From assembly GCA_002402995.1 (NCBI GenBank), contig DHGX01000001.1:85625-149624 (forward strand): a DNA stretch of 64,000 bases. The letters are read 5' to 3'. The notes under the pieces were generated by a model, which was not told where the DNA came from, made no database searches, and saw nothing but the letters and a program-made list of their open reading frames with translations. Origin of the DNA: Patescibacteria group bacterium UBA4787. Its GTDB lineage: Bacteria; Patescibacteriota; Patescibacteriia; UBA2591; UBA4787. Positions 1 to 64,000 of the stretch are shown piece by piece (the stretch's first letter is position 1; the number at the start of each line of letters is the position of its first letter). Position numbers and translations under genes: made by a program.

Positions 1-644
1 ATTTTAAAGAAGAAAACGGGTGTTTCGTAAAGAATAAAGTTATTTTTTATCGCCACAACGGAAAAGAGAATAAAGTTATTAGTCTTAAAGATATCAAAAT
101 ATTGGGTCAACATAATTTAGAAAATATTTTAGCAGCCACAACAACATCTTTAGTGGACGGTATTAAAAGCAAAGACATTAAAGAAGCGATTAAAAATTTT
201 TCCGGCGTGCCAGATCGTTTTGAGTTAACCAGAACGTGGCATGGTGTTAAATTCATCAATGACACAACCGCTACAACACCGGAAGCTTCAATCAATGCTA
301 TTAAAATTTGTCGATCATTTTCGTATAAAAATATATTTTTGATCGCTGGCGGCGCGGACAAAAAATTGAATTATACTTCCTGGGCGGGCGCGGTTAAAAA
401 ATATTCCGCTCAACCCTTTTTATTAGAAGGAACAGCTACTCCTAAGATTTATCAATCTCTTGGCAAGAGAGGCATAAAAGCGGTTATTTTCGATGACCTC
501 AAAAAATGCTTTAATCAAATTATTAGTTTGGTTAAAAGGGGCGACACCGTTCTTTTGTCTCCAGCCGCGGCTAGTTTCGGGATGTTCAAAAATGAATTTG
601 ATCGCGGCCGCCAGTTTACTCAATTAGCGAAATTGTTAAAATAG
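1..644 (+). CDS. murD: UDP-N-acetylmuramoylalanine--D-glutamate ligase (MurD), C-terminal part. The frame is open from the window edge, so the N-terminus lies upstream.
   Basis: The frame carrying ORF 102..644 has no stop back to base 3. It contains the Mur-ligase motif GQHNLENILAA and a C-terminal Mur ligase domain, followed by ftsW (dcw order). Confidence 0.7.
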   Translation, partial: FKEENGCFVKNKVIFYRHNGKENKVISLKDIKILGQHNLENILAATTTSLVDGIKSKDIKEAIKNFSGVPDRFELTRTWHGVKFINDTTATTPEASINAIKICRSFSYKNIFLIAGGADKKLNYTSWAGAVKKYSAQPFLLEGTATPKIYQSLGKRGIKAVIFDDLKKCFNQIISLVKRGDTVLLSPAAASFGMFKNEFDRGRQFTQLAKLLK

Positions 645-756
645 AATAGAACAGAACCATAGAAAATAGAAAGTAGAATTATCAACGAATTTACTCCGCC
701 AACTGGCGGAACAAATTTACGAATTATGAGTTTAGAAATTAGAATTTTTTAATATT

Positions 757-1857
757 ATGTTCAAATCAGAGCATCAGCCGGATTATATTCTTATCGTCAT
801 TACTGTAATTATTTTATTTTTAGGTTTAGTGGTTTTGTCTTCAGCTTCTTCGGTGGTTGGTTTCCAAAAATTCGGCGACAGCTATTATTTTTTAAAACAT
901 CAATTATTAGTCGGAGTTCTGCCAGGACTTATTTTATTTTATTTAGCCAGTAAACTAGACTATCAAATTTTAAAAAAGATCGCTTTGCCATTTTTAATAA
1001 TAAGCGTTATTTTAAATTTTTTGGTTTTTGCTCCGGTAATTGGTTTCTCAAGCGGTGGAGCCCATCGTTGGATTAGAATATTCGGTTTTATTTTTCAGCC
1101 CAGTGAATTATTAAAATTAAGTTTCTTATTATATTTGGCCAGCTGGCTTGATGCCAGACCCAACAGGGTAAAATCATTATATGAAGGGTTTTTGCCCTTT
1201 GTCGCGGTTCTGGTTCTGGTTTCTATCCCGGTTGTTTTACAACCAGATCTGGGAAGCTTGATTATTATTTTTATTATTGCCGTGTCAGTCTATTTTATGG
1301 CCGGCGCAAAAGCCAGTCATTTTTTGATTTTAATTAGCGCTATTTTGGCTATAGTTTTTTTGGCTATTTTATTAGAGCCTTATCGTTTGACTAGATTAAC
1401 CACTTTTCTTCATCCGAGTCTAGATCCGCAGGGAATCGGTTATCACATCAAACAATCTTTGATAGCTGTTGGCTCGGGCGGATTTTTCGGTTTGGGTCTC
1501 GGGCATTCACGCCAAAAATATCTTTATTTGCCGGAGGCTCATAGTGATTCCATTTTCGCGGTGATGGCCGAAGAATTGGGCTTTTTTATGATTCTGGCTT
1601 TTCTCGGGATAATTTTACTTTTAGCCTATCGTTGTCTTAAGATTGCCAGAAAAGCGCCGGATCACTTTGGTAAAATTTTGGTTAGCGGGGTTATGGTTTG
1701 GTTCATCTTGCAAGCTTTTATAAATATCGGAGCAATGATCAATCTTTTTCCTTTGACTGGTATTCCTCTACCCCTGATTAGTTCTGGAGGAACGGCGATG
1801 ATTGTTTTTTTGGCTGCCTTGGGTATAGTAGTTAATATTTCAAAAGAGACAATCTAA
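757..1857 (+). CDS. ftsW: SEDS-family peptidoglycan glycosyltransferase FtsW/RodA
   Basis: Ten-TM-type hydrophobic profile with SEDS motifs (e.g. GGAHRWI, PEAHSDSIFAV and LPLTGIPLPLISSGGT). It sits directly after murD. Confidence 0.8.
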   Translation: MFKSEHQPDYILIVITVIILFLGLVVLSSASSVVGFQKFGDSYYFLKHQLLVGVLPGLILFYLASKLDYQILKKIALPFLIISVILNFLVFAPVIGFSSGGAHRWIRIFGFIFQPSELLKLSFLLYLASWLDARPNRVKSLYEGFLPFVAVLVLVSIPVVLQPDLGSLIIIFIIAVSVYFMAGAKASHFLILISAILAIVFLAILLEPYRLTRLTTFLHPSLDPQGIGYHIKQSLIAVGSGGFFGLGLGHSRQKYLYLPEAHSDSIFAVMAEELGFFMILAFLGIILLLAYRCLKIARKAPDHFGKILVSGVMVWFILQAFINIGAMINLFPLTGIPLPLISSGGTAMIVFLAALGIVVNISKETI

Positions 1858-1866
1858 AATAGACAT

Positions 1867-2277
1867 ATGAGTGGTTCGCGCCTCAAACAAAAATTGCCGT
1901 TCATTCATTCGCCGGCTTTTACTCTGGTTTTGTTATTTCTTTTTTTGTTTTTGACAATCGCTTTGATCAAAGAGACTGCAAAATTTATTAATATTTCCCG
2001 TCAACTTTCTTCGGCCAGAAAAGGCATCGTAAAATTAGAAGAAAAAAATCAGAATATGGCAAGCGAGCTGAATTATTTACAGGATGATTTTTCTAAAGAA
2101 AAGGAGGCGCGCGAAAAATTAAATATGCTTAAACCTGGCGAAAAGAAAATTATTATTCAAGCGTCTGGCAAAAATTTTAAAAATAATGACTGGGTTGCCG
2201 GATTGACGCTGAAAAAAGAATCTCTATGGCAAAAAATTTATCAGTGGGTAAGTTCCTTGTTTCATCTTTATAATTGA
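1867..2277 (+). CDS. Septum-formation initiator (FtsB/DivIC/FtsL-like) bitopic coiled-coil protein
   Basis: Single N-terminal TM followed by a leucine-zipper-like coiled coil (LEEKNQNMASELNYLQDDFSKEKEAREKLNMLKP). Position in the dcw cluster supports the call. Confidence 0.5.
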   Translation: MSGSRLKQKLPFIHSPAFTLVLLFLFLFLTIALIKETAKFINISRQLSSARKGIVKLEEKNQNMASELNYLQDDFSKEKEAREKLNMLKPGEKKIIIQASGKNFKNNDWVAGLTLKKESLWQKIYQWVSSLFHLYN

Positions 2278-2640
2278 TTGTTTATCCAGGTTTCAATATC
2301 GTTGCGCCATACCGGTTCTAATATTATCTTCGCTAAATTTTATATCAAATTAAATACTCTACATTTCCTCAAACAGGTTTTAATATCGTCCTATCCGGAG
2401 AGCCAAGCGGGATTTGCAGAGCCGAAAGCTCCGCTTTTCTCTTTGTTAGAGCCTATCTGGGCAGGTTCTAACCGTCCAATCTTTTGTTTTATTGTAAGAA
2501 AAATTGAAAGCCACTCCGCTGTTTTTTATACCGCCACCGGACGCGACGAGATATTCAATTTATTTATAAACGTAAATATTACTGATAAAGATGTGCGTAA
2601 ATTACATAATAAAGAAGTTAAAGAATTAAAAAAATTATGA
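2278..2640 (+). CDS. Hypothetical protein (weak call)
   Basis: ORF only; no recognisable motifs and no clear RBS. Confidence 0.2.
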   Translation: MFIQVSISLRHTGSNIIFAKFYIKLNTLHFLKQVLISSYPESQAGFAEPKAPLFSLLEPIWAGSNRPIFCFIVRKIESHSAVFYTATGRDEIFNLFINVNITDKDVRKLHNKEVKELKKL

Positions 2641-3107
2641 ATAATACACTCAAACTCATCGTCGCCATCGTAGTTTCTGAGCTGGCCGGTATTATCGGCT
2701 CGGTATTTACGACTCCGTCCATTGCCGGCTGGTACGCAGGACTGGTTAAGCCTGCCCTAAATCCGCCGGCATGGGTGTTTGGTCCGGTCTGGACGACGTT
2801 ATTCGTTCTTATGGGCATCGCGGCATTCCTGATCTGGAAGAAAGGATTGGATCGTAGGGATATTAAGATAGCTCTCGGTATATTTCTCGGTCAGCTAGTT
2901 TTAAACACGCTTTGGTCGATTATCTTTTTCGGCTTGCATTCTCCGGGCGGTGCGTTCATTGAGATTATATTCCTCTGGCTTGCCATCCTCGCTACGATCG
3001 CTACTTTCGCAAGAATTTCTAAACCGGCTGCATGGCTTTTGGTGCCCTACGTTCTTTGGGTGAGTTTCGCCTCGTATTTAAACTTTGCCATCTGGTCGTT
3101 GAATTAA
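2637..3107 (+). CDS. tspO: TspO/MBR family tryptophan-rich sensory protein
   Basis: Five-TM protein with W-rich TspO signature stretches (WYAGLVKPALNPPAWVFGPVWTTLF and LWSIIFFG). Confidence 0.8.
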   Translation: MNNTLKLIVAIVVSELAGIIGSVFTTPSIAGWYAGLVKPALNPPAWVFGPVWTTLFVLMGIAAFLIWKKGLDRRDIKIALGIFLGQLVLNTLWSIIFFGLHSPGGAFIEIIFLWLAILATIATFARISKPAAWLLVPYVLWVSFASYLNFAIWSLN

Positions 3108-3493
3108 ATCCATTAAGCAAATATGACTCGCTGTAATTTGCTTAATATCGCGTAAGTTAAGCAAATCGTCCCGTCCCAAGCTCGCAATTTTGGGCAACGC
3201 GCCGGGTCAGATTCTCAATCGGTATCCAACTACCCCGGGGACAAAGCTCGCCTCCGGGGCAAACAGGTGGCAAATTCGAATCAATCCTCTTTGTATTCGG
3301 CCAGCAGTTGATTCATTTGGGAGAGAACGACGGTCAGATGCTTGTATTCATCCGCCCAATCAAACGTTCGGAAATCGTTGAGCAGGGCGAGCTCACAAGA
3401 GAGTCAACTTTGGCTGGTTTTTATTCGTGATTATTTTCAGATTCGCATTGCTCTAGCTGGCGAATATTTATAAAGATGCTAAACTGAATATAT

Positions 3494-4072
3494 ATGTGGT
3501 GGGATTATTTCATTTTCCAAAAACTGAATTATTTGATTAATCATAAAACCATGACCGGTTTTTATTTTGATACAGCTACAATCTTTTTGGCTGATATTTT
3601 GATATTTTTTATTCCAGCTTTAATTTTAATCTTTTATTTTTTAGCCCCCAAAATAAAGAAAATAATTTATCAACAAGCTATAATAGTGGCCGCTTTATCG
3701 GCCGCATTTGCTTTTTCAGTAAGCCAGATTATTGGAAAGATTTATTTTCGCCCCAGACCATTCGTATCGCATCAGGAAACGATTCGTTTAATCAAGGCAT
3801 TAGAGACTATATCCGACAAATCTTTCCCTTCGGACCATACTACTGTGTCCTTTGCTATTGCTTTTGCCGTATTTTTTTATAATCGTTATTTGGGGTGGAT
3901 CTTATTGATTATGAGTCTTTTGATCGGCGCGGCGAGAATTATCGCCGGGGTTCATTATCCTTTAGATGTTTTAGGCGGTATAGTTCTTGGTTTATTAAGC
4001 GCGCTATTGGTTAAATTTCTTTTTGAGACTAAAATAAAGAATAAAATATGGCCGACCTCGTCGAACAATTAA
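3494..4072 (+). CDS. PAP2-family phosphatase (undecaprenyl-diphosphatase-like)
   Basis: PAP2 motifs KIYFRPRP, PSDH and ARIIAGVHYPLDVLGG in a polytopic membrane protein. The true start may be the internal Met at about 3551. Confidence 0.7.
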   Translation: MWWDYFIFQKLNYLINHKTMTGFYFDTATIFLADILIFFIPALILIFYFLAPKIKKIIYQQAIIVAALSAAFAFSVSQIIGKIYFRPRPFVSHQETIRLIKALETISDKSFPSDHTTVSFAIAFAVFFYNRYLGWILLIMSLLIGAARIIAGVHYPLDVLGGIVLGLLSALLVKFLFETKIKNKIWPTSSNN

Positions 4073-4686
4073 TCGCCAGCAAATATCTTAAAGCACCTCA
4101 CTTGATTAAAGCGTTTAAAAAAATTAAACGCGAAGATTTCGTTTTACCTGGAGCGAAAGAAGAAGCAGGGCTAAACGTTCCTTTAAATATAGGATTCGGC
4201 CAAACAATTTCTCAACCCTTAACCGTGGCCTTTATGTTAGAACTATTAGAACCAAGAAAAACCGAAAAAGTCTTAGATATTGGTTCGGGATCGGGTTGGG
4301 TGTCGGCTTTATTGACAGAGATAGTCGGCGAAAGTGGCAGAGTCTACGCCATTGAACGAATCGAGGAATTAAAAAGTTTCGGTGAACAAAATACGGAAAA
4401 ATATAGATTTGTTTCCGACGGGCGGTTGAAATTTTTTGTAGGCGATGGCGCAAAAGGACTGCCGGAATACGCGCCTTTTGACGTGATTCACGTGGCTGCT
4501 AGCGCTGCGACAATTCCGTCAGCCTTATTGGATCAACTGGCAATTGGCGGGCGCTTGATCATACCTGAGGGTGTGGACACCCAAGAATTAGTTTTAATTG
4601 AACGTAAAAGCGAAAATGAATATACTCAGCGCCGTTTTAGTGGTTTTGTCTTCGTACCCCTAATCTCCAAAACAATAAATAGATAG
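4048..4686 (+). CDS. pcm: Protein-L-isoaspartate O-methyltransferase
   Basis: GQTISQP motif, LDIGSGSGW SAM-binding motif, and the expected overall length. Confidence 0.85.
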   Translation: MADLVEQLIASKYLKAPHLIKAFKKIKREDFVLPGAKEEAGLNVPLNIGFGQTISQPLTVAFMLELLEPRKTEKVLDIGSGSGWVSALLTEIVGESGRVYAIERIEELKSFGEQNTEKYRFVSDGRLKFFVGDGAKGLPEYAPFDVIHVAASAATIPSALLDQLAIGGRLIIPEGVDTQELVLIERKSENEYTQRRFSGFVFVPLISKTINR

Positions 4687-4719
4687 GTTCGTAAAATTAA
4701 ATTATAAATTTTTAAAATT

Positions 4720-5118
4720 ATGGCCGAACCAAAATTAAGCCCTAAATGGTTAAGGCTTGTTATTTTCTGGATAGGTATTATCGCGACTGTAACATATAGG
4801 GCGATTATTATTTTTAATCATTATAAAATTTATTTTTGGTCGGATGTTCTATGGTATGTCGGCACCATAGGTTTCGTGATTTATTTCTGGCATCGCTCCC
4901 AAATTTCTGAACGCCGCATCAAAGTTATTCAAGAACAAAATCTGGGAGAAAAAATCAGACAGTCGTCCCTCGATTCCGAAACTAAAGAATCGGTTAATTA
5001 TGTGATTGGGGGCTTGTCTTCTTCTATGGAAAAATGGAATTATACCGCAATTTTTATTACTTCTGGACTAGCCTTGTTTTTTATGGTCGCTTTGAATTTA
5101 TTCAAATTAAGTAAATAG
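4720..5118 (+). CDS. Hypothetical membrane protein
   Basis: Two to three predicted TM helices; no recognised domain. Confidence 0.35.
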   Translation: MAEPKLSPKWLRLVIFWIGIIATVTYRAIIIFNHYKIYFWSDVLWYVGTIGFVIYFWHRSQISERRIKVIQEQNLGEKIRQSSLDSETKESVNYVIGGLSSSMEKWNYTAIFITSGLALFFMVALNLFKLSK

Positions 5119-5252
5119 AAGGTGCTTTACTTAAATTTCACCGGCTTTATAATAGAGGGTGTTAATCCTGTGTTTCCGCCGGTCGGCGGATCGTTCGCTT
5201 GATAATAAATTATTGAACCAAATGAATCTAAAATTATTTATTTTATAAAATT

Positions 5253-5819
5253 ATGCCACTTAATATTGATACAATTCCCGGGGGTAAGGAATTAATTGAT
5301 GCTCAAAAAACTCTCGAGACCGCTGGTATTATTGAAGGTATGCGCGTAGGAGATTTAGGCTGTGGCGCTCGCGGACTTTTTGCTCTACAAACAGCCAAAT
5401 TGGTTGGTCGCAAAGGATTGGTTTATGCTATAGATATTTTAAAAAATATTTTACATGGCATTGAAATAAACGCCAAAGAATATGGACTGAGTAACATCAA
5501 AACCGTTTGGTCGGATTTAGAAATTTATGGCGCTACAAAAATTCAGGAAAATTCTTTGGATATGTGTTTGTTGATCAATGTGCTTTTTCAAACCAAAGAC
5601 GATAAAACCGTAATTAGAGAGGCGGCGCGATTATTAAAAAACGGCGGCCGATTGTTGGTGGTTGATTGGGAAAAAACCGGCGCTCCTTTTGGTCCGAAAG
5701 TTGAAGAGAGGGTTAATGTTGATGCTCTGAAGAAATTCGCGCAAGAAATTGATATGATATTGGAAAAAGAATTTGAGCCAGGGCCTTATCACTTTGCGAC
5801 AGTTTTTATTAAAAAATAG
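5253..5819 (+). CDS. Class I SAM-dependent methyltransferase
   Basis: Motif I (VGDLGCGARG) and a post-I acidic residue; LLKNGGRLLVVDWE is motif IV-like. Confidence 0.65.
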   Translation: MPLNIDTIPGGKELIDAQKTLETAGIIEGMRVGDLGCGARGLFALQTAKLVGRKGLVYAIDILKNILHGIEINAKEYGLSNIKTVWSDLEIYGATKIQENSLDMCLLINVLFQTKDDKTVIREAARLLKNGGRLLVVDWEKTGAPFGPKVEERVNVDALKKFAQEIDMILEKEFEPGPYHFATVFIKK

Positions 5820-5876
5820 AAGGTGTTAAACCTTTTGTTGTTGCGTTCGCTCGCTTAATAATAAATTATTCATATA

Positions 5877-6236
5877 ATGGGACTAACCCAAGAAATCGGC
5901 CGTCGTGGGGAAAACGAGGCGGTTGATTTTTTAAAAAAGAAAAAATATAAAATAATTGGACGCAACTTCCGCACGTCTAAATTTGGCGAAATTGATATTA
6001 TTGCCGAAAACAATAACCAGCTGATTTTCGTGGAAGTTAAAGCGAAAACAAATTATAACTTCGGGGCCCCAGAAGAAGAATTCACGCGATATAAAAAGAA
6101 AAAAATGCGACGCGCTATTCAAGATTATTTTTGGGCCAAAAAGTTAGAAACCGAAAATTGGCGTATTGATTTGGTTGCCGTCGATTTTCTACGAGATAGA
6201 ACGGAAATTCGCCAACATACTATTTATCAAGATTAA
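5877..6236 (+). CDS. yraN: YraN-family (UPF0102) PD-(D/E)xK endonuclease-like protein
   Basis: GRRGENEAVDFL...GEIDIIAE...VEVKAK pattern typical of YraN. Confidence 0.75.
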   Translation: MGLTQEIGRRGENEAVDFLKKKKYKIIGRNFRTSKFGEIDIIAENNNQLIFVEVKAKTNYNFGAPEEEFTRYKKKKMRRAIQDYFWAKKLETENWRIDLVAVDFLRDRTEIRQHTIYQD

Positions 6237-6257
6237 GATTTTATTTTCCATCGCCAC

Positions 6258-6287
6258 TTGACAAAAAGCCTTAATTTTAAGTAAAAT
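6258..6287 (+). promoter_or_regulatory. Sigma70-like promoter (TTGACA, about 18 nt spacer, TAAAAT) upstream of the ARC ATPase gene
   Basis: cTTGACAaaaagccttaattttaagTAAAAT; followed by the GTTCTTTAAA leader motif at about 6333. Confidence 0.5.
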
Positions 6288-6369
6288 TAGATTGTCTTCT
6301 ATTTTAAGACAGAATAAAAATAAAATAGTTCTTTAAATAAAAAATCAAAATGGGAAAGGAGGGTGTAAA

Positions 6370-8094
6370 ATGCCCGAAACCTTGAAACAGCGTCTGCAGA
6401 AGTGGATTCGCGACGAGGGTAGTTCAATCGATAAACTGGTCGAGTTTATTCAGCAGGAAATCAACGCGGTTATCCAGGAAAAGATCAAGCAGGTCGGAGC
6501 TTTAGTCGAGAAACTAAAGAATAGCGAAAATGCGCGACTCGATTTATTTGAGAAGTTCCAGGAACTAGTGAAGCGCTACAAGAATCTGAAAGAGCCGCCT
6601 TCAAGCTATGGCCGTGTTTTAGACAAACAGAGCGAACACGATCGTCTATTAAATCAAGACACTAAAACCGTAACCATTATCACTGCCGAAGGACGGATTA
6701 TGAAGGTTTTAGCCGAATCCGATGAGCTGTATAACAGGTTAAAATTCGGCGACAGCGTAGTAATAAACGCTAACGGCAACATTACGGCCTGCGGCTCGTT
6801 CCTCGGTAATGGTAGAACTGCGACCATCGAAATTGTCCTTGATGCGCGCCGGGCCCTGATCAATACGGGTACGGATCACAAAGAGGAGGTTTATTTGGTC
6901 CCTGGTTTCGCCAGTTTGAAATCTGGTGACGTGGTGGTTTACGATCCGTATTCGCACTTCGTTCTGGAGAAGATTCCGAAGGACGCCAATTTGAGCGAAC
7001 TGGAGCTGGAAAAGGTTCCGAACATTTCTTTGGACGACATCGGCGGTTTGCCGGAACAGAAAAGCACTATTGCTTTTAATATCTTGTCGCCGTTGGTTTA
7101 TCCCGAGATTTTCCAGAAACAGAAGCTCGAAATGTCCAAGGGCGCGATTTTGATCGGCCCTCCGGGCTGCGGCAAGACCATGATGGCCAAAGCGATCGCT
7201 CACGAACTGACGATGCATATGCGGGAAAAGCTCAAGAACCCAACGGCTATGGGCTGCTTCCTTTATGTGCGCGGTCCGGAACTTTCCGCCTGGTTGGTCG
7301 GTATGACCGAGTACAAGCTGCGCGAATTGTTCAAGAAAGCGGTGGAGAAAGCCAAGGAAACTGGTATTCCAACCGTCATTTACATTGACGAGGTGGAATC
7401 TTTTTTGAGGACGCGTGGAACAGGGATCTCTTCTGATGTGAAGGACGATTACGTGACCCAATTTAACTCTTTGGTTGACGGCCTTGACGAGACCGGCGGT
7501 CTGGTGTTTGTGCTGGCAGCCTCTAATCGTCCGGACATGATCGACCCGGCTGTGATGCGCGAAGGCCGACTTGACCTGAAGGTGATGGTCAGCCGTCCGA
7601 CACGCACAGAGCATGCCGAGGACATCCTGCGCAAGTATTTGACTTCGGATCTTTATTTCGACAAGTGTCACGAGAATGACGATAAGACGGTCTTGGTCAA
7701 CGAGTGGATCAAGAAAATCGCCAACTTCATTTTCGCGGACACGGAAGAGACGGAGTTCATGCGAGTGGACTATGTTGACGGCACAAACGAGGTTCTGTAT
7801 TTCCGGCATTTCGTTTCCGGCGCATTACTGAAAGCAATCGTCGATGAGGCGAAGCGCAAAGCTATCCGGCGGGAAATGGAAAAGCGCGGTGACTGTGGCT
7901 TAACGATAGACGACTTCTTGTCGGCTACAACGGAAAAGTTCTGCCAGAATAAACATCTGATTGACAAAGATGCTCTGCGGCAGGAATTCATTCTGCGGCC
8001 GGGCAAGACCGTTGAGAAGGTCATCAGCCTCGTGGAAACCAAGGAGGTGGAGAAGGAGCGCGGTGGTCTGAATGTTGACAGTGATGCTGTGTAA
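6370..8094 (+). CDS. arc: Proteasome-associated AAA+ ATPase (ARC/Mpa-type)
   Basis: N-terminal coiled coil, a middle OB-like region, and a AAA module with Walker A GPPGCGKT, Walker B IYIDEVE and a second region of homology. It lies adjacent to pup, dop and prcBA genes. The C-terminus ends ...DSDAV and has no GQYL/HbYX motif. Confidence 0.8.
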   Translation: MPETLKQRLQKWIRDEGSSIDKLVEFIQQEINAVIQEKIKQVGALVEKLKNSENARLDLFEKFQELVKRYKNLKEPPSSYGRVLDKQSEHDRLLNQDTKTVTIITAEGRIMKVLAESDELYNRLKFGDSVVINANGNITACGSFLGNGRTATIEIVLDARRALINTGTDHKEEVYLVPGFASLKSGDVVVYDPYSHFVLEKIPKDANLSELELEKVPNISLDDIGGLPEQKSTIAFNILSPLVYPEIFQKQKLEMSKGAILIGPPGCGKTMMAKAIAHELTMHMREKLKNPTAMGCFLYVRGPELSAWLVGMTEYKLRELFKKAVEKAKETGIPTVIYIDEVESFLRTRGTGISSDVKDDYVTQFNSLVDGLDETGGLVFVLAASNRPDMIDPAVMREGRLDLKVMVSRPTRTEHAEDILRKYLTSDLYFDKCHENDDKTVLVNEWIKKIANFIFADTEETEFMRVDYVDGTNEVLYFRHFVSGALLKAIVDEAKRKAIRREMEKRGDCGLTIDDFLSATTEKFCQNKHLIDKDALRQEFILRPGKTVEKVISLVETKEVEKERGGLNVDSDAV

Positions 8095-8102
8095 ATCAAT
8101 CC

Positions 8103-8136
8103 AGAGGGGAGCTCAAGCTTCCCTCTTTTATTTATT
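8103..8136 (+). terminator. Rho-independent terminator after arc
   Basis: agaggggagctcaagcttccctc hairpin followed by TTTTATTTATTT. Confidence 0.6.
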
Positions 8137-8216
8137 TAATTAATTTTTTATTGACCAATGCACCTCGGCTTATTTTATCAAAAATAACGACTGTTGATAA
8201 AAACTTCTAAATGGGG

Positions 8217-8246
8217 TTGACAAATTGGGTTTTTTACAACTATAAT
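8217..8246 (+). promoter_or_regulatory. Promoter (TTGACA, 18 nt spacer, TATAAT) upstream of the dop-like gene
   Basis: gTTGACAaattgggttttttacaacTATAAT; leader motif CGTTCTTTAAA at 8269-8279; strong SD AAAGGGGG before the ATG at 8298. Confidence 0.6.
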
Positions 8247-8297
8247 TAAGTATTAAAAAATTAAATATCGTTCTTTAAAAAGAAAGGGGGTAACTCA

Positions 8298-9869
8298 ATG
8301 AGAATCCCAAAAGTTTTTGGCATAGAAACCGAATGGTCTGTTCGTGTTCGAACGCGCAATAGCGTCAGGTTAGCTAACGCCAAAGAATTCGGCGTATTAA
8401 TAAAATTTATACGCGAATTTTTTACTTTGACCAACACCAGACAAGATTCCCAATGGGAGGCTTGTTCGGTTGATGCTGACCGCGAGTTAGAGCAAGAAAT
8501 AGATCTGCGGCATATCGAGAGTGTTGGTTATCTACCGAACGGCGCTCGTTTATATGTCGACTGGCCGCATTTGGAATATTCAACGCCCGAATGTCAGACG
8601 ATTCGTGATTTAATCGCCGCTGACCAAGCTGGCAATTGGCTGCTTAATATGGCCGCCAAAAAAGCCAGTCAACTCTTGAAAAGAGAGATTATAATTATCA
8701 AAGATAATTCCGATCGCAAAGGCGTTTCTTATGCCAGCCACGAGAATTATTCTTTGCAGCCCAGAACATTTAAGGCCATGATCGACCGACAGAACAGCGA
8801 AGCTCGCGATTTGATTTTGCCGTTTTTGGTAACGCGTCAAATTTTGGCCGGAGCCGGCAAAGTTGGTTCCGAAGCTAATAATTTGAGATCTGCAGATTAC
8901 GGCGAAACAAATTTTCAGATTTCGCAACGCGCAGATTTTATCAATGAAATTATCGGTATCGCCACTACGTCGCCGCGCAATCTGATCAACAGGCGCGATG
9001 AACCACATGCTGATTCTGATCTCTGCCGGCGATTGCATGTTATTATTGGTGATGCCAATTTCTGCGATTGGTCTTATTTTTTGCGCGTTGGAACCTACGC
9101 TCTGGTTTTGCGCATGCTGGAAGATTGCTTTATCGGCAATTCGCCAGTTTGTGTCGACAACCACTGGCTCGAAGCGCTTTATCAGACCTCGCGAGATTTG
9201 ACATGCAAGAAGAAGTTGCAGATTGGCACGGCTAGTCAATCACAGATGAATCCGATCGAGATTCAGCGTTGGTATCTTGGCTTAGTCAAGGAATATCTTG
9301 CCGAGTTTAAAGGCAGCGCCGAAGATCATGAGGTTTGTGAAAAATGGGAATATGTTTTAAACGCTCTGGACAACGACCCGAACCAATTGTTCGGCGTCTT
9401 GGACTGGGTAACAAAGAAATGTATTCTTGATCAATATCTTCAACACCAAGGCTTGCTTTGGCAGGATTCTCGGCTCCGTGTAATCGACATAGCTTACCAC
9501 AATATTAGCGATGAGGCTGGTCTTTATTATCAATTTTTAAAAAAAGGGAAAATCCAGAAATTGATTAATAACGAGTTGTTAATGGATAGGGTTCATAATC
9601 CTCCCGTTGACACACGCGCCTATTTGCGCGGAAAGATCGCTCGGCTTTATCCTGAGTTTGTGGAAGATTGGGAGATAATTTCCAATCGCATGCCAAGTAG
9701 ATTTCGTAAGGAACAGTTGGATTCGTTAAGGGTTATCCTAGAAGAAAAACACATTATTACTTTGGGTAACCCGGTTTTAACGCGAGAAGAGAGCGAAGAA
9801 ATTTTCAAACAAATTATTAATCTTTTGAAATCATGGAAAGGAGGAAGCGAAGATGTTAACACGACTTGA
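8298..9869 (+). CDS. dop: Pup ligase/deamidase family protein, Dop-like (candidate Pup deamidase/depupylase)
   Basis: FGIETEW start motif and NGARLYVD.P..EYSTPEC. SHENYS, LPFLVTRQILAGAGKV, INRRDEPHAD, RRLHVIIGDAN and NPPVDTRAYLRG are all PafA/Dop signatures. It has the longest insertion of the three paralogs between GIETE and NGARLY and a C-terminal extension, which is Dop-like. Confidence 0.75.
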   Translation: MRIPKVFGIETEWSVRVRTRNSVRLANAKEFGVLIKFIREFFTLTNTRQDSQWEACSVDADRELEQEIDLRHIESVGYLPNGARLYVDWPHLEYSTPECQTIRDLIAADQAGNWLLNMAAKKASQLLKREIIIIKDNSDRKGVSYASHENYSLQPRTFKAMIDRQNSEARDLILPFLVTRQILAGAGKVGSEANNLRSADYGETNFQISQRADFINEIIGIATTSPRNLINRRDEPHADSDLCRRLHVIIGDANFCDWSYFLRVGTYALVLRMLEDCFIGNSPVCVDNHWLEALYQTSRDLTCKKKLQIGTASQSQMNPIEIQRWYLGLVKEYLAEFKGSAEDHEVCEKWEYVLNALDNDPNQLFGVLDWVTKKCILDQYLQHQGLLWQDSRLRVIDIAYHNISDEAGLYYQFLKKGKIQKLINNELLMDRVHNPPVDTRAYLRGKIARLYPEFVEDWEIISNRMPSRFRKEQLDSLRVILEEKHIITLGNPVLTREESEEIFKQIINLLKSWKGGSEDVNTT

Positions 9870-10602
9870 GTTGACTTGGCGATTAATGGATGAGCTAATC
9901 GCTCAATTCCTGAAATTGCCGAGCGCGATAGGACAGAGCGACTTTAAACTGGAAGAGTATTTACAGCAATCCCATCTTCACGGTACCACCGTCCTCGCTC
10001 TGAAATATCAGGGTGGAGTGCTGTTAGGTGGAGACGGTCGGGCTTCCGGCATGGATTTCCGTATTTTTACGGACAAAACTCCGAAGGTTTATCCGGTTTC
10101 CGAGTCGACTGCTTACGGTCTTTCTGGGGACGCTCATCTGGGTATTGAGGTGGGAAAGATCTTGGCTTTGACGCTTAAGAATTACGAGAAGAAAGAGTTT
10201 CGAGCCATGAGTTTTGTCGCTCAAACCAAGATGTTGGCTAAAATGATCGAGCGTTTACTGCCAATGGCTATGCAGGGCCGTATCGTGATGCCGATTTTCG
10301 TGTCATGTCAGGAAATCTGCACGATTTATCCGAATGGCATGGTGGTAAGGGGAGATGAAGGTTATGGTGGAATTGGTTCGGGTAGTCCTCACGCCATTCA
10401 TCGCATCAAGGCTCGTTTGGCTGATAACCCCAATCCAGATAAAACCAGGGCGATAGAAATTATACTCGAAGCTTTTGCGGAAGCTCATAAGAGTGATGCC
10501 GCAACCGGCTCTAATTTGCTGATTTATAGTCTGGAAGAGTCGGGAATCGCTATCGTTCGCAACGATGTCGGAAACGGACCGTTTTCGATGAACCTGTTGT
10601 AA
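9853..10602 (+). CDS. prcB: 20S proteasome beta subunit (PrcB) with propeptide
   Basis: The propeptide is followed by the active-site HG/TTVLALKYQGGVLLGGDGR, which matches the mycobacterial TTIVALKYPGGVVMAGDRR. The GIGSGS and AATGS motifs are present. The start overlaps the dop end by 17 nt and is preceded by GGAAAGGAGG. Confidence 0.85.
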   Translation: MLTRLELTWRLMDELIAQFLKLPSAIGQSDFKLEEYLQQSHLHGTTVLALKYQGGVLLGGDGRASGMDFRIFTDKTPKVYPVSESTAYGLSGDAHLGIEVGKILALTLKNYEKKEFRAMSFVAQTKMLAKMIERLLPMAMQGRIVMPIFVSCQEICTIYPNGMVVRGDEGYGGIGSGSPHAIHRIKARLADNPNPDKTRAIEIILEAFAEAHKSDAATGSNLLIYSLEESGIAIVRNDVGNGPFSMNLL

Positions 10603-10617
10603 TCGTGAGGTGAAATA

Positions 10618-11322
10618 ATGGCTGATAAATTGGATCTCATTGCCAACGACAAAGATAATGCCTTGCCGGTTATCGCAGTCAGCACCAAAGACGGCATACT
10701 TCTTGTCGCAATTAATTTTTCCATTAGTCCGGAGGATTCCGATACCTACATCCACAAACTTTCAGAGATCCATGACAATATCGGCATGGGCGCTTGTGGC
10801 AATAGCAGCGAGTATGATCCGCTGCGCAGGCAGTTTATCGACGTCGTTGATAGGCTTGCCTACGAGTTGTCCAAGGACGATATTGTCTTGAAGAGTCTGG
10901 CCAATAGTTTGGCCGGAGAGTTGCGCGATGTATATCGCAATCCCCGTCTGGTTCCTCGTGTGGTCTTCTTCGTCTTGGTGGAATGTCAGGAAGATTCGAA
11001 GCGGGATCGTTTCGTCCGGATCGGTCTCGACGGCAAGTTCAAGATCTTTAATAATTTCACGGTGATCGGCGGCAACGACAAAGAGGTTGGCGCTCTAATG
11101 GATAACCTCAGGTCCGTCGAATTTTTGGAGATGGACTGGCCGACCGCTTTAACCGCGATCAAGGAAGCGATAAAGAAAACCAACATCGCCCGGATCGCTG
11201 GCGCAAAGAAATCGGACAAGACCGTCGAACCGTTCCCATCCCTGGAGCTGGCAATTCTCTGGCGTGGAAGAACTGGCAGAAAATGGCAGCTTTTGCCGCA
11301 TCAAATTAAGGAGGTGAAATAA
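10618..11322 (+). CDS. prcA: 20S proteasome alpha subunit (PrcA)
   Basis: VIAVSTKDGILLVA, KLSEIHDNIGMGACGNSSEYDPLRR and VIGGNDKE align with PrcA segments. It follows prcB. Confidence 0.75.
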   Translation: MADKLDLIANDKDNALPVIAVSTKDGILLVAINFSISPEDSDTYIHKLSEIHDNIGMGACGNSSEYDPLRRQFIDVVDRLAYELSKDDIVLKSLANSLAGELRDVYRNPRLVPRVVFFVLVECQEDSKRDRFVRIGLDGKFKIFNNFTVIGGNDKEVGALMDNLRSVEFLEMDWPTALTAIKEAIKKTNIARIAGAKKSDKTVEPFPSLELAILWRGRTGRKWQLLPHQIKEVK

Positions 11323-11323
11323 A

Positions 11324-11527
11324 ATGCTTAAAAAGCAGTTTCTATTCTTAACCCCAGACGAGCAAGAAAAAAAGGAGACTGAAAAACATCCTCTGGGGCC
11401 CAAGCCCGGCGGACCTGGCTCCGGTAAGAAGGCAGACAAAAATGATGATAACATCGATGACATCCTTGATGACATCATCGAACGGAATAAGCGGGTTAAT
11501 GAAACTGACGAGCGAGAGGGTCAGTAA
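11324..11527 (+). CDS. pup: Prokaryotic ubiquitin-like protein Pup (67 aa, C-terminal -EGQ)
   Basis: Small acidic, disordered protein whose C-terminal half DDNIDDILDDIIERNKRVNETDEREGQ resembles the Pup helix plus the terminal G-Q. Strong SD AAGGAGGTG. Located between prcA and a pafA-like gene. Confidence 0.6.
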   Translation: MLKKQFLFLTPDEQEKKETEKHPLGPKPGGPGSGKKADKNDDNIDDILDDIIERNKRVNETDEREGQ

Positions 11528-11535
11528 TATTTAAT

Positions 11536-11568
11536 CCCCGCACTTTAAAATAGTGCGGGGATTTTTTT
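11536..11568 (+). terminator. Rho-independent terminator after pup
   Basis: ccccgcactttaaaatagtgcgggg hairpin followed by ATTTTTTTAT. Confidence 0.7.
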
Positions 11569-11673
11569 ATAATCGCAATGAGCGAGGCAGCAGAAATTTT
11601 ATTTTTAGATTGCCGGACAGGTCAGATTATATATTGAAGAGAGGCATAGTTCTCCTCTTCTTCTATTTTAATT

Positions 11674-11708
11674 TGACAAATCATCAAAAAAAGATAAGAT
11701 TTATATAA
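11674..11708 (+). promoter_or_regulatory. Promoter (TTGACAAAT-type) upstream of pafA-like paralog 2
   Basis: tTTGACAaatcatcaaaaaaagaTAAGATttatataag; GTTCCTTAAAA leader variant at about 11725. Confidence 0.45.
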
Positions 11709-11755
11709 GAAAAATAATAATGTTGTTCCTTAAAATTATTCAAGGAGAGAATAAA

Positions 11756-13285
11756 ATGAAGAAGAGAATTATTGGGATAGAGAATGAATATCGGATTCAG
11801 GCTCTGCCCGGATTCGATAAAAGCAGATACAAGGTTTATTTTCGGGGATTGAAAATAAGCTTGAATCAGTTTCTATCCAACGGAGCGAGGTTTTATTTGG
11901 ATTTTCCGAGCGAACTGCCGGAGTATTGCACGCCGGAAGTTACGACCATCCGTGAAGTTCTGGCGCATGAACGCGCCGGAGATTATATTGTCTGGGAGAG
12001 CCTGAAAGACATGATGGAAATTTTTAGGCGGAATACCAGTCAGCCAGGTCTCTTTTACAAATATCTGGCAAGTGGTTGTCATGAGAACTATCTTTTTTAT
12101 CTTGATGAAGCTATCAAGTCAACTGCGAATATCTACCCGCAGATGAGCGGCCACATCTTGGCAAGATTGGTGGCTTTTTTGGGGCCCTTCTTGGTCTCTC
12201 GACAGATTTTTTGCGGCGCTGGTTGGTGGTTAACAAATGAAGATGGGCGAAGTTATTTTAATATTTCGCAGCGCGCCCATTTTATGAAGCGTGATTACGG
12301 CGGAGACACGATGCAGAATAGGGCGATTATCAATTCTCGGAATGAATCATTGTGTTCGTCGAGCAATTATTCTCGTCTTCATCTCATTGTTGGCGACTCC
12401 AATATGAGCGATCTCTCTGGTTTTCTCAAGCTCGGCACCACGTCTATCGTTTTAAGGATGATCGAAGCAGGCTTCTTTGATCCACAAGACATTGTTCTAG
12501 TTGATCCGGTTGCGGCTATCGCTGTCATTTCCGATGATTTGAGCTGTAAGGCGACTGTCCAGGCCGGCGGTTTGCATCGTTCGCTTTCAGCCATTGACAT
12601 CCAAGAGTGGTATCTTAATAAAGCTCGTGAATTTTTTGAATGTCGAGAAGTATCCGAAGAGGAGAAGGAGGTTATAAAATATTGGCAGGAAGTTTTGGAC
12701 AAACTGCGCCGAGACCCCATGCTTCTCAAAGAGGAGATCGACTGGGTGATCAAATATAATTTGATTTGCCGTTATGCTGAAAAACACGGTGTTGATCTCG
12801 ATCATTGTTCGGACGAGGAGAGTGAAGCGCTGAGAGTCATTGACACTCATTATCATTCTCTAAATCCGGAGAGAGGTTTGTACCACAAGCTTCTCGGCGC
12901 TGGGAAGATCGCCAAGCTTATTAGTGATAAAGAGGTGGCTTTGGCAATAAAATCTCCACCGACTGATACGCGAGCCAAAGTCCGTGGTGACTTCATTTCT
13001 TTCATCCTGAAAAATCATGCGGATTTGGTTAGGTATTTCATCGTCAATTGGGACGCTATTCGTTATAATTATCGTGCTAATGGATTTTCTAGGCTGATCC
13101 ACGAATTTCAACCTAATCAAGACGATGAATCGGTGAAAGCCTGTGTTTTCAATCTCGGCGATCCGTTTCTTTCAACAGAAACTTGCAACAACTTCCAAGT
13201 ATTGGTTGAAGAGATTGAGTCTCACCAAGAATTTTTCAAATCTATGATACCAACTCCGTCTCCTGACCATCGCGATTATGAATAG
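11756..13285 (+). CDS. pafA: Pup ligase family protein, PafA-like (paralog 2)
   Basis: IGIENEY, NGARFYLDFP.ELPEYCTPE, GCHENYL, RLHLIVGDSNMSD, LKLGTTSIVLRMIE, EIDWVIKYNL, PPTDTRAKVRG. Start chosen at MKKRII with SD AAGGAGAG. The GIENE-to-NGARFY spacing is short, which is PafA-like. Confidence 0.8.
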   Translation: MKKRIIGIENEYRIQALPGFDKSRYKVYFRGLKISLNQFLSNGARFYLDFPSELPEYCTPEVTTIREVLAHERAGDYIVWESLKDMMEIFRRNTSQPGLFYKYLASGCHENYLFYLDEAIKSTANIYPQMSGHILARLVAFLGPFLVSRQIFCGAGWWLTNEDGRSYFNISQRAHFMKRDYGGDTMQNRAIINSRNESLCSSSNYSRLHLIVGDSNMSDLSGFLKLGTTSIVLRMIEAGFFDPQDIVLVDPVAAIAVISDDLSCKATVQAGGLHRSLSAIDIQEWYLNKAREFFECREVSEEEKEVIKYWQEVLDKLRRDPMLLKEEIDWVIKYNLICRYAEKHGVDLDHCSDEESEALRVIDTHYHSLNPERGLYHKLLGAGKIAKLISDKEVALAIKSPPTDTRAKVRGDFISFILKNHADLVRYFIVNWDAIRYNYRANGFSRLIHEFQPNQDDESVKACVFNLGDPFLSTETCNNFQVLVEEIESHQEFFKSMIPTPSPDHRDYE

Positions 13286-13326
13286 TCCCGTTCTGGCTGA
13301 TTGAAATCCCCATTTTATTTTTATTA

Positions 13327-13356
13327 ACGCTCCTAAATAATTAGGAGCGTTTTAAA
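13327..13356 (+). terminator. Terminator after pafA-like paralog 2
   Basis: gctcctaaataattaggagcg hairpin followed by TTTTAAATTT. Confidence 0.55.
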
Positions 13357-13357
13357 T

Positions 13358-13386
13358 TTGACAAATTATCAAAAAACGCTAAGCTT
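13358..13386 (+). promoter_or_regulatory. Promoter (TTGACAAAT-type) upstream of pafA-like paralog 3
   Basis: tTTGACAaattatcaaaaaacgcTAAGCT; CGTTCTTTACAAAGAAGGG leader nearly identical to the dop leader. Confidence 0.45.
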
Positions 13387-13430
13387 TAAATAATAAAATT
13401 AAAATCGTTCTTTACAAAGAAGGGAATAAA

Positions 13431-14900
13431 ATGCAAAAACGCATTTATGGTTTGGAGACTGAGTATAGGTGGTGGAGTTCCTTGCCGGAGAAAAACCCCG
13501 ATAATCCGAGTCAGGTTTTTTCCGGATATCATTTGAATACTATAGTCAATTACTATCCGGGTAATTATTCTGGCTTTTTGCCAAACGGCGCTAGGTTTTA
13601 TGTGGACATGGTTCGGTTTCCAGAGTTCTCAACTCCGGAATGTGCGAGTGTTAGAGATGCCGTGATTTGGGATAAGGCAGGGGAAAAAATAGTTTTCGAT
13701 TGTTTGGGCGGCGCTGTTGTCATCCGAAAAAGAAATTTAGGCAGCAACGGAAAAGTACAGGGTTGCCACGAGAATTATTTGATCGATCGCCAGGTCTTAT
13801 TGAAAGATCGCGACATCTCTCTCGGTCATGTCCATTTGGTCGAACGAGACTTTAATTATTTGGCCGATCGTCTAATTCCTTTTTTGGTGACGCGCCAGGT
13901 TTTCTGCGGCACCGGCGCCATTATGGAGTTCCCACAAATTCAGATAGGGGAAAATCCTTCAACTCAGTGTTTATATCGCTATGTCATTTCACAGCGAGCT
14001 TTCAGAATCGAGCATTTAATCCACGCCGAGACTACTAATAATCGGCCGATCATTAACATGCGCAATGAGCCTCTGTGCGGTGGCGACGAGAGATATTTCC
14101 GCCTGCATCTGATTCTGGGTGATTCTAATCTTTCAGAGTTTTCGACTTTCTTGAAATTGGGTACTACTGGCATAATCTTGCGGATGATTGAGGCTGATTT
14201 TTTAGACACAACCAGTATTGCTCTGCTTGATCCATTAGCAGCTCTTCGGCAAGTCGCGATAGATCCGACTTGCAAAAAAAGGCTAGACTTGGTTGATCAA
14301 CGTCAGTTTTCAGCTATCGACATTCAACAGTGGTATCTCGACAAAGCCAATAAGTTCTTCCAGCGCAACGAAGCTTCAGAAGAGGAAAAAGAAGTGATTG
14401 AGCGTTGGCAAGAAACGTTGGACAAACTGCGCCGAGACCCCATGCTTCTCAAAGAGGAGATCGACTGGGTGATCAAGCTCAACGCTTTGATAAGATATTG
14501 CGAATCTCGCAATTTATCTTTTGACAGCGAAGAAGCAAGGCGTCTTGACGTGGCTTATCATGATCTTGATCCGGATAATTCTCTCTACTTAAAACTTCTT
14601 AAACGTGGTCGCGTCAAGAGGTTAGTTGCCGAGGAAGAGATCGAGAACGCCATTGTTAATCCGCCCGATACGCGCGCCAAAATTAGAGGTTCTGTTATAC
14701 TGGCAATCAACGATTATATTAATCGTTCGTCTATTGGCCGTGATCGCGGCATCTTAATAAACTGGGATTTGGTTTCTGTGTATGCTTCTACGATTCCTCC
14801 TACCACTACTTCTGATAAGATAATAACACTAAGCGATCCTTTCGCGGTGGAAAATTCGGAAATCCAGGCTCTAGTCAACCAATTAAATGCTACACTTTAA
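13431..14900 (+). CDS. pafA: Pup ligase family protein, PafA-like (paralog 3)
   Basis: YGLETEY, NGARFYVD...FPEFSTPEC, GCHENYL, LIPFLVTRQVFCGTGA, RLHLILGDSNLSE, LKLGTTGIILRMIE, EIDWVIKLNAL and PPDTRAKIRG. Confidence 0.8.
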   Translation: MQKRIYGLETEYRWWSSLPEKNPDNPSQVFSGYHLNTIVNYYPGNYSGFLPNGARFYVDMVRFPEFSTPECASVRDAVIWDKAGEKIVFDCLGGAVVIRKRNLGSNGKVQGCHENYLIDRQVLLKDRDISLGHVHLVERDFNYLADRLIPFLVTRQVFCGTGAIMEFPQIQIGENPSTQCLYRYVISQRAFRIEHLIHAETTNNRPIINMRNEPLCGGDERYFRLHLILGDSNLSEFSTFLKLGTTGIILRMIEADFLDTTSIALLDPLAALRQVAIDPTCKKRLDLVDQRQFSAIDIQQWYLDKANKFFQRNEASEEEKEVIERWQETLDKLRRDPMLLKEEIDWVIKLNALIRYCESRNLSFDSEEARRLDVAYHDLDPDNSLYLKLLKRGRVKRLVAEEEIENAIVNPPDTRAKIRGSVILAINDYINRSSIGRDRGILINWDLVSVYASTIPPTTTSDKIITLSDPFAVENSEIQALVNQLNATL

Positions 14901-14934
14901 CCCCTACTATAAAACAGTAGGGGTTTTTATTTTA
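14901..14934 (+). terminator. Rho-independent terminator after paralog 3
   Basis: cccctactataaaacagtagggg followed by TTTTTATTTT. Confidence 0.7.
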
Positions 14935-14953
14935 ATTATCCCCACTTACAACT

Positions 14954-14982
14954 TGATTTTTTCGCCATTTTATATTATAATG
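14954..14982 (+). promoter_or_regulatory. Candidate promoter for nusA (TTGATT ... TATTATAAT)
   Basis: cTTGATTttttcgccattttaTATTATAAT, followed by the palindrome GACTAATtagtgatgATTAGTC (14993-15014). Confidence 0.4.
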
Positions 14983-15041
14983 TATTTAACGTGACTAATT
15001 AGTGATGATTAGTCATTTTTAATTTTCTAAATTTTTGAGAT

Positions 15042-16415
15042 ATGGAAATGTCAATTATTGAGGCGATTGAGCAAATTTGCTTAGAGAAAAGTCTTTCCAA
15101 AGAAAAAGTTTTAGAAGCAATTGAACAGGCTTTAGCTGCTGCTTATCGCAAAGACTTTGGAGAAAAAAACCAAAATATAAAAGTTGAGTTCAATCCGGTG
15201 AACGGAGCGATGAAAATCTTCGACATAAAAACGGTTGTCGAAGATTCTTTATTGGAAGAATTTCAGAAAGAGATGGAAGAAGGCGAATCTGAAGAAGCGC
15301 CCAGTTCGGAAATTGCATCTGAAGGAGAAAAAGAGAAGAAGCGTTTTAATCCTAGAACAGACATCGCCTTAACTGAAGCGCGCAGAATTAAAAAAAGCAT
15401 GAAACAGGGAGATGAAATAAAAATAGAGCTGTCTTTACCTGAGGATTTCGGACGCGTGGCTGCGCAAACCGCCAAGCAAGTTATTATTCAGAGATTGCGA
15501 GAAGCCGAGCGGCAGAATATTTTTGACACATTTAAAGATCAGGAAGGTAAGGTTCTTAACGGGGTTATCCAGCGTCGAGAAAACAATAATTTATTTGTCG
15601 TTGACTTGAACGGTACGGCAGCGGTTTTGCCTCCGTCTGAACAGGTGCGCGAAGAGAAATATTATCCTGGGCAGAAATTAAGATTTTATATCGCAACGGT
15701 AAATATGACGCCACGCGGTCCGGAGATTATAACATCTCGTCGACACAGCGAAATCGTGAAAGAACTTTTCCGTTTGGAAATACCGGAAATTAACAGTGGC
15801 GTCGTAGAGATAAAAGGCATCGCCCGCGAGGCTGGTTTACGTAGTAAGGTGGCAGTTATTAGCAATGACGAAAATATTGACCCGATTGGTTCTTGTATTG
15901 GGCAAAAAGGCGTTCGCATTCAAACAATTATTAACGAATTAAACGGCGAAAAAATAGATATTATCGAATACTCGGAAGACGCAGCTAAATTTATCGGCAA
16001 TGCTCTATCTCCGGCCAAGGTTACCTCGGTTGTTTTAAATGAACAAGAAAAAAAGACTATTGTTTCTGTTAAAGAAAATCAATTTTCTTTAGCTATCGGT
16101 CGTGATGGCCAGAATGTCCGCTTGGCAGCCCGTTTAACTGGTTGGGCTATTGAAGTTGTTAAAGATGGCGAAACGTTTGGCGAAGGCGTAAGCGCCAATC
16201 AAGAAGGAGAATTACAGGGTGGAGAAACCGGCGAACCGATAACAGAAATTGAAGCTGAACAACTCGGTGAAGAGGAAAAAACCAAAGAAGAATCTGTTCC
16301 GGAATTAGTCGAAGAATTAAAAGAAGAAATGTCTTCAGAAACGATAGGCGGAGAAATAGTGGCCGGCGCTGGCGAAGAGGTTGTTGAAGAAACCCCCGGA
16401 AAATTAGAAGAATAA
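15042..16415 (+). CDS. nusA: Transcription termination/antitermination factor NusA with acidic C-terminal tail
   Basis: N-terminal NusA domain (EAIEQICLEKSLSKEKVLEAIEQAL), S1 (GKVLNGVIQRRENNNLFVVDL), tandem KH (IGSCIGQKGVRIQ and AIGRDGQNVRLAARLTGW) and a Glu-rich tail. Confidence 0.85.
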   Translation: MEMSIIEAIEQICLEKSLSKEKVLEAIEQALAAAYRKDFGEKNQNIKVEFNPVNGAMKIFDIKTVVEDSLLEEFQKEMEEGESEEAPSSEIASEGEKEKKRFNPRTDIALTEARRIKKSMKQGDEIKIELSLPEDFGRVAAQTAKQVIIQRLREAERQNIFDTFKDQEGKVLNGVIQRRENNNLFVVDLNGTAAVLPPSEQVREEKYYPGQKLRFYIATVNMTPRGPEIITSRRHSEIVKELFRLEIPEINSGVVEIKGIAREAGLRSKVAVISNDENIDPIGSCIGQKGVRIQTIINELNGEKIDIIEYSEDAAKFIGNALSPAKVTSVVLNEQEKKTIVSVKENQFSLAIGRDGQNVRLAARLTGWAIEVVKDGETFGEGVSANQEGELQGGETGEPITEIEAEQLGEEEKTKEESVPELVEELKEEMSSETIGGEIVAGAGEEVVEETPGKLEE

Positions 16416-16542
16416 TCGTTTTTTATTTATAGACATATTTAAAAGCCGAAAATAATATCTCGGTTTTTTAATATAATTAGTTGGAATTGATTTTTTTCTC
16501 AAAAATACTAAGATTAGAACAATAATACAATAAAATAAATAT

Positions 16543-17769
16543 ATGCCTCAGGAAAAGAAAATAGAAAAATTTTCCAAAGACAATGAAGCTTTAATTAAGC
16601 TAGAAGTTTTTGATCCCGTCGTAGAATTGCAGAATATCAAAAAATTGTCCAAGGATGAACGACTAAAAGTTTTTCAAGAATACAAAGAAAAACTCATCGA
16701 GCAAAAAGAAAATTTAGCCAAAACGCAAGAAGCGCTTACGGCTTTAGTTCGATTCAATCCGGACAGGCCGCTGGAGGAATTGATAGAAAAAGCGCAACAA
16801 TTGGGCGACAAATTCGGTTTTTCTGAAGAACAAATGGAAACGATTAAATCAAATTTAAGACAATATTCTAAAAGACATAGTTTGGTCAAAGAGTTAAGAC
16901 AAAAATTTCCCAAAGACAACGAATTATTCAAGGCTTTATTTGGCCGTGAACCAAAAGGACGAATTGAAGTAATCGCCGGGCCGATAACTTTATATTTCCG
17001 TTGCCATGACATTAATGATTACGCCTATCTTTATATATATGGCTTTCTTAGAAAAGAAGAACCAACCATTGAACAAATAAATTTAGTTCAAAAAACCGGT
17101 GGTGCTAAATTAACTTTTGTTATCGGGATAAAAGATGAAATTAAGCAGCAACTTGCTTCTACAGATTTAATTGGCATTGAAAATGCTTCGATAAGACACG
17201 AATTTACTGATAAACAGAAAGGAATATTAGCTCACGAAGAGCAACACGCCATAAATTCTTTATTGTTCCCGTCAGAATATAATACTTATTATGTTTATTT
17301 GGATCTATTGGAAGCAAAAACCAAAACAGAGAAAGAGCTGGCGCTTAAAAGATATTTTAGGTTTTTGCGGGAAACCTACGACACTAGAGCCAAAAGCGAG
17401 ATTGTTGCTTATTTTAAAGAGGGCCGTCCCGTGGACCACGTATATGATTCATTAATTCGTCCGATTGAGGACGATGGTTTTTATGACTATTTTCCAAAAA
17501 ATCAACAAAAAGAATTAGTAGAACAAATTTTTAAAGGTTCGGTGGAACAAACCCCGGAGCTGAAACAAATGATCAATGATATGGTCCAAGAAATTTTCGC
17601 GAGAGAATATCACCAGACTATTAAAAGTGGTCTTAATGCTTTTGCGTCTTTACGCGATATGGGATATTCTTTGGAACAAACTATCGCTTTGTTCCAACAA
17701 GAGCCATTAACTAAGTGGCCCAAATTAGCTAAACGATTTATGGATCAATATGGTGGACAAAATAAATAA
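16543..17769 (+). CDS. Hypothetical protein with HExxH motif (tandem paralog 1)
   Basis: About 400 aa; AHEEQHAINS motif; paralogous to the next gene (shared FDPV.EL.NIK, NPD.PL.EL and PL.KWPK). Confidence 0.5.
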   Translation: MPQEKKIEKFSKDNEALIKLEVFDPVVELQNIKKLSKDERLKVFQEYKEKLIEQKENLAKTQEALTALVRFNPDRPLEELIEKAQQLGDKFGFSEEQMETIKSNLRQYSKRHSLVKELRQKFPKDNELFKALFGREPKGRIEVIAGPITLYFRCHDINDYAYLYIYGFLRKEEPTIEQINLVQKTGGAKLTFVIGIKDEIKQQLASTDLIGIENASIRHEFTDKQKGILAHEEQHAINSLLFPSEYNTYYVYLDLLEAKTKTEKELALKRYFRFLRETYDTRAKSEIVAYFKEGRPVDHVYDSLIRPIEDDGFYDYFPKNQQKELVEQIFKGSVEQTPELKQMINDMVQEIFAREYHQTIKSGLNAFASLRDMGYSLEQTIALFQQEPLTKWPKLAKRFMDQYGGQNK

Positions 17770-18955
17770 AAATTTCGAGACATCGGGAAAAGAGAAAAAT
17801 GAATCAAAAATCTTTGATCCGGTTTTAGAGTTGGAAAATATTAAACAAATCGAGGATCACGCTGAACGCCATGAGAAAATTAAAGAATACAAAGCAAAAT
17901 TAACGGAGCAAAAAGAGAGAATAGCCACCATGCAAGATTTGTTAATTAATTTTATTCGCCAAAACCCCGATATTCCACTCGACGAATTGTTGCAAAAATT
18001 AGAAAAAATGGGCAAAAATCTTAATTTAGCGGATTGGCAGACTGAGATCGGCAGAAAAATTTTGACTGAATACAATCGCCGTCATAATTTAATCAAAGAA
18101 TTGAAAGGGCAATATCCGGACGAACAAGAATTATTTTATTTTCTATTCGGCTGGAAACCGGAAGGAAAAATTGAATTTGTTGAAGGCCCCATAACCTTAA
18201 GTATTATTTGCCACGGATCTCGTGATTACGATAAGCTTCATTTCACTAACGGCGAATACCAAATAGGAGAAATTGAAATTACGAAGGAAGGATTAAAAGA
18301 AAGCACGAAGTCAGGGGGCTGTCATCTACACGGCTTAAAAGAACCATATAATGACTTAGTAAACATATTGAGGACAGATGTCGATAATTTTGACAACCTT
18401 CTAAATCACGAGGAACGGCATGCTATTTATAGTTTGTTCTCAGAAGTTTTCATAAAAGAAATAAACTGTTTATTCTTTGAGAAAGATTCTTCGCTTGAAG
18501 AAAATTTCGGTATCATAAGGAAATATGTGCGCGAACGCTGTTCTTTAGAAGAGGATGGGGCGGCAGACGAGATATTGGCATTTTTAAATGAGAGCGGGTG
18601 GTTCCCGCCAGAAGAAATTTTTGAATTATTAATTGAACCAGACGGTTTATATAATTTCACTGATTTAAGCAATATAGATCTGGTTAAGGAATGTTATGAT
18701 GAACTTAGAGGGAGTCTTAAATTGCCGCCGTCAGAAGATTTAAAAAGGAAGATTGAGAATATAGTTACAGAAATTTGGGTAAATGATTTTCAGAAACATA
18801 TTCAGGAGGGTATAAGGGCCTTTATGCTTTTAAAAGATTTGAATTTTTCTAACGAAGAAACGATGGCTTTTTTGTCAATCGAACCATTAGCCAAATGGCC
18901 CAAGGCGGTTAATCGTTTAATTGAACAGCGTCAGCTTAAGGGTAAATTAAATTAA
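17750..18955 (+). CDS. Hypothetical protein with HExxH motif (tandem paralog 2)
   Basis: About 400 aa; NHEERHAIYS motif; collinear similarity to 16543..17769. Confidence 0.5.
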   Translation: MVDKINKNFETSGKEKNESKIFDPVLELENIKQIEDHAERHEKIKEYKAKLTEQKERIATMQDLLINFIRQNPDIPLDELLQKLEKMGKNLNLADWQTEIGRKILTEYNRRHNLIKELKGQYPDEQELFYFLFGWKPEGKIEFVEGPITLSIICHGSRDYDKLHFTNGEYQIGEIEITKEGLKESTKSGGCHLHGLKEPYNDLVNILRTDVDNFDNLLNHEERHAIYSLFSEVFIKEINCLFFEKDSSLEENFGIIRKYVRERCSLEEDGAADEILAFLNESGWFPPEEIFELLIEPDGLYNFTDLSNIDLVKECYDELRGSLKLPPSEDLKRKIENIVTEIWVNDFQKHIQEGIRAFMLLKDLNFSNEETMAFLSIEPLAKWPKAVNRLIEQRQLKGKLN

Positions 18956-18978
18956 AATTAATTAATGATAATTTAATC

Positions 18979-20271
18979 ATGAAAAAAGAGAGCAAAAAAT
19001 TACCGCAAGGCTTACTTGAATACACAGTCGAGCTTTCAGCTGAAGAAATGAAGCCATATTTTGATCATGTTTTTGAAGAGATGGCAGTTAATCTTAAAAT
19101 TGACGGATTTCGGCCGGGCAAAGTTCCTACGGAAACAGCCAAACGCCATATTAACGAGGCCAAAATTTTGGAAGAGACAGCCGAGCGAGCGATTAACGAA
19201 AAATATCAAGAAATAATGTTGGCTGATAAGATTGTCCCCGCGGGTTTGCCGGAAGTTCACATTCAGAAAATTGCTAAAGATAACCCTTTTATATTTAAAT
19301 TTACCGTCCCTCTTCTTCCTAAAGTTAAACTCGGCGATCATAGGAAAATCAAAATTAAAAAAGAGAAGGTTGAAGTAATGGATGGACAGGTTGAAAAAGT
19401 TCTAAATGATTTGCAGAAAATGCGTCGAACGGAAGTCGTTGTTGATAGGGCTATTGGTCCGACAGACAAAGCCGAAGTGGACATTGAGATGTCTTTAAAC
19501 AAGGTTGTGCTGGAAAATGGTGTAGCTAAAAATACCGCGGTAGTAATGGACGAACCTTTTTATATTCCCGGCTTTGCCGAGAAAATATTAGGAGTTAAAA
19601 AAGGAGAAATTAAGGAATTTTCTCTAAAATATCCGGAGGATCATTACGATAAAAAATTGGCCGGCAGGGAAATTGACTTTAAGGTGAAAATTAACAATGT
19701 TTATGAAATTAAACTACCCGAATTAAATGACGAATTCGTTAAAACTTTGGGGAATTTCCCAGATCTTAGCGCCCTCAAAGAGCAAATTAAGAAAAATTTA
19801 ATCGAAGAGCAAGAATTAAAAGCGGACGAAAAAGCCGAATTAGAAATTCTAAAGCAATTAATAGAGGTTTCTGAATTTGAAGAAGTGCCGGAAATTCTTG
19901 TAAAAAGAGAGACCGAGATAATGCTTAATGAAATAGAATCATTTTTATCCCAGCAAAATTTGCGCTTGAACGATTATCTGGAACATCTCAAGAAAACCAA
20001 AGAATCTATGGGCCAAGAGCTGGCGCCTAAGGCGCTTGAGCGCGTTAAAACATCTTTGGCTTTAAGGGAATTAGCTCAAGCGCAAGAAGTCGTGGTTACC
20101 GACGAAGAGGCTGCTAAAGAAATTGAAAAAAGCGTGGTAATGTATGCCAATGATCCAAAAACATTAGAAAAACTTAATAGCGAATCGTACAAGAATTATG
20201 TTAGACAGATGATGACCACCAGAAAAGTCATAGAAAATCTAAAAAAGGACACCCTTAAAGAGAATAAATAA
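18979..20271 (+). CDS. tig: Trigger factor
   Basis: GFRPGKVP ribosome-binding signature, a PPIase-like middle region and a C-terminal helical arm; 430 aa. Confidence 0.85.
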   Translation: MKKESKKLPQGLLEYTVELSAEEMKPYFDHVFEEMAVNLKIDGFRPGKVPTETAKRHINEAKILEETAERAINEKYQEIMLADKIVPAGLPEVHIQKIAKDNPFIFKFTVPLLPKVKLGDHRKIKIKKEKVEVMDGQVEKVLNDLQKMRRTEVVVDRAIGPTDKAEVDIEMSLNKVVLENGVAKNTAVVMDEPFYIPGFAEKILGVKKGEIKEFSLKYPEDHYDKKLAGREIDFKVKINNVYEIKLPELNDEFVKTLGNFPDLSALKEQIKKNLIEEQELKADEKAELEILKQLIEVSEFEEVPEILVKRETEIMLNEIESFLSQQNLRLNDYLEHLKKTKESMGQELAPKALERVKTSLALRELAQAQEVVVTDEEAAKEIEKSVVMYANDPKTLEKLNSESYKNYVRQMMTTRKVIENLKKDTLKENK

Positions 20272-20298
20272 TCTTGGTTCTAATTTTAATTATCATTT

Positions 20299-20820
20299 AT
20301 GTTAGTGGCAGTTTTTTCTGATACGCACAACAATTTAACTAATCTCGAGAGAGCTATCAACATTCTCAAAGAATATCCGACGATTAAAGATTTAATCCAT
20401 TGCGGTGATATAGCGAACAAAGAGAGTTTGTTTTACCTCAGTAATAAATTTAAAGGAAATATCTTTATTGTATTTGGCAATATAGATAAAGAATTTGGTT
20501 TAGATGAATTTCTAGATAAACACCCCATAAAAAAAATAAAAATATTTAAAAATTTGGGATCGATAGAATTGAGCGGACGAAAAATATTCTTTATTCATAA
20601 AAAGCAAGATTTACCGCCAGGTTGTCAATTGGCGGATAAAGACGCCGATATAATCTTTTATGGCCATACGCATCGTCCGTGGGAGGAAAATTATGGCGGA
20701 ATTAGATTGATTAACCCCGGTAATCTAGAAGGAACTTTTTGTCGTCCGACTTTCGCTATTTATGATACTGCGAGCCAGGAAGTTAAATTAATCGACTTGG
20801 ACTTTTTTAAGAAATCTTAA
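20299..20820 (+). CDS. Metallophosphoesterase (YfcE/MJ0936-like)
   Basis: Motifs FSDTHNN, GDIAN and GHTHRPW. Confidence 0.7.
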   Translation: MLVAVFSDTHNNLTNLERAINILKEYPTIKDLIHCGDIANKESLFYLSNKFKGNIFIVFGNIDKEFGLDEFLDKHPIKKIKIFKNLGSIELSGRKIFFIHKKQDLPPGCQLADKDADIIFYGHTHRPWEENYGGIRLINPGNLEGTFCRPTFAIYDTASQEVKLIDLDFFKKS

Positions 20821-20979
20821 TTTTATGCGGGGTCTTGCCATTTTTTATATTTGTGTTAGTATTTATATACCTCTAATCGAACGAACATTATATCGATCAG
20901 AGGGCTAATAATAAAATTTTAAGCATTGAATTGTGTTAGTTCGTAAACCCAGTTGTGCTTAAAATGTTAAGGTTTTAAG

Positions 20980-21264
20980 ATGGCAAAGAATTTATTCGTA
21001 GGGAATCTTCCTTACAAAACCACCGGCGACGATTTAAAAAATATGTTCGCCCAAGCTGGAGAAGTCGAATCAGCTAGCGTTATCTCCGACAAATTTTCCG
21101 GTCGTTCACGAGGTTTCGGCTTCGTAGAAATGGCCGACGAAGATGCGGCCCAAGCAGCCATTAAGATGTTTAATGACTATGATATCGAAGGTCGTAAGTT
21201 GTTAGTTAACGAAGCTCGACCCAGGCAAGAAGGTGGTCGACGCAGCAATTTTGACAGAAATTAA
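20980..21264 (+). CDS. RRM-domain RNA-binding protein
   Basis: RNP2 LFVGNL and RNP1 RGFGFVEM; Gly/Arg-rich tail. Confidence 0.8.
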   Translation: MAKNLFVGNLPYKTTGDDLKNMFAQAGEVESASVISDKFSGRSRGFGFVEMADEDAAQAAIKMFNDYDIEGRKLLVNEARPRQEGGRRSNFDRN

Positions 21265-21290
21265 TTATTTCATATCAAATAACATCTGCG

Positions 21291-21323
21291 AAAAAGCAGC
21301 CCCGTCAGGGGCTGCTTTTATTG
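21291..21323 (+). terminator. Rho-independent terminator after the RRM gene
   Basis: aaaagcagccccgtcaggggctgctttt followed by ATTG. Confidence 0.65.
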
Positions 21324-21400
21324 TGGAGATAGTATTTATTTGGCAAGCAAGGGGAGTTGAACCCCTGTTATCAACTTACTCGTCCTCCGCAGCAGCAGAA

Positions 21401-21471
21401 AGCGAGTGAGGGGAATCGAACCCCTGTCATCAGCTTGGAAAGCTGAGGTAATGCCATTATACGACACTCGC
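21401..21471 (-). tRNA. tRNA-Gly (anticodon TCC)
   Basis: The reverse complement GCGAGTGTCGTATAATGGCATTACCTCAGCTTTCCAAGCTGATGACAGGGGTTCGATTCCCCTCACTCGCT folds as a cloverleaf with anticodon loop TTTCCAA and T-loop GGTTCGATTCC. Confidence 0.8.
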
Positions 21472-21571
21472 ACGAACTGTTACGGAGGATGGAGAAAGCT
21501 TCCACCGTCGTTGAAACAACTATGGCGGACAAGGAGGTAATACCGATACCTGCCCGTCCAAACTAGAATTC

Positions 21572-21602
21572 AGAATAAGGAGTTTAACGCTCCTTATTCT
21601 TA
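21572..21602. terminator. Bidirectional hairpin at the 3' end of the minus-strand gene
   Basis: aataaggagtttaacgctccttatt perfect 9-bp stem. Confidence 0.45.
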
Positions 21603-22375
21603 TCAATAATCGATTTATAGTATTTTTCTATATCGAGATCAATTTCATCAATTAAATACGGGCCGCCCACTCCAGCGAGTTTGGGTGCGCGCATCCAATT
21701 ACGAACCCTATCGTCAATACGATATTCACGCAAACCAGAAACCAGATATAAATAGCGTGGATTTTTTTCTCGATAAAGATTTTTATAGGTAGCGGCATAA
21801 AAAGCCATAGGTATATCTTGGTCTCGTTCATCCATTTCTGTACCTATGATATTAAATAGAGAGCCGCCGCCCGCCAAATTCTTTTTAGAAATTTCTTGAT
21901 TAGACGTATGATAACCTAAATATCGTCCGAGTTCTTGCGATATTTCGGCGATGCCCCAAAATATTGCTTCGGCAAATGCCGTTGGATTATTTTTTATTTC
22001 TGGTTTGTTTTCCACGTTTTCTTCAATAACCACTCTGATTACCTTCAAACGATTCTCGATTGGTGTAGCCAGAACAGCATCAACTACATCTCTGTTTTTT
22101 TGTTTTTTGACTAAACTAACAAATTCGTTTACAACTTTTTCTTCTAGGCCGACTTTTTTTAAGTCGTTGATAAAATCTAGCAGGATTTTCGAAAAAGCAA
22201 TTTCTCGAAAAATAATTTCTCTAATTTTTTCGCCCTCTTTCTCACTACCGGGTTCGTGGAATTCGGCCGTCTCCCTGAAAATCGTTTCTTTCTGGTCAAA
22301 GATTTCTGTAATCGGTTTTTCGGATTTTTTACCGACGATTTCTTGTTTGAATGTTGGTTTTTCAAAGGGAGTCAT
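21584..22375 (-). CDS. Hypothetical protein
   Basis: 263-aa ORF with balanced composition; the antisense ORF 21951..22385 is low-complexity. No recognised domain. Confidence 0.45.
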   Translation of the reverse strand: MTPFEKPTFKQEIVGKKSEKPITEIFDQKETIFRETAEFHEPGSEKEGEKIREIIFREIAFSKILLDFINDLKKVGLEEKVVNEFVSLVKKQKNRDVVDAVLATPIENRLKVIRVVIEENVENKPEIKNNPTAFAEAIFWGIAEISQELGRYLGYHTSNQEISKKNLAGGGSLFNIIGTEMDERDQDIPMAFYAATYKNLYREKNPRYLYLVSGLREYRIDDRVRNWMRAPKLAGVGGPYLIDEIDLDIEKYYKSIIDKNKER

Positions 22376-22634
22376 AGTTTTGTGATTATTTATTTAAAAT
22401 AATCCTACTTTAATTATATATCCGAATTAGATAATTAGCAAGATTTTGATTTAAATTGTGACGTATTTGTGGGTTATTTCCGAGCGAACGAAAAAAACGC
22501 ATAGTTAATACCTTTTATTTGACTGTCTTAATAATTATACAATCATCAAAAACGATTTGCTTAAAAATCTAATGACATTTATAATAATATCGTAAGTTGA
22601 TTATTCTAAATAATTTTAATTTTAATTTAAATTT

Positions 22635-23735
22635 ATGCGTAAAAGATTTTTTTATTTTGGACTATTGAGTCTAGCGATAGTTTTGACAGTATTTAGTTCT
22701 GCGGCAAAGGCTCAAGCTGCGCCAGTCAGCGCTCCGACAAAGATTGAATCAACGGTTAACACCGAAGCCCCAGCATTTTTGTCCTTTCTAAAAAATTTAG
22801 TTCAGAATATTAGATTAATTTTGACTACAGACCAAGTTAAAAAAGCTGAAATACAATTAAGATCAGCCGACCAGAACATTGCCGCGCTTAAAAGTTTATG
22901 CGATGAGCAAAAATGCGATTCAATTGAAAAACCCCAAAAATATTTAAATCGATTCGAAGAAAAGTTTCAAAAAAGCATTGATCAACTAGAGAAAGCCGAG
23001 CAGCAAGGAAAAGACGTGGCTAGTATGGTCGAGCAGTTGAAAGAAAATCATTTGCGCCAACAAGATGTTTTAGGCAAGGTTTTAGAAAAAGCTCCGGCAT
23101 TGGCCCAGCCGGCCATTCTTAATGCGATTGAAAAATCCAGCGCCAGTTTAGAAAATGCCATTGGCAAGATTGAAGGCCAGGAGAAAGCCAGCGAATTTAG
23201 GGTAAAATTAAATTTACAATTAAATAATCTAGGAGAAGCGGCGAGAAATAAGATTAAAGAGAAGATTCAATCAAAAATTCAAGAGAAAGCCAATTTAATT
23301 GAACAGGGGTTAAATCAGCCTGACGCCGCGCCGATCAAAGAACTGCGGAATGCCATCAAAAAACAGGGTGAACCGTTGTATCAGCAGGGCGCTCCTATGC
23401 TTAAAGAGCTGGAAAAGCAAGTAGATACCTTAAACAGCCAAGATTCTAAGAGAATAGTTCCCTCAACGTTAATTTTCTTTTACGGCTCAAGTTGTCCCCA
23501 TTGCCAAAATGTGGAAAAATATTTTACGGACAATAAAATCGCGGAGAAAATTAAATTTGATCAAAAAGAGGTATACGCCAATCCTAAAAATTCGGCTTTG
23601 TTGGTCCAATATGCCAAAAAATGCGGTATTAACGAAAACGAAATCGGCGTTCCTTTGCTTTGGGATGGATCAAAATGTTTTGTCGGCGATCAGGCGATTA
23701 TTGTTTATTTTCAAAGTATATTGGGCTTGAAATAG
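22635..23735 (+). CDS. Secreted coiled-coil protein with C-terminal thioredoxin-fold (CPHC) domain
   Basis: Signal peptide (LLSLAIVLTVFSSAAKAQA), a long helical region, and a C-terminal FFYGSSCPHCQNVEKYF...GVPLLWDG glutaredoxin/DsbA-like CxxC domain. Confidence 0.55.
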   Translation: MRKRFFYFGLLSLAIVLTVFSSAAKAQAAPVSAPTKIESTVNTEAPAFLSFLKNLVQNIRLILTTDQVKKAEIQLRSADQNIAALKSLCDEQKCDSIEKPQKYLNRFEEKFQKSIDQLEKAEQQGKDVASMVEQLKENHLRQQDVLGKVLEKAPALAQPAILNAIEKSSASLENAIGKIEGQEKASEFRVKLNLQLNNLGEAARNKIKEKIQSKIQEKANLIEQGLNQPDAAPIKELRNAIKKQGEPLYQQGAPMLKELEKQVDTLNSQDSKRIVPSTLIFFYGSSCPHCQNVEKYFTDNKIAEKIKFDQKEVYANPKNSALLVQYAKKCGINENEIGVPLLWDGSKCFVGDQAIIVYFQSILGLK

Positions 23736-23796
23736 GCTTTAATTTGAGAAGTAAGGGTCATTGACGAAAAAATTATCATTGGTAAAATATTAATGC

Positions 23797-23838
23797 AAAT
23801 AAAATCACGCAGCTTTGATCGAGCCGCGTGATTTTTTA
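23797..23838. terminator. Bidirectional terminator hairpin between convergent genes
   Basis: aatcacgcagctttgatcgagccgcgtgatttttta. Confidence 0.5.
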
Positions 23839-23849
23839 TTGAACAAATT

Positions 23850-24797
23850 TTATTTAATGCCGAGCATCTTGTCTATTTCTTTTTTTGATCTAGGCACCTC
23901 GATGCCGCGGCTTCGCAATCCTTCTGTAATTTTCGATTTGGAATTTTTTCCAGAATTTTCGGATATCTGTCGTATATCTGAAATATTTAATTGCGAAGAT
24001 AGTTTTCTGATTAAACGGTCTATTTTATTGCTGTCATCGGTTAAGTCTGCCAAATAATCATACAGAAAATCTTCAACAAAGATTTTAGCCAAAAGTTCGT
24101 CGTTATATTCTTTATCAAAGATTATTCTTCTTATAGTTTCATCGGCTGAGGAATAAATTTGGGGATATTGATTAAAAGAGTGAGAAAGGTTGATGTTGCC
24201 CGCTTTAAGGTCTTTATAAAGATGAGTATGAAGAGAGCCTAAAGAAATTAAGATTTTTAATTCTTTCCTGTTCTTATAATTCGGATTGTTGTCTAAAAAT
24301 TTTTTAATCTCATTTTTTATATTCTCTTTTATTTTTTCCTCTCTGGTAATGTTGGCCTCGGCTTCACCACGAACATATAAACGAATTTTTTCTATAGCCT
24401 CATCAAATTTTCCTTCTGCGAAGAAGCCCAAAGATTTTTCGAATATTTTCCGAGAGCTTCTGAACAATTTTCTTATTTCGGTGGCCTCTTTAGAAATATC
24501 AACAATAATAATGGGTTTTTTTGAATTATAGATTAAGCCATCTAAATAATTTAGAGCGGGATTTTGACAGGCGCTGGGTTTAATTGTGCCTTGGCTTAGA
24601 TCTTCTAAATATTTTTTTTCTTGTTCTCCCCACACATAATTTTCGGGTGCGTAAATGTCTGTTTCTTCAAAGAGCGATTTGATTTCTTTCACGTCTTCTC
24701 TGGTGCCATGTGGACTATAAAAAAAATGATAAGAAATTTTCGGTTCTTTTTCTTGTTGTTCGTCGCCGAGCTCTATCTTGTCGAACGATTTTTCCAT
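23850..24797 (-). CDS. Hypothetical protein, tandem paralog family member C
   Basis: Shares I.F..G.H.S...V, DIY.PE, IISLG..H...Y..LK and FEP segments with 24911..25741 and 25756..27003. The start was moved to MEKSFDK to avoid overlap with tRNA-Pro. Confidence 0.5.
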   Translation of the reverse strand: MEKSFDKIELGDEQQEKEPKISYHFFYSPHGTREDVKEIKSLFEETDIYAPENYVWGEQEKKYLEDLSQGTIKPSACQNPALNYLDGLIYNSKKPIIIVDISKEATEIRKLFRSSRKIFEKSLGFFAEGKFDEAIEKIRLYVRGEAEANITREEKIKENIKNEIKKFLDNNPNYKNRKELKILISLGSLHTHLYKDLKAGNINLSHSFNQYPQIYSSADETIRRIIFDKEYNDELLAKIFVEDFLYDYLADLTDDSNKIDRLIRKLSSQLNISDIRQISENSGKNSKSKITEGLRSRGIEVPRSKKEIDKMLGIK

Positions 24798-24825
24798 AGA
24801 GATATGGTTAGAACTAAGATATTTT

Positions 24826-24902
24826 TGGTCGGGGTGCGCGGATTCGAACCGCGGACCTTCTGCTCCCAAAGCAGACGCGCTAGCCAGCTGCGCTACACCC
24901 CG
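24826..24902 (-). tRNA. tRNA-Pro (anticodon TGG), CCA encoded
   Basis: The reverse complement CGGGGTGTAGCGCAGCTGGCTAGCGCGTCTGCTTTGGGAGCAGAAGGTCCGCGGTTCGAATCCGCGCACCCCGACCA gives a canonical cloverleaf. Confidence 0.9.
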
Positions 24903-24910
24903 TCTTGAAT

Positions 24911-25900
24911 TTATCTATTATAATCTTGTTTTTCTAATTTTTCAACCAATCTTTTAATACTGTCTTCGTTAGCTTCGTCAACTTCGTCATCAAAAATAAG
25001 TCCTTTTGATTCCAGAAATTTTCCAACTACGAAGATATTATTTGCTCTGATTTGATCTGACATTTTCTTCTCGCCTCTTAAATTTTCTTTTAATTCCACG
25101 GATAGTTTTTTTATCTCATCAAGAGAAATTCTTTTAGAGGCTTGTATAATCAGGCGGCTTATTAACCTTTCGTCTTTTGTTTCTTTGTCGATATGAGTTC
25201 TTATAAATCTTTCTATAAGAGCCTTGGCTAAAATATCTTGGTTAAATTTTTCCGGGCTTATTAATTCTTTTTCTCGTAAGGCAGTGCGATAAGGCTCAAA
25301 AATTATCGGTTTTTCTTGGGGATATTCTCGTTCTACGTTCTGTCCGAATTTTTTAAGATTTATATATGGCAGAGAATGAGATTCGCCCAGAGAAATGAGA
25401 ATATTGATTGCTTCTTTATTTTTTAGGCTGGGCCTATTATTAATAAATCTGGGAAGATATTTTTTCAGAGAATTAATAATATGATGGTCGCGCTTATTCT
25501 GAATATACGCGAAAAGATTCATTTCTTCGTTGATTAATTCTATCGCTTTAGCGAAATTGCCTTTAATGAAATTGTCGAAAACTTTTTGATTATAATTTTG
25601 AAATTTTTCTTCCATTTTTTCTATCTCTTTGTCGCCGCTTGATATATCAGCTAAAAATATTTCTTTGTTTGAGCCAAAAATAAGCTTTACCTCTTCTTTT
25701 TCAAAGTCTTCATAAATAGAGTCGCACCCCCATGTTTCCATAAATTTTTCAGGCGTTAATTCTCCGGCGGAAAGTTTTTTGAGGTCGTTTTTAAAATCCT
25801 CGCTATAGAAAGCAAATTCCGGAATATAAACATCGCAACCTCCAAAGTTTTTTGTAGTGGCGCCACGTTTTCTTTCGAGGTGTGAGGACCTAAGACAAAT
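24911..25900 (-). pseudogene. Paralog family member B, disrupted by a frameshift near 25850 (5' part in another frame, fused to the end of the upstream ORF)
   Basis: The minus-strand reading MKIKFVLGPHTSKENVAPLQKTLEV continues after a 1-nt shift as CDVYIPEFAFYSEDFKNDL...METWGCDSIY. Together these are collinear with the N-terminus of paralog A (MKIEFAFGWHASAKDVKFIQQKFESCDIYIPEMAFYSPEV). Confidence 0.45.
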
Positions 25901-27003
25901 TTAATTTTCATTTTTTCTCTAATCTTCTCTAATTCGTGAGTATCTTCAAGTTCTAAAACTTCAACTAATTCGCGAACCGTTTCGTCGTTAAGTTCGACTC
26001 CTTCTTCGAAAAGCACGCCCTTTGTTTCCAGTAAATCAAAGATTATTTTTATATTTTCTTTCCTGGCTTTTTCGTCTTTTTTATCCTCATAACGAGCCAT
26101 ATTTTCTTTTAATTTTCGGCTCAGGTTCTCAATTTCTTTAATATTTATTCTTTTGTTTATTTCAGAAAGTAGTTTATCTTTAACGCTTTGGTCCTTGATA
26201 AAACCGAACAGGGTGGATAAAAATTCAGTCATTAACGCCCGAGGCAGAAGATCTTTTGATATTTCTTTTTCTGGCATAAATTCTCTTTGCCGTAGCCCTT
26301 GTATTTGCGGTTCAAAGATAAACGGTTTTACCGGAAAGGATCGGCCAACATCATGACTATTTTTTAGTTGAATATAGGCCGGCGTATGGACTGCCCCCAA
26401 AGAAACCAAAACATTGATTTTTGGTTTTTTCTGCAATTTTTTATTTTTGCCAATAATTGCCGGCAAGTCATTTTTTATTTTTTCAGCGATATGTTCGTCT
26501 CGTTTCTTTTCTAAGTCGCTATAAAGATTAATTTCTTGGCTAATTGATTTTATGCCTTCTTCTAAGTCGCCCTCAAGAAATTTATCAAAATTTACCTCTC
26601 GTATTTTTCGGATATTTAGGTATTGATCTAACTCATGTCCATCGTCCGAAACATCAGCTAAGAATATTTCTTTATGCGAGTTGTAGATCATTTTAAGAAT
26701 AGCAAATAAGAAATCAGGAAAATTGCCTCCATGTTTTTCATAAAATTGGCTTGGTGAAAGTTTACCCGCAGAGATATTTTTTAAGTCTTTTTTAACTTCT
26801 GGGCTATAGAAGGCCATTTCCGGAATATAAATATCGCAACTCTCAAATTTTTGTTGAATAAATTTAACGTCTTTGGCAGAGGCATGCCATCCAAATGCAA
26901 ATTCAATTTTCATTTTTTCCCTGATTTCTCGTAAATCTTTTTCCGATAATTCTTTTTTTTTGTTTTGCGGGCGTATTTTCTTTTCTGACGGGGTAGAATT
27001 CAC
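25756..27003 (-). CDS. Hypothetical protein, tandem paralog family member A. The ORF runs without a stop into the start of member B.
   Basis: 415-aa ORF. Its C-terminal 40 aa restart the family N-terminal motif (L.EIREKMKI.F..G.H). Confidence 0.45.
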   Translation of the reverse strand: MNSTPSEKKIRPQNKKKELSEKDLREIREKMKIEFAFGWHASAKDVKFIQQKFESCDIYIPEMAFYSPEVKKDLKNISAGKLSPSQFYEKHGGNFPDFLFAILKMIYNSHKEIFLADVSDDGHELDQYLNIRKIREVNFDKFLEGDLEEGIKSISQEINLYSDLEKKRDEHIAEKIKNDLPAIIGKNKKLQKKPKINVLVSLGAVHTPAYIQLKNSHDVGRSFPVKPFIFEPQIQGLRQREFMPEKEISKDLLPRALMTEFLSTLFGFIKDQSVKDKLLSEINKRINIKEIENLSRKLKENMARYEDKKDEKARKENIKIIFDLLETKGVLFEEGVELNDETVRELVEVLELEDTHELEKIREKMKIKFVLGPHTSKENVAPLQKTLEVAMFIFRNLLSIARILKTTSKNFPPEN

Positions 27004-27063
27004 GATCAGCCATATTAAAGTTGGTCATAATTATGGATTTGTTTCGTTAAATTTATTTCGCAA

Positions 27064-28668
27064 TTATTTAACGGGGTAAACTTTTTTAATATCCACACCT
27101 GTATAATAATATTTTAAAATTTGCAGATAATTAGCGCCTTGTTGGGCGGCGACAATCGCGCTTCTTTGCGGCATGCCTACGCCGTGTCCTAATAATTTTT
27201 TGCCTACGCCCGGCGGATCATTTTTAGCGATTAAATACGGCACTGGAGCCGTGGTCATCCTGACGTCGTAAGAGCTGCGAGTGCGGCCATCGCTTTGCGC
27301 GAAATAATAAGCGACAATCGGGTCGTTATTGTATAGAATGACTTGTCCGCGAGTTTCTTCCGCTGCCCGGCCGATATTCGGCGCGCGTTTTTCAAAATTA
27401 TAGCCGCGGTAAACCTGGTCGGCCTGCGTAGCTTTTAAGGTGAAAATTGGTTCTTCGTCCGGCGTATCGGTGTATTTTGGATTTAGATATCTGAATATCG
27501 CATAGGTGCGAGCCGCGATTTTTTGCGCTTTTAATAGTTCGTAGGGCGATGAATCTGAAACCTCAGACACACTTTTGAGATATTTCTCCATAGGCAATTC
27601 GTTAATTAACCAACATCTTTCGGTATTCGGGTTATATTGAACTTCTATAAGACCGCGAAATTCATTGTCGTTAACTGGCATACCCCAAAAAGGTCCGTTA
27701 TTCCAACTGACAATTTTGAAAATTGTGTTTTCGTCTCTTGGTAAGAATCTTAATAGTTGGTCGGTCATTAATAATCGTTGGCCGTTAGAATTGATAAAAT
27801 ATCTTTTAAGATTAAAATCAAAATTAATTTCTAACAGGTCGCCACTCGTCGCATTTACGAGAAGGTTGTTATTTTTATCTCTGATTTCATAGGGCGCATT
27901 ATCCAAAGTTTGAATTTTAATAGGAAGATATTTTTCTTGATCTTTGGTGTCAGCGAAAAATAAGGCCACTCTAAGAGTTGGTTCGGTGAAACGAAGATCT
28001 TCAGGAATACTTTGATCCGAAGAAATCACCTGCCAGAAATAAGGAGTTGGAGAATTATTAATCTGTTCGTTGGCTATGGGTGGAGGAGGCGGCGACGGAT
28101 TTTTACCGCCATATACATTCATTATAATTTCAATTGTGCCACCGGGAATCGGGTCTTTGCCTGCGAATAGGCTGAGTTTATTGGAATAAGGGCCGTTGAT
28201 GTCAGGCGCTTTAACTTTGAATTTAAAAGTGCCGACGACATTCGGGTCAACATAATACTTAACGCGATAGGCTTCGTTTTGAGACAGCCACTCTTTGGCG
28301 TAAAAATCACTATTCTCGCCATTAATCATTTTCAAACTGACAGGCTTGTCGATATTTTTGCCGAGCCATTTTTGGGCGCCGATATTTTTAAATTTAACGA
28401 TAAAAGTCGCTTCTTCGCCAGCTTTTAATTTGAGCGGTTCAATCGGATTCTGCTCTACGCGCAAGGCCTTATAGGCTGGTTTGGCGACTTGTTCGGTTGT
28501 AGCGGTTGCCGCGTATGCATAATTCACCCCGAATTTATTTTGCAAAAAATTTCCCAATAAACTAAGCAACATAGAAACGATCACCACAATAATTATGGCG
28601 ATAAATAAGGCGAGCCAAACTTCTTTACTGGAATGACTTTTCTTGTTTTTTAATTCTTTTTCTTCCAT
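27064..28668 (-). CDS. SpoIID/LytB-domain protein (membrane anchored)
   Basis: N-terminal TM and a C-terminal SpoIID/LytB signature (YYFAQSDGRTRS and GHGVGMPQRSA). Confidence 0.8.
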   Translation of the reverse strand: MEEKELKNKKSHSSKEVWLALFIAIIIVVIVSMLLSLLGNFLQNKFGVNYAYAATATTEQVAKPAYKALRVEQNPIEPLKLKAGEEATFIVKFKNIGAQKWLGKNIDKPVSLKMINGENSDFYAKEWLSQNEAYRVKYYVDPNVVGTFKFKVKAPDINGPYSNKLSLFAGKDPIPGGTIEIIMNVYGGKNPSPPPPPIANEQINNSPTPYFWQVISSDQSIPEDLRFTEPTLRVALFFADTKDQEKYLPIKIQTLDNAPYEIRDKNNNLLVNATSGDLLEINFDFNLKRYFINSNGQRLLMTDQLLRFLPRDENTIFKIVSWNNGPFWGMPVNDNEFRGLIEVQYNPNTERCWLINELPMEKYLKSVSEVSDSSPYELLKAQKIAARTYAIFRYLNPKYTDTPDEEPIFTLKATQADQVYRGYNFEKRAPNIGRAAEETRGQVILYNNDPIVAYYFAQSDGRTRSSYDVRMTTAPVPYLIAKNDPPGVGKKLLGHGVGMPQRSAIVAAQQGANYLQILKYYYTGVDIKKVYPVK

Positions 28669-28695
28669 GTTTAAAATTATTTTAGCTGAAAATTA

Positions 28696-28841
28696 TGACT
28701 CAGTCAACCCCTCACATGGGAACGATATGTTTTGTCTTAGTTAGGGAAAGACATTTTTATTTTAAATAGATTTTTGGTTCTCGTTTCATGTATTAAAAGA
28801 AAAATATATTAAATTCCTTGATTGTTCCCATGTGAGGGGTT
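28696..28841. repeat. Perfect 20-bp inverted repeat pair (TCAACCCCTCACATGGGAAC / GTTCCCATGTGAGGGGTTGA) separated by about 106 bp
   Basis: Arms at 28696-28715 and 28822-28841. The second arm abuts the TTGACA of the downstream promoter. Confidence 0.7.
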
Positions 28842-28844
28842 GAT

Positions 28845-28874
28845 TTGACAAAAGGCGATTTTTGTGACTAAATA
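28845..28874 (+). promoter_or_regulatory. Promoter (TTGACAAAAG...TAAATA) for the 28935 gene
   Basis: tTTGACAaaaggcgatttttgtgacTAAATA; AAGTTCTTTAAAA leader at about 28885. Confidence 0.45.
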
Positions 28875-28934
28875 ATTTTAGTCAGAAAAAAGTTCTTTAA
28901 AATAAATTTTCAATCAATAAATAGGAGCCTGGTA

Positions 28935-29654
28935 ATGAGCAAGACAATCTTCTCGGTCGGCTTTGTACTGGTGTTTTTGGTAGGCCTTAGTTTCGCCCAA
29001 GCCGACCTTGATTCTACTACAACGGTTATCTCAGATCCTTCTTTAATTATGGACGACACAGAGAAGGAAATAGCCCATCGGAAATATCAGAGCTGGGACG
29101 AGATCTTTCGTTTAGGAAAGGCCCAGAAATCCTGTCGCGATTCTGGCGTTAATATCCCCGAGGAATATATTGCCTATACTCGCTACAAGATTGAGCAACT
29201 TTTCAGCGACTCAAGCAACTTTGTTTTCAACGAGAAGGAACTCAATTATATTGTTCAGCAAAAGTTGAGTGAGAAAGCAGGCAATCCGTCAGCCGAAAGC
29301 GTGAAAGTTTTTCTAAGAGACGGCCTAATCAAGGCGAGCGGGACGTTGCTGTCGCCTTTTCGCGCTTCAGTAGTTGTTATGATCAAATCAACGATCGATG
29401 ACAGCACCCACGACGCGAGACTAAAGGTAGTTTCTATGAAAATAAAACGCAAGAGCTTCTTCTCTAAATTCCTTCCTGTACCTCGTCCCATCGTCAATAA
29501 TTTAGCCAACCGCGACCTGAAGAAAATACTTGCTTTTATGCGCGAATATGGCTATCAGATGAAAATCGTCATAACGCCATCAGCTATTCGATTGCTCGGC
29601 CACAAGATAGAGCCGACAATATCGACAACGGCTAGTTTCAAAAACAAGAGGTGA
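28935..29654 (+). CDS. Hypothetical secreted protein
   Basis: Signal peptide MSKTIFSVGFVLVFLVGLSFAQA and SD AGGAGCC; no recognised domain. Confidence 0.4.
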   Translation: MSKTIFSVGFVLVFLVGLSFAQADLDSTTTVISDPSLIMDDTEKEIAHRKYQSWDEIFRLGKAQKSCRDSGVNIPEEYIAYTRYKIEQLFSDSSNFVFNEKELNYIVQQKLSEKAGNPSAESVKVFLRDGLIKASGTLLSPFRASVVVMIKSTIDDSTHDARLKVVSMKIKRKSFFSKFLPVPRPIVNNLANRDLKKILAFMREYGYQMKIVITPSAIRLLGHKIEPTISTTASFKNKR

Positions 29655-29677
29655 ATTAAATTCACCTCTTTTATTTA
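29646..29677 (+). terminator. Rho-independent terminator
   Basis: agaggtgaattaaattcacctct followed by TTTATTT. Confidence 0.65.
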
Positions 29678-29927
29678 GAATATTTAGAAAAAATATGGTA
29701 TACTAATGGAATAAAGGATATTAAGCCCTGTGTTTGTTTCACTCGCTCCAAAAAGCAAATGAATCTGTTTTCCCGCCTGCCAATGCCTTGAGCCGACCTA
29801 AATAAAAACTTTTTATTAAAGATGTCATATTGCTGCCATAAACAAAATAGTTCACGACAACACGGCATAAGGCGAATGGCGGGCAGGTCTCTCGCTTGTC
29901 CACAAATAAAATAACGAATTCTACAAA

Positions 29928-30524
29928 ATGACTTTATTAAAAAATAAACCTATCTTTTCTTGGATAATTGTAGTTGCCTTGCTCGCTCTGGTTATAGGGA
30001 TATTCACGCCCTTGTTATTTAATGATGAATTTTTTGAAAAAGAGCCCGCGTCTCAAAATAAAAAAATTGCAATTTATTTTAATAATAATCAGCTCAATCC
30101 GAACCTTAGCGACTGTAGTAAGACTTATCCAGTTTTTAGAACCATAAACGATGAAATTAATCTGTCGGAAGCGGCACTGAAAGAATTGTTCAAGGGTCCG
30201 ACCGAACAAGAAAAAGAGCAGGGCTATATTTCCTGGTTCTCTCCTCAAACAAAATTTATCTTAAAAAATCTTAAAATAGAAAATAATACAGCCTATGTTG
30301 ATTTAATAGACATTCGGTCTATTATCCCTAATGCTTCTAGTAGCTGTGGTAGCGCGGAATTTTTATCTGAAATAGAAAATACGCTTAAACAATTCCCCGA
30401 AATAGAAAAAATTATCTTTGCTATTAATGAAAAGCCGTCCGATTTTTACGAATGGATACAGATCGGCTGTGATAAGCAGTTGAATAATTGCGACGAAGGG
30501 CCCTTCGCTAATTTTAAAAAATAA
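29928..30524 (+). CDS. Membrane-anchored GerMN-like domain protein
   Basis: N-terminal TM; LKELFKGPTEQEKEQGYISWFSPQTKF...NNTAYVDL resembles the GerM N-terminal/GerMN fold. Weak. Confidence 0.4.
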   Translation: MTLLKNKPIFSWIIVVALLALVIGIFTPLLFNDEFFEKEPASQNKKIAIYFNNNQLNPNLSDCSKTYPVFRTINDEINLSEAALKELFKGPTEQEKEQGYISWFSPQTKFILKNLKIENNTAYVDLIDIRSIIPNASSSCGSAEFLSEIENTLKQFPEIEKIIFAINEKPSDFYEWIQIGCDKQLNNCDEGPFANFKK

Positions 30525-30717
30525 TTTATTTTTTACAATTATGAATGTTTATTTCAAAAACATTGGTGTAATGTTGCCGAAAATACTTTTGTCAAACAAA
30601 AAAGTCGACTTAAGGAAGTGGTCGGTAGTGGCCTGCGACCAATATGCTTCAGGGCCGGCCTATTGGCAAAAAGTTTCTATTTAGAGCGTCGGAAGATTAA
30701 ATAAGCCGTTCTAGCAA

Positions 30718-31281
30718 ATGAGCGTTTATACTCCAAAAATTCAAGAAGCATTGGAATTTGCCGCCAAAGTCCATCAGAATCAAAAAAGAAAGATCGGCGG
30801 TTTGCCATATTTAATACATTCTGTGGGTGTAGCCTTGATTTTGACAGGAATAAACACAGAAGAAGATTTGATCGCCGCCGCCTTACTCCATGACACCATA
30901 GAAGACGGCGAAGGAATTAACAAAGAAGTTTTAGCTAAAAAATTTGGTGATAGAGTAGCCGAAATTGTTTATGGGGTTAGTGAAAAAAGTAAATCATTGT
31001 CATGGCAAGAAAGAAAAGTTGAGGCACTTGATCATGTTGTCAGGGCGGGTTATGACGAGATTTTGGTTAAATCGGCCGACGTGGTTTATAATATGAATGA
31101 TGTCGCCACCAGTTATCAGAATGAGGGCGAGGCGATATTTGAGCACTTTAAGGCTGGCAAAGAACAGCAACTAGAGCGTTATCAAAAATTAGTTAAAACT
31201 ATAAAAAACAAATGGCCGCAGAACCCATTAATGCAGGAGTTAGAGGAAAAGCTGAGCAAGCTGGAGAATCTTTGGCAATAA
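30718..31281 (+). CDS. HD-domain phosphohydrolase, RelA/SpoT-type (p)ppGpp hydrolase-like
   Basis: HD motif (LIHSVGVA...AALLHDTIEDG) typical of the SpoT/RelA N-terminal hydrolase domain; 187 aa with no synthetase domain. Confidence 0.65.
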   Translation: MSVYTPKIQEALEFAAKVHQNQKRKIGGLPYLIHSVGVALILTGINTEEDLIAAALLHDTIEDGEGINKEVLAKKFGDRVAEIVYGVSEKSKSLSWQERKVEALDHVVRAGYDEILVKSADVVYNMNDVATSYQNEGEAIFEHFKAGKEQQLERYQKLVKTIKNKWPQNPLMQELEEKLSKLENLWQ

Positions 31282-31339
31282 ATTTTAATAATTAATAGAA
31301 CATAATTAATTTCTGGCGCAACGATTTATTTGATATTTG

Positions 31340-31588
31340 CCCCGTAATACAACTTCGATGAGACCGACTCTGGTCGGCCCAAAAATCATGGAAAATTTTG
31401 TTAGTTAGATTGATAAACCCCGTTAGAGATTTAAAATTAAATATATTTAGGAGATTGACAAGAGCCGTGAGGCGGCTTCGCCTTAGTTGGGCGACAAAAG
31501 ATAGTCTCGGCTGAATCTCTAACGGGGTAAACATAAATATTTATTAGGACATAAAAATTATTAAAAATATCGAAGATGATATACGGGG
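31340..31588 (+). mobile_element. Miniature inverted-repeat element, family B copy 1 (about 249 bp, includes a nested hairpin module)
   Basis: Imperfect TIRs CCCCGTAATACAACTTCGAT ... ATCGAAGATGATATACGGGG. A second copy lies at 35835-35975. The internal arms AACCCCGTTAGAGATT / AATCTCTAACGGGGT (31416-31431 and 31514-31527) enclose a TTGACA box. Confidence 0.55.
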
Positions 31589-31652
31589 TTTGCCAAAATC
31601 ATTTTATTTCTATAGAATAATTGAGTATTTTAAAATTAAAAGTCTTTTTAAT

Positions 31653-33050
31653 ATGCTTAAGAGAACTATTGTTTCGGACGCAGTGAATAAAGTAGGGCAA
31701 GAAGTCCGGCTTTGCGGTTGGGTTAATACGCGCCGTAATATGGGCAAAATTGTTTTTATTGATTTCCGCGATCGCAGCGGATTGGTTCAGGTTATTTTGG
31801 CGCCTAAAGAATTAGACGATGATTCACGGGAAGTCATTAAAATCATTCGCCCAGAATTCGTGTTAGAAATTATTGGTATGGTTAATGCGCGACCAGTTGG
31901 TCAAATAAAAGAAGAACAATTAACCGGCGCCGTGGAGATTATGGTCAGGTCGGTGAAAATATTGAATGAATCGGAGACTCCGCCCTTTGAAATTGATAAT
32001 GAAACTTTGCAGGCCAACGAGGAGCTTCGTTTGAAATATCGTTATTTGGATCTTCGTCATGAAAGGATGAAAAATAATATTATTATTCGAGACAAGATTT
32101 TTAAATATTTCCGCGATTATCTTTCTCAAAAAGATTTTTTGGAAATTGAAACCCCGATTTTATGTAAGGGCACACCGGAGGGGGCGCGTGAATATTTGGT
32201 GCCTTCGCGCGTTTATCCCGGCAAATTTTATGTTTTGGCGCAGTCGCCCCAGCAATTTAAGCAGCTGCTTATGGTTAGCGGCATGGAAAGATATTTTCAA
32301 ATCGCCAGGTGTTTCCGTGATGAAGACAGCCGCGGTGATCGCCAGCCTGAATTTACCCAATTAGACTTAGAAATTAGCTTTGTTGAGCGCGAAGACGTAA
32401 TGAATTTGATCGAAGACATGCAGATAGAAACCATTAAAGATTTATTTCCGTATAAGCATATAACCCAAACGCCATTTCCGCGATTTACTTGGAAAGAGGT
32501 GATGGAAAAATACGGCACGGATAAACCCGACATTCGCAAAGACAAAAACGATAAAGATGAACTGGGTTTCTGTTGGGTAGTTGATTTTCATTTCTTCGAG
32601 AAAACAGATGGCGGTAAATGGATTTTCACGCATAATCCTTTTTCCGCGCCAAAGACGGAATTTATGGAAAACCTGATGAAAAAAGAAAATATCGAAGAGA
32701 TCATAACCACCCAATACGATTTAGTTTTGAATGGCGTTGAGGTCGCTGGGGGTAGTATCCGTAATCATCAACCCGAGGCTTTAAGAAGGGTTTTCGAAAT
32801 TATGGATTTGAGCGAGGAACAGATTGAAAGTAACTTCGGTCATATGTTTGAAGCACTTAAATATGGAGCTCCGCCACATGGCGGCATTGCCATAGGGCTT
32901 GATCGTTTGGTTATGATTTTACAAAACGAACCCAGTATTCGCGAAGTTATAGCTTTCCCCAAAACCAGCGATGGCCGCGATCCGATGATGGGCGCGCCCT
33001 CAGAGATACCATCGGAAAAAATTAAAGAAGCCAACATTAATATTTTATAA
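31653..33050 (+). CDS. aspS: Aspartyl-tRNA synthetase (compact type without GAD insertion)
   Basis: N-terminal OB fold (VRLCGWVNTRRNMGKIVFIDFRDRSG), class II motif 2 FRDEDSRGDRQPEFTQLDLE, and motif 3 GGIAIGLDRLVM. Start set at MLKRTIV. Confidence 0.85.
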   Translation: MLKRTIVSDAVNKVGQEVRLCGWVNTRRNMGKIVFIDFRDRSGLVQVILAPKELDDDSREVIKIIRPEFVLEIIGMVNARPVGQIKEEQLTGAVEIMVRSVKILNESETPPFEIDNETLQANEELRLKYRYLDLRHERMKNNIIIRDKIFKYFRDYLSQKDFLEIETPILCKGTPEGAREYLVPSRVYPGKFYVLAQSPQQFKQLLMVSGMERYFQIARCFRDEDSRGDRQPEFTQLDLEISFVEREDVMNLIEDMQIETIKDLFPYKHITQTPFPRFTWKEVMEKYGTDKPDIRKDKNDKDELGFCWVVDFHFFEKTDGGKWIFTHNPFSAPKTEFMENLMKKENIEEIITTQYDLVLNGVEVAGGSIRNHQPEALRRVFEIMDLSEEQIESNFGHMFEALKYGAPPHGGIAIGLDRLVMILQNEPSIREVIAFPKTSDGRDPMMGAPSEIPSEKIKEANINIL

Positions 33051-33061
33051 TATTAGACTCA

Positions 33062-33961
33062 ATGGCCCGCATTTTTAAATTAGCTTGGCAAAATTTTGTC
33101 CGCAATATTTGGTTGTCGTGCACATTAATTATCATTTTGATATTAATGTTTTTTTCGTTTAGTATCGTCAGCGGCATAAATTTGATAATACGCGAAACAG
33201 TCAATAGCTTACGCAATCGAGTTGATTTGAGCCTTTATTTTAAGCCGAATGCAGGGGAAGAGAAAATAAATGTTTTAAAAAATCAGCTTCAAAAGATGCC
33301 GGAAATTCAAGAGATTAATTATGTATCACCAGAAGAAGCTTTAGTTAAATTTAAAGATCTTCACGTACAGGACAACCTAATCAATAAGTCACTGGAAGAA
33401 TTAGATAAGAATCCTTTTGGCGGCACGATTTTAATTAAAGTGAAATCAATTGAAGATTACGAAGCGGTTCGGGAATTATTAAAGGGCGATGCCTACCAAC
33501 AAATTATTCAAGAAATGAATTTTTATAATTATGAACAAGTAGTTACGCAAATCGATCAATGGGGGACAAAAATTAAATTTACCGGATTTTTGGTCAGCAG
33601 TATCTTTGTTCTAATCGTTGCCTTGGTCGTTTTTAACGCCATTCGATTGAGTATTTATGCTCGCCAGGAAGAAATTAAAATTATGCGACTAGTCGGGGCG
33701 TCAGCTGGATTTATTCGTTGGCCGTTTATTTTGGAAATAACATTTAGTATTTTATTGAGCTGGATTATCGCGGGCGGATGTTTTATTTCTTCTCTGTATT
33801 TTATTCAACCCAAGATTTTTGAATTTTTAAACTTTAATTTCCCGATTTCCACATATGTTTTGAATAATCTCCCGATATTTTTTGGGCCGCAATTAATTTT
33901 TGCTTTTCTGATTTGTATCTTGAGCTCCTCTTTGGCTATGCGCAAATATTTGGAGATTTAA
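33062..33961 (+). CDS. ftsX: FtsX-like permease
   Basis: N-terminal TM, a periplasmic domain and a C-terminal three-TM bundle with LRLVGAS..FIRWPF typical of FtsX. Confidence 0.7.
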   Translation: MARIFKLAWQNFVRNIWLSCTLIIILILMFFSFSIVSGINLIIRETVNSLRNRVDLSLYFKPNAGEEKINVLKNQLQKMPEIQEINYVSPEEALVKFKDLHVQDNLINKSLEELDKNPFGGTILIKVKSIEDYEAVRELLKGDAYQQIIQEMNFYNYEQVVTQIDQWGTKIKFTGFLVSSIFVLIVALVVFNAIRLSIYARQEEIKIMRLVGASAGFIRWPFILEITFSILLSWIIAGGCFISSLYFIQPKIFEFLNFNFPISTYVLNNLPIFFGPQLIFAFLICILSSSLAMRKYLEI

Positions 33962-33966
33962 TTTTT

Positions 33967-35355
33967 ATGTTAGCTTATTTTAAAACCAAGAGATTTAAAA
34001 TTTATTTGGGTTTAGCCCTGTCTATATTTATTGTTCTGCCGGTTTTGGCAGGGTTTTTTTATTTAGCTACTCCCATAGATAATTTGCGTGATTTAACACC
34101 CAAAGATCAGACGATCTTTTATGCTCATTTTAACGTCAATACGCGTCATCTGATTGGCAATCGCGCCTATCATTTTCTTAAAGATCATTGGCCAGAGAAG
34201 GAATTGACGCAATTATACGCGAGATACCCAATTTATGAGCTTTTTAAGTACAATTTTAATGTCGCAATTTTGGACGCTCTCGATGACTTTTCGTTGGTTC
34301 TTTTAAAAGACGAGAAAGACGGAACCATAAATCCGATTGTGATGTATCATTTTAAATCATCTTTTTCGTCGCCAACAATTGTAACTGGCGAAAAAAGAGA
34401 CAATCAAGTTTATAGTCGGCTACTTGATAATCGAATCGCAGTCATTGGCTTAAAAGAGAATTTATTGAATGAATTCTTGTCGCCGGCCCATTCGCCATTT
34501 TCTAAGATTATTTCGCCGCTTCAATATGTCAGCAATGATTTTTTGAACGGCTACGCGACTAATAATATTCTGCCGAGCAATAATTATTTTTCTTTTTTGG
34601 GGAAAGAAAGCGTACAAAAGATTGGCCAGATAAAATTTAGGGCCCGCAATCTTAAAAATTTAATTTTTTTTGAGGCTAGGGTTTTTGATGTAGGGAATGA
34701 AGAGGTTCGTCTTTTTGAAGATCATTTTTCAAATTTTGTTAACTTTTTATCGCCCCGGCCCGGGCTGGCTAGTTTTTTTAATATTGAAATCGATTCGAGT
34801 ATTAGAATTTTTCTCGGACTCAATAATGCTTCTTTAATTGATGGAGACAACGGGGCGCAAATTTATTTACGTGGTCCGCAATTTTCGCCAAATTTATTTT
34901 GGGAAGATTTTAAAAATAATTTAGCTCGAGCTTTTCCAGAAGAAAAAACGATACTTCTGCCCGATAAAACCAAGACGATCGAATATATTATGAACCTTGA
35001 TCGTTTTTCCGCCGAGAAAGAGCAAGTTGAAGATTTTACTTTAAATAAAATTATTATTAATCGTCCTGACTTATCATCGAAAAATCGAGAGCGCGCATGG
35101 GCTTTTAATGACCATTTCGTAATTTTAGGCAACAATATTAATTTTGTAAAAAATATTATCAACAATTATTATCTTAATTCCCAAGACAAGCGTTTCGTAA
35201 AAGATTTATTAATTCTAAAAACGAGATGTGTTCCTTTAGATAGCAAAAAAATAATTTTTTATAATTTTCCAGCACAAGGATGGTTTAAAAAATTAATTGC
35301 AGGCATGGTTCTTTCCGATAATTCTCTTCTCTGGGGCGGTTGTTTTTCGTACTAG
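33967..35355 (+). CDS. Hypothetical membrane-anchored protein
   Basis: Start at MLAYFKT directly after the ftsX stop; one N-terminal TM; no recognised domain. Confidence 0.4.
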   Translation: MLAYFKTKRFKIYLGLALSIFIVLPVLAGFFYLATPIDNLRDLTPKDQTIFYAHFNVNTRHLIGNRAYHFLKDHWPEKELTQLYARYPIYELFKYNFNVAILDALDDFSLVLLKDEKDGTINPIVMYHFKSSFSSPTIVTGEKRDNQVYSRLLDNRIAVIGLKENLLNEFLSPAHSPFSKIISPLQYVSNDFLNGYATNNILPSNNYFSFLGKESVQKIGQIKFRARNLKNLIFFEARVFDVGNEEVRLFEDHFSNFVNFLSPRPGLASFFNIEIDSSIRIFLGLNNASLIDGDNGAQIYLRGPQFSPNLFWEDFKNNLARAFPEEKTILLPDKTKTIEYIMNLDRFSAEKEQVEDFTLNKIIINRPDLSSKNRERAWAFNDHFVILGNNINFVKNIINNYYLNSQDKRFVKDLLILKTRCVPLDSKKIIFYNFPAQGWFKKLIAGMVLSDNSLLWGGCFSY

Positions 35356-35460
35356 CTTATTTGTGGGGATAAGTTGTGGATAAGGCTCTTGCCAGAAACG
35401 GCGATAAGCATAATATATTGTAATTATCTTAATAAATGACTAATCTTTATTTTTTATCTT

Positions 35461-35826
35461 ATGAACAAAAAAGACATGGAATTATTTAAAAATCGTCTGG
35501 AGGAGATGAAAAAGAGCGTAGAGGGCCAGCTAAGCGAAGTGGCTGAAAAAAGCTCGCATGGCGAGAACGTTTACGAAGCTAAATTCCCCGAATTTGGAGA
35601 CACGGAAGATGAAAATATTGACGAGGTAACCACTTTCGTTGATCGTCTCTCCATCGAAGAAAATTTAGAAAATCAATTACAAGAAATTAATTTGGCATTG
35701 GAAAAAATAAAAAAGAATAAATATGGTTTTTGCGAGTCTTGTGATAAAGAAATTCAAGAAAAAAGGCTAGAGGCCATACCAACCGCTCGTTGGTGTTTAG
35801 AATGTAAGGCAAAGATAAGCAAATAA
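35461..35826 (+). CDS. DksA/TraR-family C4 zinc-finger protein
   Basis: Coiled-coil N-terminus and C-terminal CESCDKEI...ARWCLEC four-Cys finger. Confidence 0.7.
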   Translation: MNKKDMELFKNRLEEMKKSVEGQLSEVAEKSSHGENVYEAKFPEFGDTEDENIDEVTTFVDRLSIEENLENQLQEINLALEKIKKNKYGFCESCDKEIQEKRLEAIPTARWCLECKAKISK

Positions 35827-35834
35827 TCATTATG

Positions 35835-35975
35835 CCCCGTAATACAACTTCGATGGGGCCGACGATAGTCGGCCCAGAACCCCCCCAGGAGAATTTTATT
35901 AGTTAGATTTATAAATATAAATAATATTTACCAAGATCCAAAAAATTATTAAAAATATCGAAGATGATATACGGG
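35835..35975 (+). mobile_element. Miniature inverted-repeat element, family B copy 2 (about 141 bp)
   Basis: Same termini as 31340-31588 (CCCCGTAATACAACTTCGATGGGGCCGAC...ATCGAAGATGATATACGGGG), lacking the nested module. Confidence 0.55.
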
Positions 35976-35977
35976 GT

Positions 35978-36427
35978 ATGTCAATTATTTATTTTAGGAT
36001 TAAAAGATGGTCTGCCATCTTATTAGTTCTTATTTTTTTTATTTTTGACCGCGCGCTAAAAGAAATTTATTTTTATTTCAACCATCATAAAAATTTATTT
36101 TATTTTTTTGATAGCGGATTATTTTTAAATAGAAATTTTGTTTTTGGAATGATCGAACCATCCTGTTTGATGATGATCGTCCTTGCTGTATTTTTTATTT
36201 TTTTAATTTGGCAGGCGATTAATTTTTGGCAGAAAAATTCTTGGGTTAACTTTTTTGCTTTTAGTTTAATTATCGCCGGAGCCTTCTCAAATATTTTGGA
36301 CAGATTTTTTTACGAAGCCGTGGTAGATTATTGGCAGATGCGGAATTTAAATATTTTTAATTTTTCCGATATAATGATTATCGGCGGTTTAATTATTTTT
36401 ATAATTAATTTTTTAAAGAAAAAATAA
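35978..36427 (+). CDS. lspA: Lipoprotein signal peptidase II
   Basis: LspA motifs (IIAGAFSNILDRFFYEAVVDY and FNFSDIMIIGG). The start is uncertain because the annotated ATG lies at the edge of the family-B element. Confidence 0.65.
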   Translation: MSIIYFRIKRWSAILLVLIFFIFDRALKEIYFYFNHHKNLFYFFDSGLFLNRNFVFGMIEPSCLMMIVLAVFFIFLIWQAINFWQKNSWVNFFAFSLIIAGAFSNILDRFFYEAVVDYWQMRNLNIFNFSDIMIIGGLIIFIINFLKKK

Positions 36428-36536
36428 GAGGTATTAAACCCTGTGTTATCTGCGCTCGCCCCGCCTTAACTCGCGTCGGCGAGGCAGCCGGGAAAAGAAA
36501 ATTCATTTGCTTTTCACTCACTCGCTTAATAATAAT
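36428..36536 (+). repeat. Intergenic repeat family 1 copy (AGGTATTAAACCCTGTGTT ... CACTCGCTTAATAATAA)
   Basis: Shares both end modules and the internal GAAAAG.AAAT.CATTTGCTTTTC palindrome with copies at 5157, 5821, 22471, 29714, 39861, 40434 and 58147. Confidence 0.6.
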
Positions 36537-36545
36537 CAAAATAAA

Positions 36546-38081
36546 ATGATTGCTAAACTTTTATCATCGGTTACCATTGGTTTGGATGCCAAAGCTGTAG
36601 AAATTGAAGTGGATGCCAGTCATGGCTTTCCGTGTTTTAATATTGTCGGCTTAGGCGACAAAGCCGTAGAGGAATCAAAAGAGCGGGTGCGATCCGCTAT
36701 TCATAATTCAGGATTTAAATTTCCTTCTCAAAAAAGATTGGTGATTAATCTGGCGCCAGCGGACATTAAAAAAGAAGGCACGATTTATGACTTGCCAATC
36801 GCGCTGGGCATTTTGATGGCTTCCGGACAGATTGACGAAAAATTATTGCCTAAAAATTCCATTTTCTTGGGAGAATTGGCTTTAAGCGGCGATTTGCGCC
36901 ATACGCGATCTGTTTTACCGATAATTCTTTTTGCTAAACAGCGTAAGATTAAGAACGTTTTTTTGCCCGAAGCCAATTTGAATGAAGCCCGGCTTGTTGA
37001 GGGCTTGAATGTTTATCCTCTAGAATCCCTTAATCATTTATTGGGTCATATTTCAAAAAGCCGATTAATCGAAGTGATCGAAAGCAAGGGGGCAGAAATT
37101 TCTCCGCGAACCGATTTTGAATTTGACTTCGCCTTTATCAAAGGACAAGAACATGTAAAACGAGCCATGGAGATTGCTGCCGCGGGTGGACATAATATTT
37201 TGATGACTGGCGCGCCAGGTTCCGGTAAAACTTTGTTGGCGCGCGCTATACCCTCCATTCTTCCGCTCTTGACCAAAGAAGAAATTCTAGAAATTACAAA
37301 AATTTACAGCATCTCCGGGTTATTGTCTGATGACCAGCCGCTAATTTTGGAGCGCCCGTTTCGCGCTCCGCATCATACGATTTCTGATGTAGCGATGGTG
37401 GGTGGCGGAACAAGTCCGCGTCCTGGTGAAGTGAGTTTGGCGCACCGCGGCGTTTTATTTCTGGACGAATTTCCTGAATTTTCTCGAGCCACGCTAGAAA
37501 GTTTGCGCCAGCCGTTAGAGGACGGTATAATCTCTGTTTCGCGCATTAAATTTAACATCAATTATCCGGCCAGATTTATTTTGGTCGCGGCTCAAAATCC
37601 TTGCCCCTGCGGTTATTTCGGCGATAAAAAGAAAAATTGCATTTGTTCTCCGGCGCAAATTATGCGTTATCGCCAAAAAATTTCCGGACCGCTACTGGAT
37701 CGCATTGATTTGCACGTGGAAGTGCCGCGCTTAGAATACAAAGAAATCGCCCAAGAAGCCGCGACAGAAGGTTCGGTCAGCGTTAGGGAAAGAGCGCAAA
37801 AAGCGCGCGATTTACAGCAAAATCGTTTTGATAAGCTTAATATTTTAACTAACGCGGAGATTAAAGCCGCGCAGATAGAGAAGTTTTGTTCTTTGAGCGC
37901 TGAAGCCAGGGAAATTTTGAAACGGGCGGTCGAAAGTTATGGTTTATCCGGTCGGGCTATTCATCGTTTGATGAAAGTTGGCCGCACTATTGCTGATTTG
38001 GCGCAAAGCGAAGAAATTTTGCCTCAACATTTGGCCGAAGCCATACAATATCGAGCCAAAACAGAAGAAAATAATCTCTAA
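36546..38081 (+). CDS. YifB/ComM-family Mg-chelatase-like AAA+ ATPase
   Basis: N-terminal Lon-like domain; Walker A GAPGSGKT; sensor and C-terminal ChlI-like segments (RAIHRLMKVGRTIADL). Confidence 0.85.
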   Translation: MIAKLLSSVTIGLDAKAVEIEVDASHGFPCFNIVGLGDKAVEESKERVRSAIHNSGFKFPSQKRLVINLAPADIKKEGTIYDLPIALGILMASGQIDEKLLPKNSIFLGELALSGDLRHTRSVLPIILFAKQRKIKNVFLPEANLNEARLVEGLNVYPLESLNHLLGHISKSRLIEVIESKGAEISPRTDFEFDFAFIKGQEHVKRAMEIAAAGGHNILMTGAPGSGKTLLARAIPSILPLLTKEEILEITKIYSISGLLSDDQPLILERPFRAPHHTISDVAMVGGGTSPRPGEVSLAHRGVLFLDEFPEFSRATLESLRQPLEDGIISVSRIKFNINYPARFILVAAQNPCPCGYFGDKKKNCICSPAQIMRYRQKISGPLLDRIDLHVEVPRLEYKEIAQEAATEGSVSVRERAQKARDLQQNRFDKLNILTNAEIKAAQIEKFCSLSAEAREILKRAVESYGLSGRAIHRLMKVGRTIADLAQSEEILPQHLAEAIQYRAKTEENNL

Positions 38082-38113
38082 TTCTATATTCTATATTCTA
38101 AATTCTAACTACT

Positions 38114-38695
38114 ATGATTCGAGAAGAAGCTTTAAAAATTTTAAACGAAAAAGTAAAAACGTCTAATTTAATAAAACATTGTTTAGCGGTGGAAGCCGTG
38201 ATGGTGGAATTGGCGAATTATTTTTCCACCCAAAGCGGATTCGTCACAGACGGAAAGGAAGACAGAGATAAATGGGCCTTGGCTGGTTTGTTGCACGATA
38301 TTGATTATGAAGAAACCAAGGATGAACCGGAACAGCATAGTTTGAAAGGCGCGCAATTTTTAGAATCATTGGGCCTAGAACCAGAAATCGTTTCCGCGGT
38401 GAAAAAACATAATAACGTCCACGGTTTGACGCGTGAAACAAAAATGGAAAAAGCTTTATTCTGCGCGGATCCCATCACAGGTTTGATCGTGGCCGCTACA
38501 TTAGTATTGACGGATAAGAAAATTAGCGTTTTAACCCCGGATAATGTTTTAAATCGTTTTAAGGAAAAGGGTTTTGCCAAAGGCGCGAATCGCGAACATA
38601 TTGCGGCTTGCAGTGAATTGGATTTAAACTTGGAGCAGTTTATCACTCTGTCGCTTTCAGCTATGCAAAAGATTTCCGGCGAAATTGGGTTGTAG
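38114..38695 (+). CDS. HD/HDIG-domain phosphohydrolase
   Basis: H...HD pair (KHCLAVEAV ... LLHDIDYE). Confidence 0.65.
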   Translation: MIREEALKILNEKVKTSNLIKHCLAVEAVMVELANYFSTQSGFVTDGKEDRDKWALAGLLHDIDYEETKDEPEQHSLKGAQFLESLGLEPEIVSAVKKHNNVHGLTRETKMEKALFCADPITGLIVAATLVLTDKKISVLTPDNVLNRFKEKGFAKGANREHIAACSELDLNLEQFITLSLSAMQKISGEIGL

Positions 38696-38732
38696 GCATA
38701 TATAATATCAAATAAATTTTAGAACTTAGGCT

Positions 38733-38760
38733 TGACAAAAGTCAAAAAATCCGCTACAAT
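38733..38760 (+). promoter_or_regulatory. Strong sigma70-like promoter (TTGACA, 16 nt spacer, TACAAT)
   Basis: cTTGACAaaagtcaaaaaatccgcTACAAT. It is followed by the leader hairpin CCTGTTGAATCTGTCGC/GCGACGGATTTTTAACAGG (38782-38822) and SD AAAGGAG. Confidence 0.6.
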
Positions 38761-38850
38761 CCAATTTAGATCATTAACATTCCTGTTGAATCTGTCGCAA
38801 AAAGCGACGGATTTTTAACAGGGTAAATAAAAACCAAAAGGAGAAAAACG

Positions 38851-39660
38851 ATGAGTAAAGTCATCGGCGCAGACGCGGCCAAATTGGCTGGTTTGCAGAT
38901 CGACACGCTCCAGAAAGCGCGTGACGGCCAGATCACCCTCGAACACTGGGAATGGTTTAATAAGTTAACGAAAACAGAGCGCGATCGGCTTTGCAGAGAC
39001 GGCCATGTCGATACCAGAAGTCAGGCCAGACAAACTATCGAAGCCGTAAATAAAGTGGTATCATCTGCCCAAGAAAGATGGGCCGCTTTTGATGACCTCT
39101 TCGATCGCCAGATTCAAACCCTGCGCGACCGGGGCTGTCCCAGCCAGGTATTGGCCATGCTCATCAGTCAGAAACCCCAGGTGCTGGCCAAAGCTTCGAC
39201 CATGACCTTCAAGGAAGGTCGCATCCCGTTCCTGTCAATCATCCCGTTCTCTGCACTCAATCTCTCGACCCAGATGTCCATGGTCAGAAATGGAAACCAG
39301 TCCGGCATCAGCTGTCTCGACACCAACGAGATCAAGGACATCGTCTCCACGCCTGTCCAGCCCTATTTCATCTTTGACGTGGAAGACGGCGAAGGCATGT
39401 TGGGCCGGTCCGTTCTGAAAGCCACTGAACTCATCAAGAGCCAGAACCGTTCCCCCTTAACCGCTGCCGAGGTCATCAGTCTCGGCATCCAGGCCAAGGC
39501 GCTGTCCAAGCGCTACGTGGACGCCGCTGGCTCCCGCTACAGGAACGACGACCGCGCCCCGTTTCTGTGCCTCGACGTCAGTCGGCCGGGACTCGGCTGG
39601 AACGGCGTCGACAGCTCGTTCAGCGAGTGTGGCTCGGCATCGTGCGGTAGTCGGTCCTAG
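38851..39660 (+). CDS. Hypothetical protein (GC-rich, probably horizontally acquired)
   Basis: 269-aa ORF with clearly higher GC than flanking genes, a good SD and its own terminator; no recognised domain. Confidence 0.5.
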   Translation: MSKVIGADAAKLAGLQIDTLQKARDGQITLEHWEWFNKLTKTERDRLCRDGHVDTRSQARQTIEAVNKVVSSAQERWAAFDDLFDRQIQTLRDRGCPSQVLAMLISQKPQVLAKASTMTFKEGRIPFLSIIPFSALNLSTQMSMVRNGNQSGISCLDTNEIKDIVSTPVQPYFIFDVEDGEGMLGRSVLKATELIKSQNRSPLTAAEVISLGIQAKALSKRYVDAAGSRYRNDDRAPFLCLDVSRPGLGWNGVDSSFSECGSASCGSRS

Positions 39661-39717
39661 GGTTTTGGAGCCTTGGGCCTTTCGGTCTTCTTGGTCTTTG
39701 GTTTTTTGGAAATTCAG

Positions 39718-39757
39718 AAAGCCCCAACACAAAAAAGTGTTGGGGCTTCTTTTTTTG
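39718..39757 (+). terminator. Rho-independent terminator
   Basis: gccccaacacaaaaaagtgttggggc followed by TTCTTTTTTT. Confidence 0.75.
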
Positions 39758-39793
39758 GCTTCGCCCCGCAGAGAAAATGAATATTTTCAGATA

Positions 39794-39860
39794 AGCCAAT
39801 CGACTGATTGGCTGATTCATTTTCTTCGGGGTTGACAAAAATATTTTATTTTGTTATTAT
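39794..39860 (+). promoter_or_regulatory. Palindromic operator-like site plus promoter
   Basis: AGCCAATCGACTGATTGGCT (39794-39813), a perfect 8-3-8 palindrome, lies 18 bp upstream of TTGACA (39832-39837), a 17-nt spacer and TATTAT. Confidence 0.5.
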
Positions 39861-39950
39861 TTTATTATCAAGCGAGTGAGAGAAGAACAAATCTGTTTGT
39901 TCTTCCGAGCGAGCACGGATAACACAGGGTTAATACCCTTTATTTGCCTT
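39861..39950 (-). repeat. Intergenic repeat family 1 copy (reverse orientation)
   Basis: TTATTATCAAGCGAGTGAG ... AACACAGGGTTAATACCC. Confidence 0.6.
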
Positions 39951-39999
39951 TTTGTTCTTTGCAAAAACTAAAGCCATAAACCCAAAACAGGAGAAAGAG

Positions 40000-40422
40000 A
40001 TGGTGTTTAAAAGCTATCAACAAATCTTGAAAGCCAAAAGTTTTATTCAAAAAATGCGGCTTGAAACAAGATCCGCCTGTTTGCAATATCGCCGCGTTAT
40101 GAAAAAGAAGGCGATTAATGTCTTGTCCTCGCTCAACAACCTAGAGCGCGATTTAATAGCCCGTAGCCAGCACCTGATTCATCAGGAACAGAAATCTCTC
40201 GAACGCATTATCGGACAAACGACAAAAGACAGCGAGGCGCTCAAGAGTAAAAATTGTCCTGATTTCGCGGCTATAGAAAATCGACTGATTAGTCAGGTCG
40301 GTGAATTAACAGTTAAGACCAAGGAACAGCTGTTGCCCATCCAGCGACAAATCGAGGAAATCGAAAGCCTTAAAAGGCAAATCGGGTTTTTAACCGGATT
40401 GAAAAGAATGCGACGCGCTTAA
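40000..40422 (+). CDS. Hypothetical coiled-coil protein
   Basis: Start at MVFKSY with SD ACAGGAGAAAGAG; helical heptad-rich; no domain recognised. Confidence 0.35.
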   Translation: MVFKSYQQILKAKSFIQKMRLETRSACLQYRRVMKKKAINVLSSLNNLERDLIARSQHLIHQEQKSLERIIGQTTKDSEALKSKNCPDFAAIENRLISQVGELTVKTKEQLLPIQRQIEEIESLKRQIGFLTGLKRMRRA

Positions 40423-40433
40423 TCAGCGCGTTT

Positions 40434-40632
40434 TATTATCAAGCGAGCGAGAGAAACGAGAAACGAAGTTTTTTATTTCCGACCACGCCCGACTTCGCCT
40501 TGAGTGATTTTTAAAAACAGTCTTTCTAAACTAATATTTGCGGGGGGGTTCGGTACTTCGCTATTACTGCGCGGAACGGCGAACTCAAGGCGGGCGGGGC
40601 GAGCGCAGATAACACAGGGTTAATATCCTTTA
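40434..40632 (-). repeat. Intergenic repeat family 1 copy (long variant, reverse orientation)
   Basis: TTATTATCAAGCGAGCGAG ... GGCGGGCGGGGCGAGCGCAGATAACACAGGGTTAATATCC. The GC-rich core matches the 36440-36480 copy in reverse complement. Confidence 0.6.
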
Positions 40633-40782
40633 TGCCGCGTCAGAATTTATATTTTGGCGCGGTTTTCATTTAAATTAAATCAGTCCTGGTTTGCGAGATT
40701 TATAATCTTGTTTTTATCATTTAAATCGGCTAAAATATAAGTCTAAGATGTTCAGCTTATCTAACAGTGTAAATATGAATTT

Positions 40783-41034
40783 ATGCAAGATTTTTTGGTT
40801 CAATATTACAACTGGATTATCTTTTTGGTCGGTGTTTGGGTTTTGCCCTGGAAGGGTATGGCTTTATGGAAAGCGGCTCACCGCAACGAAAAGATTTGGT
40901 TCATCATTCTTTTAATTGTTAATACGGTTGGTTTGCTGGAAATTTTTTACATCTTTGTTTGGATTAAATTTTTGGCCAAAGAAGAAAGCGCCTGGCAAAG
41001 ATTTTGGCATAAGGTTTTTCCTAAGAAGTCATAA
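40783..41034 (+). CDS. Small membrane protein (two TM helices)
   Basis: ORF with two hydrophobic helices. Confidence 0.3.
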   Translation: MQDFLVQYYNWIIFLVGVWVLPWKGMALWKAAHRNEKIWFIILLIVNTVGLLEIFYIFVWIKFLAKEESAWQRFWHKVFPKKS

Positions 41035-41047
41035 AGCGACGAGTATG

Positions 41048-41186
41048 CCAGGTAGTGAAAATTCGATAGTGCTTTTCGCTTCAGCTTACTATCTGGTTCT
41101 ATCATCAATAAAATATTGATTTTTACTACTAGTGCATTTATATTAATAACTGCACTTTTAAGAAACATCGAATTTCTACTACCTGG
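41048..41186 (+). mobile_element. 139-bp miniature inverted-repeat element, family C copy 1
   Basis: The TIRs ATGCCAGGTAGTGAAAATTCGATAG ... CATCGAATTTCTACTACCTGGTAT nearly match the second copy at 46587-46725 (same 139 bp length). The element ends 1 nt before the ATG at 41188. Confidence 0.65.
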
Positions 41187-41187
41187 T

Positions 41188-42333
41188 ATGAAAACTTCGC
41201 GCCCCAAAATTTATAGTTTTTTCACCTCGAAACTTACGATCAGTGTTTTTTTTATTATCGTCGTTGTCCTTAATATTTTGGTGGCAGTGTCTATCCGTTA
41301 TTCGATTAAAGCGCAAAAATCAAGCGAAGGAGAAAATGAATTTCTTAAACGAAAAATTAATTTCGATCAACCTTTTTATGTTAAAGGAATTTATCTGTCT
41401 TCCTGGACCGCCAGCGAACCTGTTTTGTTAAATAGGCTAATTGATTTAGCAAAAAAGAATAAACTTAACGCTGTAATTATTGATTTAAAAGACTCGCACG
41501 GAATAGTGGCTTATGAAAGTTCGGTGGAAACGGTAAAAAATTTAAAAACCAGCGAACCGCGTATAAAAAATCTAAAGAGCATATTAGAGAATCTGCATAA
41601 AGAAAATTTATATGCTATCGCGCGTTTGTCGGTTTTTCAGGATCCGACTTTAGCTTCCAGTAATCCTTCGGTGGCTTTGAAAAACAAAAATACAGGAAAG
41701 ATTTGGGCCGATAATAAAGGCTTGTTTTGGGTTGATCCGGCCTCTTTAGAGGTTTGGGATTATAATATAGCTCTGGCGAAAGAAGCTTGGCTGATGGGTT
41801 TTGATGAAATTAATTTTGATTACATTCGTTTTCCCTCAGACGGCAATATTTCCAATATTAGTTATCCTATTTGGGATGGCCTGGCGCCCAAAGAGGAGAT
41901 TATTCGGCGTTTTGCCGAGTACCAAAATATCGTTCTAAGTCCGCTTAACATCACGCGTTCCGCAGATTTGTTTGGTTTAACCTTTTGGCGGGATGACGAC
42001 TTGAACATCGGGCAAAATTTATCGTTATTAATTCCTTATTTCAATTATATTTGCCCTATGGTTTATCCTTCTCATTTTCCGCCCGGATTTGAGAATTTCA
42101 CTAATCCGGCCGAACATCCTTACGAGATTGTTTTCCGCAGTTTAGCCAAAGCTAAGGAAAAATTTATTGGCCAAAACGCTTTGCCGAGACCGTGGCTACA
42201 GGCTTTTGATTTGGGCGCGGAATATGACTCGGCTAAATTAGCTAAACAAATTAAGGCTGTGGAAGACGGCAACGGTTACGGTTGGCTATTATGGAACGCC
42301 CAAAATAAATACAATGATATTTTACCCTATTAA
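41188..42333 (+). CDS. TIM-barrel glycoside-hydrolase-like protein (GHL/DUF4015-type), membrane anchored
   Basis: Start moved to MKTSRPKIY immediately after the family-C element. N-terminal TM anchor, then GIYLSSWTA...NAVIIDLKD...AIARLSVFQD...GFDEINFDYIRFP segments typical of the putative glycoside hydrolase TIM-barrel family. Confidence 0.5.
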   Translation: MKTSRPKIYSFFTSKLTISVFFIIVVVLNILVAVSIRYSIKAQKSSEGENEFLKRKINFDQPFYVKGIYLSSWTASEPVLLNRLIDLAKKNKLNAVIIDLKDSHGIVAYESSVETVKNLKTSEPRIKNLKSILENLHKENLYAIARLSVFQDPTLASSNPSVALKNKNTGKIWADNKGLFWVDPASLEVWDYNIALAKEAWLMGFDEINFDYIRFPSDGNISNISYPIWDGLAPKEEIIRRFAEYQNIVLSPLNITRSADLFGLTFWRDDDLNIGQNLSLLIPYFNYICPMVYPSHFPPGFENFTNPAEHPYEIVFRSLAKAKEKFIGQNALPRPWLQAFDLGAEYDSAKLAKQIKAVEDGNGYGWLLWNAQNKYNDILPY

Positions 42334-42349
42334 TTTTTAAACTGAATTT

Positions 42350-42697
42350 ATGTCTCAGCGAAGACAAGAACAACTTAACGAATTGATTCAGCAAGAATTG
42401 TCACAAATTATTTTGCGCGAAGTAGAAATGCCCGAGGACTCTCTTTCAACCATTACCAACGTGGAAGTGGATAAAGATTATTTAACCGCCAAGGTGTTTT
42501 TGAGTGTCTTCCCCTTTAAGTATAGTCAACGCGTTTTAGGTAAACTGAGGAAAAAAGCAGGTTATTTGCAGTTTTTACTTAATAGAAAATTGGGCATGCG
42601 CTTGGTGCCAAAAATATTTTTTGAGCTGGATCAAACAGAAGAAAAAGCTTCAGAAATAGAAGACCTGCTTAATAAAATTTCACACTCGCCATCTTAA
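42350..42697 (+). CDS. rbfA: Ribosome-binding factor A
   Basis: RbfA pattern (R.E.L...I...L...V.DP...ITNVEV..D...AKVFLSV); 115 aa. Confidence 0.75.
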   Translation: MSQRRQEQLNELIQQELSQIILREVEMPEDSLSTITNVEVDKDYLTAKVFLSVFPFKYSQRVLGKLRKKAGYLQFLLNRKLGMRLVPKIFFELDQTEEKASEIEDLLNKISHSPS

Positions 42698-42864
42698 GCG
42701 GAATTTATTTGAATTTGAGGCATTTTCGGGGCTCGCAACTTAAGAATTGAATATTTATAGTTTTCCGCATGGTGTTTTCTGATAGTTTTGTTAGTATGTT
42801 ATAGTATCGACCAGTCAAAAAGTCGAAGCGAATAATAAATAAAATAACAAAATAATAAAAATTT

Positions 42865-44298
42865 ATGCGCCAAAAATGTAAAAAACACTCTAAAAAGGCC
42901 TTTGTTCAGATTCCGATAATCATGCTTGTTGCTTCTGTGGCTGCCTTGGGAGCTCTTCTCGTGGCTCCGGCGATAGTTAAAGTCGGGAATACGCGCTTAG
43001 CGCAAGTTGATTTGACTCAAGTCGTCGCTCCTGCTAATAATACGGAGTCTATCTCACAGGCTCAATCCATGCAGCCGGAAAAATCAATAATAATGAATCA
43101 AGGCCAGTCCGTCCAAATAGATCAGCCAATAATGCAACCAGGCACAGAACAGACTAATAGGCCGGAGATGAATTTACAAGAAATGAGGTCAGACTTTGAT
43201 CAAGAAAAACCAATTGATCCACAAGAAATTAAAAGCGTAACGCAACAATTGAAAGACATGCAGAAGGAGATTAAAAATCTTTTAACTCAACTTAAGAGTT
43301 TGCCGAAACTCGTTGATGAAGCAGCCCAGTTAAATGAAGCCCTTAGCCAGATTAATACTTTCGAACAGAACTTGAAAGATTCCTCAGTTGACACTTCTCA
43401 GAGAGAGGTGATACAGGAATTTTACGATGCTCGTTTCTGGGATACCATCCATGAGGTCAGGAACAGTTTCGTCAATCCGCGGGAAATAAAAAATGTTTTG
43501 AAACAAGCATCCGACTTGAAACAACAGATCAAAACACTTGCTATACAGGCAAAAAAATTGGCTAATTTGAGCGACGAGGTAAGTAAATTAAACGAACTTT
43601 CCGTTACGTTGGATAAATTTAAACAGGACATCAATAACCCGCCGGAGGATATGACACAGAGAGATGTTTTGCAAGAATTTTACGATGCCAGATATTGGGA
43701 CGATATTAATTCCATAAGAATGAAAATCGAATTCCCGAAACAGGTTAAACAGTTTGAGAAAGAATTATTAAGTGTGGAAAAATTATTAAAAAATAAGACG
43801 TATCAGAAAATCGCCATATTGGATATAGCGTCAATTACGAATACGGTTGCGGGTATGCGAACCACAATAAATGACGCAAAAGCTAAATTTAATAGCGGCG
43901 AAGTAGAAGACGCGATGCAATCCTTGCAGGACATTTACGGTGATTACGGTCCGGGCGACATAAATTGTGTGCTCAATTCTTTCCGTGACATTAATACCAA
44001 TTTACCAAAAGTCAAAGACGTTGAAATAAAGGCTTCGTTGCAAGATGTCATCGATCCTATAATTGAAGCAGTGAAAGACGAAGATTATCGCGGGGCTTGT
44101 CAGGGAGTAAATGAAATTAGAAATGAACTTTCTAAGATTATGCAATCAGCTTCCAGGGTTAAGTCTACGCTCGACACGAAAACTAGGCAGAAATTGGATA
44201 ACTTACAGCAATTAATAGATAAAAAGTTTGGCGGACAAGACAATAATGCGCCTCAAGATCAGATGAAATCACAAGAAATGAAACCGCAAGAGCAATAA
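42865..44298 (+). CDS. Secreted repetitive hypothetical protein
   Basis: Signal-peptide/TM N-terminus, a Q/N-rich region and an internal duplicated module QR(E/D)V(I/L)QEFYDAR(F/Y)WD.I. Confidence 0.45.
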   Translation: MRQKCKKHSKKAFVQIPIIMLVASVAALGALLVAPAIVKVGNTRLAQVDLTQVVAPANNTESISQAQSMQPEKSIIMNQGQSVQIDQPIMQPGTEQTNRPEMNLQEMRSDFDQEKPIDPQEIKSVTQQLKDMQKEIKNLLTQLKSLPKLVDEAAQLNEALSQINTFEQNLKDSSVDTSQREVIQEFYDARFWDTIHEVRNSFVNPREIKNVLKQASDLKQQIKTLAIQAKKLANLSDEVSKLNELSVTLDKFKQDINNPPEDMTQRDVLQEFYDARYWDDINSIRMKIEFPKQVKQFEKELLSVEKLLKNKTYQKIAILDIASITNTVAGMRTTINDAKAKFNSGEVEDAMQSLQDIYGDYGPGDINCVLNSFRDINTNLPKVKDVEIKASLQDVIDPIIEAVKDEDYRGACQGVNEIRNELSKIMQSASRVKSTLDTKTRQKLDNLQQLIDKKFGGQDNNAPQDQMKSQEMKPQEQ

Positions 44299-44392
44299 AG
44301 ATGATTAAAAGATATCAAATCCCGGGCACTAAAAATGTCCGGGATTTGTTTTTTGTTGACCTTTTCTCCTTATTTTGTAGAATAAAACAATT

Positions 44393-45778
44393 ATGTCTAA
44401 TGTTATTATTGATAAGCAAAAAATCGAAGAATTATTGACGCGCGGCGTGGAAAATATTTACCCGAACCGTGATTTCTTAGAAAAACTCTTGTATTCCAGA
44501 AAACGTTTAACTCTATATACGGGCTACGATCCAACAGCGCCAACCCTGCATATTGGCCATAGCATTACTATGCTAAAACTACGTCAATTTCAAGGATTGG
44601 GCCATAAAGTAATTATGCTTATTGGAGATTTTACCGGCATGATCGGCGATCCTACGGATAAAACCGCGACTCGCAAGCAGCTCACGCGCAAACAGGTATT
44701 GGAAAATTGTAAGGAATATAAAAAACAAGCGTCTGCAATTTTAGATTTTAAGGGCAAGAATCCGGTTGAATTGAAATATAACAGTAAATGGCTGGCGAAA
44801 ATGAATTTTGCCGAGGTTTTGGAGTTAGCTTCGCATTTTACGGTTCAGCGAATGTTAGAAAGAGATATGTTTGAAAAAAGAATGCTTATAACTTATGCGC
44901 GTTGTCGTAAATGTAATGATTTGTTTAAACCAAAAATTCAATTTAGCACGAAAGAAGCTTTTGATACAGCTCTTCCAATAATTATTTCTACTAATTGTCA
45001 AATTTGCGGAGAAAGAACGGTGGTCGAAAAAAAAGATTTAATTTTAGCGGAGTTGGAGTCGCCAGCCCCAATTTATCTCCATGAATTTTTATATCCTGTC
45101 ATGCAGGCCTACGATTCGGTAATAATGGATGTTGATGGTGAGGTCGGCGGCAACGACCAGACTTTTAATATGTTGGCCGGTCGGACATTAATGAAAGAAT
45201 TAAAAAACAAAGAAAAATTTGTTTTGACTACTAAACTTTTAACTGACACAAGCGGTAAAAAAATGGGCAAAAGCGAAGGCAATATGATTGCTTTGTCTGG
45301 CTCGCCTCAAGAGATGTTCGGTAAGGTAATGAGTTGGTCAGACGATTTGATTGTCAACGGTTTTATTCTATGTACCCGCTTGCCGGAGTCGGAAATTAAA
45401 AAATTAGAACAAGACTTAAAAAGCGGCGTCAATCCAAGAAATCTAAAAATTAAATTAGCCGGAGAAATTGTTAAAATTTACTACGGAGATAAAGCGGCCA
45501 ATTCGGCTGAAGAAAATTTCAATAAAATTTTCAGAGAGCATTTGATACCCGAAGATATAAAAACAGAAAAAATTAATCGAGGTAATCATAAGTTGATTGA
45601 TTTAATCTTTGATTATAGATTGGTTTCCAGCAAAGCAGAAGCGCGAAGATTAATTGAACAGGGAGGTGTGGAAATTAATCAAAATATCATTAAAGATTGG
45701 CAGGCGATTGTAAATATTGAATTACCTCAAATTATAAAGGCGGGGAAAAGAAGGTTTTTAAGACTTGACCCCAAATAA
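44393..45778 (+). CDS. tyrS: Tyrosyl-tRNA synthetase with C-terminal S4 domain and a Cys-containing insertion
   Basis: HIGH (PTLHIGH) and KMGKS motifs, a GYDPTA...GDFTGMIGDP TyrRS core, and a C-terminal S4 region (RRLIEQGGVEINQNII). Confidence 0.85.
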   Translation: MSNVIIDKQKIEELLTRGVENIYPNRDFLEKLLYSRKRLTLYTGYDPTAPTLHIGHSITMLKLRQFQGLGHKVIMLIGDFTGMIGDPTDKTATRKQLTRKQVLENCKEYKKQASAILDFKGKNPVELKYNSKWLAKMNFAEVLELASHFTVQRMLERDMFEKRMLITYARCRKCNDLFKPKIQFSTKEAFDTALPIIISTNCQICGERTVVEKKDLILAELESPAPIYLHEFLYPVMQAYDSVIMDVDGEVGGNDQTFNMLAGRTLMKELKNKEKFVLTTKLLTDTSGKKMGKSEGNMIALSGSPQEMFGKVMSWSDDLIVNGFILCTRLPESEIKKLEQDLKSGVNPRNLKIKLAGEIVKIYYGDKAANSAEENFNKIFREHLIPEDIKTEKINRGNHKLIDLIFDYRLVSSKAEARRLIEQGGVEINQNIIKDWQAIVNIELPQIIKAGKRRFLRLDPK

Positions 45779-45802
45779 ATTTTGTGTTAATATGTTGATA
45801 TT

Positions 45803-46114
45803 ATGTTAGCTATTAGATTTTCAAGACACGGGAAAAAAAATCAACCATTTTTTAGGATCGTTGTATCCGAAAAAGCCAAAGATCCAGTGGGAGATTTTTT
45901 AGAAGACTTAGGTTTTTATAACCCTCGTTCCAAAGAAGTTTCTTTTAAAAAAGAAAGAATTTTGCATTGGATCGGTTGTGGCGCTAAACCGAGCGCGACG
46001 GTTCACAATCTTCTGCTTAAACACGGCGTCACTACAGGTGAAAGAATTAAAGTAATGCGTCGTCACAAAAAAGACCAAGAGGAAAAAGAAGCCGCGCCGG
46101 CGCCAGCTGCTTAA
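45803..46114 (+). CDS. rpsP: 30S ribosomal protein S16
   Basis: MLAIRFSRHGKKNQPFFRIVV...FYNP S16 signature. Confidence 0.9.
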   Translation: MLAIRFSRHGKKNQPFFRIVVSEKAKDPVGDFLEDLGFYNPRSKEVSFKKERILHWIGCGAKPSATVHNLLLKHGVTTGERIKVMRRHKKDQEEKEAAPAPAA

Positions 46115-46206
46115 TATGCTTTATCTTTAAAATAAAGAAAGGTCGGATGAATTAAAAAATTATACTGGCATACTTTTGCGTGTCAGATAATAAACACAAA
46201 AAGAAT

Positions 46207-46512
46207 ATGGCTGCTAAGAATTCAGATCAAGAGTTTCTTGAGAATCTCGTTACTGCGCTTGTTAACAATCCTAAGGATGTTAAAATTGAGCGCCATGTTG
46301 ACGAGATGGGTGTTTTACTCACCATGAAAGTTAATCCCGCGGATATGGGCCAAATTATTGGCCGCGAGGGACAAACTGCTCGTGCCATTCGTACCCTTTT
46401 AAGATTAGTGGGCATGAAGAATAAAGCTCGCGTTAATCTTAAAATTGAGGAGCCGGAAGGCGGGAGAATGATGAAACCATCTACTTCAATTGACGAAGAT
46501 TTAAAAATTTAA
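46207..46512 (+). CDS. KH-domain RNA-binding protein (UPF0109/YlqC-like)
   Basis: The GxxG loop IIGREGQTARAIRTLL sits between rpsP and trmD, the conserved position. Confidence 0.75.
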   Translation: MAAKNSDQEFLENLVTALVNNPKDVKIERHVDEMGVLLTMKVNPADMGQIIGREGQTARAIRTLLRLVGMKNKARVNLKIEEPEGGRMMKPSTSIDEDLKI

Positions 46513-46586
46513 ACCTTGTTATTTATAATTAAAGGTTAGTAAAATCGCTCCATTGGAGCGATTTTACTTTCCGTTTTAAATATATG

Positions 46587-46725
46587 CCAGGTAGTGAAAA
46601 TTCGATAGTGCTTTTTGCTTCGGCTCATTACTTGGTTTCGTTGTTAACAAAATAACTAATCTTTGCTTCCAGCGCACTCCTTAATATAATCGCACTTCAA
46701 GAAGCATCGAATTTCTACTACCTGG
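46587..46725 (+). mobile_element. 139-bp miniature inverted-repeat element, family C copy 2
   Basis: Same TIRs as 41048-41186; ends 1 nt before the trmD ATG. Confidence 0.65.
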
Positions 46726-46726
46726 T

Positions 46727-47455
46727 ATGATTAAGTTCGATATTTTGACCATATTCCCCAAAGTTTTCGAAGGATATTTTTCTACTTCTATCATAAATCG
46801 GGCGAAGACAAAGAGACTCGTTAAAATTAGTATTCATAATCTGCGCGATTATACTTTTGATCGGCGCAAGACCATCGATGACCGGCCTTACGGCGGCGGC
46901 GCGGGTATGATTATGAAAGTCGAGCCGATTTATTTGGTTCTTAAAAAATTAACGCACAATTTTAGGAAAGACTCTAAACGAAAAATTATTCTGTTGCGGC
47001 CGTCTAAAAAGATTTTTAATCAAAATATAGCTCGCTCTTATAAAAACTTGAAACATATTATTTTGATTTGCGGTCACTATGAAGGCGTTGATGAACGGGT
47101 TGAACATTTTATTGACGAGTCTTTATCAGTCGGGAATTTCGTATTAACCGGCGGAGAATTGGCAGCGATGATTGTAGTCGATGCGATTACGAGGTTAGTC
47201 GACGGTTCAATTAAAAAAGAATCGCTGGGTGAAGAGTCATTCGATGATGAGGGTTGTCTCAAAATAGAATATCCTCAGTATACTCGTCCGGGAATTTTGA
47301 CAATTAAAGATAAATTCGGTAAAATAAAAGTATTGAAAGCGCCAAGAGTGTTGCTTTCAGGAAGTCATCAAAAGATCAGAGAATGGCGCCATGGCCAAGT
47401 AGCAGAAAAAGTGGCCAGAGCACTCCAAAAAAACAATAGGGGCAAAGATATTTAA
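46727..47455 (+). CDS. trmD: tRNA (guanine37-N1)-methyltransferase
   Basis: MIKFDILTIFPKVFEGYF N-terminus and the GGGAGM SPOUT-knot motif. Confidence 0.9.
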   Translation: MIKFDILTIFPKVFEGYFSTSIINRAKTKRLVKISIHNLRDYTFDRRKTIDDRPYGGGAGMIMKVEPIYLVLKKLTHNFRKDSKRKIILLRPSKKIFNQNIARSYKNLKHIILICGHYEGVDERVEHFIDESLSVGNFVLTGGELAAMIVVDAITRLVDGSIKKESLGEESFDDEGCLKIEYPQYTRPGILTIKDKFGKIKVLKAPRVLLSGSHQKIREWRHGQVAEKVARALQKNNRGKDI

Positions 47456-47512
47456 ATCGATACTTTTTGAAGAAAAATACTTCAAAACGTTATCGGCTAA
47501 TATATATGAGCT

Positions 47513-47541
47513 TGACAAATCTCAAAAAAATATTTATATTG
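47513..47541 (+). promoter_or_regulatory. Promoter of the 16S rRNA gene
   Basis: cTTGACAaatctcaaaaaaatatttATATTG; AAGTTCTTTAAAAA leader motif at about 47565. Confidence 0.5.
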
Positions 47542-47670
47542 AGTATTGTTAATTTATATAGCCAAGTTCTTTAAAAATTTATTTTTTAGTTCAAACCACT
47601 ACAAAAATTCTTAAATTTTTTGTAGTTGCAAATTTTGAGTTTTGTAAATTTTTAGTATCAAATTTTTGTT

Positions 47671-49193
<1,523 letters not shown>

Positions 49194-49342
49194 AGAGGAT
49201 ATATCCCGACTATATGTCGGGATGGTCGATACTTTTCTTTTCCCTTGGGAATTAAGAGTATTTTCTCAAATATTTGCAACTACAAAAAGCTTAGGAATTT
49301 TTTTATTTAAATTAAAAATTTTAATAATTTTTAACAAAAAAA

Positions 49343-49370
49343 CTGCCGACTCAAGGCAGTATTTTGTATT
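49343..49370 (+). terminator. Rho-independent terminator downstream of the 16S
   Basis: aaaaaaactgccgactcaaggcag followed by TATTTTGTATT. Confidence 0.55.
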
Positions 49371-49496
49371 ATTTGACTTTGATTGACCGTGTTTTAGCTA
49401 CAATCAAAACATAACTATTTATATAAATCACGTTGCGATCATAATAATTTTAAAAAGAATCAGAGAAAATTCAGTATCTTTTAATATAATTACATA

Positions 49497-49524
49497 TTGA
49501 CAAAAGACGGGTTTCTGCTATGTT
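49497..49524 (+). promoter_or_regulatory. Promoter for the 49578 gene
   Basis: TTGACAaaagacgggtttctgcTATGTT; SD AAAGGAGGT before the ATG. Confidence 0.45.
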
Positions 49525-49577
49525 TATATGAACATAATTTGTTCATTAAATAAAAATTAAAAAGGAGGTATCAGGTC

Positions 49578-50111
49578 ATGTACTCCGTGTTGATCGTTGT
49601 TGGTCTTTTTGCAATCATCGGTGTAGCTTCTGCTCTTGCTTCCCGTTCTTTGGAGATGGTTGTCCCTGTGACCATAGCCCTTGCAATCGTCGGTTTATTC
49701 GTCGGCTTGGCCGCCGTTTTGATAATTAGCTTTTTTCTGCCTATTACAACCGACATGATTTTGGTAGATTGTAAGACTTTGGCCGGCGTACAGGATGTTA
49801 ACGGAGTGTATGGTTCTTTTTTTCTCGGTTGTGGCGAAGTGAACGGTGAATTGGTTTATCGATATTTTGAGAAAATCGGAGCCAATTCTTATCGTCCCGC
49901 CGAGATAAGAACGCCATGCGACAGCCGCGTCGAAATCGTGGAAAAAGACGATCTCAAAATCGGCTTCTTAGAAATTTGGCAAACGACTACTTCGCTCCAT
50001 AACCCCAAACTGAAAAATTGGTTTTTTAATCTTGGGGGGGGTTCTAAGTTAGTAAAATTTATCGTGCCCAAGGGCTCAGTCGTCCGCCAATTCCGATTCG
50101 ATTTGCAATAA
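49578..50111 (+). CDS. Hypothetical membrane protein
   Basis: Two N-terminal TM helices and a strong SD; no domain recognised. Confidence 0.4.
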   Translation: MYSVLIVVGLFAIIGVASALASRSLEMVVPVTIALAIVGLFVGLAAVLIISFFLPITTDMILVDCKTLAGVQDVNGVYGSFFLGCGEVNGELVYRYFEKIGANSYRPAEIRTPCDSRVEIVEKDDLKIGFLEIWQTTTSLHNPKLKNWFFNLGGGSKLVKFIVPKGSVVRQFRFDLQ

Positions 50112-50123
50112 ATCGCATCAGTT

Positions 50124-50156
50124 AACCTGCTGTTAATCAACGGCAGGTTTTTATTA
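50124..50156 (+). terminator. Rho-independent terminator
   Basis: aacctgctgttaatcaacggcaggtt followed by TTTATT. Confidence 0.6.
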
Positions 50157-50201
50157 ATGGTTGATAATCTTGATTTATAAATAATTTATGAAATTAAAAA
50201 A

Positions 50202-50273
50202 TGCCGGAGGTCAGAATCGAACTGACAACGCAAGGATTTTCAGTCCTTCGCTCTACCACTGAGCTACTCCGGC
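50202..50273 (-). tRNA. tRNA-Phe (anticodon GAA)
   Basis: The reverse complement GCCGGAGTAGCTCAGTGGTAGAGCGAAGGACTGAAAATCCTTGCGTTGTCAGTTCGATTCTGACCTCCGGCA gives a canonical cloverleaf. Confidence 0.9.
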
Positions 50274-50363
50274 AAATAAATATGTATTTTGTTAATGGGC
50301 ATTTAGTCCACCAGCTGGTGGAGAACCCTAGTCCTCTTCCGCCTGCCCCGTTAAATTTCTGAA

Positions 50364-50434
50364 TGGGCGACCAAGGAATCGAACCCTGTTCTCTTCCGTG
50401 TAAAGGAAATGTTTTACCATTAAACTAGTCGCCC
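50364..50434 (-). tRNA. tRNA-Val (anticodon TAC)
   Basis: The reverse complement GGGCGACTAGTTTAATGGTAAAACATTTCCTTTACACGGAAGAGAACAGGGTTCGATTCCTTGGTCGCCCA. Confidence 0.85.
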
Positions 50435-50501
50435 AAGATTAATTTAACGGGGTGGATAAAGGAAGCTTAATCCCTTTATAATACCCATTATTTTTTTAAA
50501 G

Positions 50502-50574
50502 TGGACCCTAGGGGGCTCGAACCCCTCACCTCTTCCATGCCATGGAAGCGCTCTACCAACTGAGCTAAGGGCCC
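50502..50574 (-). tRNA. tRNA-Ala (anticodon GGC)
   Basis: The reverse complement GGGCCCTTAGCTCAGTTGGTAGAGCGCTTCCATGGCATGGAAGAGGTGAGGGGTTCGAGCCCCCTAGGGTCCA has the G3-T70 pair typical of tRNA-Ala. Confidence 0.85.
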
Positions 50575-50595
50575 ACACGTTTAACAATTTATAGT

Positions 50596-50670
50596 ATATT
50601 CGTCATGCTTCGTGAAATTGGTTCGCTACGGAATCAGACAAAAAGATTTTTGTCTGTCCCCCTGTTTGCC
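50596..50670 (-). repeat. Intergenic repeat family 2 copy
   Basis: The reverse complement ATAATTGGCAAACAGGGGGACAGACAAAAATCTTTTTGTCTGATTCCGTAGCGAACCAATTTCACGAAGCATGACGA matches copies at 55683 and 63536. Confidence 0.6.
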
Positions 50671-50703
50671 AATTATATAACTTTTGAGATAAAAATCAAG
50701 AGC

Positions 50704-51003
50704 TTAATAACCCTTTTGGTGTCTTTTTTGAATTTTTCTTTTGGTTTTTAAAAAAGCTTTTTCCAAATCAACGTGATGCCTGTTGGCGATGCTGGCCAAA
50801 CAAACTAATAAATCGCCAATTTCTTTTTCCAGATCAATTTTAACTTTTTTGCGATTTTTATTCCCGTCAATTTTCCTAATCATTTCCGCTACTTCGCCGA
50901 ATTCTTCTATTAAAAAAAGAATTTCGGTTTTTTCGTCAACTGGTTTGGAATTTTCTTCCCAATCTTCCCTAACCCAATCTTGAGCTTCTTTTAATTTAGT
51001 CAT
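50704..51003 (-). CDS. MazG-like nucleotide pyrophosphohydrolase (small, single domain)
   Basis: EEFGEVAEMIRK ... EIGDLLVCLASIANRHHVDLEKAF (EExxE plus a helical pair). Confidence 0.6.
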   Translation of the reverse strand: MTKLKEAQDWVREDWEENSKPVDEKTEILFLIEEFGEVAEMIRKIDGNKNRKKVKIDLEKEIGDLLVCLASIANRHHVDLEKAFLKTKRKIQKRHQKGY

Positions 51004-51016
51004 AAGAGATAATATT

Positions 51017-53281
51017 TTAATTTTCTAATTTGAGAGATAGAAGCTTGGAAACCTTGTCTTCGCCCATAGTTACGCCGTAGAGTATATTGGCAAAAGACAT
51101 TACGCGGCGATTGTGAGTGATAATCAAGAATTGTGTTTTGTCGTCTAACTCTCGTAAAATTTCGCCAAAACGTTCCGAGTTTTCTTCGTCCAAAGCCGCA
51201 TCCACTTCATCTAAAACAACAAACGGTGGTTTATTAATGGCAATAATTGCACAAATTAAAGCAATGGAGGTTAGGGTTTTCTCTCCACCCGACAAAACTT
51301 CAATGTGTTGGACTTTTTTGCCTGGCGGCGTGGCTAGAATTTCCACGTCATAATTTTGTTTTTTTTCTTTTTCCAGTTCTTCTTCGGCATTAATTTCCCT
51401 TTCTTGGTTATTTTTTTCTTCTCCATCCGCGGCTTCTTTTTGCTCTTCGTTTTCTTTTTCGTCCTCTGATTTTTTAAATATTAATTTCGCTTTGCCACCG
51501 CTAAAAAATATCTTAAAGTATTGATCAAATTTTTCATTAATTTTATTGAACGAAGCATGAAATTGATCTTCTATGATTTTGTCTAATTCGTTGACAATCT
51601 TGTTTAGTGTCTGCATAGCTTGTTTAAGGTCGGATGTTTGATTTGTTAGAAATTCATAACGGTTTTTGCATTCTGGATATTCTTTGGTTATTTCCGGATC
51701 AATTCCACCTATTAACTCCATTTGTCTTTTAAGGTGTTGGATGGTTTCAGTCAGGTCTTGGTTATTCTCAAGATTAATTTTTTCGATGTTAGTTATTTGT
51801 ATAATAGATAAGTCTGAAACACCAGTTTCTCTTTTTATCTCTTCACGTAAAGATTCCATTTTGGTTTCTATGCGCGCGCGTTCAATTTTCATTTCGTTTT
51901 CTTTGGACGATAATTTATCGAGTTCTAATTGTTCGTCATGGAGGATTCTTTGTGTGTCGATTATTTTGCTCATTTTTTCGCTCTCCAGGCGATTTTCTTC
52001 GGCCAGTTTTTTATCTAAGTCGTTCATCTGGTTGTCTAGACCACTGACCAATCCATCCAGCTTATTAAGCTTTTCTTCTAATTTGTTCGGTTCGCTTTCT
52101 ATGTCTTCCTTGTCTTGCGGTTCTTCGATTAAAGCTAAAATTTCTTTAATCTTTTTTATTTTGTCATTCAGGCTGGCTGATAGTTCGTCGCGATCAAATT
52201 TAGTTTTAACTTTCTCGAGTAAATTACAGTGAAGAGATATCAACTCTTTCAAGCGTTCTGCTACTAGCACCAAATTAACATCTGTTTTTATGCGTTGGTT
52301 TGTTTTTTCTCTTAGGGCTATCTTTAAGTCAATTAATTTTTCTTTGATGTCCATTCGTTCTTTAAGGCGCTCGTCTTTTAAGTGTTGGATTTTGCTATAT
52401 TCTTCCCTTAAATTTTTAAAAGTATTTTCTGCGGTTGGGGAGAAGGCATTGGCAAATTGTTTTTGTAGCCCACTAAAATTATATTTAGTTGAATCGTATT
52501 CTTGACTGATTTTTAATAATTCGTTGTTGATGTTTTTGAGCTGGCGGTCCAGATCGTTTAAAAATTCTTCATAATATTTTTTCTGGAAGAAGTGCAGGCG
52601 ATTTTCTATCTCTTGGCGTTGTTCGAGTTTTTTAATTTGGCGCGCCAGCGAACGCATACGCGGTTCAATTTCTTGCAAAACAATTTCTGCCTGGTTTAAG
52701 TTTTCCTGGGTTTTAGCTAATTTTCTTAAAGCCGAGTCTTTTTTTATCTGATGTTGGCGAACGCCAGTTGCTTCGTCAAAGAACAATTTTTTTTCATTAG
52801 CCGAGCTGTGCAGAATGGCATCAATCATGCCTTGTCCGATAATGCTGTAGCTTCTCTGTCCGACGTTGGCTTTAGCTAAGAGCATTACAATGTCTTGCAA
52901 CCTTGTTTGACTATTATTAATAAAATATTCACTCTCGCCGTTGCGATAAACGCGGCGCGTAATGTTAAACTGTTTAAAGTCGATGGGCGCCCAACCGTCT
53001 TCATTGTTGAAGGTTATAGAAACCTCCGCCAAACTAAGGCGCGACTTTTTTTCTGAACCGGAGAAAATAATATCTTCGGATTTTTTTCCGCGCAGAGATT
53101 TCAGACTCTGCTCACCCAAGCCCCAGCGAATAGCTTCTAATATATTAGATTTACCCGAACCGTTCGGACCGACAATAGCGGTAATGCCGCGACTTAAATC
53201 GTCGATCGGTTTGGGGAATTCTAATATAGTTTTATTGGCAAAAGATTTAAAGCCGTTAATTTCCAGTCTTTCTAAATGCAT
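51017..53281 (-). CDS. smc: SMC-family chromosome-segregation ATPase (short, 754 aa)
   Basis: N-terminal Walker A GPNGSGKSN, long coiled coils, and C-terminal signature LSGGEKTLTSIAL with Walker B FVVLDEVDAALD. Confidence 0.75.
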   Translation of the reverse strand: MHLERLEINGFKSFANKTILEFPKPIDDLSRGITAIVGPNGSGKSNILEAIRWGLGEQSLKSLRGKKSEDIIFSGSEKKSRLSLAEVSITFNNEDGWAPIDFKQFNITRRVYRNGESEYFINNSQTRLQDIVMLLAKANVGQRSYSIIGQGMIDAILHSSANEKKLFFDEATGVRQHQIKKDSALRKLAKTQENLNQAEIVLQEIEPRMRSLARQIKKLEQRQEIENRLHFFQKKYYEEFLNDLDRQLKNINNELLKISQEYDSTKYNFSGLQKQFANAFSPTAENTFKNLREEYSKIQHLKDERLKERMDIKEKLIDLKIALREKTNQRIKTDVNLVLVAERLKELISLHCNLLEKVKTKFDRDELSASLNDKIKKIKEILALIEEPQDKEDIESEPNKLEEKLNKLDGLVSGLDNQMNDLDKKLAEENRLESEKMSKIIDTQRILHDEQLELDKLSSKENEMKIERARIETKMESLREEIKRETGVSDLSIIQITNIEKINLENNQDLTETIQHLKRQMELIGGIDPEITKEYPECKNRYEFLTNQTSDLKQAMQTLNKIVNELDKIIEDQFHASFNKINEKFDQYFKIFFSGGKAKLIFKKSEDEKENEEQKEAADGEEKNNQEREINAEEELEKEKKQNYDVEILATPPGKKVQHIEVLSGGEKTLTSIALICAIIAINKPPFVVLDEVDAALDEENSERFGEILRELDDKTQFLIITHNRRVMSFANILYGVTMGEDKVSKLLSLKLEN

Positions 53282-53340
53282 TGATTAAGATTAGATGAAT
53301 TGATAAACGCATCTATTATACTATTTTAAAATAAAAATAA

Positions 53341-53366
53341 AAGAGGCTCTTTTTTGAGAGCCTCTA
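53341..53366. terminator. Hairpin terminator downstream of the 53393 gene
   Basis: agaggctcttttttgagagcctct. Confidence 0.5.
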
Positions 53367-53392
53367 AGGGTTTTTGGGTTGACTAGCAAAGC

Positions 53393-54052
53393 TTAGTCTT
53401 CTTGCTCAAGCGCACCACCTGTGGCGCCGGCGACGATTTGACCGTTTTTGGCTTCTTCGATGACCAGATTATCAATGTTGTCCTTCGGGGTGGTTGGTCC
53501 GGTCGGTCCAGCCGGAGGATGGGGCGACCAGTCAGACTTGATGATTCTGATCACTTCTTGGATGTCGGCATTTTTGAAGATTAGGCGCCAGGCAGCTTCA
53601 TTGGGTTCTCGGTTGACGCAGATAAAAAATTCTTTGCCTCCCCCAAGTCCTATCTTTTCTTCCAGCGCTCTTAAGACCGCGATGATCTCTCTGGGCTTGC
53701 GATTGATAAAGAGACGGTGCCAAGCATCGTGGATTTTGTGGAGTATTTTTTTCTTATTCCATGATTCGCTGGTGCCGCCGCGGGAACGCGGAATTAGATG
53801 ATGGACGGTCAGTTCATTGGGGTTGCGAGGTTGTACGGGGACGCGCGATTTTTTATCTTTTGTTCCCGTGGGGATCGCTGTTTTTTTACTCTTATGCCCG
53901 ATAACGGTTTTTATCTTGTCTACGTTTTTGACGGTGAGCCGGCTTCCGATTCTTTTTTCAAACAAGCGCAGTTGTTTTCTCCGTCTGCGTTTAACCGCGC
54001 TTTGTCTGATGCTAATCAGCTTCTTGCTTTTCTGGATTTTTTTACGTGCCAA
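53393..54052 (-). CDS. Basic protein with HNH-like motif
   Basis: Lys/Arg-rich N-terminus; HHLIPRSRGG...N...HKIHDAWH resembles an HNH nuclease core. GC is elevated at the 3' end. Confidence 0.3.
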   Translation of the reverse strand: MARKKIQKSKKLISIRQSAVKRRRRKQLRLFEKRIGSRLTVKNVDKIKTVIGHKSKKTAIPTGTKDKKSRVPVQPRNPNELTVHHLIPRSRGGTSESWNKKKILHKIHDAWHRLFINRKPREIIAVLRALEEKIGLGGGKEFFICVNREPNEAAWRLIFKNADIQEVIRIIKSDWSPHPPAGPTGPTTPKDNIDNLVIEEAKNGQIVAGATGGALEQED

Positions 54053-54100
54053 CTTATGACACCCCCTTTCTTTCTATTTTTATTTTAAAAGTGCGATTAA

Positions 54101-54826
54101 TTACTTTTTATTGAGATCTTTTTGAAATTTCACAAGAGCTTTCTTGGCTGCTTCGGTTTCGGCTTCTTGTTTATTGGTGCCTCTTCCCCGGGCGATAGGT
54201 TTGCCATCAACGACAGATATGGCTACAAATAATCTTTCGTGGGCTGGTCCGGTCTCGGAAACGATTTCATATCGGGGAGTCTTTTTTAGTTGAGCTTGTA
54301 CAATTTCTTGTAAAAGTGTTTTGGGGTCTTTGTCTTGGATAATTTTTACCGCCGATTTGGGAATACCAGTAATAATAAATTTGTTAACAAATTCTTTAGT
54401 CTTGATAAAACCTTGATCTAAGTAAATAGCGCCGATAAGAGCTTCTGTGGCATCGGCTAAAATTACTTTTTTAGCCTTGGGTTCTCCGATTAATTCGCCG
54501 CGGCCAAGGAATAGAAATTTTTCTAAATTTATTTTTTCAGCCGTATCTGATAGATTATTGGTATTAACAATAGCAGACCTTAAAAGTGTTAATTCGCCCT
54601 CCGGTTTGCGGAACATTTTAAATAGATATTCCGTAACAATCAATTCGAGGACTGCGTCGCCTAGAAATTCTAGTCTTTCGTTATGGTCCCACCTAACGAG
54701 TCGATTCTCATTTTTGAAAGATCGATGAGTAAGCGCTTCTCTGAGCAAATTGAAATGTCTGAATTTAATATTAATAAACTTTTCTAGTTTCTCAAGATTT
54801 TGATTGTTCGTTTTTATTTTCTGCAT
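54101..54826 (-). CDS. rnc: Ribonuclease III
   Basis: [20 protein letters not shown] RNase III signature and a C-terminal dsRBD (GPAHERLF...[10 protein letters not shown]). Confidence 0.9.
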
Positions 54827-55259
54827 CTTCTTTGCCTTTTATTTTTTCATAAATAGCTCCTAGCACGCCATTAACGAATTTACCGGAACTAATGCCACTG
54901 AACGCTTTGGCCACTTCAATAGCTTCATTTATGGCTACTTTAGGCGGCGTATTTTTAGACACGGCCAATTCATAAACGCCAATACGTAAAATATTGCGAT
55001 CAATCGAGGTGATTTGTTCAAGCGGCCATTGGGGCGCATATTCTTTAATATAGTTATCTATTTTGTCTAGATTGTCGATTATGCCAAAGACTAATTCTTC
55101 ACTGAATTTATTATCTCCATCCAGCATGCCGAATTCTTCAGAGTTTCTTTTAACAATTTCTATTAGTTCATTTTTGTCTAATTCTTTTTCCGCGCGCGAA
55201 AAATCCCATTCATAAAGGGTTTGCAGGGCGATAGTTCTACTCAAATGACGCGAGGCCAT
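54792..55259 (-). CDS. nusB: Transcription antitermination factor NusB
   Basis: [21 protein letters not shown] and [10 protein letters not shown]. Confidence 0.8.
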
Positions 55260-55281
55260 ATGATTTTTATTAAAAATCTAA

Positions 55282-55494
55282 TTATTTGCTCTTTTTATCT
55301 TTTTTGTCTTTTTTTGTTTTCTCGAGATTAACAACGATTTTTCCTTTATAGTTTCCGCAATGAATGCAGGCTTTATGCGGTAGGGTTTGTTTTTTGCACT
55401 GCGGACAAGTGGTAAGATTAATTTTTTTGAGTCTATATTGATATTCTCTCCTTTTTTGGCGACTTCTTGATCTTTTTTGAGTTGGTAGAGCCAT
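55282..55494 (-). CDS. rpmF: 50S ribosomal protein L32 with Lys-rich C-terminal extension
   Basis: MALPTQKRSRSRQKRR and the CPQCKK...CIHCGNYKGK zinc ribbon of L32. Confidence 0.8.
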   Translation of the reverse strand: MALPTQKRSRSRQKRREYQYRLKKINLTTCPQCKKQTLPHKACIHCGNYKGKIVVNLEKTKKDKKDKKSK

Positions 55495-55559
55495 AAGATT
55501 AATCTACATTTAAATTTATTAATTATTAAAGCTATAAATAAATATATCATTTTTTATAA

Positions 55560-55890
55560 TTTTTGGCAAGTTGATACCGAGAAGATTTTTAAAATTTAAT
55601 ATTTCGGCGCTATCCACACTTTATCCCCATTTTATCCTCGAAACTCCAAAAAATTTCGTTTCAATTATAAACGATCGATGTTATAATTGGCGAACGGAGG
55701 AACAGACAATTTTTTGTCTAATTCTGTAGCGAGCCAATTTCACAGAGCGAAGCAAGTATAATTGGCAGCAGGGATAAAACAAAAATTTTCCGCCAGCTGG
55801 CGGATTGATTTTATCCGAAGCGCTCAAATTTCAGAAGCGAGGCGACTATATTTTTTTTGTTGATCAAGCTAATAAAAATAAAATAAATTT
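55560..55890. promoter_or_regulatory. Candidate chromosomal origin (oriC) region upstream of dnaA
   Basis: Consecutive DnaA-box-like 9-mers cTATCCACA (55611), TTATCCCCA (55621) and TTATCCTCG (55632), and TTATCCGAA (55810). The flank is AT-rich and dnaA is immediately downstream. The region also contains repeat family 2 copies (55683-55760, and a degenerate one at 55757-55850). Confidence 0.5.
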
Positions 55891-57252
55891 ATGGAGATAA
55901 ATCGGGAACAATTGTGGCAGGCTGTTATGGCAGAATTAGAGTTAATTATTCCCCGAGTAAATTTTTTAACATGGTTCCAGAGCACGCATTTATTGACGGC
56001 TAATTGTGAGAGCGGCGAAGCGGTGGTCGGTGTGCCGAACAATTTTACCAAAGAATGGTTAGAGAAAAAATACCATAAATCTATACTTAATATTTTACAA
56101 AATTTAACTGACAACAAGGTTAAAATAATAATTTATCAAGTAGAGGGAACGCCAATCACTATTTCCAAAACTATCCCCAAGGTTGATTTAGCGCGCCTGG
56201 AAAAAATGATGCCGACAGAAGAGCCGAACATTTCTGAGCTTAATCCACGTTATACTTTCGAAATGTTTGTCGTGGGTAAAGGGAACGAGTTGGCTTATGC
56301 TGCCGCGCAAGCAGCCGCCGAAGCTCCCGGGGAAAAATATAACCCACTTTTTATCTACGGTGGTGTTGGTTTGGGTAAAACTCATCTTTTGCAAGCAATC
56401 GGCGGCGCCGTTTTAAAAAGAAATGGCCGTCTAAAAGTTATGTATACAAATGCCGAGAAATTTACCAATGAATTCGTCAGGGCTATTCGCGACGGCAACG
56501 TGGAAAAGTTTAAAAGAATTTATCGCAACCTGGACGTATTTTTAATCGACGATATACAATTTATCGCCGGCAAAGAAAGCACACAAGAAGAATTTTTCCA
56601 TACCTTTAATGCTTTGCATCAAAAAGACAAACAGATTGTAATAACATCCGATCGCTTGCCCAAAATTATTCCGGCTCTAGAAGAAAGGTTAATGTCCCGT
56701 TTTGAATGGGGCTTGATCGCCGATGTTTCTTCGCCAGACTTAGAAACCAGAATGGCTATTTTGAATAGCAAATGTAAAGAAAGGAATTATGAATTAAGCC
56801 AGGAAATTATCCAATATCTTGCCAGTCATATCCAGAAGAATGTGCGCGAATTAGAGGGCGCTTTAAGTAAAATTATGGCTTATCATGAGATGAATAGAAC
56901 GATTCCGACTATAGATTCAGTGAAACAAATAATGTCTAGTTTAGCCGCACAACCCAAGAAGTCTTTGATTAATTCAAAGCAGCTTATTAACGCAGTGGCA
57001 GAATTTTATGGGATCAAGCTTCCCGACTTGGTCGGCGATTCTCGAAAAAAAGAATTGGTTGGTCCGCGTCAAGTAGCTATGTTTTTATTGCGTGAAGAGT
57101 TAAACGTTTCGTTCCCATTCATCGGCCAAGAATTGGGTAATCGCGATCATACTACGGCTATGCACGCTCACGATAAAATCAAAAAAGAATTGGAGGGTGA
57201 TGGCCGCGTTAAACAAGAGATTGATTATATTAAACAAAGGCTTTATAATTAA
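55891..57252 (+). CDS. dnaA: Chromosomal replication initiator DnaA
   Basis: Walker A GGVGLGKTHLL, box VII, and the C-terminal DNA-binding helix (GNRDHTTAMHAHDKI). Confidence 0.9.
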   Translation: MEINREQLWQAVMAELELIIPRVNFLTWFQSTHLLTANCESGEAVVGVPNNFTKEWLEKKYHKSILNILQNLTDNKVKIIIYQVEGTPITISKTIPKVDLARLEKMMPTEEPNISELNPRYTFEMFVVGKGNELAYAAAQAAAEAPGEKYNPLFIYGGVGLGKTHLLQAIGGAVLKRNGRLKVMYTNAEKFTNEFVRAIRDGNVEKFKRIYRNLDVFLIDDIQFIAGKESTQEEFFHTFNALHQKDKQIVITSDRLPKIIPALEERLMSRFEWGLIADVSSPDLETRMAILNSKCKERNYELSQEIIQYLASHIQKNVRELEGALSKIMAYHEMNRTIPTIDSVKQIMSSLAAQPKKSLINSKQLINAVAEFYGIKLPDLVGDSRKKELVGPRQVAMFLLREELNVSFPFIGQELGNRDHTTAMHAHDKIKKELEGDGRVKQEIDYIKQRLYN

Positions 57253-57293
57253 TATTGTCGTCAATTTCTGATTTTTAGTTTTGAGCCAATTGT

Positions 57294-58130
57294 ATGTATA
57301 TTATTAAGGCCGATGGAAAACGTGAACGTTTTAATGCGAGAAAAATTCTGCGCACTTGTTTGCGTGCCGGCGCTGATCGAATATCGGCCAACGAGGTAAC
57401 GAATCGCATTAACCAAGAGGTGCGTGAAGGAATGACCACGCGCGAGATTTTACAACGCACGCTTTCTTATTTGAACGCAATTAATCCTGCGGTGGCTGCT
57501 AAATATTCTTTAAAAGATTCTATGTTCAAATTGGGTCCGGCTGGTTTCCAGTTCGAACAATTTTTATTAAGGATTTTTCAGGAATACGGATACCGAACAA
57601 AACATTCTCAAATTATTCAAGGCGCTTGCGTTAAACACGAAATAGATATTGTATTATTCTCAAAAAATATTTATTCAACAGTGGAATGCAAATATCATAA
57701 CTCTCCCGGCGTTTATACCGGCATTAAAGATGTACTTTATGTTTGGGCCAGATTTTTAGACCTGCGCGACGGTTACAAGAAAGGACTGTGCGCTAATTTT
57801 AAAGAAGCGTGGCTGGCTTCTAATACCAAGTTTTCCGACTGGACGATTCAATATGCTGAGTGTAAAAAAATGAAGCTTTTGGGTTGGAATTGGCCGGTCG
57901 AAGGAGGCCTGGAGAAATTAATTGAAAACAAAAAACTTTATCCAATCACAATTATCCCTAATTTGGAACCCGATCTTCGGGCAAGGTTCGTTAAAGCAAA
58001 TATTATATTGTGTCGTGACTTGGTTTCTTATGATTCAACTCGCCTATTATCTGTGGCCAAAGTTAAAGCCAGTCGTCTAAAAGATATAATTTCGTTGGCC
58101 GATCAGATATTGAATCATTCTAATTATTAA
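57294..58130 (+). CDS. ATP-cone domain protein with C-terminal PD-(D/E)xK nuclease-like domain
   Basis: N-terminal IIKADGKRERFNARKILRTCLRAG is ATP-cone-like; the C-terminal HEIDIVLF...VECKYH looks like a restriction-endonuclease-like core. Confidence 0.45.
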   Translation: MYIIKADGKRERFNARKILRTCLRAGADRISANEVTNRINQEVREGMTTREILQRTLSYLNAINPAVAAKYSLKDSMFKLGPAGFQFEQFLLRIFQEYGYRTKHSQIIQGACVKHEIDIVLFSKNIYSTVECKYHNSPGVYTGIKDVLYVWARFLDLRDGYKKGLCANFKEAWLASNTKFSDWTIQYAECKKMKLLGWNWPVEGGLEKLIENKKLYPITIIPNLEPDLRARFVKANIILCRDLVSYDSTRLLSVAKVKASRLKDIISLADQILNHSNY

Positions 58131-58146
58131 AAATTTGAATAAATTT

Positions 58147-58222
58147 ATTTGTGAGCAAGCGAGGGAAAAGCAAATGAATTTGCTTTTCCGAGCGAGCGAA
58201 ACAAACACAGGGTTAATAGTTT
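58147..58222 (-). repeat. Intergenic repeat family 1 copy (reverse orientation) with perfect internal palindrome
   Basis: GAGCAAGCGAGGGAAAAGCAAATGAATTTGCTTTTCCGAGCGAGCGAAACAAACACAGGGTTAATAG. Confidence 0.6.
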
Positions 58223-58298
58223 GACGTTTGCATAAGTTGACGCATAGAGCACGCTCTGTGCGGGCATCAAGCTTGCCCCGTGGTAAACACCTTTATAT

Positions 58299-59981
58299 AT
58301 GGATAATTCAACAAGCAAAATTAAATTAACCGAGGAAGAGGGAGCGGCAAAATTACAGGAAAAATTAAAAACAATTAGTAGTAAGGGCGAAGAAGAGGAA
58401 GTAGAAGAAAAAGCCCGTTTTGCCGGTTTAAGTTATGTCAACTTGGTTCGTTTTCCGATTGCGCCGGAAGCCCTATCTCTATTGACCCCAGAAGACGCTT
58501 TAAAATATCACGCCATTTGTTTTTATGCCGGCGAGCGAGACGCCAAGATTGGTTTTGTAAAAGCCGAAGACCAGACTGTCAAAGAAGTTAAAGAAATGAT
58601 TGAATCCATTTACCGCCTTAAATTAGAAGTTTTTTTAATTTCTCAGACAAGTTTCGATTACGGATATAAATTATACGCTTCTTTGCCCAAGGTTAGTAAA
58701 TTTGCTACAGGCGTGGAAATCACCGAAGAGAATTTGAAAAAATACCAAGTTGCCATCAAAACTTTCCGCGACTTGGACCAAAAAATTAAAGAAGTTTCTA
58801 TTTCCGACATTATTATTTTAATAATGGCTGCTTCTTTGCAATCTAGAAGCTCGGATATCCATATTGAGGCTGAAGAAGCAGACATTAAAATTAGATTTCG
58901 CGTAGACGGTGTTTTAATTGACGTAGCTTCTTTGCCGAAATCTTTTTGGAAACAAGTAGTCACTAGAATCAAATTGCTTTCCGGATTGAAAATCAATATT
59001 ATTGATAAACCGCAAGATGGCCGTTTTACGATTCATTTGTCTAACGAGAGTATTGATGTTCGTGTTTCTTGTTTGCCGACTGCTTTCGGGGAAAGCGTGG
59101 TGATGAGAATCTTGCGTTCGTCTTCAACCGGGCTTTCTTTTGACAATTTAGGTCTTCGCGGTACGGTTTACGAAAAATTGAAACAAGAAGTAGAGCGACC
59201 AAACGGCATGGTTATTACTACTGGCCCCACAGGTTCAGGTAAAACTACAACGCTATACGCGATTTTGAATAAAATTAATGATCCGGAGACAAAAATTATC
59301 ACACTAGAAGATCCCGTGGAATATCAACTGAAGGGTATTAATCAAAGTCAGGTTGATCCCAGTCGCAATTATACTTTCGCCGCGGGCTTAAGATCTATTT
59401 TGCGCCAAGATCCGGACGTAGTAATGGTTGGAGAAATTCGCGACCTAGAAACAGCAGAGATTGCTATCCAGGCGGCTCTAACTGGCCACTTAGTAATTTC
59501 GACTTTACATACTAATGATGCGGCTGGCGCTCTTCCGCGTTTTTTGTCTATGGGGGTCAAGCCATATCTATTAGCGCCGGCGATTAACGCGATTATTGGT
59601 CAGCGTTTGGTGCGGCGTATTTGCGAACACTGCAAAGAAGAAATGATTTTGTCGCCAGAAGTTTTAGAAAAAGCTAAAAAAACACTTTCAGACATTCCTT
59701 TTGTGTCCGGCGTGAAAGTTGATTTAAACACTCTTAAATTTTATCATGGTTTGGGTTGCGACGAATGCCAGGGTTTGGGTTATAAAGGACGTATAGGCAT
59801 TTATGAAGTTTTTAATATGAACGCGGAAATCGAAAAAGTGATTGTTGGCGGAGAAGTAAGCGAGTATTTAATACGCGATTTAGCTAAAAAACAGGGTATG
59901 TTGACTATGGCGCAAGACGGTATTCTAAAAGCCATAGAAGGTATCACCACCGTAGAAGAAGTTTTCCGTGTTACCGAGTAA
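58299..59981 (+). CDS. pilB: Type IV pilus / type II secretion ATPase (PilB/GspE)
   Basis: Walker A GPTGSGKTT, the Asp box, His box LVISTLHTND, and a C-terminal tetra-Cys CEHC...CDEC. Confidence 0.85.
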   Translation: MDNSTSKIKLTEEEGAAKLQEKLKTISSKGEEEEVEEKARFAGLSYVNLVRFPIAPEALSLLTPEDALKYHAICFYAGERDAKIGFVKAEDQTVKEVKEMIESIYRLKLEVFLISQTSFDYGYKLYASLPKVSKFATGVEITEENLKKYQVAIKTFRDLDQKIKEVSISDIIILIMAASLQSRSSDIHIEAEEADIKIRFRVDGVLIDVASLPKSFWKQVVTRIKLLSGLKINIIDKPQDGRFTIHLSNESIDVRVSCLPTAFGESVVMRILRSSSTGLSFDNLGLRGTVYEKLKQEVERPNGMVITTGPTGSGKTTTLYAILNKINDPETKIITLEDPVEYQLKGINQSQVDPSRNYTFAAGLRSILRQDPDVVMVGEIRDLETAEIAIQAALTGHLVISTLHTNDAAGALPRFLSMGVKPYLLAPAINAIIGQRLVRRICEHCKEEMILSPEVLEKAKKTLSDIPFVSGVKVDLNTLKFYHGLGCDECQGLGYKGRIGIYEVFNMNAEIEKVIVGGEVSEYLIRDLAKKQGMLTMAQDGILKAIEGITTVEEVFRVTE

Positions 59982-60050
59982 CGCACTTGACTCTTCAATA
60001 AGAAATAGGATAGAATTATCTTATTGATAAATAGCACTTTTAAAAATTCA

Positions 60051-60108
60051 CCCCGTTAAATCCTATAGAGTAGGAATTCCGACTAAAGTCGCAATTATTT
60101 AACAAGGG
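60051..60108 (+). promoter_or_regulatory. Leader hairpin CCCCGTTAAAT...ATTTAACAAGGG followed by GTAAATAAAAA and SD AAGGAGG
   Basis: Same architecture and 3' sequence (TTAACA(A)GGGTAAATAAAAA) as the leader at 38782-38835. Confidence 0.5.
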
Positions 60109-60143
60109 TAAATAAAAATTCTCAAAAAAAGGAGGATTCTAAA

Positions 60144-61008
60144 ATGAGGCGTAAAGACTGTGACAGCAAGAATGGTCTGCTTCTGCCATCAGAAGAGCTT
60201 ATTAAGGATAACATCTATCTGATCCAGGGTGTTTTGGAAATCGACATGTTCGGCTATCCTGATGAAGATGGTAATTATGTTCGCTACGACGAATGCTCGT
60301 TGCATTATGTCCGCGACAAGCTTCTACTCTACTGGATGAAGTTGATGAAAGGTGAGCTCAAGCTCGAGGACGAGGAAAGGCGTCCGCTTGTTATCGTCAT
60401 CGATTCACCTGGTGGTAACGTGGCCAGCATGTTCCAGGTTTACGACATCATGCAGAATTTGATAGGCATGGGTATCAAGATTTATACTGTCGGTTTGAGC
60501 CTGTGTGCTTCCGGCGGCGCTTTTCTTCTGATGTCAGGCACTAAGGGTTGCCGCTTTGTTCTGCCGCATACTCGCGTGATGTTGCATCTGGCCCGTCAGT
60601 CTTCCTCCGCAACGCCCGAAGGGGCCTCTGCCTCTCCCGCCGACCCCGTCCGTATCCCAGGGAGAAGCTTTAGAGGAAGACCAGGAAGATCGACTAAGAT
60701 TGTATGAAGAGCAGAAGCGAGTGTATGAAGAGACACTAAAAATAGCCGCTCGTAAGCGTAAACAGAAGGAAGAAGCGGACAAAGAAGCTTTGGCTGAATT
60801 CAGGCGCGTTCAAGAGAAGCTGGTAGATCTCATCATGAAGCACTGCAAAAACGGCGATCAGTCAAGTCGGTCGATCGTTCGGAGCGAGATGGCCAAAAAG
60901 GATTTTTGGTTCGAAGATCAGAAAACAGTTGACTACGGAATCGTCGACCATATCCTTTCGCCAGAAAACGCTCAAGAAATAACCGGATTGCCTCCGAAGG
61001 CTTCCTAG
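60144..61008 (+). pseudogene. clpP: ClpP-family serine protease homolog, reading frame broken (two overlapping ORFs, 60144..60707 and 60580..61008)
   Basis: The N-terminal part has IDSPGGNVASMFQVYDIMQ, GLSLCASGGAFLLMSG and HTRVMLH. The C-terminal part in a different frame has ...SEMAKKDFWFEDQKTVDYGIVDHIL. A roughly 60-bp, very GC-rich segment (60607-60662) sits at the frame junction. Confidence 0.5.
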
Positions 61009-61102
61009 CCTAAATCTGTTCCTGACCCAACTTTTCCGAAAAAGTAACAAAATAAAATCACCGATTTATAATAAATCGGTGATTTTTCTGTTAAATTTAA
61101 TT

Positions 61103-63523
61103 TTATTCACGGATTTTGATTTTGACATTTTCAATCTCAATTTCTTCTCTGGTTTGCTCTGCTACTTCTGACGAGATATTTACTTTGGCCAATTTATTGA
61201 TAATTTTCGCATATTCTAGGACATCTCTATCTTCGATAGAGATGTTTAATATTTTATTGTTTTCTATCTTATTGGTTGTGCGATAATTTCTGATACCGGC
61301 GATGATATTTTTTAATTTTTCAAATTCCGAAACAATTTTTTCGTTAATAAATCTTTTCTCGATTTTCGGCCACCTATCGATCATCAATAAATTTTCTGAC
61401 TTTTCTAAATTTATTTTATCTTTTAGGTTTTGGTAAATAGTTTCCGTCACAAAAGGCGCGAACGGATGGATTAAGCACAGTATATTTTTTAAAAGATATT
61501 TCAAAATGACCAAAGTATTGGCTTTCATCTCCGGCGTTGCGTCTTCAGCCACCTGAGTTTTGCTGATTTCCAAATACCAATCGGCAAATTCGTGCCAGAC
61601 AAAATCGTAAATTTTATGGCCAGCTTCTCCGAATTCGCAATTGTCTATATTTTTAGTTACTTCGCTAATAATTTCATTTAGGCGAGAGAGTATCCATTCG
61701 TCAACCAAGGTAATGGGTTCTATTTTTGTTTTGGGCAGATTGGCGTTATTGTCAATGTTCATTTCTATGAAGCGGGCGATATTCCAAAGTTTATTGATAA
61801 AATTGCGGCAGGCCAAAATTGTTTGTTCGTCGAATTTAATGGCCTGTTGGTCGCGGTTAGTCATATACATCAAACCAAAACGCGTGGCGTCGGATCCGTA
61901 TTTATTGATTAGTTCCAATGGATCAATGCCCGTACCTAAAGATTTGCTCATTCGCCGGCCCTCAACATTCAAAACAGTGGCATGAATGTAAACAGTTTCA
62001 AAAGGAATTTCTTTCATAAATTCCAAAGAAGAAAAAATCATTCTAGCTACCCACAAGAAAATAATATCCTTGGCCGTGGTTAAAAATGACGTAGGATAAA
62101 ATTCTTTTAGGTTTTTGGTTTTTTCCGGCCAGCCTAAAGCGGCGAACGGCCATAAAGCGGAAGAAAACCAAGTGTCCAACGTGTCTTCGTCTTGAATAAT
62201 ATTATTTGAGTCGCAATGCGGGCACTTATTCGGTTTGGTTTGGGAAACAATAGCTTCGCTTTTACAATCGCTACAATAATAAACTGGAATCCTGTGTCCC
62301 CACCATAATTGACGCGAGATGCACCAATCATCAATATTTTCCATCCAATTAATTAAAATATCGTGATAGCGTTCAGGCACGACTTTAACTTTGCCAGATT
62401 TAACCGCTTTAATGGCCGGTTTGATCAATTCGTCCATGCGCACAAACCATTGCTCGGAAATAATTGGCTCAATCGTCGTGCTGCAGCGGTCGCAATATCC
62501 GATTGAATGTTCGTAGTCTTCTATTTTATCCAACAATCCTTGTTGTTCTAAGAGTTTTACTATTTTTTCGCGCGCTTCTATGGTGGTTAGGCCTTCAAAG
62601 TCTTCGCCCGCTTCCTTGGTCATTTTCGCATCAGTGCCAATCACGTTAATAATGTCCAATTTATTAGTTTTTCCAATCTGCCAATCAACTTTATCGTGAG
62701 CCGGCGTTATTTTTACTGCGCCGGTGCCGAAAGTCATATCAATCTTATGGTCAGCCACAAATTTTATTTTGCGGTTAACGACAGGTAAGATAATGGTTTT
62801 GTCTAATAAATTTTTATATCTTTCGTCGTTGGGATTAATTGCCACGGCTGTATCGCCGAGCATGGTTTCCGGTCGGGTGGTGGCAACTGTCACATAACCA
62901 GAGTCATCTTCATAAGGATATTTGATATACCAAAGTTTAGTTTTTTCGGGTTTATATTTTACTTCTAAGTCGGAAATAGCGCTGTTGCAACGCGGGCACC
63001 AATTAACGATGCGTGGCCCTTTATAGATATAGCCCTTTTTCCAATAATTAACGAAAGCCTCAAAAACTGCTTGCGAATATTTTTCATCAAGCGTGAATCT
63101 CTGGCGCGACCAATCGCAAGAGCAGCCTAAAAGTTTGAGCTGGCTAACAATCAAACCGCCATATTCTTTAACCCATTGCCAAACTCGTTCAATAAATTTC
63201 TCTCGGCCCAACTGATGTCGGTTAGTTCCCTCTTTGACAAGCTGTTTTTCCACTACATTTTGCGTGGCAATACCCGCATGATCGGTGCCGGGCATCCAAA
63301 GCGTTTGGAAGCCCTGCATTCTTTTGAATCTGATTAATAAATCTTGAATCGTGTTATCCAGAGCGTGTCCCATATGCAGAGATCCGGTAACATTTGGCGG
63401 GGGGATCATAACCACATATTTTTTTTTGCAATTTTTTAAATTATCCGGGTTAAAAAATCCACTTTCTTCCCAAAGCTTATAGATTTTTTCTTCATTTTGT
63501 TTCGGCTCGTAAATTTTATCCAT
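61103..63523 (-). CDS. valS: Valyl-tRNA synthetase
   Basis: PPPNVTGSLHMGHA (HIGH), KMSKS (RMSKSLGT), and an editing-domain-sized insertion; 806 aa. Confidence 0.85.
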   Translation of the reverse strand: MDKIYEPKQNEEKIYKLWEESGFFNPDNLKNCKKKYVVMIPPPNVTGSLHMGHALDNTIQDLLIRFKRMQGFQTLWMPGTDHAGIATQNVVEKQLVKEGTNRHQLGREKFIERVWQWVKEYGGLIVSQLKLLGCSCDWSRQRFTLDEKYSQAVFEAFVNYWKKGYIYKGPRIVNWCPRCNSAISDLEVKYKPEKTKLWYIKYPYEDDSGYVTVATTRPETMLGDTAVAINPNDERYKNLLDKTIILPVVNRKIKFVADHKIDMTFGTGAVKITPAHDKVDWQIGKTNKLDIINVIGTDAKMTKEAGEDFEGLTTIEAREKIVKLLEQQGLLDKIEDYEHSIGYCDRCSTTIEPIISEQWFVRMDELIKPAIKAVKSGKVKVVPERYHDILINWMENIDDWCISRQLWWGHRIPVYYCSDCKSEAIVSQTKPNKCPHCDSNNIIQDEDTLDTWFSSALWPFAALGWPEKTKNLKEFYPTSFLTTAKDIIFLWVARMIFSSLEFMKEIPFETVYIHATVLNVEGRRMSKSLGTGIDPLELINKYGSDATRFGLMYMTNRDQQAIKFDEQTILACRNFINKLWNIARFIEMNIDNNANLPKTKIEPITLVDEWILSRLNEIISEVTKNIDNCEFGEAGHKIYDFVWHEFADWYLEISKTQVAEDATPEMKANTLVILKYLLKNILCLIHPFAPFVTETIYQNLKDKINLEKSENLLMIDRWPKIEKRFINEKIVSEFEKLKNIIAGIRNYRTTNKIENNKILNISIEDRDVLEYAKIINKLAKVNISSEVAEQTREEIEIENVKIKIRE

Positions 63524-63535
63524 ATTTATAGATTT

Positions 63536-63620
63536 TATAATTGGCGAGCGGAGGAATAGACAAATTTTTTTGTCTGATTCCGTAGCGAGTCAATTTCACG
63601 CGCAAAGCAAGTATATTCTA
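63536..63620 (+). repeat. Intergenic repeat family 2 copy upstream of valS
   Basis: ATAATTGGCGAGCGGAGGAATAGACAAATTTTTTTGTCTGATTCCGTAGCGAGTCAATTTCACGCGCAAAGCAAGTATA. Confidence 0.6.
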
Positions 63621-63667
63621 TATTACTTTTTTTGGTTTGACAATTCTTCATGTCACTCCTTCAGAGA

Positions 63668-63856
63668 TTGACAAATGGCAAATTTTTTGATTTAATCTTA
63701 TCAGCAAAAAGAAAATTTAAAATTATTTATTGATGTGGCGACCGCGCCCGATACGTATTCGTCAACTTGTGTAATCACCACCCAATAGATTTTGGTGGTT
63801 TGAGCTGTTTGTTTAAAAATAAGACGCCTCTCCAAAAGTGGAGAGATGTTTTTTAT
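63668..63856 (+). ncRNA. Candidate small RNA transcription unit (promoter to terminator, about 150 nt)
   Basis: The promoter TTGACA, 17 nt spacer, TTTAAT (63668-63696) and the terminator ctctccaaaagtggagag followed by ATGTTTTTTATTT (63826-63856) bracket a sequence with an internal hairpin ACCACCcaatagattttGGTGGT. There is no convincing ORF on the plus strand. Confidence 0.3.
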
Positions 63857-63904
63857 TTGATTTAATTCTTTGAAGCTTCGCTTTGTCAGTTGGCGAATCA
63901 AACT

Positions 63905-64000
63905 CCAAGATTTACTTCAGTAATTCCAACGCCTTGTCCAGTTGCGGGTCTTTCTTTTCTTCTAAGTCTTTATCGGTTATTTTAACTTCAATGTCCGGCT
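63905..64000 (-). CDS. 3' end of an unidentified minus-strand gene (partial, runs off the window)
   Basis: Open frame reading ...PDIEVKITDKDLEEKKDPQLDKALELLK* ending at 63905. Confidence 0.3.

Follow-up and report, generated by a model that had tools for sequence, protein, structure and literature searches.

A probable new family of miniature insertion elements that insert 3′ of AATAA in intergenic DNA of Patescibacteria

The intergenic repeats treated here as family 1 are best interpreted as miniature insertion elements of Patescibacteria that are non-autonomous and make up a new family. Overall, they are likely to represent non-coding elements of one Patescibacteria (Candidate Phyla Radiation) lineage that insert 3′ of (A)AATAA and would depend on an HUH-type enzyme acting in trans. 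The analysis covered a window of 64 kb, i.e. the whole stretch of DNA under study, from a genome of at least 262 kb. A coding role is not apparent: the lengths of the copies are not divisible by three, and they maintain no reading frame.

Matches to the core TTAACCCTGTGTT with up to two mismatches number eight in the window against 1.37 expected, and none of 100 shuffled sequences reached eight; two of these matches are chance occurrences outside the family. A covariance model was built from 35 sequences, mostly from other genomes but including two of the window's own copies (c6 and c8), and part of the left-end conservation was imposed by the search pattern used for collecting copies. This model recovered all eight window copies with E-values between 2e-18 and 2e-3 and returned nothing else significant in the 64 kb. 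These are exactly the eight copies listed in a preliminary description, at or near the positions given there. One entry (c3, “22471-23”) contained a typing error, two copies extend further than reported (c4 to 29909, c8 from 58292), and the boundaries of c7 are 40433–40629. The two conserved end modules of that description are correct, as is its GC-rich core common to two copies, c5 and c7, which is 29 nt long and 100% identical between them. Its palindrome, GAAAAGCAAAT..ATTTGCTTTTC, holds for part of the family: c8 has it in perfect form, c5 imperfectly, and in c4 it has degenerated; c6 and c1 show other palindromes in its place, and c2 and c3 lack one altogether.

The basic unit measures about 80 nt, with hairpin-less forms of 41–45 nt and expanded forms of 110–200 nt. 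It opens with a small 5′ hairpin, P1 (AGGGTATTAACCCT, AGGGT-ATTA-ACCCT), with a 5-bp stem. A 7-bp long-range stem, P0, joins the terminal 7 nt to an internal heptamer across the central hairpin P2; here, TGTT(ATC/TGT/TTT) pairs with (GAT/ACA/AAA)AATA at the very end of the element, and the stem covaries in three to four states. The pairing of P2 (10–12 bp) is kept while its sequence varies, and two conserved pyrimidine-rich GCTC-repeat strands of the same sense form internal loops around it. In the 35-copy alignment the termini are unrelated (left AGGGTATTAACC, right ..CGCTTGATAATAA) and form no terminal inverted repeats, the sole complementarity between the ends being P0, which lies 17–23 nt inside the left end. 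A-type right ends carry an outward TTGATA hexamer resembling a −35 box.

Several lines of evidence bear on this fold. RNAalifold predicts P1, P0 and P2 independently and shows compensatory changes at three positions of P0 and at many of P2. In the alignment fitted to the model, 94.6% of cells pair, compared with 82.6% in shuffled and about 50% in slid controls, and double changes are seen in 20 of 24 pairs. Single copies folded as DNA gave the same structure, with z-scores of −3.9 to −7. The secondary structure, whose conservation across copies the preliminary description had proposed to check, is thus real and conserved, and because it is conserved there is a structural requirement at the DNA or RNA level. 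A scan for intrinsic terminators did not flag P2, which is followed by no T-run; only antisense P1 with its TTTAT flank gave a weak 5-bp match.

The host is a tiny-genome groundwater bacterium, and the copies sit between housekeeping genes. Copy c1 (5156–5208, plus strand; 27.8 bits, E = 4.5e-4) is a short A-type with the GC palindrome CCGCCGGTCGGCGG in place of the variable hairpin P2. Its left flank, ATAG, is provided by c1′ (5119–5155, plus), which begins directly after a TAG stop (5116–5118) and reads AAGGTGCTTTACTT..TTTCACCGGCTTTATAATAG; judged by eye and with no significant covariance score, c1′ is tentatively attributed to a decayed tandem remnant. The 45-nt copy c2 (5820–5864, plus; 33.3 bits), a form without P2 and with a covarying AAGGT/ACCTT variant of P1, occupies the spacer between the stop of a methyltransferase gene (TAG, 5817–5819) and the start of a UPF0102 gene (5877). 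In a distant relative (L166) c2 is absent and its two flanking genes are only 4 nt apart. Copy c3 (22474–22514, minus; 24.6 bits, E = 2.4e-3) is decayed, likewise without P2, and has AAATAA as left flank. The long B-type copy c4 (29715–29909, plus) carries a GC-stem insertion with a large loop; the covariance model covers its left part, and its right end (29888–29909) is TCTCTCGCTTGTCCACAAATAA. A TGgTATACT −10 box precedes its start by about 8 nt, so that c4 falls within the 5′ UTR of a Germane-domain gene.

Copy c5 (36428–36535, plus; 48.1 bits), an A-type with an extra GC-rich hairpin, occupies the spacer from the lspA stop (TAA, 36425–36427) to the comM start (36547). Its orthologue in a related genome (L173, 7444–7552) differs by compensatory changes in P1 and P2. 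The near-consensus 78-nt A-type c6 (39862–39939, minus; 91.3 bits) lies antisense in the 5′ UTR of a 140-aa gene, just downstream of the host promoter TTGACA-17-TATTAT. Directly past the terminator hairpin of this gene follows, again antisense, the expanded 197-nt A-type c7 (40433–40629, minus), with two partial matches to the model (32.5 and 20.9 bits). Finally, c8 (58145–58292, minus) is a long-form B-type in which an extra 5′ module of about 70 nt (ATAA^AGGTGTTTACC.., with ^ marking the junction) precedes a standard 78-nt unit; the model scores 80.3 bits for 58145–58222, and the rest was delimited by aligning long-form 5′ modules. It is antisense, with its left end 6 nt from the ATG of a T2SSE ATPase gene (58299). 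Just outside the window, on its upstream side, the same genome has a further copy (L120, 946–1022). The window copies are mostly old and decaying.

Beyond the window, independent contigs from groundwater and sediment, 291 kb in total, yielded 63 copies, every one of them intergenic. Relative to co-directional flanking genes, 18 are sense and 22 antisense. Identical 79-nt copies occur in different flanks (L152 and L153), and a consensus copy is present in a host with a 16S rRNA identity of only about 74%.

Copies had been described as sitting immediately upstream of start codons. This captures part of the pattern; stated more exactly, every left end is preceded by ATAA or ATAG, in many cases the upstream gene's stop codon. 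Of 46 sites, about 36 have ATAA as left flank and 36 have A as the first right-flank base; the remainder not flanked by ATAA are long forms, whose extra 5′ module again begins ATAA^AGGG. Comparison with related genomes, as had been suggested, revealed five sites at which one genome carries the element and a close relative has a clean empty site. Two of them are unoccupied in the window: the target AAAAATAA^AATAG (6316–6328, plus; junction 6323/6324), exactly where L139 has an 89-nt B-type copy, and AAATAA^ATTCC (42704–42717, minus-strand reading; junction 42710/42711), where L173 holds a 78-nt B-type copy (13426–13503). Conversely, c4, c6 and c7 are filled in the window and empty in L173, with flanks 79–94% identical, whereas c5 is common to both genomes. 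L173 reads GAAATAA^AATAATT at the c4 site and retains the promoter at the c6 site. Four of the five empty sites are AAATAA^A; the exception is the c7 site, with GCACAA^A in L173 where the window has GCATAA. Since the element ends in its own AATAA, any copy already in place offers a new target, which leads to tandem arrays in which neighbouring units have one ATAA in common. Short-read assemblies break inside c7 and c8. Insertion takes place directly 3′ of (A)AATAA in A/T-rich intergenic DNA, in either orientation to genes. Mobility, suggested in the preliminary description, is supported by the five filled/empty pairs, the tandem arrays, the random orientation and the decaying copies.

The same sites bear on the possibility of a classical MITE moved by a DDE transposase with a short fixed duplication (TAA, ATAA or AATAA) in the fashion of IS5/PIF or IS630. 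Such an origin would fit a small, multi-copy, intergenic element found in both orientations, with AATAA flanking every copy on either side and present a single time in each empty site. However, the left AATAA varies at positions −5/−6 while the right one is invariant, which favours an element-borne right end. ATAG is found at the left in four independent sites and never at the right, which argues that the right ATAA belongs to the element and is not a duplicated target. Moreover, the ends lack inverted repeats, the Pfam tables of the window and loci contain no DDE transposase, and no parent IS with the same ends was seen in the window or in L119–L165. We therefore regard a DDE-type origin as unlikely. 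Correia/NEMIS, RUP, ERIC and other DDE-type MITEs do resemble family 1 in size, copy number and intergenic location, in entering UTRs and operon spacers, and in that both can bear outward promoter-like hexamers (TTGATA at the A-type right end). Still, Correia/NEMIS, RUP and ERIC possess long terminal inverted repeats, and a known IS partner generates their TA or TAA duplications, whereas family 1 has no such repeats.

The properties of family 1 agree better with transposition of single-stranded DNA. IS200/IS605 elements insert 3′ of a fixed short sequence with no flank DNA gained or lost, possess subterminal hairpins and recognise the cleavage site via pairing with an internal guide (PMC3201880). 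They and their miniature PATE-type derivatives (Y1 HUH, single-stranded DNA) share with family 1 the asymmetry of the ends, which are not inverted repeats of each other, the hairpins close to these ends, and insertion 3′ of a defined short sequence (4–5 nt in family 1) with no demonstrable duplication. P0 around P2 resembles GR/CR around IPR in IS200/IS605. A right end that finishes in the target sequence accounts for the tandem arrays. We infer that a strand-specific single-strand-DNA (HUH-type) enzyme moves family 1 in trans. This enzyme, supplied from elsewhere in the genome, would act on folded single-stranded DNA and would cut and join after AATAA at both ends, either in the “peel and paste” manner of IS200/IS605 or in the rolling-circle manner of IS91. 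P0 may provide the pairing between guide and cleavage site, and the hairpins may serve as handles for the protein.

Pfam tables for about 110 kb of element-bearing sequence and a motif scan of all loci revealed no transposase, HUH protein or recombinase. Neither a TnpA nor a RAYT (Y1 HUH) gene was found in the window or loci, and no autonomous long version was seen, left and right ends always being less than 210 nt apart in the window and in L119–L165. Several features differ from IS200/IS605, and most of them speak against the HUH model. IS200/IS605 elements usually prefer the lagging-strand template for insertion; the nine copies of the window's genome (5 plus, 4 minus) show no strand bias along a stretch of uniformly positive GC skew, which with n = 9 and the origin not located is not decisive. 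P1 lies directly at the cut site and leaves no room for a separate left guide, while the left hairpin of IS608 is 19 nt away, and no match to the target flanks is seen in the variable part of P0. The target is AATAA instead of the known types TTAC or TTGAT. P1 and P2 are dissimilar, with P2 free in sequence, whereas the end hairpins of IS608 are alike; for this reason similar end palindromes bound by a TnpA dimer, as in IS200/IS605, were rejected for family 1. Finally, the compensatory changes in the c5 orthologue and the consensus copy in the host with about 74% 16S rRNA identity could mean selection for a host function.

The suggestion that the copies are “REP-like” is useful as an analogy only. 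REP/REPIN-RAYT (TnpA-REP) repeats and family 1 are short, structured, very abundant, strictly intergenic, non-coding and present in both orientations, and for both an HUH enzyme acting in trans is the presumed agent of mobility. REPs are, however, single palindromes of 20–40 nt with a GTAG-like tetranucleotide at the foot, usually in inverted pairs (BIME/REPIN). In family 1 the 80-nt unit combines two unlike hairpins with a long-range stem, its left and right ends differ, tandems are direct and insertion is at AATAA; inverted pairing is not the rule and no RAYT gene is in view in the window or loci. As the GTAG-type tetranucleotide is also lacking, a REP-type single palindrome was rejected for family 1. 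BOX elements of Streptococcus pneumoniae and Deinococcus SNRs are modular like family 1, with conserved ends around a variable or repeated middle, and BOX-type mosaic repeats likewise have short and long forms and fold stably. BOX elements show no sequence relationship to family 1, and to our knowledge they have no defined target of the AATAA kind and their mobility was never demonstrated by clean empty sites.

The joined right and left ends of family 1, as found at the junction of tandem units (TTATC..CTTGATAATAA-AGGGTA, then a hairpin), recall the nick region in the double-strand origin of pC194 (CTTATCTTGATAATAAGGGTA, then a hairpin), a likeness to be read as a lead only. The nick of pC194-type rolling-circle plasmids is CTTG^ATA. 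In family 1, CTTGATA is confined to A-type right ends, 7 nt inside the right boundary, and is absent from the B subfamily; IS91 targets CTTG/GTTC and not AATAA. As the target differs, the nick motif is not at the boundary and the B type lacks it, an IS91- or pC194-type origin was rejected; BLAST against plasmids and phages gave nothing above chance. Integron attC sites were also discarded: R″/R′ core sites (RYYYAAC ... GTTRRRY) are absent on inspection of the consensus, and the copies, highly conserved in sequence, lie in both orientations among housekeeping genes, whereas attC sites mark cassette 3′ ends in a single orientation and conserve structure rather than sequence.

Alternatively, the conserved fold could belong to a structured RNA or a cis-regulatory module that is kept for its function in transcripts, for instance as an mRNA stabiliser, processing site, leader, small RNA or ribozyme, and that spreads secondarily. 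Covarying stems with conserved loop sequences are the classic signature of a functional fold, and the orthologous c5 copies differ by compensatory changes. Sense copies exactly bridge stop codon to next start inside operons (c2, c5 and the L120 copy), and the window contains an RNase III gene. Nevertheless, antisense copies are as frequent as sense ones, presence differs between close relatives at five sites, and many window copies are degenerate or lack P2. In the window no Rfam family matched the elements at the gathering score, and four element-rich loci gave no match even at E ≤ 10; the missing T-run after P2 excludes an intrinsic terminator, and no frame is kept. We consider this reading distinctly unlikely, and an RNA-structural or regulatory role, raised in the preliminary description, is not borne out as the primary function.

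Domesticated protein-binding sites have also been considered, in which a nucleoid protein, gyrase or a Rep-like protein would read the GCTC repeats on the two sides of a cruciform and structure the chromosome, as proposed for REP/BIME. The two same-sense (GCTC)n strands around a freely varying hairpin fit this proposal, as does the very high sequence conservation across hosts with divergent 16S rRNA. Part of the left-end conservation, however, came from the collecting search pattern, and copy decay and presence/absence polymorphism argue against a need at individual sites, rendering this explanation very improbable. Chance similarity of A/T-rich intergenic ends has a negligible probability: the right-end motif on its own indeed falls short of significance in the window (7 matches, 3.8 expected), but significance is high for both the left-end motif and the full-length model, the similarity is not confined to the short A/T-rich ends but extends through the GC-rich interior, and the unit recurs in unrelated samples.

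With family 1 read as miniature insertion elements, any effects on neighbouring genes, such as new stop codons, lost Shine-Dalgarno spacing or the outward TTGATA hexamer, would be by-products. The family appears to be undescribed so far.

Family 1 consists of non-coding, structured units that lack terminal inverted repeats and insert at (A)AATAA. Eight stretches of the window share a left module, (ATAA/ATAG)-A(A)GG(R/T)RTTAA(N)CC(C)TGTGTT, and a right module, CTCGCT(T/C)(G/A)ATAATAA or CTCACAAATAA, both read from the sequence. A 13-nt core with up to two mismatches was matched eight times in the window against 1.37 expected, and none of 100 shuffles reached eight; two of these matches are chance occurrences outside family 1, and the right-end motif alone had no significance in the window. 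A covariance model (R1) was built from 35 copies, 33 from other genomes and two (c6 and c8) from the window. Searched over the 64 kb with filters off, R1 returned the eight copies proposed in the preliminary description and no other match, with scores between 25 bits (c3) and 91 bits (c6), and with c7 split into two partial matches. The claimed repeat family is thus borne out by both core counts and model recovery. The copies lie at or close to their originally stated positions. Among the corrections, c3 is placed at 22474–22514 on the minus strand, and c4 and c8 are longer than described: the B-type right end of c4 (see below) brings it to 29909, and c8, a long form, has an additional 5′ module and reaches 58292. 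A possible decayed tandem remnant (5119–5155) precedes c1, and the genome has a ninth copy a short way upstream of the window (locus L120, 946–1022). The window carries about one element per 7 kb.

When metagenome contigs were scanned once with a degenerate pattern for the left end, 34 loci came up, drawn from several projects on groundwater and sediment. In these loci and the window (291 kb together) R1 identified 63 copies, with a maximum of five per 12 kb. The canonical unit reads AGGGTATTAA(A)CCCTGTGTT-ATCTGCGCTCGCTCGG-[hairpin]-C(N)CTCGCTCGCTTGATAATAA. The invariance of its left end is partly an artefact, as the search pattern fixed that region during copy collection; the pattern did not cover the right end, the two stems, the flanks or the orientation. 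Two subfamilies are distinguished, A with ..GTTATC.. on the left and ..GATAATAA on the right, and B with ..GTTTGT.. and ..CACAAATAA, respectively. Hairpin-less forms of 41–45 nt occur (c2, L144), and in c4, c5, c7, L139 and L148 a GC stem with a large loop replaces the hairpin or is added to it. Long forms (c8, L127, L133 and others) carry an extra 5′ module whose own start is AGGG directly after ATAA. Three scans of IMG/VR viral contigs and 39 kb of two relatives at similar distance (L166 and L168) contained no copies. A scan of genome contigs with a 14-nt pattern gave chance matches only, and its candidate L067 was checked and dismissed. Locus L144 holds a consensus short copy beside a 16S rRNA gene about 74% identical to that of the window, and the presence of this sequence in so distant a host suggests either horizontal spread or strong constraint. 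Separately, GC-rich palindromes (CTGCCAGCTGGCAG, CCGCCAGCTGGCGG) were seen as independent 13–16 nt indels between relatives, for example at L139 ~470–485 relative to window ~6350. Palindromes of this type also lie within c1, L125, L129 and L137, substitute for the central hairpin in some elements, and may represent a second, even smaller mobile or recombinogenic module.

RNAalifold, run on a MAFFT alignment without structural input, predicted three helices: a 5′ hairpin P1 (AGGGT/ACCCT), a long-range stem P0 joining TGTTATC to GATAATA at the extreme 3′ end, and the central hairpin P2. In 12 sequences P0 covaries as a block between the subfamilies, AUC/GAU in A and UGU/ACA in B; TTT/AAA (L120) and GTT/AAT (c2) are further paired states, and the pairing is broken in one chimeric copy, L127a. 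In P2 the pairing is kept while the sequence is free to change. Across the 63-copy alignment, which was fitted to the model and is therefore biased towards the structure, 94.6% of pairing cells are paired, compared to 82.6% in column shuffles and about 50% with slid partners, and both sides have changed in 20 of 24 pairs. The same structure is obtained when single copies are folded as DNA, with z-scores of −3.9 to −7. The strands joining P0 and P2 are conserved GCTC repeats, in the same sense in both arms. Counts of G·T and A·C mismatches indicated no preferred strand, the exception being one invariant G·T pair in P0.

Mobility is evident from five sites that are filled in one genome and exactly empty in a close relative, with well-aligned flanks, and the suggestion that the repeats are small mobile elements was right. 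Two of the sites are empty in the window: one lies between AAAAATAA and AATAG at 6323/6324, where L139 carries an 89-nt B-type copy, and the other at 42710/42711, filled in L173 (13426–13503). The remaining three are filled by c6, c7 and c4 and empty in L173, which is syntenic with the window over about 20 kb; at the c6 site the host promoter TTGACA-17-TATTAT is kept in both genomes. The copy c5 is common to the window and L173 and is therefore older than their split. No empty sites were obtained from L129, which is too diverged for this comparison. The genes flanking c2 are just 4 nt apart in the more distant relative L166, and L152 and L153, from different samples, hold identical 79-nt copies in differing flanks. 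Most window copies are diverged or truncated as judged with R1. These observations are consistent with an element that remains young and active in certain relatives, whereas in the window genome it is old and decays.

In the orientation of the element, four of the five empty sites read AAATAA followed by A at the insertion point; at the c7 site L173 has GCACAA, again with A following. Of 46 non-redundant sites, about 36 have ATAA as their left flank, the remainder being long forms with their own start again after ATAA, and 36 begin their right flank with A. After the target the element begins with AGGGTATTAACCC... and it ends with ...CTTGATAATAA; on comparison the termini are not inverted repeats of each other. 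Junctions of a right end with a left end would take the form ..GATAATAA directly followed by AGGGTATT.., and a single ATAA is common to adjoining units of tandem arrays (L125, L148, L154, L134, L123), as expected if the right end of the element recreates the target. A fixed target duplication of 4–5 bp on insertion is formally possible. Still, the left flank is ATAG at four independent sites (the L120 copy, c1, c2 and L147b) and varies at −5/−6, whereas ATAG never occurs at the right end. Hence we read the right AATAA as belonging to the element, with insertion apparently proceeding without obligatory duplication. In at least 11 of about 26 sense copies the ATAA or ATAG is the stop codon of the upstream gene, and the next start codon often follows 2–12 nt beyond the copy, with no space for a Shine–Dalgarno sequence.

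Between co-directional genes, 18 copies are in sense and 22 in antisense orientation, which speaks against the element acting primarily as a strand-specific RNA. The lack of an Rfam match on the elements at either gathering score or permissive E-value, of a T-run after P2 and of a conserved reading frame argues in the same direction. A small ORF or leader peptide (an SD-like AAGG, then GTG, ending TGATAATAA) was rejected, as the lengths take every residue modulo 3 and frames are not kept, and Shine–Dalgarno or 5′-leader function was discarded on account of the random orientation. The right end of A-type copies includes the −35-like hexamer TTGATA, which at c6 combines with a flanking TAAAAT so that a promoter-like site matching at 10/12 positions points outward on the minus strand (39832–39871).

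The host is a groundwater Patescibacteria genome of Minisyncoccia type, and contigs identical to that of the window were found in runs SRR1313281-84 and one JGI sample; the source contig measures 262 kb. Genes adjoining the window copies are all housekeeping genes (methyltransferase and UPF0102; lspA and comM; DUF5701; nrdR and a T2SSE ATPase; a Germane-domain protein), and copies sit in the spacers of operons, in 5′ UTRs and on stop codons, with lspA–comM, the ABC-transporter genes and pilB among the core genes concerned. Short-read assemblies of the organism break off within c7 and c8, an expected effect of a multi-copy repeat.

Several other features of the region were recorded. A Pup-proteasome gene island (6370–14900, between UPF0102 and nusA) encodes an ARC-type AAA ATPase, two paralogous Pup ligases/deamidases, proteasome alpha and beta subunits and a 67-aa Pup-like ORF. 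It is absent in two relatives, where nusA directly follows UPF0102, and looks horizontally acquired because of its GC content (~0.44 vs. 0.38 in the surroundings), which would be unusual for Patescibacteria. Two neighbouring genes of ~400 aa without Pfam match (16543–18955) separate nusA from the trigger factor gene, the latter two being directly adjacent in L166 and L168. The element-free L168 carries several small stand-alone GIY-YIG nuclease genes (91–117 aa) scattered among housekeeping genes, including 1250–1603, 9116–9391 and 15166–15450. At 47666–50574 the 16S rRNA gene is followed by an unknown 177-aa ORF and three opposite-strand tRNA genes instead of a 23S gene, and the rRNA genes are therefore unlinked. 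A second repeat of 72 nt (TATGCCAGGTAGTGAAAATTCGATAGTGC..., 82% identical) lies upstream of a DUF4015 gene and trmD (41044–41115 and 46583–46654); it also occurs at L147 1571–1728 and L151 ~180 and is kept in other genomes, perhaps as a common leader or a small RNA. A third family (TATAATTGGCGARCGGAGGAAYAGACAA with an inverted partner; 50607–50680, 55674–55748 and 63528–63600), placed upstream of dnaA, upstream of leuS and beside a tRNA cluster, looks like a shared promoter or leader module. Two further intergenic repeat pairs (31338–31384/35833–35879 and 31553–31596/35941–35984; 87–95% identity, ~4.4 kb apart) bear no relation to family 1.

The search for a mobilising enzyme gave no candidate. 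The whole window has no gene for a transposase, integrase or HUH protein, no transposase turned up in Pfam searches of window genes and of neighbouring genes where copies are densest, nor in the relatives' gene tables, and a scan of the loci for the Y1 HUH motif was negative. The spacing of left and right ends in the scanned loci disclosed no autonomous element. A 119-aa gene between two copies (L147, L156) proved to encode a membrane protein; the gene that c6 and c7 enclose is not related to it.

The asymmetric ends, the fixed short left sequence that recurs at the right terminus, the hairpins and the covarying pairing of a terminal with an internal heptamer across the hairpin lead us to infer a putative HUH-type single-strand transposition, in the manner described for IS608 (PMC3201880). 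Unlike in the IS200/IS605 family, the two hairpins of family 1 differ from each other and there is no room for a left guide. Moreover, the target flank is not predictable from the variable P0 triplet, and no TnpA gene was found in the loci examined. These points, and possibly the lack of a strand bias among nine copies, count against membership of that family. The joined right and left ends (TTATC..CTTGATAATAA-AGGGTA plus hairpin) resemble the nick region of plasmid pC194. After a comparison with the actual plasmid sequence this likeness is kept as a lead only, because neither the known nick position nor the B subfamily fits and the joined ends, searched by BLAST in plasmids and phages, gave chance-level matches only. 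Family 1 appears to fit none of DDE-type MITE, REP/RAYT, BOX, Correia or attC, and a search of the accessible literature for MITEs or repeats in Patescibacteria/CPR returned no description of it. On this analysis it is best described as an IS200/IS605-like new variant of bacterial miniature insertion element.

A more specific proposal, which we regard as speculative and rather doubtful, is that family 1 is the non-autonomous form of an unrecognised single-strand-DNA transposon system of the Candidate Phyla Radiation. On folding, the 80-nt DNA would use its internal heptamer to offer AATAA, as cleavage and target sequence, to an enzyme acting in trans, either of HUH type or novel, and exact landing on TAA stop codons together with the compact fold would make it tolerable within the operons of streamlined genomes. 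If true, near-identical copies in hosts with ~74% 16S rRNA identity would mean that the element moved horizontally, and recently, between deep lineages of Patescibacteria.

The genomes of Patescibacteria are very small and densely packed with genes, and they are usually described as poor in mobile DNA, a picture with which the element density of the window contrasts. Family 1 shows how structured insertions are accommodated in essential operons, in the gap from a stop codon to the start codon that follows. It offers a marker of recent genome dynamics and of horizontal exchange between uncultured lineages, and is a known source of assembly breaks in these metagenomes. With its 80 nt, fixed AATAA target and covarying guide-like stem it is also a compact and clearly defined substrate for tracking down the enzyme behind its movement, possibly a reprogrammable single-strand DNA integrase.

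What the first reader, a model, noticed from the sequence alone, without database searches (positions are those of the whole stretch)
6258..14934. A complete Pup-proteasome system on a GC-elevated island in an AT-rich, CPR-like genome
The seven consecutive plus-strand genes are an ARC/Mpa AAA ATPase, a Dop-like gene, prcB, prcA, a pup-like gene and two pafA-like genes. The coding GC here is obviously higher than in the flanking yraN, nusA and dcw genes; compare the GC-rich runs at 7080-7600 with the 30-35% GC stretches in ftsW. To my knowledge pupylation plus a 20S proteasome is characteristic of Actinobacteria and a few other phyla, not of ultra-small AT-rich genomes with this gene style. The order arc-dop-prcB-prcA-pup-pafA-pafA also differs from the classic actinobacterial arc...dop-pup-prcB-prcA...pafA arrangement. 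The island carries host-style TTGACAAA promoters and leader motifs, which argues for long residence after acquisition.
Basis: partly seen in the sequence, partly recalled or inferred. Interest (0 to 1): 0.9.

Follow-up and report, generated by a model that had tools for sequence, protein, structure and literature searches.

The report
Divergent Pup-proteasome cluster in a CPR bacterium
A tiny-genome groundwater bacterium (Patescibacteria/CPR) carries a complete, intact but strongly divergent version of the actinobacterial "tag-and-destroy" Pup-proteasome system, inherited vertically within a small CPR clade, with a rearranged gene order, an unrecognisable tag protein and extra tandem copies of the tagging enzyme.

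Summary
Seven plus-strand genes at 6370-14900 encode an Mpa/ARC ATPase, a Dop-type enzyme with a Dop-loop, 20S beta and alpha subunits, a 67-aa tag candidate ending in EGQ, and two loop-less PafA-like paralogs. They form four predicted promoter/terminator units that use the host's TTGACAAA promoter.

It is not a chimera. Logan assemblies of two other sequencing runs match the window exactly across the left junction. At least six divergent Patescibacteria lineages (Dop 40-47% identical) keep the order arc-dop-prcB-prcA-small ORF-ligase, often between the same ubiE/yraN and nusA flanks. CPR Dop-type and ligase-type proteins each form a 100%-bootstrap clade. The cluster is therefore old and vertically inherited. 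The GC3 excess (0.51 vs 0.38) is real but confined to the window's lineage, so it is not a mark of foreign origin.

Differences from canonical systems:
- pup lies after prcA.
- The tag matches no Pup model.
- ARC lacks the GQYL/Tyr tail.
- The DEPHAD motif is degraded in the ligase paralogs.
- The ligase is tandemly amplified (three copies in close relatives, two here) and shares a gene-conversion tract.

Calling pl2 and pl3 ligases is an inference. Verdict: a new variant of a known kind, moderately high interest.

The parts
6258..6287 (+). promoter-like site for arc (TTGACA-18-TAAAAT, extended TTGACAAA); GTTCTTTAAA leader motif at 6328
6370..8094 (+). Mpa/ARC-type proteasomal AAA ATPase, 574 aa. 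Walker A GPPGCGKT. The C-terminus ...DSDAV has no GQYL/HbYX tyrosine.
8103..8126 (+). terminator-like hairpin after arc
8217..8246 (+). perfect sigma-70-like promoter (TTGACA-18-TATAAT) for the dop-prcB-prcA-pup unit; leader motif at 8270
8298..9869 (+). pl1, a Dop-type deamidase/depupylase, 523 aa. GhExE-to-NGxR spacing is 73 residues (Dop-loop present, with the conserved Trp53). It has the VD-x-x-H-x-EYSTPE and RDEPHAD motifs.
9853..10602 (+). prcB, 20S beta subunit with a 44-aa propeptide, Thr1 at HG|TT, Asp17 and GSGS. It overlaps dop by 17 nt.
10618..11322 (+). prcA, 20S alpha subunit (TIGR03691, 79 bits)
11324..11527 (+). Pup-like tag candidate, 67 aa, with a strong RBS and a start 2 nt after the prcA stop. 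It has an acidic DNIDDILDDII helix about 20 residues before the C-terminal EGQ. dN/dS is 0.27 against L009.
11533..11563 (+). strong terminator-like hairpin (12 bp stem, T-run) ending the dop-pup unit
11673..11700 (+). promoter-like site (TTGACAAA...TAAGAT) for pl2
11756..13285 (+). pl2, loop-less PafA-like paralog 'A', 509 aa from the RBS-preceded ATG at 11756 (the ORF opens at 11720). It is 81% identical to paralog A of L009/L010.
12575..12753 (+). gene-conversion tract shared with pl3 (14298-14476), 77% identical over 179 nt and including an exact 59-nt run at 12695-12753. The same tract is 92-95% identical among the three paralogs of L009.
13326..13351 (+). terminator-like hairpin after pl2, followed by TTGACAAA at 13358 (promoter for pl3)
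13431..14900 (+). pl3, loop-less PafA-like paralog 'C', 489 aa. It aligns end to end with TIGR03686 PafA and is 85-87% identical to paralog C of L009/L010.
14899..14925 (+). terminator-like hairpin closing the cluster, before nusA (15042-16415)

Best explanation
This is a functional, vertically inherited but strongly divergent Pup-proteasome system (PPS) of a small clade of Patescibacteria. It lies between the housekeeping genes ubiE/yraN and nusA.

Inferred mechanism:
1. The 67-aa disordered tag is made with a C-terminal Gln.
2. The Dop-type enzyme pl1 (Dop-loop present) deamidates that Gln to Glu. It can also remove the tag.
3. One or both loop-less PafA-like paralogs (pl2, pl3) phosphorylate the gamma-carboxylate of the terminal Glu and ligate it to lysines of target proteins.
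4. The hexameric ARC/Mpa ATPase captures the tag on its N-terminal coiled coil, unfolds the substrate and feeds it into the 20S core (PrcA7-PrcB7-PrcB7-PrcA7, Thr1 nucleophile).

The genes form four host-type transcription units: arc | dop-prcB-prcA-pup | pl2 | pl3.

In the window's lineage the single ancestral ligase gene was tandemly amplified into paralogs A, B and C. B has been lost from this genome. A block of about 60 aa is homogenised among the copies by gene conversion.

Shown here: gene identities, intact catalytic motifs, purifying selection, synteny, and monophyly of the CPR clades.

Inferred only: that the small ORF is the tag, which paralog ligates, and how ARC docks on the 20S core without a GQYL tail.
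For: Family matches:
- The pl1 and pl3 models (pLDDT 87.6 and 84.7) superpose on Dop and PafA crystal structures with TM about 0.8.

Dop versus ligase:
- Upstream CPR paralogs have a GhExE-to-NGxR spacing of 72-76 residues, as in named Dop (73-80).
- Downstream paralogs have 35-45, as in PafA (43-45).
[quoted passage not shown] Its conserved Trp is invariant in the CPR upstream proteins.

Phylogeny (neighbour-joining, 355 columns, 100 bootstraps):
- CPR-upstream clade 100, nested among Dop.
- CPR-downstream clade 100.
- Downstream clade grouping with canonical PafA: 65.
- Paralogs A/B/C as one clade 94; A+B 100.

Tag candidate:
- In eight lineages a 50-69-aa ORF directly follows prcA.
- Seven end in [EQ]G[QE] and one in ENE. 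All have an acidic DEIDxI-like helix 17-20 residues upstream, at about the same distance from the C-terminus as DEIDDV in Mtb Pup.

Selection (window against L009): dN/dS is 0.09 (arc), 0.11 (dop), 0.27 (pup), 0.08 (pl2) and 0.14 (pl3), compared with 0.09 for nusA.

Synteny and assembly:
- The ubiE-(yraN)-arc-dop-prcB-prcA-small ORF-ligase-nusA arrangement appears, in parts, in L004/L013+L014, L007, L008, L012, L017/L018, L009, L010 and L020.
- L001 and L002 show 0 mismatches over 12.7 kb and 9.6 kb.

Transcription: predicted promoter/terminator units and host-wide TTGACAAA plus GTTCTTTAAA motifs.
Against: - The tag candidate has no detectable sequence homology to Pup. It gives no Pfam or NCBIfam hit at E=10 and nothing in the PDB at E<=10. 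hhalign against Mtb Pup gives 4% probability. An exhaustive profile search of 1.84 billion proteins finds only five CPR proteins.
- The tag candidate is far more basic than Pup (K+R 11-19 against 5-7).
- ARC lacks the C-terminal GQYL/penultimate Tyr that docks Mpa on the alpha ring (PMC8223512). A Poribacteria control ends in GGTYL.
- pl2 and pl3 are not clearly PafA. All scores are below the equivalog cut-offs, and Dop and PafA models score about equally.
- pl3 matches Acidothermus Dop better than Corynebacterium PafA, in sequence (259 vs 213 bits) and in fold (TMq 0.81 vs 0.79).
- The residues that separate Dop from PafA in Actinobacteria (PMC7947786) are mixed in pl2 and pl3, for example xTPE instead of ATAE.
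- The normally invariant RDEPHAD motif is degraded: RNEPLCG in pl3, RNESLCS in pl2.
- There are no expression or protein data.
Confidence: 0.75

Rival explanations
1. Recently acquired genomic island: the GC-rich block was imported lately from a higher-GC donor, such as an actinobacterium or another Pup-bearing phylum.
For: GC3 is 0.51 against 0.38 for the rest of the window (p about 3e-4). The same excess appears in the sister strain L009 (0.515 vs 0.346). Other isolated GC3-rich genes in the window hint at a mosaic genome.
Against: - Orthologous clusters occupy the same ubiE/yraN-nusA slot in lineages whose Dop is only 40-47% identical. Those clusters have host-like GC3: 0.314/0.315, 0.39/0.38, 0.29/0.25 and 0.36/0.32.
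- The CPR Dop-type and ligase-type proteins are each monophyletic at 100%.
- The best non-CPR relatives are at most 42% identical.
- There is no integrase, transposase or tRNA at the borders.
- The promoters and leader motifs are host-type.
- A within-clade replacement of the locus by a higher-GC CPR relative is not excluded.
Confidence: 0.1
2. Assembly or binning artefact: an actinobacterial or other contaminant fragment has been joined to a CPR contig.
For: None beyond the compositional contrast. One public relative is labelled 'Gammaproteobacteria' and another 'Saccharibacteria', which shows that bin labels are unreliable.
Against: - Logan unitig assemblies of two other runs (SRR5324156, SRR1313282) are 100% identical to the window across PAP2-PCMT-ubiE-yraN-arc-dop-prcBA-pup-pl2.
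- Five further assemblies show ligase-nusA contiguity.
- A single-cell genome (AH-259-L07) carries the cluster with the same flanks.
Confidence: 0.02
3. A proteasome with a different or reduced tagging chemistry. Either the small ORF is not a conjugated tag, or the loop-less paralogs are extra depupylases or amidases derived from Dop within the CPR clade rather than PafA orthologues. Ligation, if it happens at all, would then have evolved independently.
For: - The tag has no homology to Pup.
- One lineage's small ORF ends in ENE, without the penultimate Gly.
- pl3 resembles Dop more than PafA in sequence and fold.
- Paralogs A and B keep the Dop-like Gly of the alpha-loop, and L9_A even reads GLETT as Dop does.
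- 22% of neighbour-joining bootstraps join the CPR-downstream clade to the CPR-upstream clade.
Against: - 65% of bootstraps place the downstream clade with canonical PafA.
- The downstream proteins align end to end with the PafA model and lack the Dop-loop.
- Lineages with one Dop-type and one loop-less gene (L005/L015, L017) mirror the canonical Dop+PafA pair.
- The terminal Q/E is conserved in all eight small ORFs.
- Catalytic Asp, GhExE, HENY, the R193 equivalent and RLHxIxGD are retained.
Confidence: 0.13

Closest known systems
Actinobacterial Pup-proteasome system (Mycobacterium, Rhodococcus, Acidothermus: Mpa/ARC, Dop, Pup, PrcB, PrcA, PafA)
   Same: The component list is the same. Closest solved structures are Mtb Mpa, Rhodococcus and Mtb PrcB, Acidothermus Dop and Corynebacterium PafA. 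The Dop-loop with its conserved Trp is present, as are Thr1 with a propeptide and a tag ending in Gln or Glu.
   Different: - The order is arc-dop-prcB-prcA-pup-pafA, not arc-dop-pup-prcB-prcA...pafA. The canonical order is described as 'rigidly conserved' (PMC3511204).
- The tag matches no Pup model, ends in a single Gly ([EQ]G[QE], not GG[QE]) and is lysine-rich.
- ARC ends in hydrophobic V/I residues without GQYL.
- Every protein scores below the NCBIfam equivalog cut-offs.
[quoted passage not shown]
- No pafBC lies next to the ligase genes: pl3 is followed directly by nusA.
Non-actinobacterial Pup/UBact clusters (Nitrospirota, Poribacteria, KSB3 and others)
   Same: These are sporadic occurrences of a full Mpa-Dop-tag-PrcB-PrcA-PafA cluster outside Actinobacteria, in Gram-negative or candidate phyla (PMC7947786). 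Poribacteria and KSB3 Dop are among the nearest named relatives of pl1, at 37-38% identity.
   Different: The Poribacteria control locus L023 keeps the canonical order. Its tag is recognised by Pfam Pup and ends in ...QRGGQ, and its ARC ends in ...GGTYL. From memory only (Lehmann et al. 2017, BBRC; not held in the library): UBact tags end in R[TS]G[EQ] and lie between dop and prcB, and that paper lists some Parcubacteria-type candidate phyla among the carriers. The CPR tag here fits neither the UBact C-terminus nor its position.
Duplicated pupylation loci (Leptospirillum with two full systems; partial duplications in Saccharopolyspora and Salinispora)
   Same: Duplication of PPS parts is already known (PMC3511204). 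The single-cell genome AH-259-L07 has a second dop'-prcB'-prcA'-ligase set.
   Different: Here only the ligase is amplified. It forms a head-to-tail array in which each copy has its own terminator and promoter, and a tract of about 200 nt is kept 92-95% identical by gene conversion while the rest of the proteins are 45-53% identical.

Membership tests
Pup-proteasome system (PPS) | Mpa/ARC-type AAA ATPase (coiled coil, OB domains, AAA module) | tested here: met
   TIGR03689 scores 367 bits over residues 31-533, below the 505-bit cut-off. Pfam AAA and Prot_ATP_ID_OB_C match. The best PDB hit is Mtb Mpa at 288 bits, covering residues 77-550.
Pup-proteasome system (PPS) | C-terminal GQYL/HbYX-like proteasome-docking motif with a penultimate aromatic residue on the ATPase | tested here: not met
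   The window's ARC ends in ...DSDAV. CPR orthologues end in TVI, GVV, RVI, GII and GLT. The Poribacteria control ends in GGTYL. The motif definition comes from PMC8223512.
Pup-proteasome system (PPS) | Bacterial 20S alpha and beta subunits; beta has a propeptide and catalytic Thr1 | tested here: met
   TIGR03690 scores 107 bits and TIGR03691 79 bits, both below cut-off. HG|TTVLAL aligns with HG|TTIVAL of Rhodococcus beta, and D17 and GSGS are present.
Pup (Pfam PF05639 / TIGR03687) | Sequence match to the Pup family model | tested here: not met
   No hit at E=10 in Pfam or NCBIfam. The profile of CPR small proteins finds nothing in the PDB. hhalign against Mtb Pup gives 4% probability. The profile search of 1.84 billion proteins returns only CPR members.
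Pup (functional definition) | Small disordered protein encoded in the cluster, with a C-terminal Gln/Glu preceded by Gly and a helix-forming acidic segment about 20 residues upstream | tested here: met
   Eight lineages carry a 50-69-aa ORF. Seven end in [EQ]G[QE] and one in ENE. The DEIDxI-like motif lies 17-20 residues from the end, against 18 in Mtb Pup. There is a single Gly, not GG.
Dop (TIGR03688) | Pup_ligase fold plus a Dop-loop insertion before strand beta2, with a conserved Trp | tested here: met
   pl1 has a spacing of 73 residues, against 73-80 in named Dop. W53 is invariant in the CPR set. pl1 has the VD..H.EYSTPE, RDEPHAD and G220 alpha-loop motifs and sits nested among Dop in the tree. 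The HMM score of 335 bits is below the 492-bit cut-off.
PafA (TIGR03686) | Pup_ligase fold without a Dop-loop, with an intact carboxylate-amine ligase active site | tested here: met
   pl2 and pl3 have spacings of 35 and 45 residues. GhExE, NGARxYxD, CHENY, PFLV(S/T)RQ, SQRA, the R193 equivalent and RLHLIxGD are present. pl3 aligns with the PafA model over 1-456 of 457 positions.
PafA (TIGR03686) | Equivalog-level score and the residues uniquely conserved in PafA (Hecht et al. 2020): the L-D-V-G-S insertion, ATAE, the HxWEGxSSATTRS alpha-loop, and D418 | tested here: not met
   Scores are 277 and 315 bits against a cut-off of 551, and the Dop model scores about the same. An insertion after the catalytic Asp is present, but the residues differ (DMVRF / DFPSEL). 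pl2 and pl3 have CTPE/STPE, not ATAE. The alpha-loop is mixed, there is Asn at the D418 position, and DEPHAD is degraded.
PafA versus Dop activity | Alpha-loop conformation: helix in PafA, loop in Dop | tested here: inconclusive
   AlphaFold models of pl1 and pl3 give the same turn-strand-loop pattern in this region. Foldseek ranks Dop slightly above PafA for both models.
Canonical PPS locus | Gene order arc-dop-pup-prcB-prcA-(...)-pafA | tested here: not met
   dop overlaps prcB by 17 nt, which leaves no room for a gene between them. The tag gene follows prcA in all CPR loci. The canonical order is seen in the Poribacteria control.
UBact-type system | Tag ending in R[TS]G[EQ], encoded between dop and prcB (definition recalled from Lehmann et al. 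2017; not verifiable here) | tested here: not met
   CPR tags end in E/Q-G-Q/E preceded by acidic or basic residues (REGQ, KQGE, KEGQ, QEGQ). None has an Arg-Thr/Ser-Gly ending. The position is after prcA.

The most novel reading that the evidence does not exclude
The loop-less enzymes of this CPR clade are not orthologues of actinobacterial PafA. Instead they arose within the clade from a Dop-like ancestor, giving an independent hydrolase-to-ligase (or ligase-to-hydrolase) transition. Their later amplification into 2-3 paralogs, which keep one homogenised block while the rest diverges, would create a small set of 'E3-like' Pup ligases with partitioned substrate ranges. That would be the first multi-ligase pupylation system, working with an orphan tag family and a GQYL-less ATPase-20S interface.
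Probability: 0.2. Interest if true: 0.8.

Novelty: new variant of a known kind. Interest (0 to 1): 0.62.

Why it matters
**Distribution.** Reviews describe bacterial proteasomes and pupylation as largely restricted to Actinobacteria, with sporadic cases elsewhere (PMC8223512, PMC3511204, PMC7947786). None of my full-text searches linked them to CPR/Patescibacteria.

**Cost to a small genome.** The cluster spans about 8.6 kb, plus paralog expansion, and is under purifying selection. An organism with a minimal genome is unlikely to keep it unless it matters. Amino-acid recycling or regulated turnover in an episymbiont that cannot make its own amino acids is a plausible role, but this is inference.

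**Value for specialists.** The clade is a natural experiment on three open points:
1. What separates ligase from depupylase. Here the actinobacterial discriminator residues are scrambled.
2. How Mpa docks on the 20S core. Here there is no GQYL.
3. How one ligase handles hundreds of substrates. Here the ligase is multiplied.

**Annotation.** Pipelines call the tag 'hypothetical protein' and all three enzymes 'PafA2 family'. Systems of this type are therefore invisible to routine surveys.

Tried and rejected
- **HMM assignment of the 67-aa ORF to Pup or UBact.** Pfam and NCBIfam at E=10, a PDB profile search, hhalign, and an exhaustive profile search all gave nothing.
- **The second small ORF, 11553-11708.** Its translation is low-complexity, it spans the terminator and promoter, and it has no family hit. 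Rejected as a gene.
- **Classifying pl2 and pl3 with the Hecht et al. discriminator residues.** The pattern is mixed and not decisive.
- **AlphaFold alpha-loop conformation and Foldseek ranking, used to separate ligase from depupylase.** Both paralogs look alike and both slightly favour Dop.
- **Chimera of paralogs A and B in the window's pl2.** Rejected, because identity to L9_A is uniform along the whole length.
- **Mapping the conversion tract onto the Pup-binding groove from the literature.** The papers held give no residue list. Left open.
- **Donor identification.** The nearest non-CPR Dop relatives (P0019, P0073) are unlabelled, and one lies in a proteasome-less locus. No donor is named.
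- **Class-level taxonomy of the host.** Public names stop at 'Patescibacteria group bacterium'. Two relatives carry doubtful bin labels.
- **The 464-aa 'Saccharimonadia' PafA2 hit (L011).** GC is 0.57 and the context is TCA-cycle genes, so it is not CPR-like. Set aside.
- **The UBact paper.** It is not held in the library, and the 'UBact' text search was noise.

Full report
**1. What is in the window**

Seven consecutive plus-strand ORFs fill 6370-14900. Matches to Pfam, NCBIfam and solved structures identify them as follows.

| Gene | Coordinates | Evidence |
|---|---|---|
| arc | 6370-8094 | Mpa/ARC-type AAA ATPase. TIGR03689 367 bits; Mtb Mpa 5KWA 288 bits |
| pl1 | 8298-9869 | Pup_ligase family, 393 bits |
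| prcB | 9853-10602 | Bacterial 20S beta. A 44-aa propeptide ends HG\|TT, aligned with Thr1 of Rhodococcus and Mtb PrcB |
| prcA | 10618-11322 | Bacterial 20S alpha |
| small ORF | 11324-11527 | 67 aa, ends ...DEREGQ |
| pl2 | 11756-13285 (ORF opens at 11720; the ATG at 11756 has the RBS) | Pup_ligase family, 355 bits |
| pl3 | 13431-14900 | Pup_ligase family, 375 bits |

Every NCBIfam score is well below the equivalog cut-off. These are remote members of their families.

Consensus scans predict four units: arc | dop-prcB-prcA-small ORF | pl2 | pl3. Each starts with TTGACAAA and ends in a hairpin followed by a T-run. TTGACAAA is enriched in the window (13 copies against 5.05 +/- 2.3 expected). 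It also precedes the 16S rRNA gene and other host genes. It is usually followed 44-70 nt later by a GTTCTTTAAA-like motif, both in the cluster and in host genes.

**2. Composition**

- The seven genes have GC 0.464 and GC3 0.513. The other 51 ORFs have 0.388 and 0.384 (sd 0.08), p about 3e-4.
- The excess is real but not unique. TspO, a DUF5701 gene (GC3 0.71), a ClpP-like gene and others are as GC3-rich.
- The excess is shared by the sister strain L009 (0.515 vs 0.346).
- It is absent or marginal in the orthologous clusters of other CPR lineages: 0.314/0.315, 0.39/0.38, 0.29/0.25 and 0.36/0.32.
- It is therefore a feature of this lineage and not a residue of foreign origin. I have no tested explanation for it.

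**3. Host and assembly**

- Proteins at least 90% identical to pl1 are deposited as 'Patescibacteria group bacterium' MAG proteins from Hainich groundwater.
- The flanks hold dcw genes, yraN, nusA, trigger factor and a 16S gene with no 23S gene next to it.
- Logan assemblies of two other runs are 100% identical to the window over 12.7 kb and 9.6 kb, across the yraN-arc junction. Both stop at 12724, inside a 59-nt exact repeat shared by pl2 and pl3.
- A chimera or contaminant is therefore excluded.

**4. Relatives**

- The nearest homologues of pl1 are only 43-50% identical, and they are few.
- A scan of 185,579 species genomes found five loci. A scan of 241 million metagenome records found three. 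Both used narrow peptide patterns specific to the CPR type.
- All relatives with enough sequence show arc-dop-prcB-prcA-small ORF-ligase.
- ubiE and/or yraN lie upstream in L004/L013, L007, L008, L012 and L017/L018. nusA lies downstream in L014, L017, L009, L010 and L020.
- L017 (GC 0.28) has the whole arrangement ubiE-yraN-arc-dop-prcB-prcA-small ORF-ligase-nusA with a single ligase. I take this as the ancestral state.
- Between the window and the single-cell genome AH-259-L07, host genes are 45-57% identical and cluster genes 30-43%. The cluster has been at this site through deep divergence.
- Between the window and L009, all cluster genes are under purifying selection: dN/dS 0.08-0.27, against 0.09 for nusA.

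**5. Dop or PafA?**

*pl1 and its orthologues are Dop-type.*
- They carry the insertion before strand beta2. The GhExE-to-NGxR spacing is 72-76 residues, against 73-80 in named Dop.
- The conserved Dop-loop Trp is invariant in them.
- The literature treats this loop as present in all Dop and absent from all PafA (PMC8599861).
- They also keep VD..H.EYSTPE, the alpha-loop Gly and RDEPHAD.

*The downstream proteins lack the loop but are not typical PafA.*
- Their spacing is 35-45 residues, against 43-45 in PafA.
- Their active-site residues are intact.

*Tree.* I built a neighbour-joining tree from 355 core columns with 100 bootstraps.

| Grouping | Bootstrap support |
|---|---|
| CPR upstream proteins as one clade (nested among Dop) | 100 |
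| CPR downstream proteins as one clade | 100 |
| Downstream clade with canonical PafA | 65 |
| Downstream clade with CPR upstream clade | 22 |

*Points against a simple PafA assignment for pl2 and pl3.*
- Dop and PafA HMMs score about equally.
- pl3 matches Acidothermus Dop better than Corynebacterium PafA, in sequence and in fold.
- The Dop/PafA discriminator residues of Hecht et al. (PMC7947786) are mixed.
- RDEPHAD is degraded.
- AlphaFold models (pLDDT 84.7 and 87.6) confirm the fold but do not separate the two activities.

So calling pl1 Dop is well supported. Calling pl2 and pl3 ligases is an inference from the missing loop, the tree, and the fact that the pathway needs a ligase.

**6. 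The tag**

- In eight lineages a 50-69-aa ORF directly follows prcA. In the window its start is 2 nt after the prcA stop and it has a strong RBS.
- The eight ORFs end in EGQ (window, L009, L005, L007), QGE (L004), EGE (L008, L012) and ENE (L017).
- All have an acidic DEIDxI-like segment 17-20 residues from the end. This is the position of DEIDDV in Mtb Pup. I verified the Mtb Pup sequence against PDB 7PX9.
- No method detects homology to Pup.
- The proteins are much more basic than Pup.
- A Poribacteria control locus has the canonical order, a Pfam-recognised Pup ending in GGQ, and an ARC ending in GGTYL. This shows that the CPR peculiarities are not general to non-actinobacterial systems.

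**7. ATPase-20S interface**

None of the CPR ARC proteins ends in GQYL or has a penultimate aromatic residue. The tails are DAV, TVI, GVV, RVI, GII and GLT. Docking must work differently or be weak. I could not test this.

**8. Ligase amplification**

- Three close relatives (L009, L010, L020; Dop 93% identical) carry three downstream paralogs: A (509 aa), B (497-498 aa) and C (489 aa).
- The window has only A (pl2, 81% identical) and C (pl3, 85-87% identical).
- A, B and C form a clade (94), and A and B are sisters (100). The A-B split (about 51% identity) is far older than the split between the window and L009. B was therefore lost here, probably by recombination between the repeated terminator-promoter spacers.
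- pl2 is not an A/B chimera.
- A tract of about 197 nt, encoding ...SAIDIQQWYLD...EEKEV..WQETLDKLRQDPMLLKEEIDWVIKLN, is 92-95% identical in DNA among A, B and C of L009. The proteins are otherwise 45-53% identical. In the window the tract is 77% identical with a 59-nt exact core. This is gene conversion. I speculate that it preserves a shared interaction surface, such as the tag groove.
- AH-259-L07 instead carries a second dop'-prcB'-prcA'-ligase set.

**9. Comparison and novelty**

- The literature calls the PPS order 'rigidly conserved' (PMC3511204), PafA 'the sole Pup ligase' (PMC12053664), and the distribution Actinobacteria plus Nitrospirae with sporadic others (PMC7947786).
- No paper held in the library links pupylation to CPR.
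- From memory, the 2017 UBact paper lists some Parcubacteria-type candidate phyla. Occurrence in CPR may therefore already have been noted, but the UBact tag type and its position differ from what is here.
- I rate this as a new variant of a known kind, of moderately high interest. It would be higher if the multi-ligase or independent-origin reading holds.

Noticed in passing
L019:6520-19263 (Logan ERR7850096_670859): The closest non-CPR neighbour of the CPR Dop clade lies in a locus without a proteasome: AAA (689 aa), Pup_ligase, a 55-aa ORF ending ...EIGE, then Pup_ligase fused to HEAT repeats. Immediately after come FHA/Prok-RING, ThiF (E1), UQ_con (E2), YukD (ubiquitin-like) and JAB genes. 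A pupylation-like module therefore sits next to a bacterial E1/E2/deubiquitinase system.
   Followed up: no
window 6258, 8217, 11673, 13358, 28845, 38732, 39832, 47512, 49497, 63668 (+ strand), with 6328, 8270, 11725, 13407, 28892, 47566, 49541: There is a host-wide promoter pattern. Extended -35 TTGACAAA occurs 13 times against 5 expected. In 7 of the 10 plus-strand copies a GTTCTTTAAA-like motif follows 44-70 nt downstream, including upstream of the 16S rRNA gene. The function of the second motif is unknown.
   Followed up: partly
window 2637-3107, 28935-29654, 38851-39660, 53393-54052 (-), 60144-61008: Other isolated GC3-rich genes (0.52-0.71 against 0.38) are scattered through the window: TspO/MBR, two genes with no Pfam match, a DUF5701 protein (GC3 0.71), and a ClpP-like gene with its neighbour. 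The genome is compositionally mosaic.
   Followed up: partly
L014:99-4672 and L013:4913-10730 (single-cell genome AH-259-L07): This genome carries a second dop'-prcB'-prcA'-ligase set directly upstream of nusA, in addition to the full arc-dop-prcB-prcA-tag-ligase set on another contig. The two contigs probably join within a ligase gene.
   Followed up: partly
window 11756-13285 vs L009:8272-9801: pl2 has a much higher synonymous divergence from its orthologue (dS 1.41) than its neighbours do (0.32-0.51), although dN/dS is low (0.08). Possible causes are an old allele or exchange with other paralogs.
   Followed up: no
L017:12659-12811: In the most AT-rich lineage (GC 0.28) the tag candidate ends in ...KENE, without the penultimate Gly that is otherwise invariant.
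   Followed up: no
window 47666-49193: A complete 16S rRNA gene (1435 bits) has no 23S gene next to it. It is followed by a 177-aa ORF and three minus-strand tRNAs (Phe, Val, Ala) at 50201-50574. The rRNA operon is therefore unlinked.
   Followed up: no
L012 and L015 (GTDB species representatives): Two genomes carrying the CPR-type cluster are deposited as 'uncultured Gammaproteobacteria' and 'uncultured Candidatus Saccharibacteria' (binchicken co-assemblies). L012 has the same ubiE flank and low GC as the Patescibacteria loci, so its label looks wrong.
   Followed up: no
L011 (GCA_035481055.1, labelled Candidatus Saccharimonadia): An abundant 464-aa PafA group includes a contig labelled Saccharimonadia. 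That contig has GC 0.57 and carries succinyl-CoA ligase, NDK and dihydroorotate dehydrogenase genes, which is atypical for CPR. It is probably mis-binned.
   Followed up: no

What the first reader, a model, noticed from the sequence alone, without database searches (positions are those of the whole stretch)
6370..8094. ARC/Mpa-type ATPase lacks the C-terminal GQYL/HbYX proteasome-docking motif
The protein ends ...KEVEKERGGLNVDSDAV. Mycobacterial Mpa uses a C-terminal GQYL with a penultimate Tyr to open the 20S gate. Its absence suggests a different docking mode or an accessory factor, or that the ATPase and 20S do not couple directly here. The Walker B is also atypical (IYIDEVE).
Basis: partly seen in the sequence, partly recalled or inferred. 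Interest (0 to 1): 0.5.

Follow-up and report, generated by a model that had tools for sequence, protein, structure and literature searches.

The report
Tyrosine-less proteasome ATPase with matching core pocket
A candidate-phyla (Patescibacteria) bacterium encodes a proteasome ATPase that really lacks the usual tyrosine docking motif, and its proteasome alpha subunit has lost the residues that normally hold that tyrosine, pointing to a co-evolved alternative way of attaching the motor to the protease.

Summary
The main observation is real. ORF 6370-8094 encodes a 574-aa Mpa/ARC-type ATPase ending ...GGLNVDSDAV. A strong terminator follows the stop codon, and no reading frame gives a GQYL-like tail. 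The Walker B motif (VIYIDE) is normal.

The Tyr-less tail is a clade trait. Of the 120 best homologues, 108 end in G[QHAT]Y[LF]. The query's own rare Patescibacteria clade (40-90 % identity) does not; most members end in two aliphatic or small residues. All clade loci share one operon: ATPase, ligase, beta, alpha, small tag, ligase.

The paired alpha subunits co-vary with the tail:
- **Tyr-tail operons (27 alphas):** R/K at PrcA-R26 in 23 of 27, E119 in 27 of 27, and the YVSPEQ gate motif.
- **Tyr-less operons (7 Patescibacteria, 10 Nitrospirota UBact-type):** both Tyr contacts and the gate motif are lost.
- **All 44 alphas:** K52, which binds the terminal carboxylate, is invariant.

A 15-23-residue tail is kept in every 20S-linked ATPase. 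Truncated tails occur only in loci without 20S genes.

Best reading: a co-evolved, Tyr-independent docking mode in a third Pup-like proteasome system. This is a new variant of a known kind, inferred from sequence only. I found no description of it in the papers I could search.

The parts
6370..8094 (+). ARC/Mpa-type proteasomal AAA ATPase, 574 aa. Layout: coiled coil aa 20-74, two OB domains aa 79-202, AAA module, C-terminal beta-grasp-like domain, flexible tail.
   Evidence: TIGR03689 367 bits, PF00004; Mpa 5kwa E=1.5e-84; AF2 mean pLDDT 83; top 30 fold hits all Mpa
7156..7179 (+). Walker A motif GPPGCGKT (aa 263-270)
   Evidence: identical across the family
7288..7302 (+). Pore loop 1, 'AWLVG' (aa 307-311). 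The aromatic residue sits one position earlier than in the usual K-[YFW]-V-G.
   Evidence: seen only in the window and L089
7375..7392 (+). Walker B motif VIYIDE (aa 336-341), a normal hhhhDE
8032..8091 (+). C-terminal tail VETKEVEKERGGLNVDSDAV (aa 555-574). It has no Tyr and ends in Ala-Val. AF2 predicts a helix at 554-564 and disorder at 565-574.
8103..8126 (+). Intrinsic terminator directly after the ATPase stop codon (10-bp stem with 6 GC pairs, then a T-run)
8298..9869 (+). Pup_ligase-family protein 1 (Dop/PafA-like, in the Dop position), 523 aa
   Evidence: PF03136 393 bits; Dop 335 vs PafA 315 bits, both below cut-off
9853..10602 (+). 20S proteasome beta subunit with a 44-aa propeptide. 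The G/T45 processing site and the catalytic Thr1 region are intact.
10618..11322 (+). 20S proteasome alpha subunit, 234 aa. Only 16 residues precede strand S1, against 28 in canonical alphas. There is no YVSPEQ gate motif. Pocket positions: N14 at PrcA-R26, V115 at E119, K47 at K52.
   Evidence: (Shine-Dalgarno GAGGTGA and an in-frame TGA 4 codons upstream fix the start)
11324..11527 (+). 67-aa candidate Pup-like tag ending ...DEREGQ. It matches neither the Pup nor the UBact models.
11533..11563 (+). Intrinsic terminator after the tag ORF (12-bp stem)
11720..13285 (+). Pup_ligase-family protein 2, an extra paralogue found only in the window and L089. It ends ...DHRDYE, with a penultimate Tyr.
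13431..14900 (+). Pup_ligase-family protein 3 (in the PafA position), 489 aa
   Evidence: PafA 315 vs Dop 311 bits

Best explanation
This is the unfoldase of a divergent Pup-like proteasome system in a Patescibacteria (CPR) bacterium. The ATPase has the full Mpa/ARC architecture. It most likely still caps the 20S core encoded three genes downstream, but through a Tyr-independent contact. Its flexible 20-residue tail would reach the pocket between alpha subunits. The terminal carboxylate would bind the conserved Lys (K47, equivalent to Mtb PrcA K52). The small or aliphatic last residues (A-V here; mostly aliphatic pairs such as II, VV, VI, IL in relatives, also VS and TV) would sit in a pocket where the two Tyr-contacting residues are replaced by Asn14 and Val115. 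Tyr-driven gate opening would not be needed here, because the alpha subunit lacks the conserved N-terminal gate segment. Shown: the sequence features, their clade-wide conservation, and the co-variation. Inferred: the physical docking, the Lys-carboxylate contact, and the open gate.
For: (1) The architecture is Mpa-like: coiled coil, two OB domains, AAA module, beta-grasp-like domain and a disordered tail. Walker A, Walker B and the Arg fingers are intact. (2) The operon ATPase-ligase-beta-alpha-tag-ligase is conserved in every clade locus with enough flank: window, L089, L082/L083/L091, L085, L086, L087, L002. The beta subunit looks catalytically intact. (3) Of the 120 best homologues, 108 end in G[QHAT]Y[LF]. 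The clade members instead end AV, AV, VS, II, VV, VI, IL, TV. (4) Alpha co-variation, using contact residues from 10.1101/249060 and PMC9599533. In 27 alphas from Tyr-tail operons, R26 is R/K in 23, E119 is E in 27, S8-P9-E10-Q11 is kept in at least 25, and K22-G23-I24 in all 27 (one K22 is R). In 17 alphas from Tyr-less operons, the R26 site is N, S, D, K, Q, N, G (CPR) or Q (UBact type), the E119 site is V, V, V, C, S, S, G or I, and the gate motif is absent. K52 is Lys in all 44. (5) Tail length after the last beta-strand is 15-23 aa in all 41 20S-linked ATPases, including the CPR clade at 20-23 aa. Tails of 3-10 aa occur only in loci without 20S genes. (6) The alpha start is fixed by a Shine-Dalgarno sequence and an upstream stop, leaving 16 residues before S1 against 28 in canonical alphas.
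Against: The co-variation may reflect one or two evolutionary events only. In an NJ tree, the CPR clade, the UBact type, L168 and L022 fall on one side of a 99.5 % bipartition, so the association is not statistically independent across 17 sequences. Four Tyr-tail (GAYL) operons also have Q at the R26 site. The window's tail ends Ala-Val, which is less hydrophobic than in the rest of the clade. Gate truncation is marked only in the window/L089 subclade; other clade alphas have 22-26 residues before S1. Only 64 kb of a 262-kb contig was examined, so a second activator elsewhere cannot be excluded.
Confidence: 0.55

Rival explanations
1. The ATPase and the 20S are functionally uncoupled. The ATPase acts as a stand-alone unfoldase or partner of the tagging enzymes, as in proteasome-less actinobacteria. 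The 20S, with a short or gate-less alpha N-terminus, would degrade unfolded proteins on its own.
For: The penultimate Tyr and both of its alpha contacts are lost. The window's alpha lacks the gate segment. ARC-like ATPases without Tyr exist in loci that have ligases but no 20S genes (L008, L009, L012, L111). The ATPase has its own terminator, and a perfect-consensus promoter lies before the next gene.
Against: The ATPase is always adjacent to the 20S genes in this clade. The 20S-less ATPases have truncated tails (3-10 aa), whereas this clade keeps 20-23 aa. The alpha Lys that receives an activator's carboxylate is invariant.
Confidence: 0.22
2. Docking is supplied by another protein. This could be an adaptor or second activator encoded elsewhere. 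In the window's subclade it could be the extra ligase paralogue, whose conserved C-terminus ...DHRDYE carries a penultimate Tyr.
For: The 'DHRDYE' tail is identical in the window and L089 while the flanking residues differ. Mycobacteria do use several activators (Mpa, Bpa/PafE, Cpa; PMC6017811, 10.1101/249060).
Against: The extra ligase is present only in the window/L089 subclade, while the Tyr-less ATPase is clade-wide. The alpha pocket has lost the Tyr contacts, so a Tyr tail has no obvious receptor. No other AAA ATPase or GQYL-like C-terminus is present in the 64-kb window. 'D-Y-E' is not Hb-Y-X.
Confidence: 0.1
3. It is an artefact or a decaying gene: a truncated or frameshifted ORF that has lost its real C-terminus.
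For: None beyond the missing motif. The NCBIfam score is below the equivalog cut-off.
Against: A terminator follows the stop directly, and no alternative frame gives a Tyr tail. The same protein occurs on several independent assemblies. Tail length and the K..G.L pattern are conserved down to 40 % identity. All catalytic motifs are intact. The AF2 model is confident.
Confidence: 0.02

Closest known systems
Mycobacterium tuberculosis Mpa / Rhodococcus ARC (proteasomal ATPase of the Pup-proteasome system)
   Same: Same domain architecture: coiled coil, double OB, one AAA module, beta-grasp domain and a flexible C-terminal tail. 32-36 % identity over the aligned fold matches. Best sequence and fold match. 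Encoded next to Dop/PafA-like, PrcB and PrcA genes.
   Different: No GQYL or penultimate Tyr. The score is below the NCBIfam equivalog cut-off (367 vs 505 bits). The partner alpha lacks R26, E119 and the YVSPEQ gate motif. The tag is not Pup and lies after prcA instead of before prcB. Pore loop 1 is shifted (AWLVG).
ATPase of UBact-type proteasome operons in Nitrospirota (loci L010-L026)
   Same: Also an ARC-like ATPase with a Tyr-less tail ending in two aliphatic residues (...TSQIV). It sits in a full ATPase-ligase-tag-beta-alpha-ligase operon. Its alpha has also lost R26 (Q) and E119 (I) and keeps K52. It falls on the same side of the family tree.
   Different: Only about 190 bits to the query, against about 300 for Tyr-tail ARCs. 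The tag is a bona fide UBact (NF033388 76 bits, PF20513 72 bits) placed before the beta gene. The tail is shorter (15 aa). The alpha N-terminus is a conserved MYEEPYRW....
PAN and Rpt ATPases (HbYX motif) of archaea and eukaryotes
   Same: Ring ATPases with coiled coil, OB and AAA domains whose C-terminal tails insert between alpha subunits. The alpha Lys that binds the carboxylate is conserved (10.1101/249060).
   Different: HbYX requires a penultimate Tyr, which triggers gate opening. Here there is none. From memory, some Rpt subunits also lack HbYX yet still insert their tails; I did not test this.
11S activators (PA26/PA28)
   Same: They dock through C-terminal carboxylate-Lys salt bridges without an HbYX motif and have variable terminal residues (10.1101/249060; PMC6017811).
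   Different: They are non-ATPase heptamers that open the gate with an activation loop. There is no homology to this ATPase, and no equivalent loop has been identified here.
Cpa (Cdc48-like protein of actinobacteria)
   Same: A bacterial AAA ring that interacts with the 20S although it lacks the HbYX/GQYL motif (PMC6017811).
   Different: Cpa is a double-AAA Cdc48 homologue. Its last five residues are dispensable for binding. It is not encoded in the proteasome operon.

Membership tests
ARC/Mpa proteasomal ATPase (NCBIfam TIGR03689 pup_AAA) | Score at or above the curated equivalog cut-off (504.75 bits) | tested here: not met
   366.7 bits, E=1.9e-109, covering aa 31-533. It is the best-scoring family but sits below the cut-off.
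ARC/Mpa proteasomal ATPase | Architecture: N-terminal coiled coil, two OB domains, a single AAA module, C-terminal beta-grasp domain | tested here: met
   The AF2 model shows H20-74, beta-barrels at 79-202, the AAA module, and C-terminal strands with a helix. The top 30 PDB fold hits are all Mpa. Sequence alignment to 5kwa covers aa 77-550.
ARC/Mpa proteasomal ATPase | Intact Walker A, Walker B, pore loop and Arg fingers | tested here: met
   GPPGCGKT, VIYIDE and NRPDMIDPAVMREGR are present. Pore loop 1 is present but shifted (AWLVG instead of K[YFW]VG).
ARC/Mpa proteasomal ATPase | C-terminal GQYL, with a penultimate Tyr, for 20S docking and gate opening | tested here: not met
   The protein ends ...DSDAV. 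No clade member has the Tyr.
ARC/Mpa proteasomal ATPase | Genomic linkage to Dop/PafA-family and PrcB/PrcA genes | tested here: met
ARC/Mpa proteasomal ATPase | Forms hexamers, binds the tag through its coiled coils, and feeds the 20S | not testable with these tools
Pup-proteasome system (actinobacterial type) | Tag protein matching Pup (PF05639 / TIGR03687) and ending in GG[QE] | tested here: not met
   The 67-aa ORF ends REGQ and gives no Pup hit at E<=10. A control Pup from locus L120 scores 82 and 64 bits.
Pup-proteasome system (actinobacterial type) | Gene order arc-dop-pup-prcB-prcA-pafA | tested here: not met
   Here the tag ORF follows prcA (11324-11527), and there are three ligase paralogues.
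UBact system | Tag protein matching UBact (NF033388 / PF20513) | tested here: not met
   No hit at E<=10 for four clade tags. A control UBact from locus L013 scores 76 and 72 bits.
HbYX-type proteasome activators | Hydrophobic-Tyr-X at the extreme C-terminus | tested here: not met
   The C-terminus is D-A-V.
Carboxylate-Lys docking without Tyr (11S-like mode) | The alpha-subunit Lys equivalent to PrcA K52 / T. acidophilum K66 is conserved | tested here: met
   K47 in the window's alpha; Lys in 44 of 44 alphas examined.
Carboxylate-Lys docking without Tyr (11S-like mode) | A separate gate-opening element (activation loop), or a gate that needs no opening | tested here: inconclusive
   The alpha N-terminus is 12 residues shorter than in Mtb and lacks YVSPEQ. 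The structural consequence was not tested.

The most novel reading that the evidence does not exclude
Patescibacteria of this clade carry a third type of bacterial ubiquitin-like tag and proteasome system, alongside the Pup and UBact types. It would have its own tag family (...[KRQ]EG[QE], encoded after prcA). Its ARC-type unfoldase would dock on the 20S through an aliphatic C-terminus held by the conserved alpha Lys, in a pocket remodelled from Arg/Glu to Asn/Val. In the window's subclade the alpha ring would be naturally gate-less. Tyr-independent coupling would then be the rule for a whole deep branch of bacterial proteasomes (CPR type plus UBact type), not an exception.
Probability: 0.35. 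Interest if true: 0.65.

Novelty: new variant of a known kind. Interest (0 to 1): 0.55.

Why it matters
All mechanistic work on bacterial proteasome activation in the papers I read (Mpa, Bpa/PafE) rests on the GQYL motif and its contacts with PrcA R26, E119 and K52. Here a complete, apparently functional proteasome operon lacks the Tyr on the ATPase side and both Tyr contacts on the alpha side, while keeping the carboxylate-binding Lys. The same pattern appears in UBact-type operons of Nitrospirota. This gives a natural experiment on what is minimally needed to couple an AAA unfoldase to a 20S core. It yields specific, testable residues: ATPase aa 565-574, and alpha N14, K47 and V115. It also suggests that gate control in these lineages differs from the mycobacterial model. 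Finally, it flags a tag family that current Pup and UBact models miss, in an organism group with very small genomes, where keeping a proteasome at all is notable.

Tried and rejected
1. **Frameshift or sequencing error.** I translated all three frames across 7990-8320 and scanned for terminators. This was rejected.
2. **My first alpha comparison was mis-classified.** I took the Nitrospirota alphas starting 'MYEEPYRW' as partners of GHY[LF] ATPases and concluded that loss of R26 was not specific. Gene maps showed these operons carry a Tyr-less '...TSQIV' ATPase. I redid the comparison with correct classes.
3. **The genome-contig scan was unspecific.** Run with the full-length clade alignment, it picked universal AAA patterns and returned mostly archaeal Cdc48 and actinobacterial ARC, with only one clade locus, L002. 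A C-terminal-domain alignment was more specific but found only three more clade loci in the metagenome collection.
4. **Walker B 'DExE' as a marker of the Tyr-less branch.** Rejected: it is equally common in Tyr-tail proteins.
6. **Literature.** The UBact paper (10.1016/j.bbrc.2017.01.037) is not held. Searches for UBact, CPR plus proteasome, and pupylation plus Patescibacteria found no description of Tyr-less ATPases in such operons.
7. **P0008.** This 894-aa protein, listed among the nearest hits, is a double-AAA protein in a different context and not a clade member.
8. **Other candidate activators in the window.** I looked for another AAA ATPase or a GQYL-like C-terminus in the 64-kb window. 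There was none except the ligase paralogue ending DYE.
Full report
**1. The observation**

The ORF at 6370-8094 (+) encodes a 574-aa protein ending ...KEVEKERGGLNVDSDAV. Its best family match is the proteasome ATPase model TIGR03689 (366.7 bits, E=1.9e-109). This is below the curated cut-off of 504.75 bits. Pfam finds the AAA domain and a weak proteasomal OB domain.

The best solved-structure matches by sequence are M. tuberculosis Mpa chains (5kwa, E=1.5e-84). An AlphaFold2 model built on a 48-sequence alignment has mean pLDDT 83. It shows a coiled coil (aa 20-74), two beta-barrels (79-202), an AAA module, a C-terminal mixed alpha/beta domain ending in strand 548-553, a helix (554-564) and a disordered end (565-574). 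Its top 30 PDB fold matches are all Mpa. So this is an ARC/Mpa-type ATPase, and it has no penultimate Tyr.

**2. It is not an artefact**

- The TAA stop is followed at 8103-8126 by a 10-bp GC-rich hairpin and a T-run.
- A perfect TTGACA-18-TATAAT promoter-like site precedes the next gene.
- No downstream frame encodes a GQYL-like end.
- The identical protein is recorded on several contigs from NCBI, JGI, ENA and Logan.

VIYIDE is a regular hhhhDE Walker B. The 'DExE' continuation occurs in 38 of 76 diverse family representatives, including Tyr-tail proteins. Walker A and the Arg fingers are intact. Pore loop 1 is unusual in the window and L089 only: AWLVG instead of K-[YFW]-V-G.

**3. Family background**

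Of the 120 best homologues out of 5.8 billion proteins, 108 end in G[QHAT]Y[LF] (46 GHYL, 33 GQYL, 26 GHYF, 2 GTYL, 1 GAYL). These come from Nitrospirota, NC10, Poribacteria and Nomurabacteria, among others. Only the query and its eight nearest relatives (P0001-P0007, P0009; 40-91 % identity) have Tyr-less tails: AV, AV, VS, II, VV, VI, IL, TV.

Within that clade the tail keeps its length and a K....G.[LI] pattern. The clade is rare. A clade-specific pattern scan of 241 million metagenome records found only three further loci. The host is a Patescibacteria (CPR) bacterium: a 90 %-identical ATPase and the closest named NusA relatives carry that label.

**4. Context**

In the window the gene order is:
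- ATPase (6370-8094)
- Pup_ligase-family gene 1 (8298-9869)
- beta subunit (9853-10602)
- alpha subunit (10618-11322)
- a 67-aa ORF ending DEREGQ (11324-11527)
- two more Pup_ligase-family genes (11720-13285 and 13431-14900)
- NusA

Every clade locus with enough flank has the same ATPase-ligase-beta-alpha-small ORF-ligase order. The beta subunit aligns with Rhodococcus and Mtb PrcB from the G/T45 processing site, with the catalytic Thr1 region conserved.

The small ORFs of the clade end [KRQ]EG[QE]. They match neither the Pup nor the UBact models, even at E<=10. Control tags from comparator loci score 64-82 bits (Pup) and 72-76 bits (UBact).

**5. A second Tyr-less lineage**

Processing all 168 fetched loci showed two operon types in Nitrospirota.
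- One has a GHY[LF] ATPase with classical Pup between the ligase and the beta gene.
- The other has an ARC-like ATPase ending ...EEHRTSQIV, with UBact.

In a neighbour-joining tree, the CPR clade, the UBact-type ATPases, L168 (...KSVV) and a Terrybacteria protein lie on one side of a bipartition with 99.5 % bootstrap support. All Tyr-tail ATPases lie on the other side. Within the Tyr-tail half, the motif is missing only in ATPases from loci without 20S genes, such as L008 and L111.

Among 50 %-identity representatives of the wider family, further Tyr-less tails ending in two aliphatic residues exist (...DLDIL...DDNII...DRGII...RNVI). Their genomic context is unknown.

**6. Co-variation with the alpha subunit**

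Published structures give the contacts. The penultimate Tyr of GQYL contacts PrcA R26 (cation-pi or H-bond) or, in a second binding mode, E119. The terminal carboxylate binds K52. Gly606 contacts D144 and S146 of the neighbouring subunit (10.1101/249060; PMC9599533; PMC8755798).

I aligned 43 distinct alpha subunits, each taken from a locus whose ATPase tail is known, with Mtb PrcA.

| Alpha position (Mtb numbering) | Tyr-tail operons (n=27, incl. Mtb) | CPR clade (n=7) | UBact type (n=10) |
|---|---|---|---|
| R26 | R 10, K 13, Q 4 | N, S, D, K, Q, N, G | Q |
| E119 | E 27 | V, V, V, C, S, S, G | I |
| S8-P9-E10-Q11 | at least 25 of 27 | absent | absent |
| K22-G23-I24 | 27 of 27 (one K22 is R) | absent | absent |
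| K52 | K 27 | K 7 | K 10 |

In the window's alpha these positions are N14, V115 and K47. So both residues that hold the Tyr are gone exactly where the ATPase has no Tyr. The Lys that receives an activator's carboxylate is kept everywhere.

The window's alpha also has only 16 residues before strand S1, against 28 in canonical alphas. Its start is fixed by a GAGGTGA Shine-Dalgarno sequence and an in-frame TGA four codons upstream. Other clade alphas have 22-26 residues there, with no conserved sequence.

**7. Tail retention**

Measured from the last conserved beta-strand, all 41 distinct 20S-linked ATPases have tails of 15-23 residues. The CPR clade has 20-23, the UBact type 15 and the Pup type 19-23. 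Tails of 3-10 residues occur only in loci with at least 5 kb of downstream flank and no 20S genes. AF2 predicts the window's last ten residues to be disordered. This matches the flexible linker seen between the Mpa beta-grasp domain and GQYL (PMC8755798).

**8. Interpretation**

The most economical reading is that the ATPase still caps its 20S through a co-evolved, Tyr-independent contact. A flexible tail would have its carboxylate bind K47, and its small or aliphatic end would sit in a pocket that has become less polar (E119 to Val, R26 to Asn). The canonical Tyr-triggered gate switch would be absent or unnecessary. I put this at about 0.55.

The rivals are:
- uncoupling of the ATPase and the 20S (about 0.2);
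- docking through another factor (about 0.1);
- an artefact (about 0.02).

Main caveats: nothing physical was tested, the co-variation may represent only one or two evolutionary events, and only part of the genome was seen.

**9. Comparison and novelty**

It works like Mpa/ARC in architecture and context. It fails two family criteria that I tested: the equivalog cut-off and the GQYL motif. Its tag fails both the Pup and the UBact models.

Docking without Tyr has precedents. The 11S activators use carboxylate-Lys contacts, and Cpa binds the 20S without HbYX (PMC6017811; 10.1101/249060). None of these is an operon-encoded ARC-type unfoldase.

I found no description of Tyr-less ATPases in UBact-type or CPR proteasome operons in the searchable literature. 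The original UBact paper was not available. I rate it a new variant of a known kind, of moderate interest to proteasome specialists.

Noticed in passing
window 11324-11527 (+); also L089 4995-5198, L085 4491-4655, L086 5668-5832, L087 5577-5786, L002 about 8278-8439: The small ORFs (54-69 aa) after the alpha gene are acidic and end in [KRQ]EG[QE]. They match neither the Pup (PF05639, TIGR03687) nor the UBact (PF20513, NF033388) models at E<=10. They may be a third family of Pup-like tags, encoded after prcA instead of before prcB.
   Followed up: partly
window 11720-13285 (+); L089 5342-6904: An extra Pup_ligase paralogue, present only in the window/L089 subclade, ends ...DHRDYE with a penultimate Tyr. 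These six residues are identical in both loci while the flanks differ. A Tyr tail on a ligase or deligase rather than on the ATPase is unexplained.
   Followed up: partly
window 7288-7302 (ATPase aa 307-311): Pore loop 1 reads S-A-W-L-V-G-M-T-E. The rest of the clade has S-K-W-V-G-E-T-E and canonical ARCs have N-K-Y-V-G-E-T-E. The aromatic residue is shifted one position and the conserved Lys and Glu are replaced. This is seen only in the window and L089.
   Followed up: no
window 8103-8126, 8217-8246, 11533-11563, 13326-13351, 14899-14925: Strong terminator-like hairpins follow the ATPase, the tag ORF, ligase 2 and ligase 3. A 12/12 consensus promoter-like site precedes ligase 1. The locus looks split into several transcription units rather than forming one operon.
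   Followed up: no
loci L010, L013-L023, L026 versus L116, L120, L125, L132, L140, L141: Nitrospirota carry two different complete proteasome operon types. One is Pup type, with a GHY[LF] ATPase and a YVSPEQ alpha. The other is UBact type, with a ...TSQIV ATPase and a MYEEPYRW alpha. I did not check whether one genome holds both.
   Followed up: partly
loci L008, L009, L012 (Actinomyces), L111, L112, L142: These ARC-like ATPases sit next to two Pup_ligase genes but no 20S genes. Their C-terminal tails are cut to 3-10 residues and have no Tyr. This is consistent with loss of the docking tail once the proteasome is lost.
   Followed up: partly
L084 10001-12685 (P0008): This is an 894-aa ARC-like protein with OB domains and two AAA hits, ending ...WLEGSI. 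It lies next to two short Pup_ligase-family ORFs (272 and 187 aa, possibly a split gene), with no 20S genes nearby.
   Followed up: no
L002 (CAZMTM010000018.1): This 8.6-kb contig carries a typical CPR-clade operon (ATPase tail ...NSGII) but is labelled 'uncultured Gammaproteobacteria bacterium'. It is probably a mis-binned contig.
   Followed up: no
L088 (CP060232.1, Candidatus Nomurabacteria) 10001-11740: Another CPR genome has a GQYL-tailed ARC (tail of 29 aa) with no ligase or 20S genes within 10 kb on either side. CPR bacteria therefore carry both tail types in different lineages.
   Followed up: no
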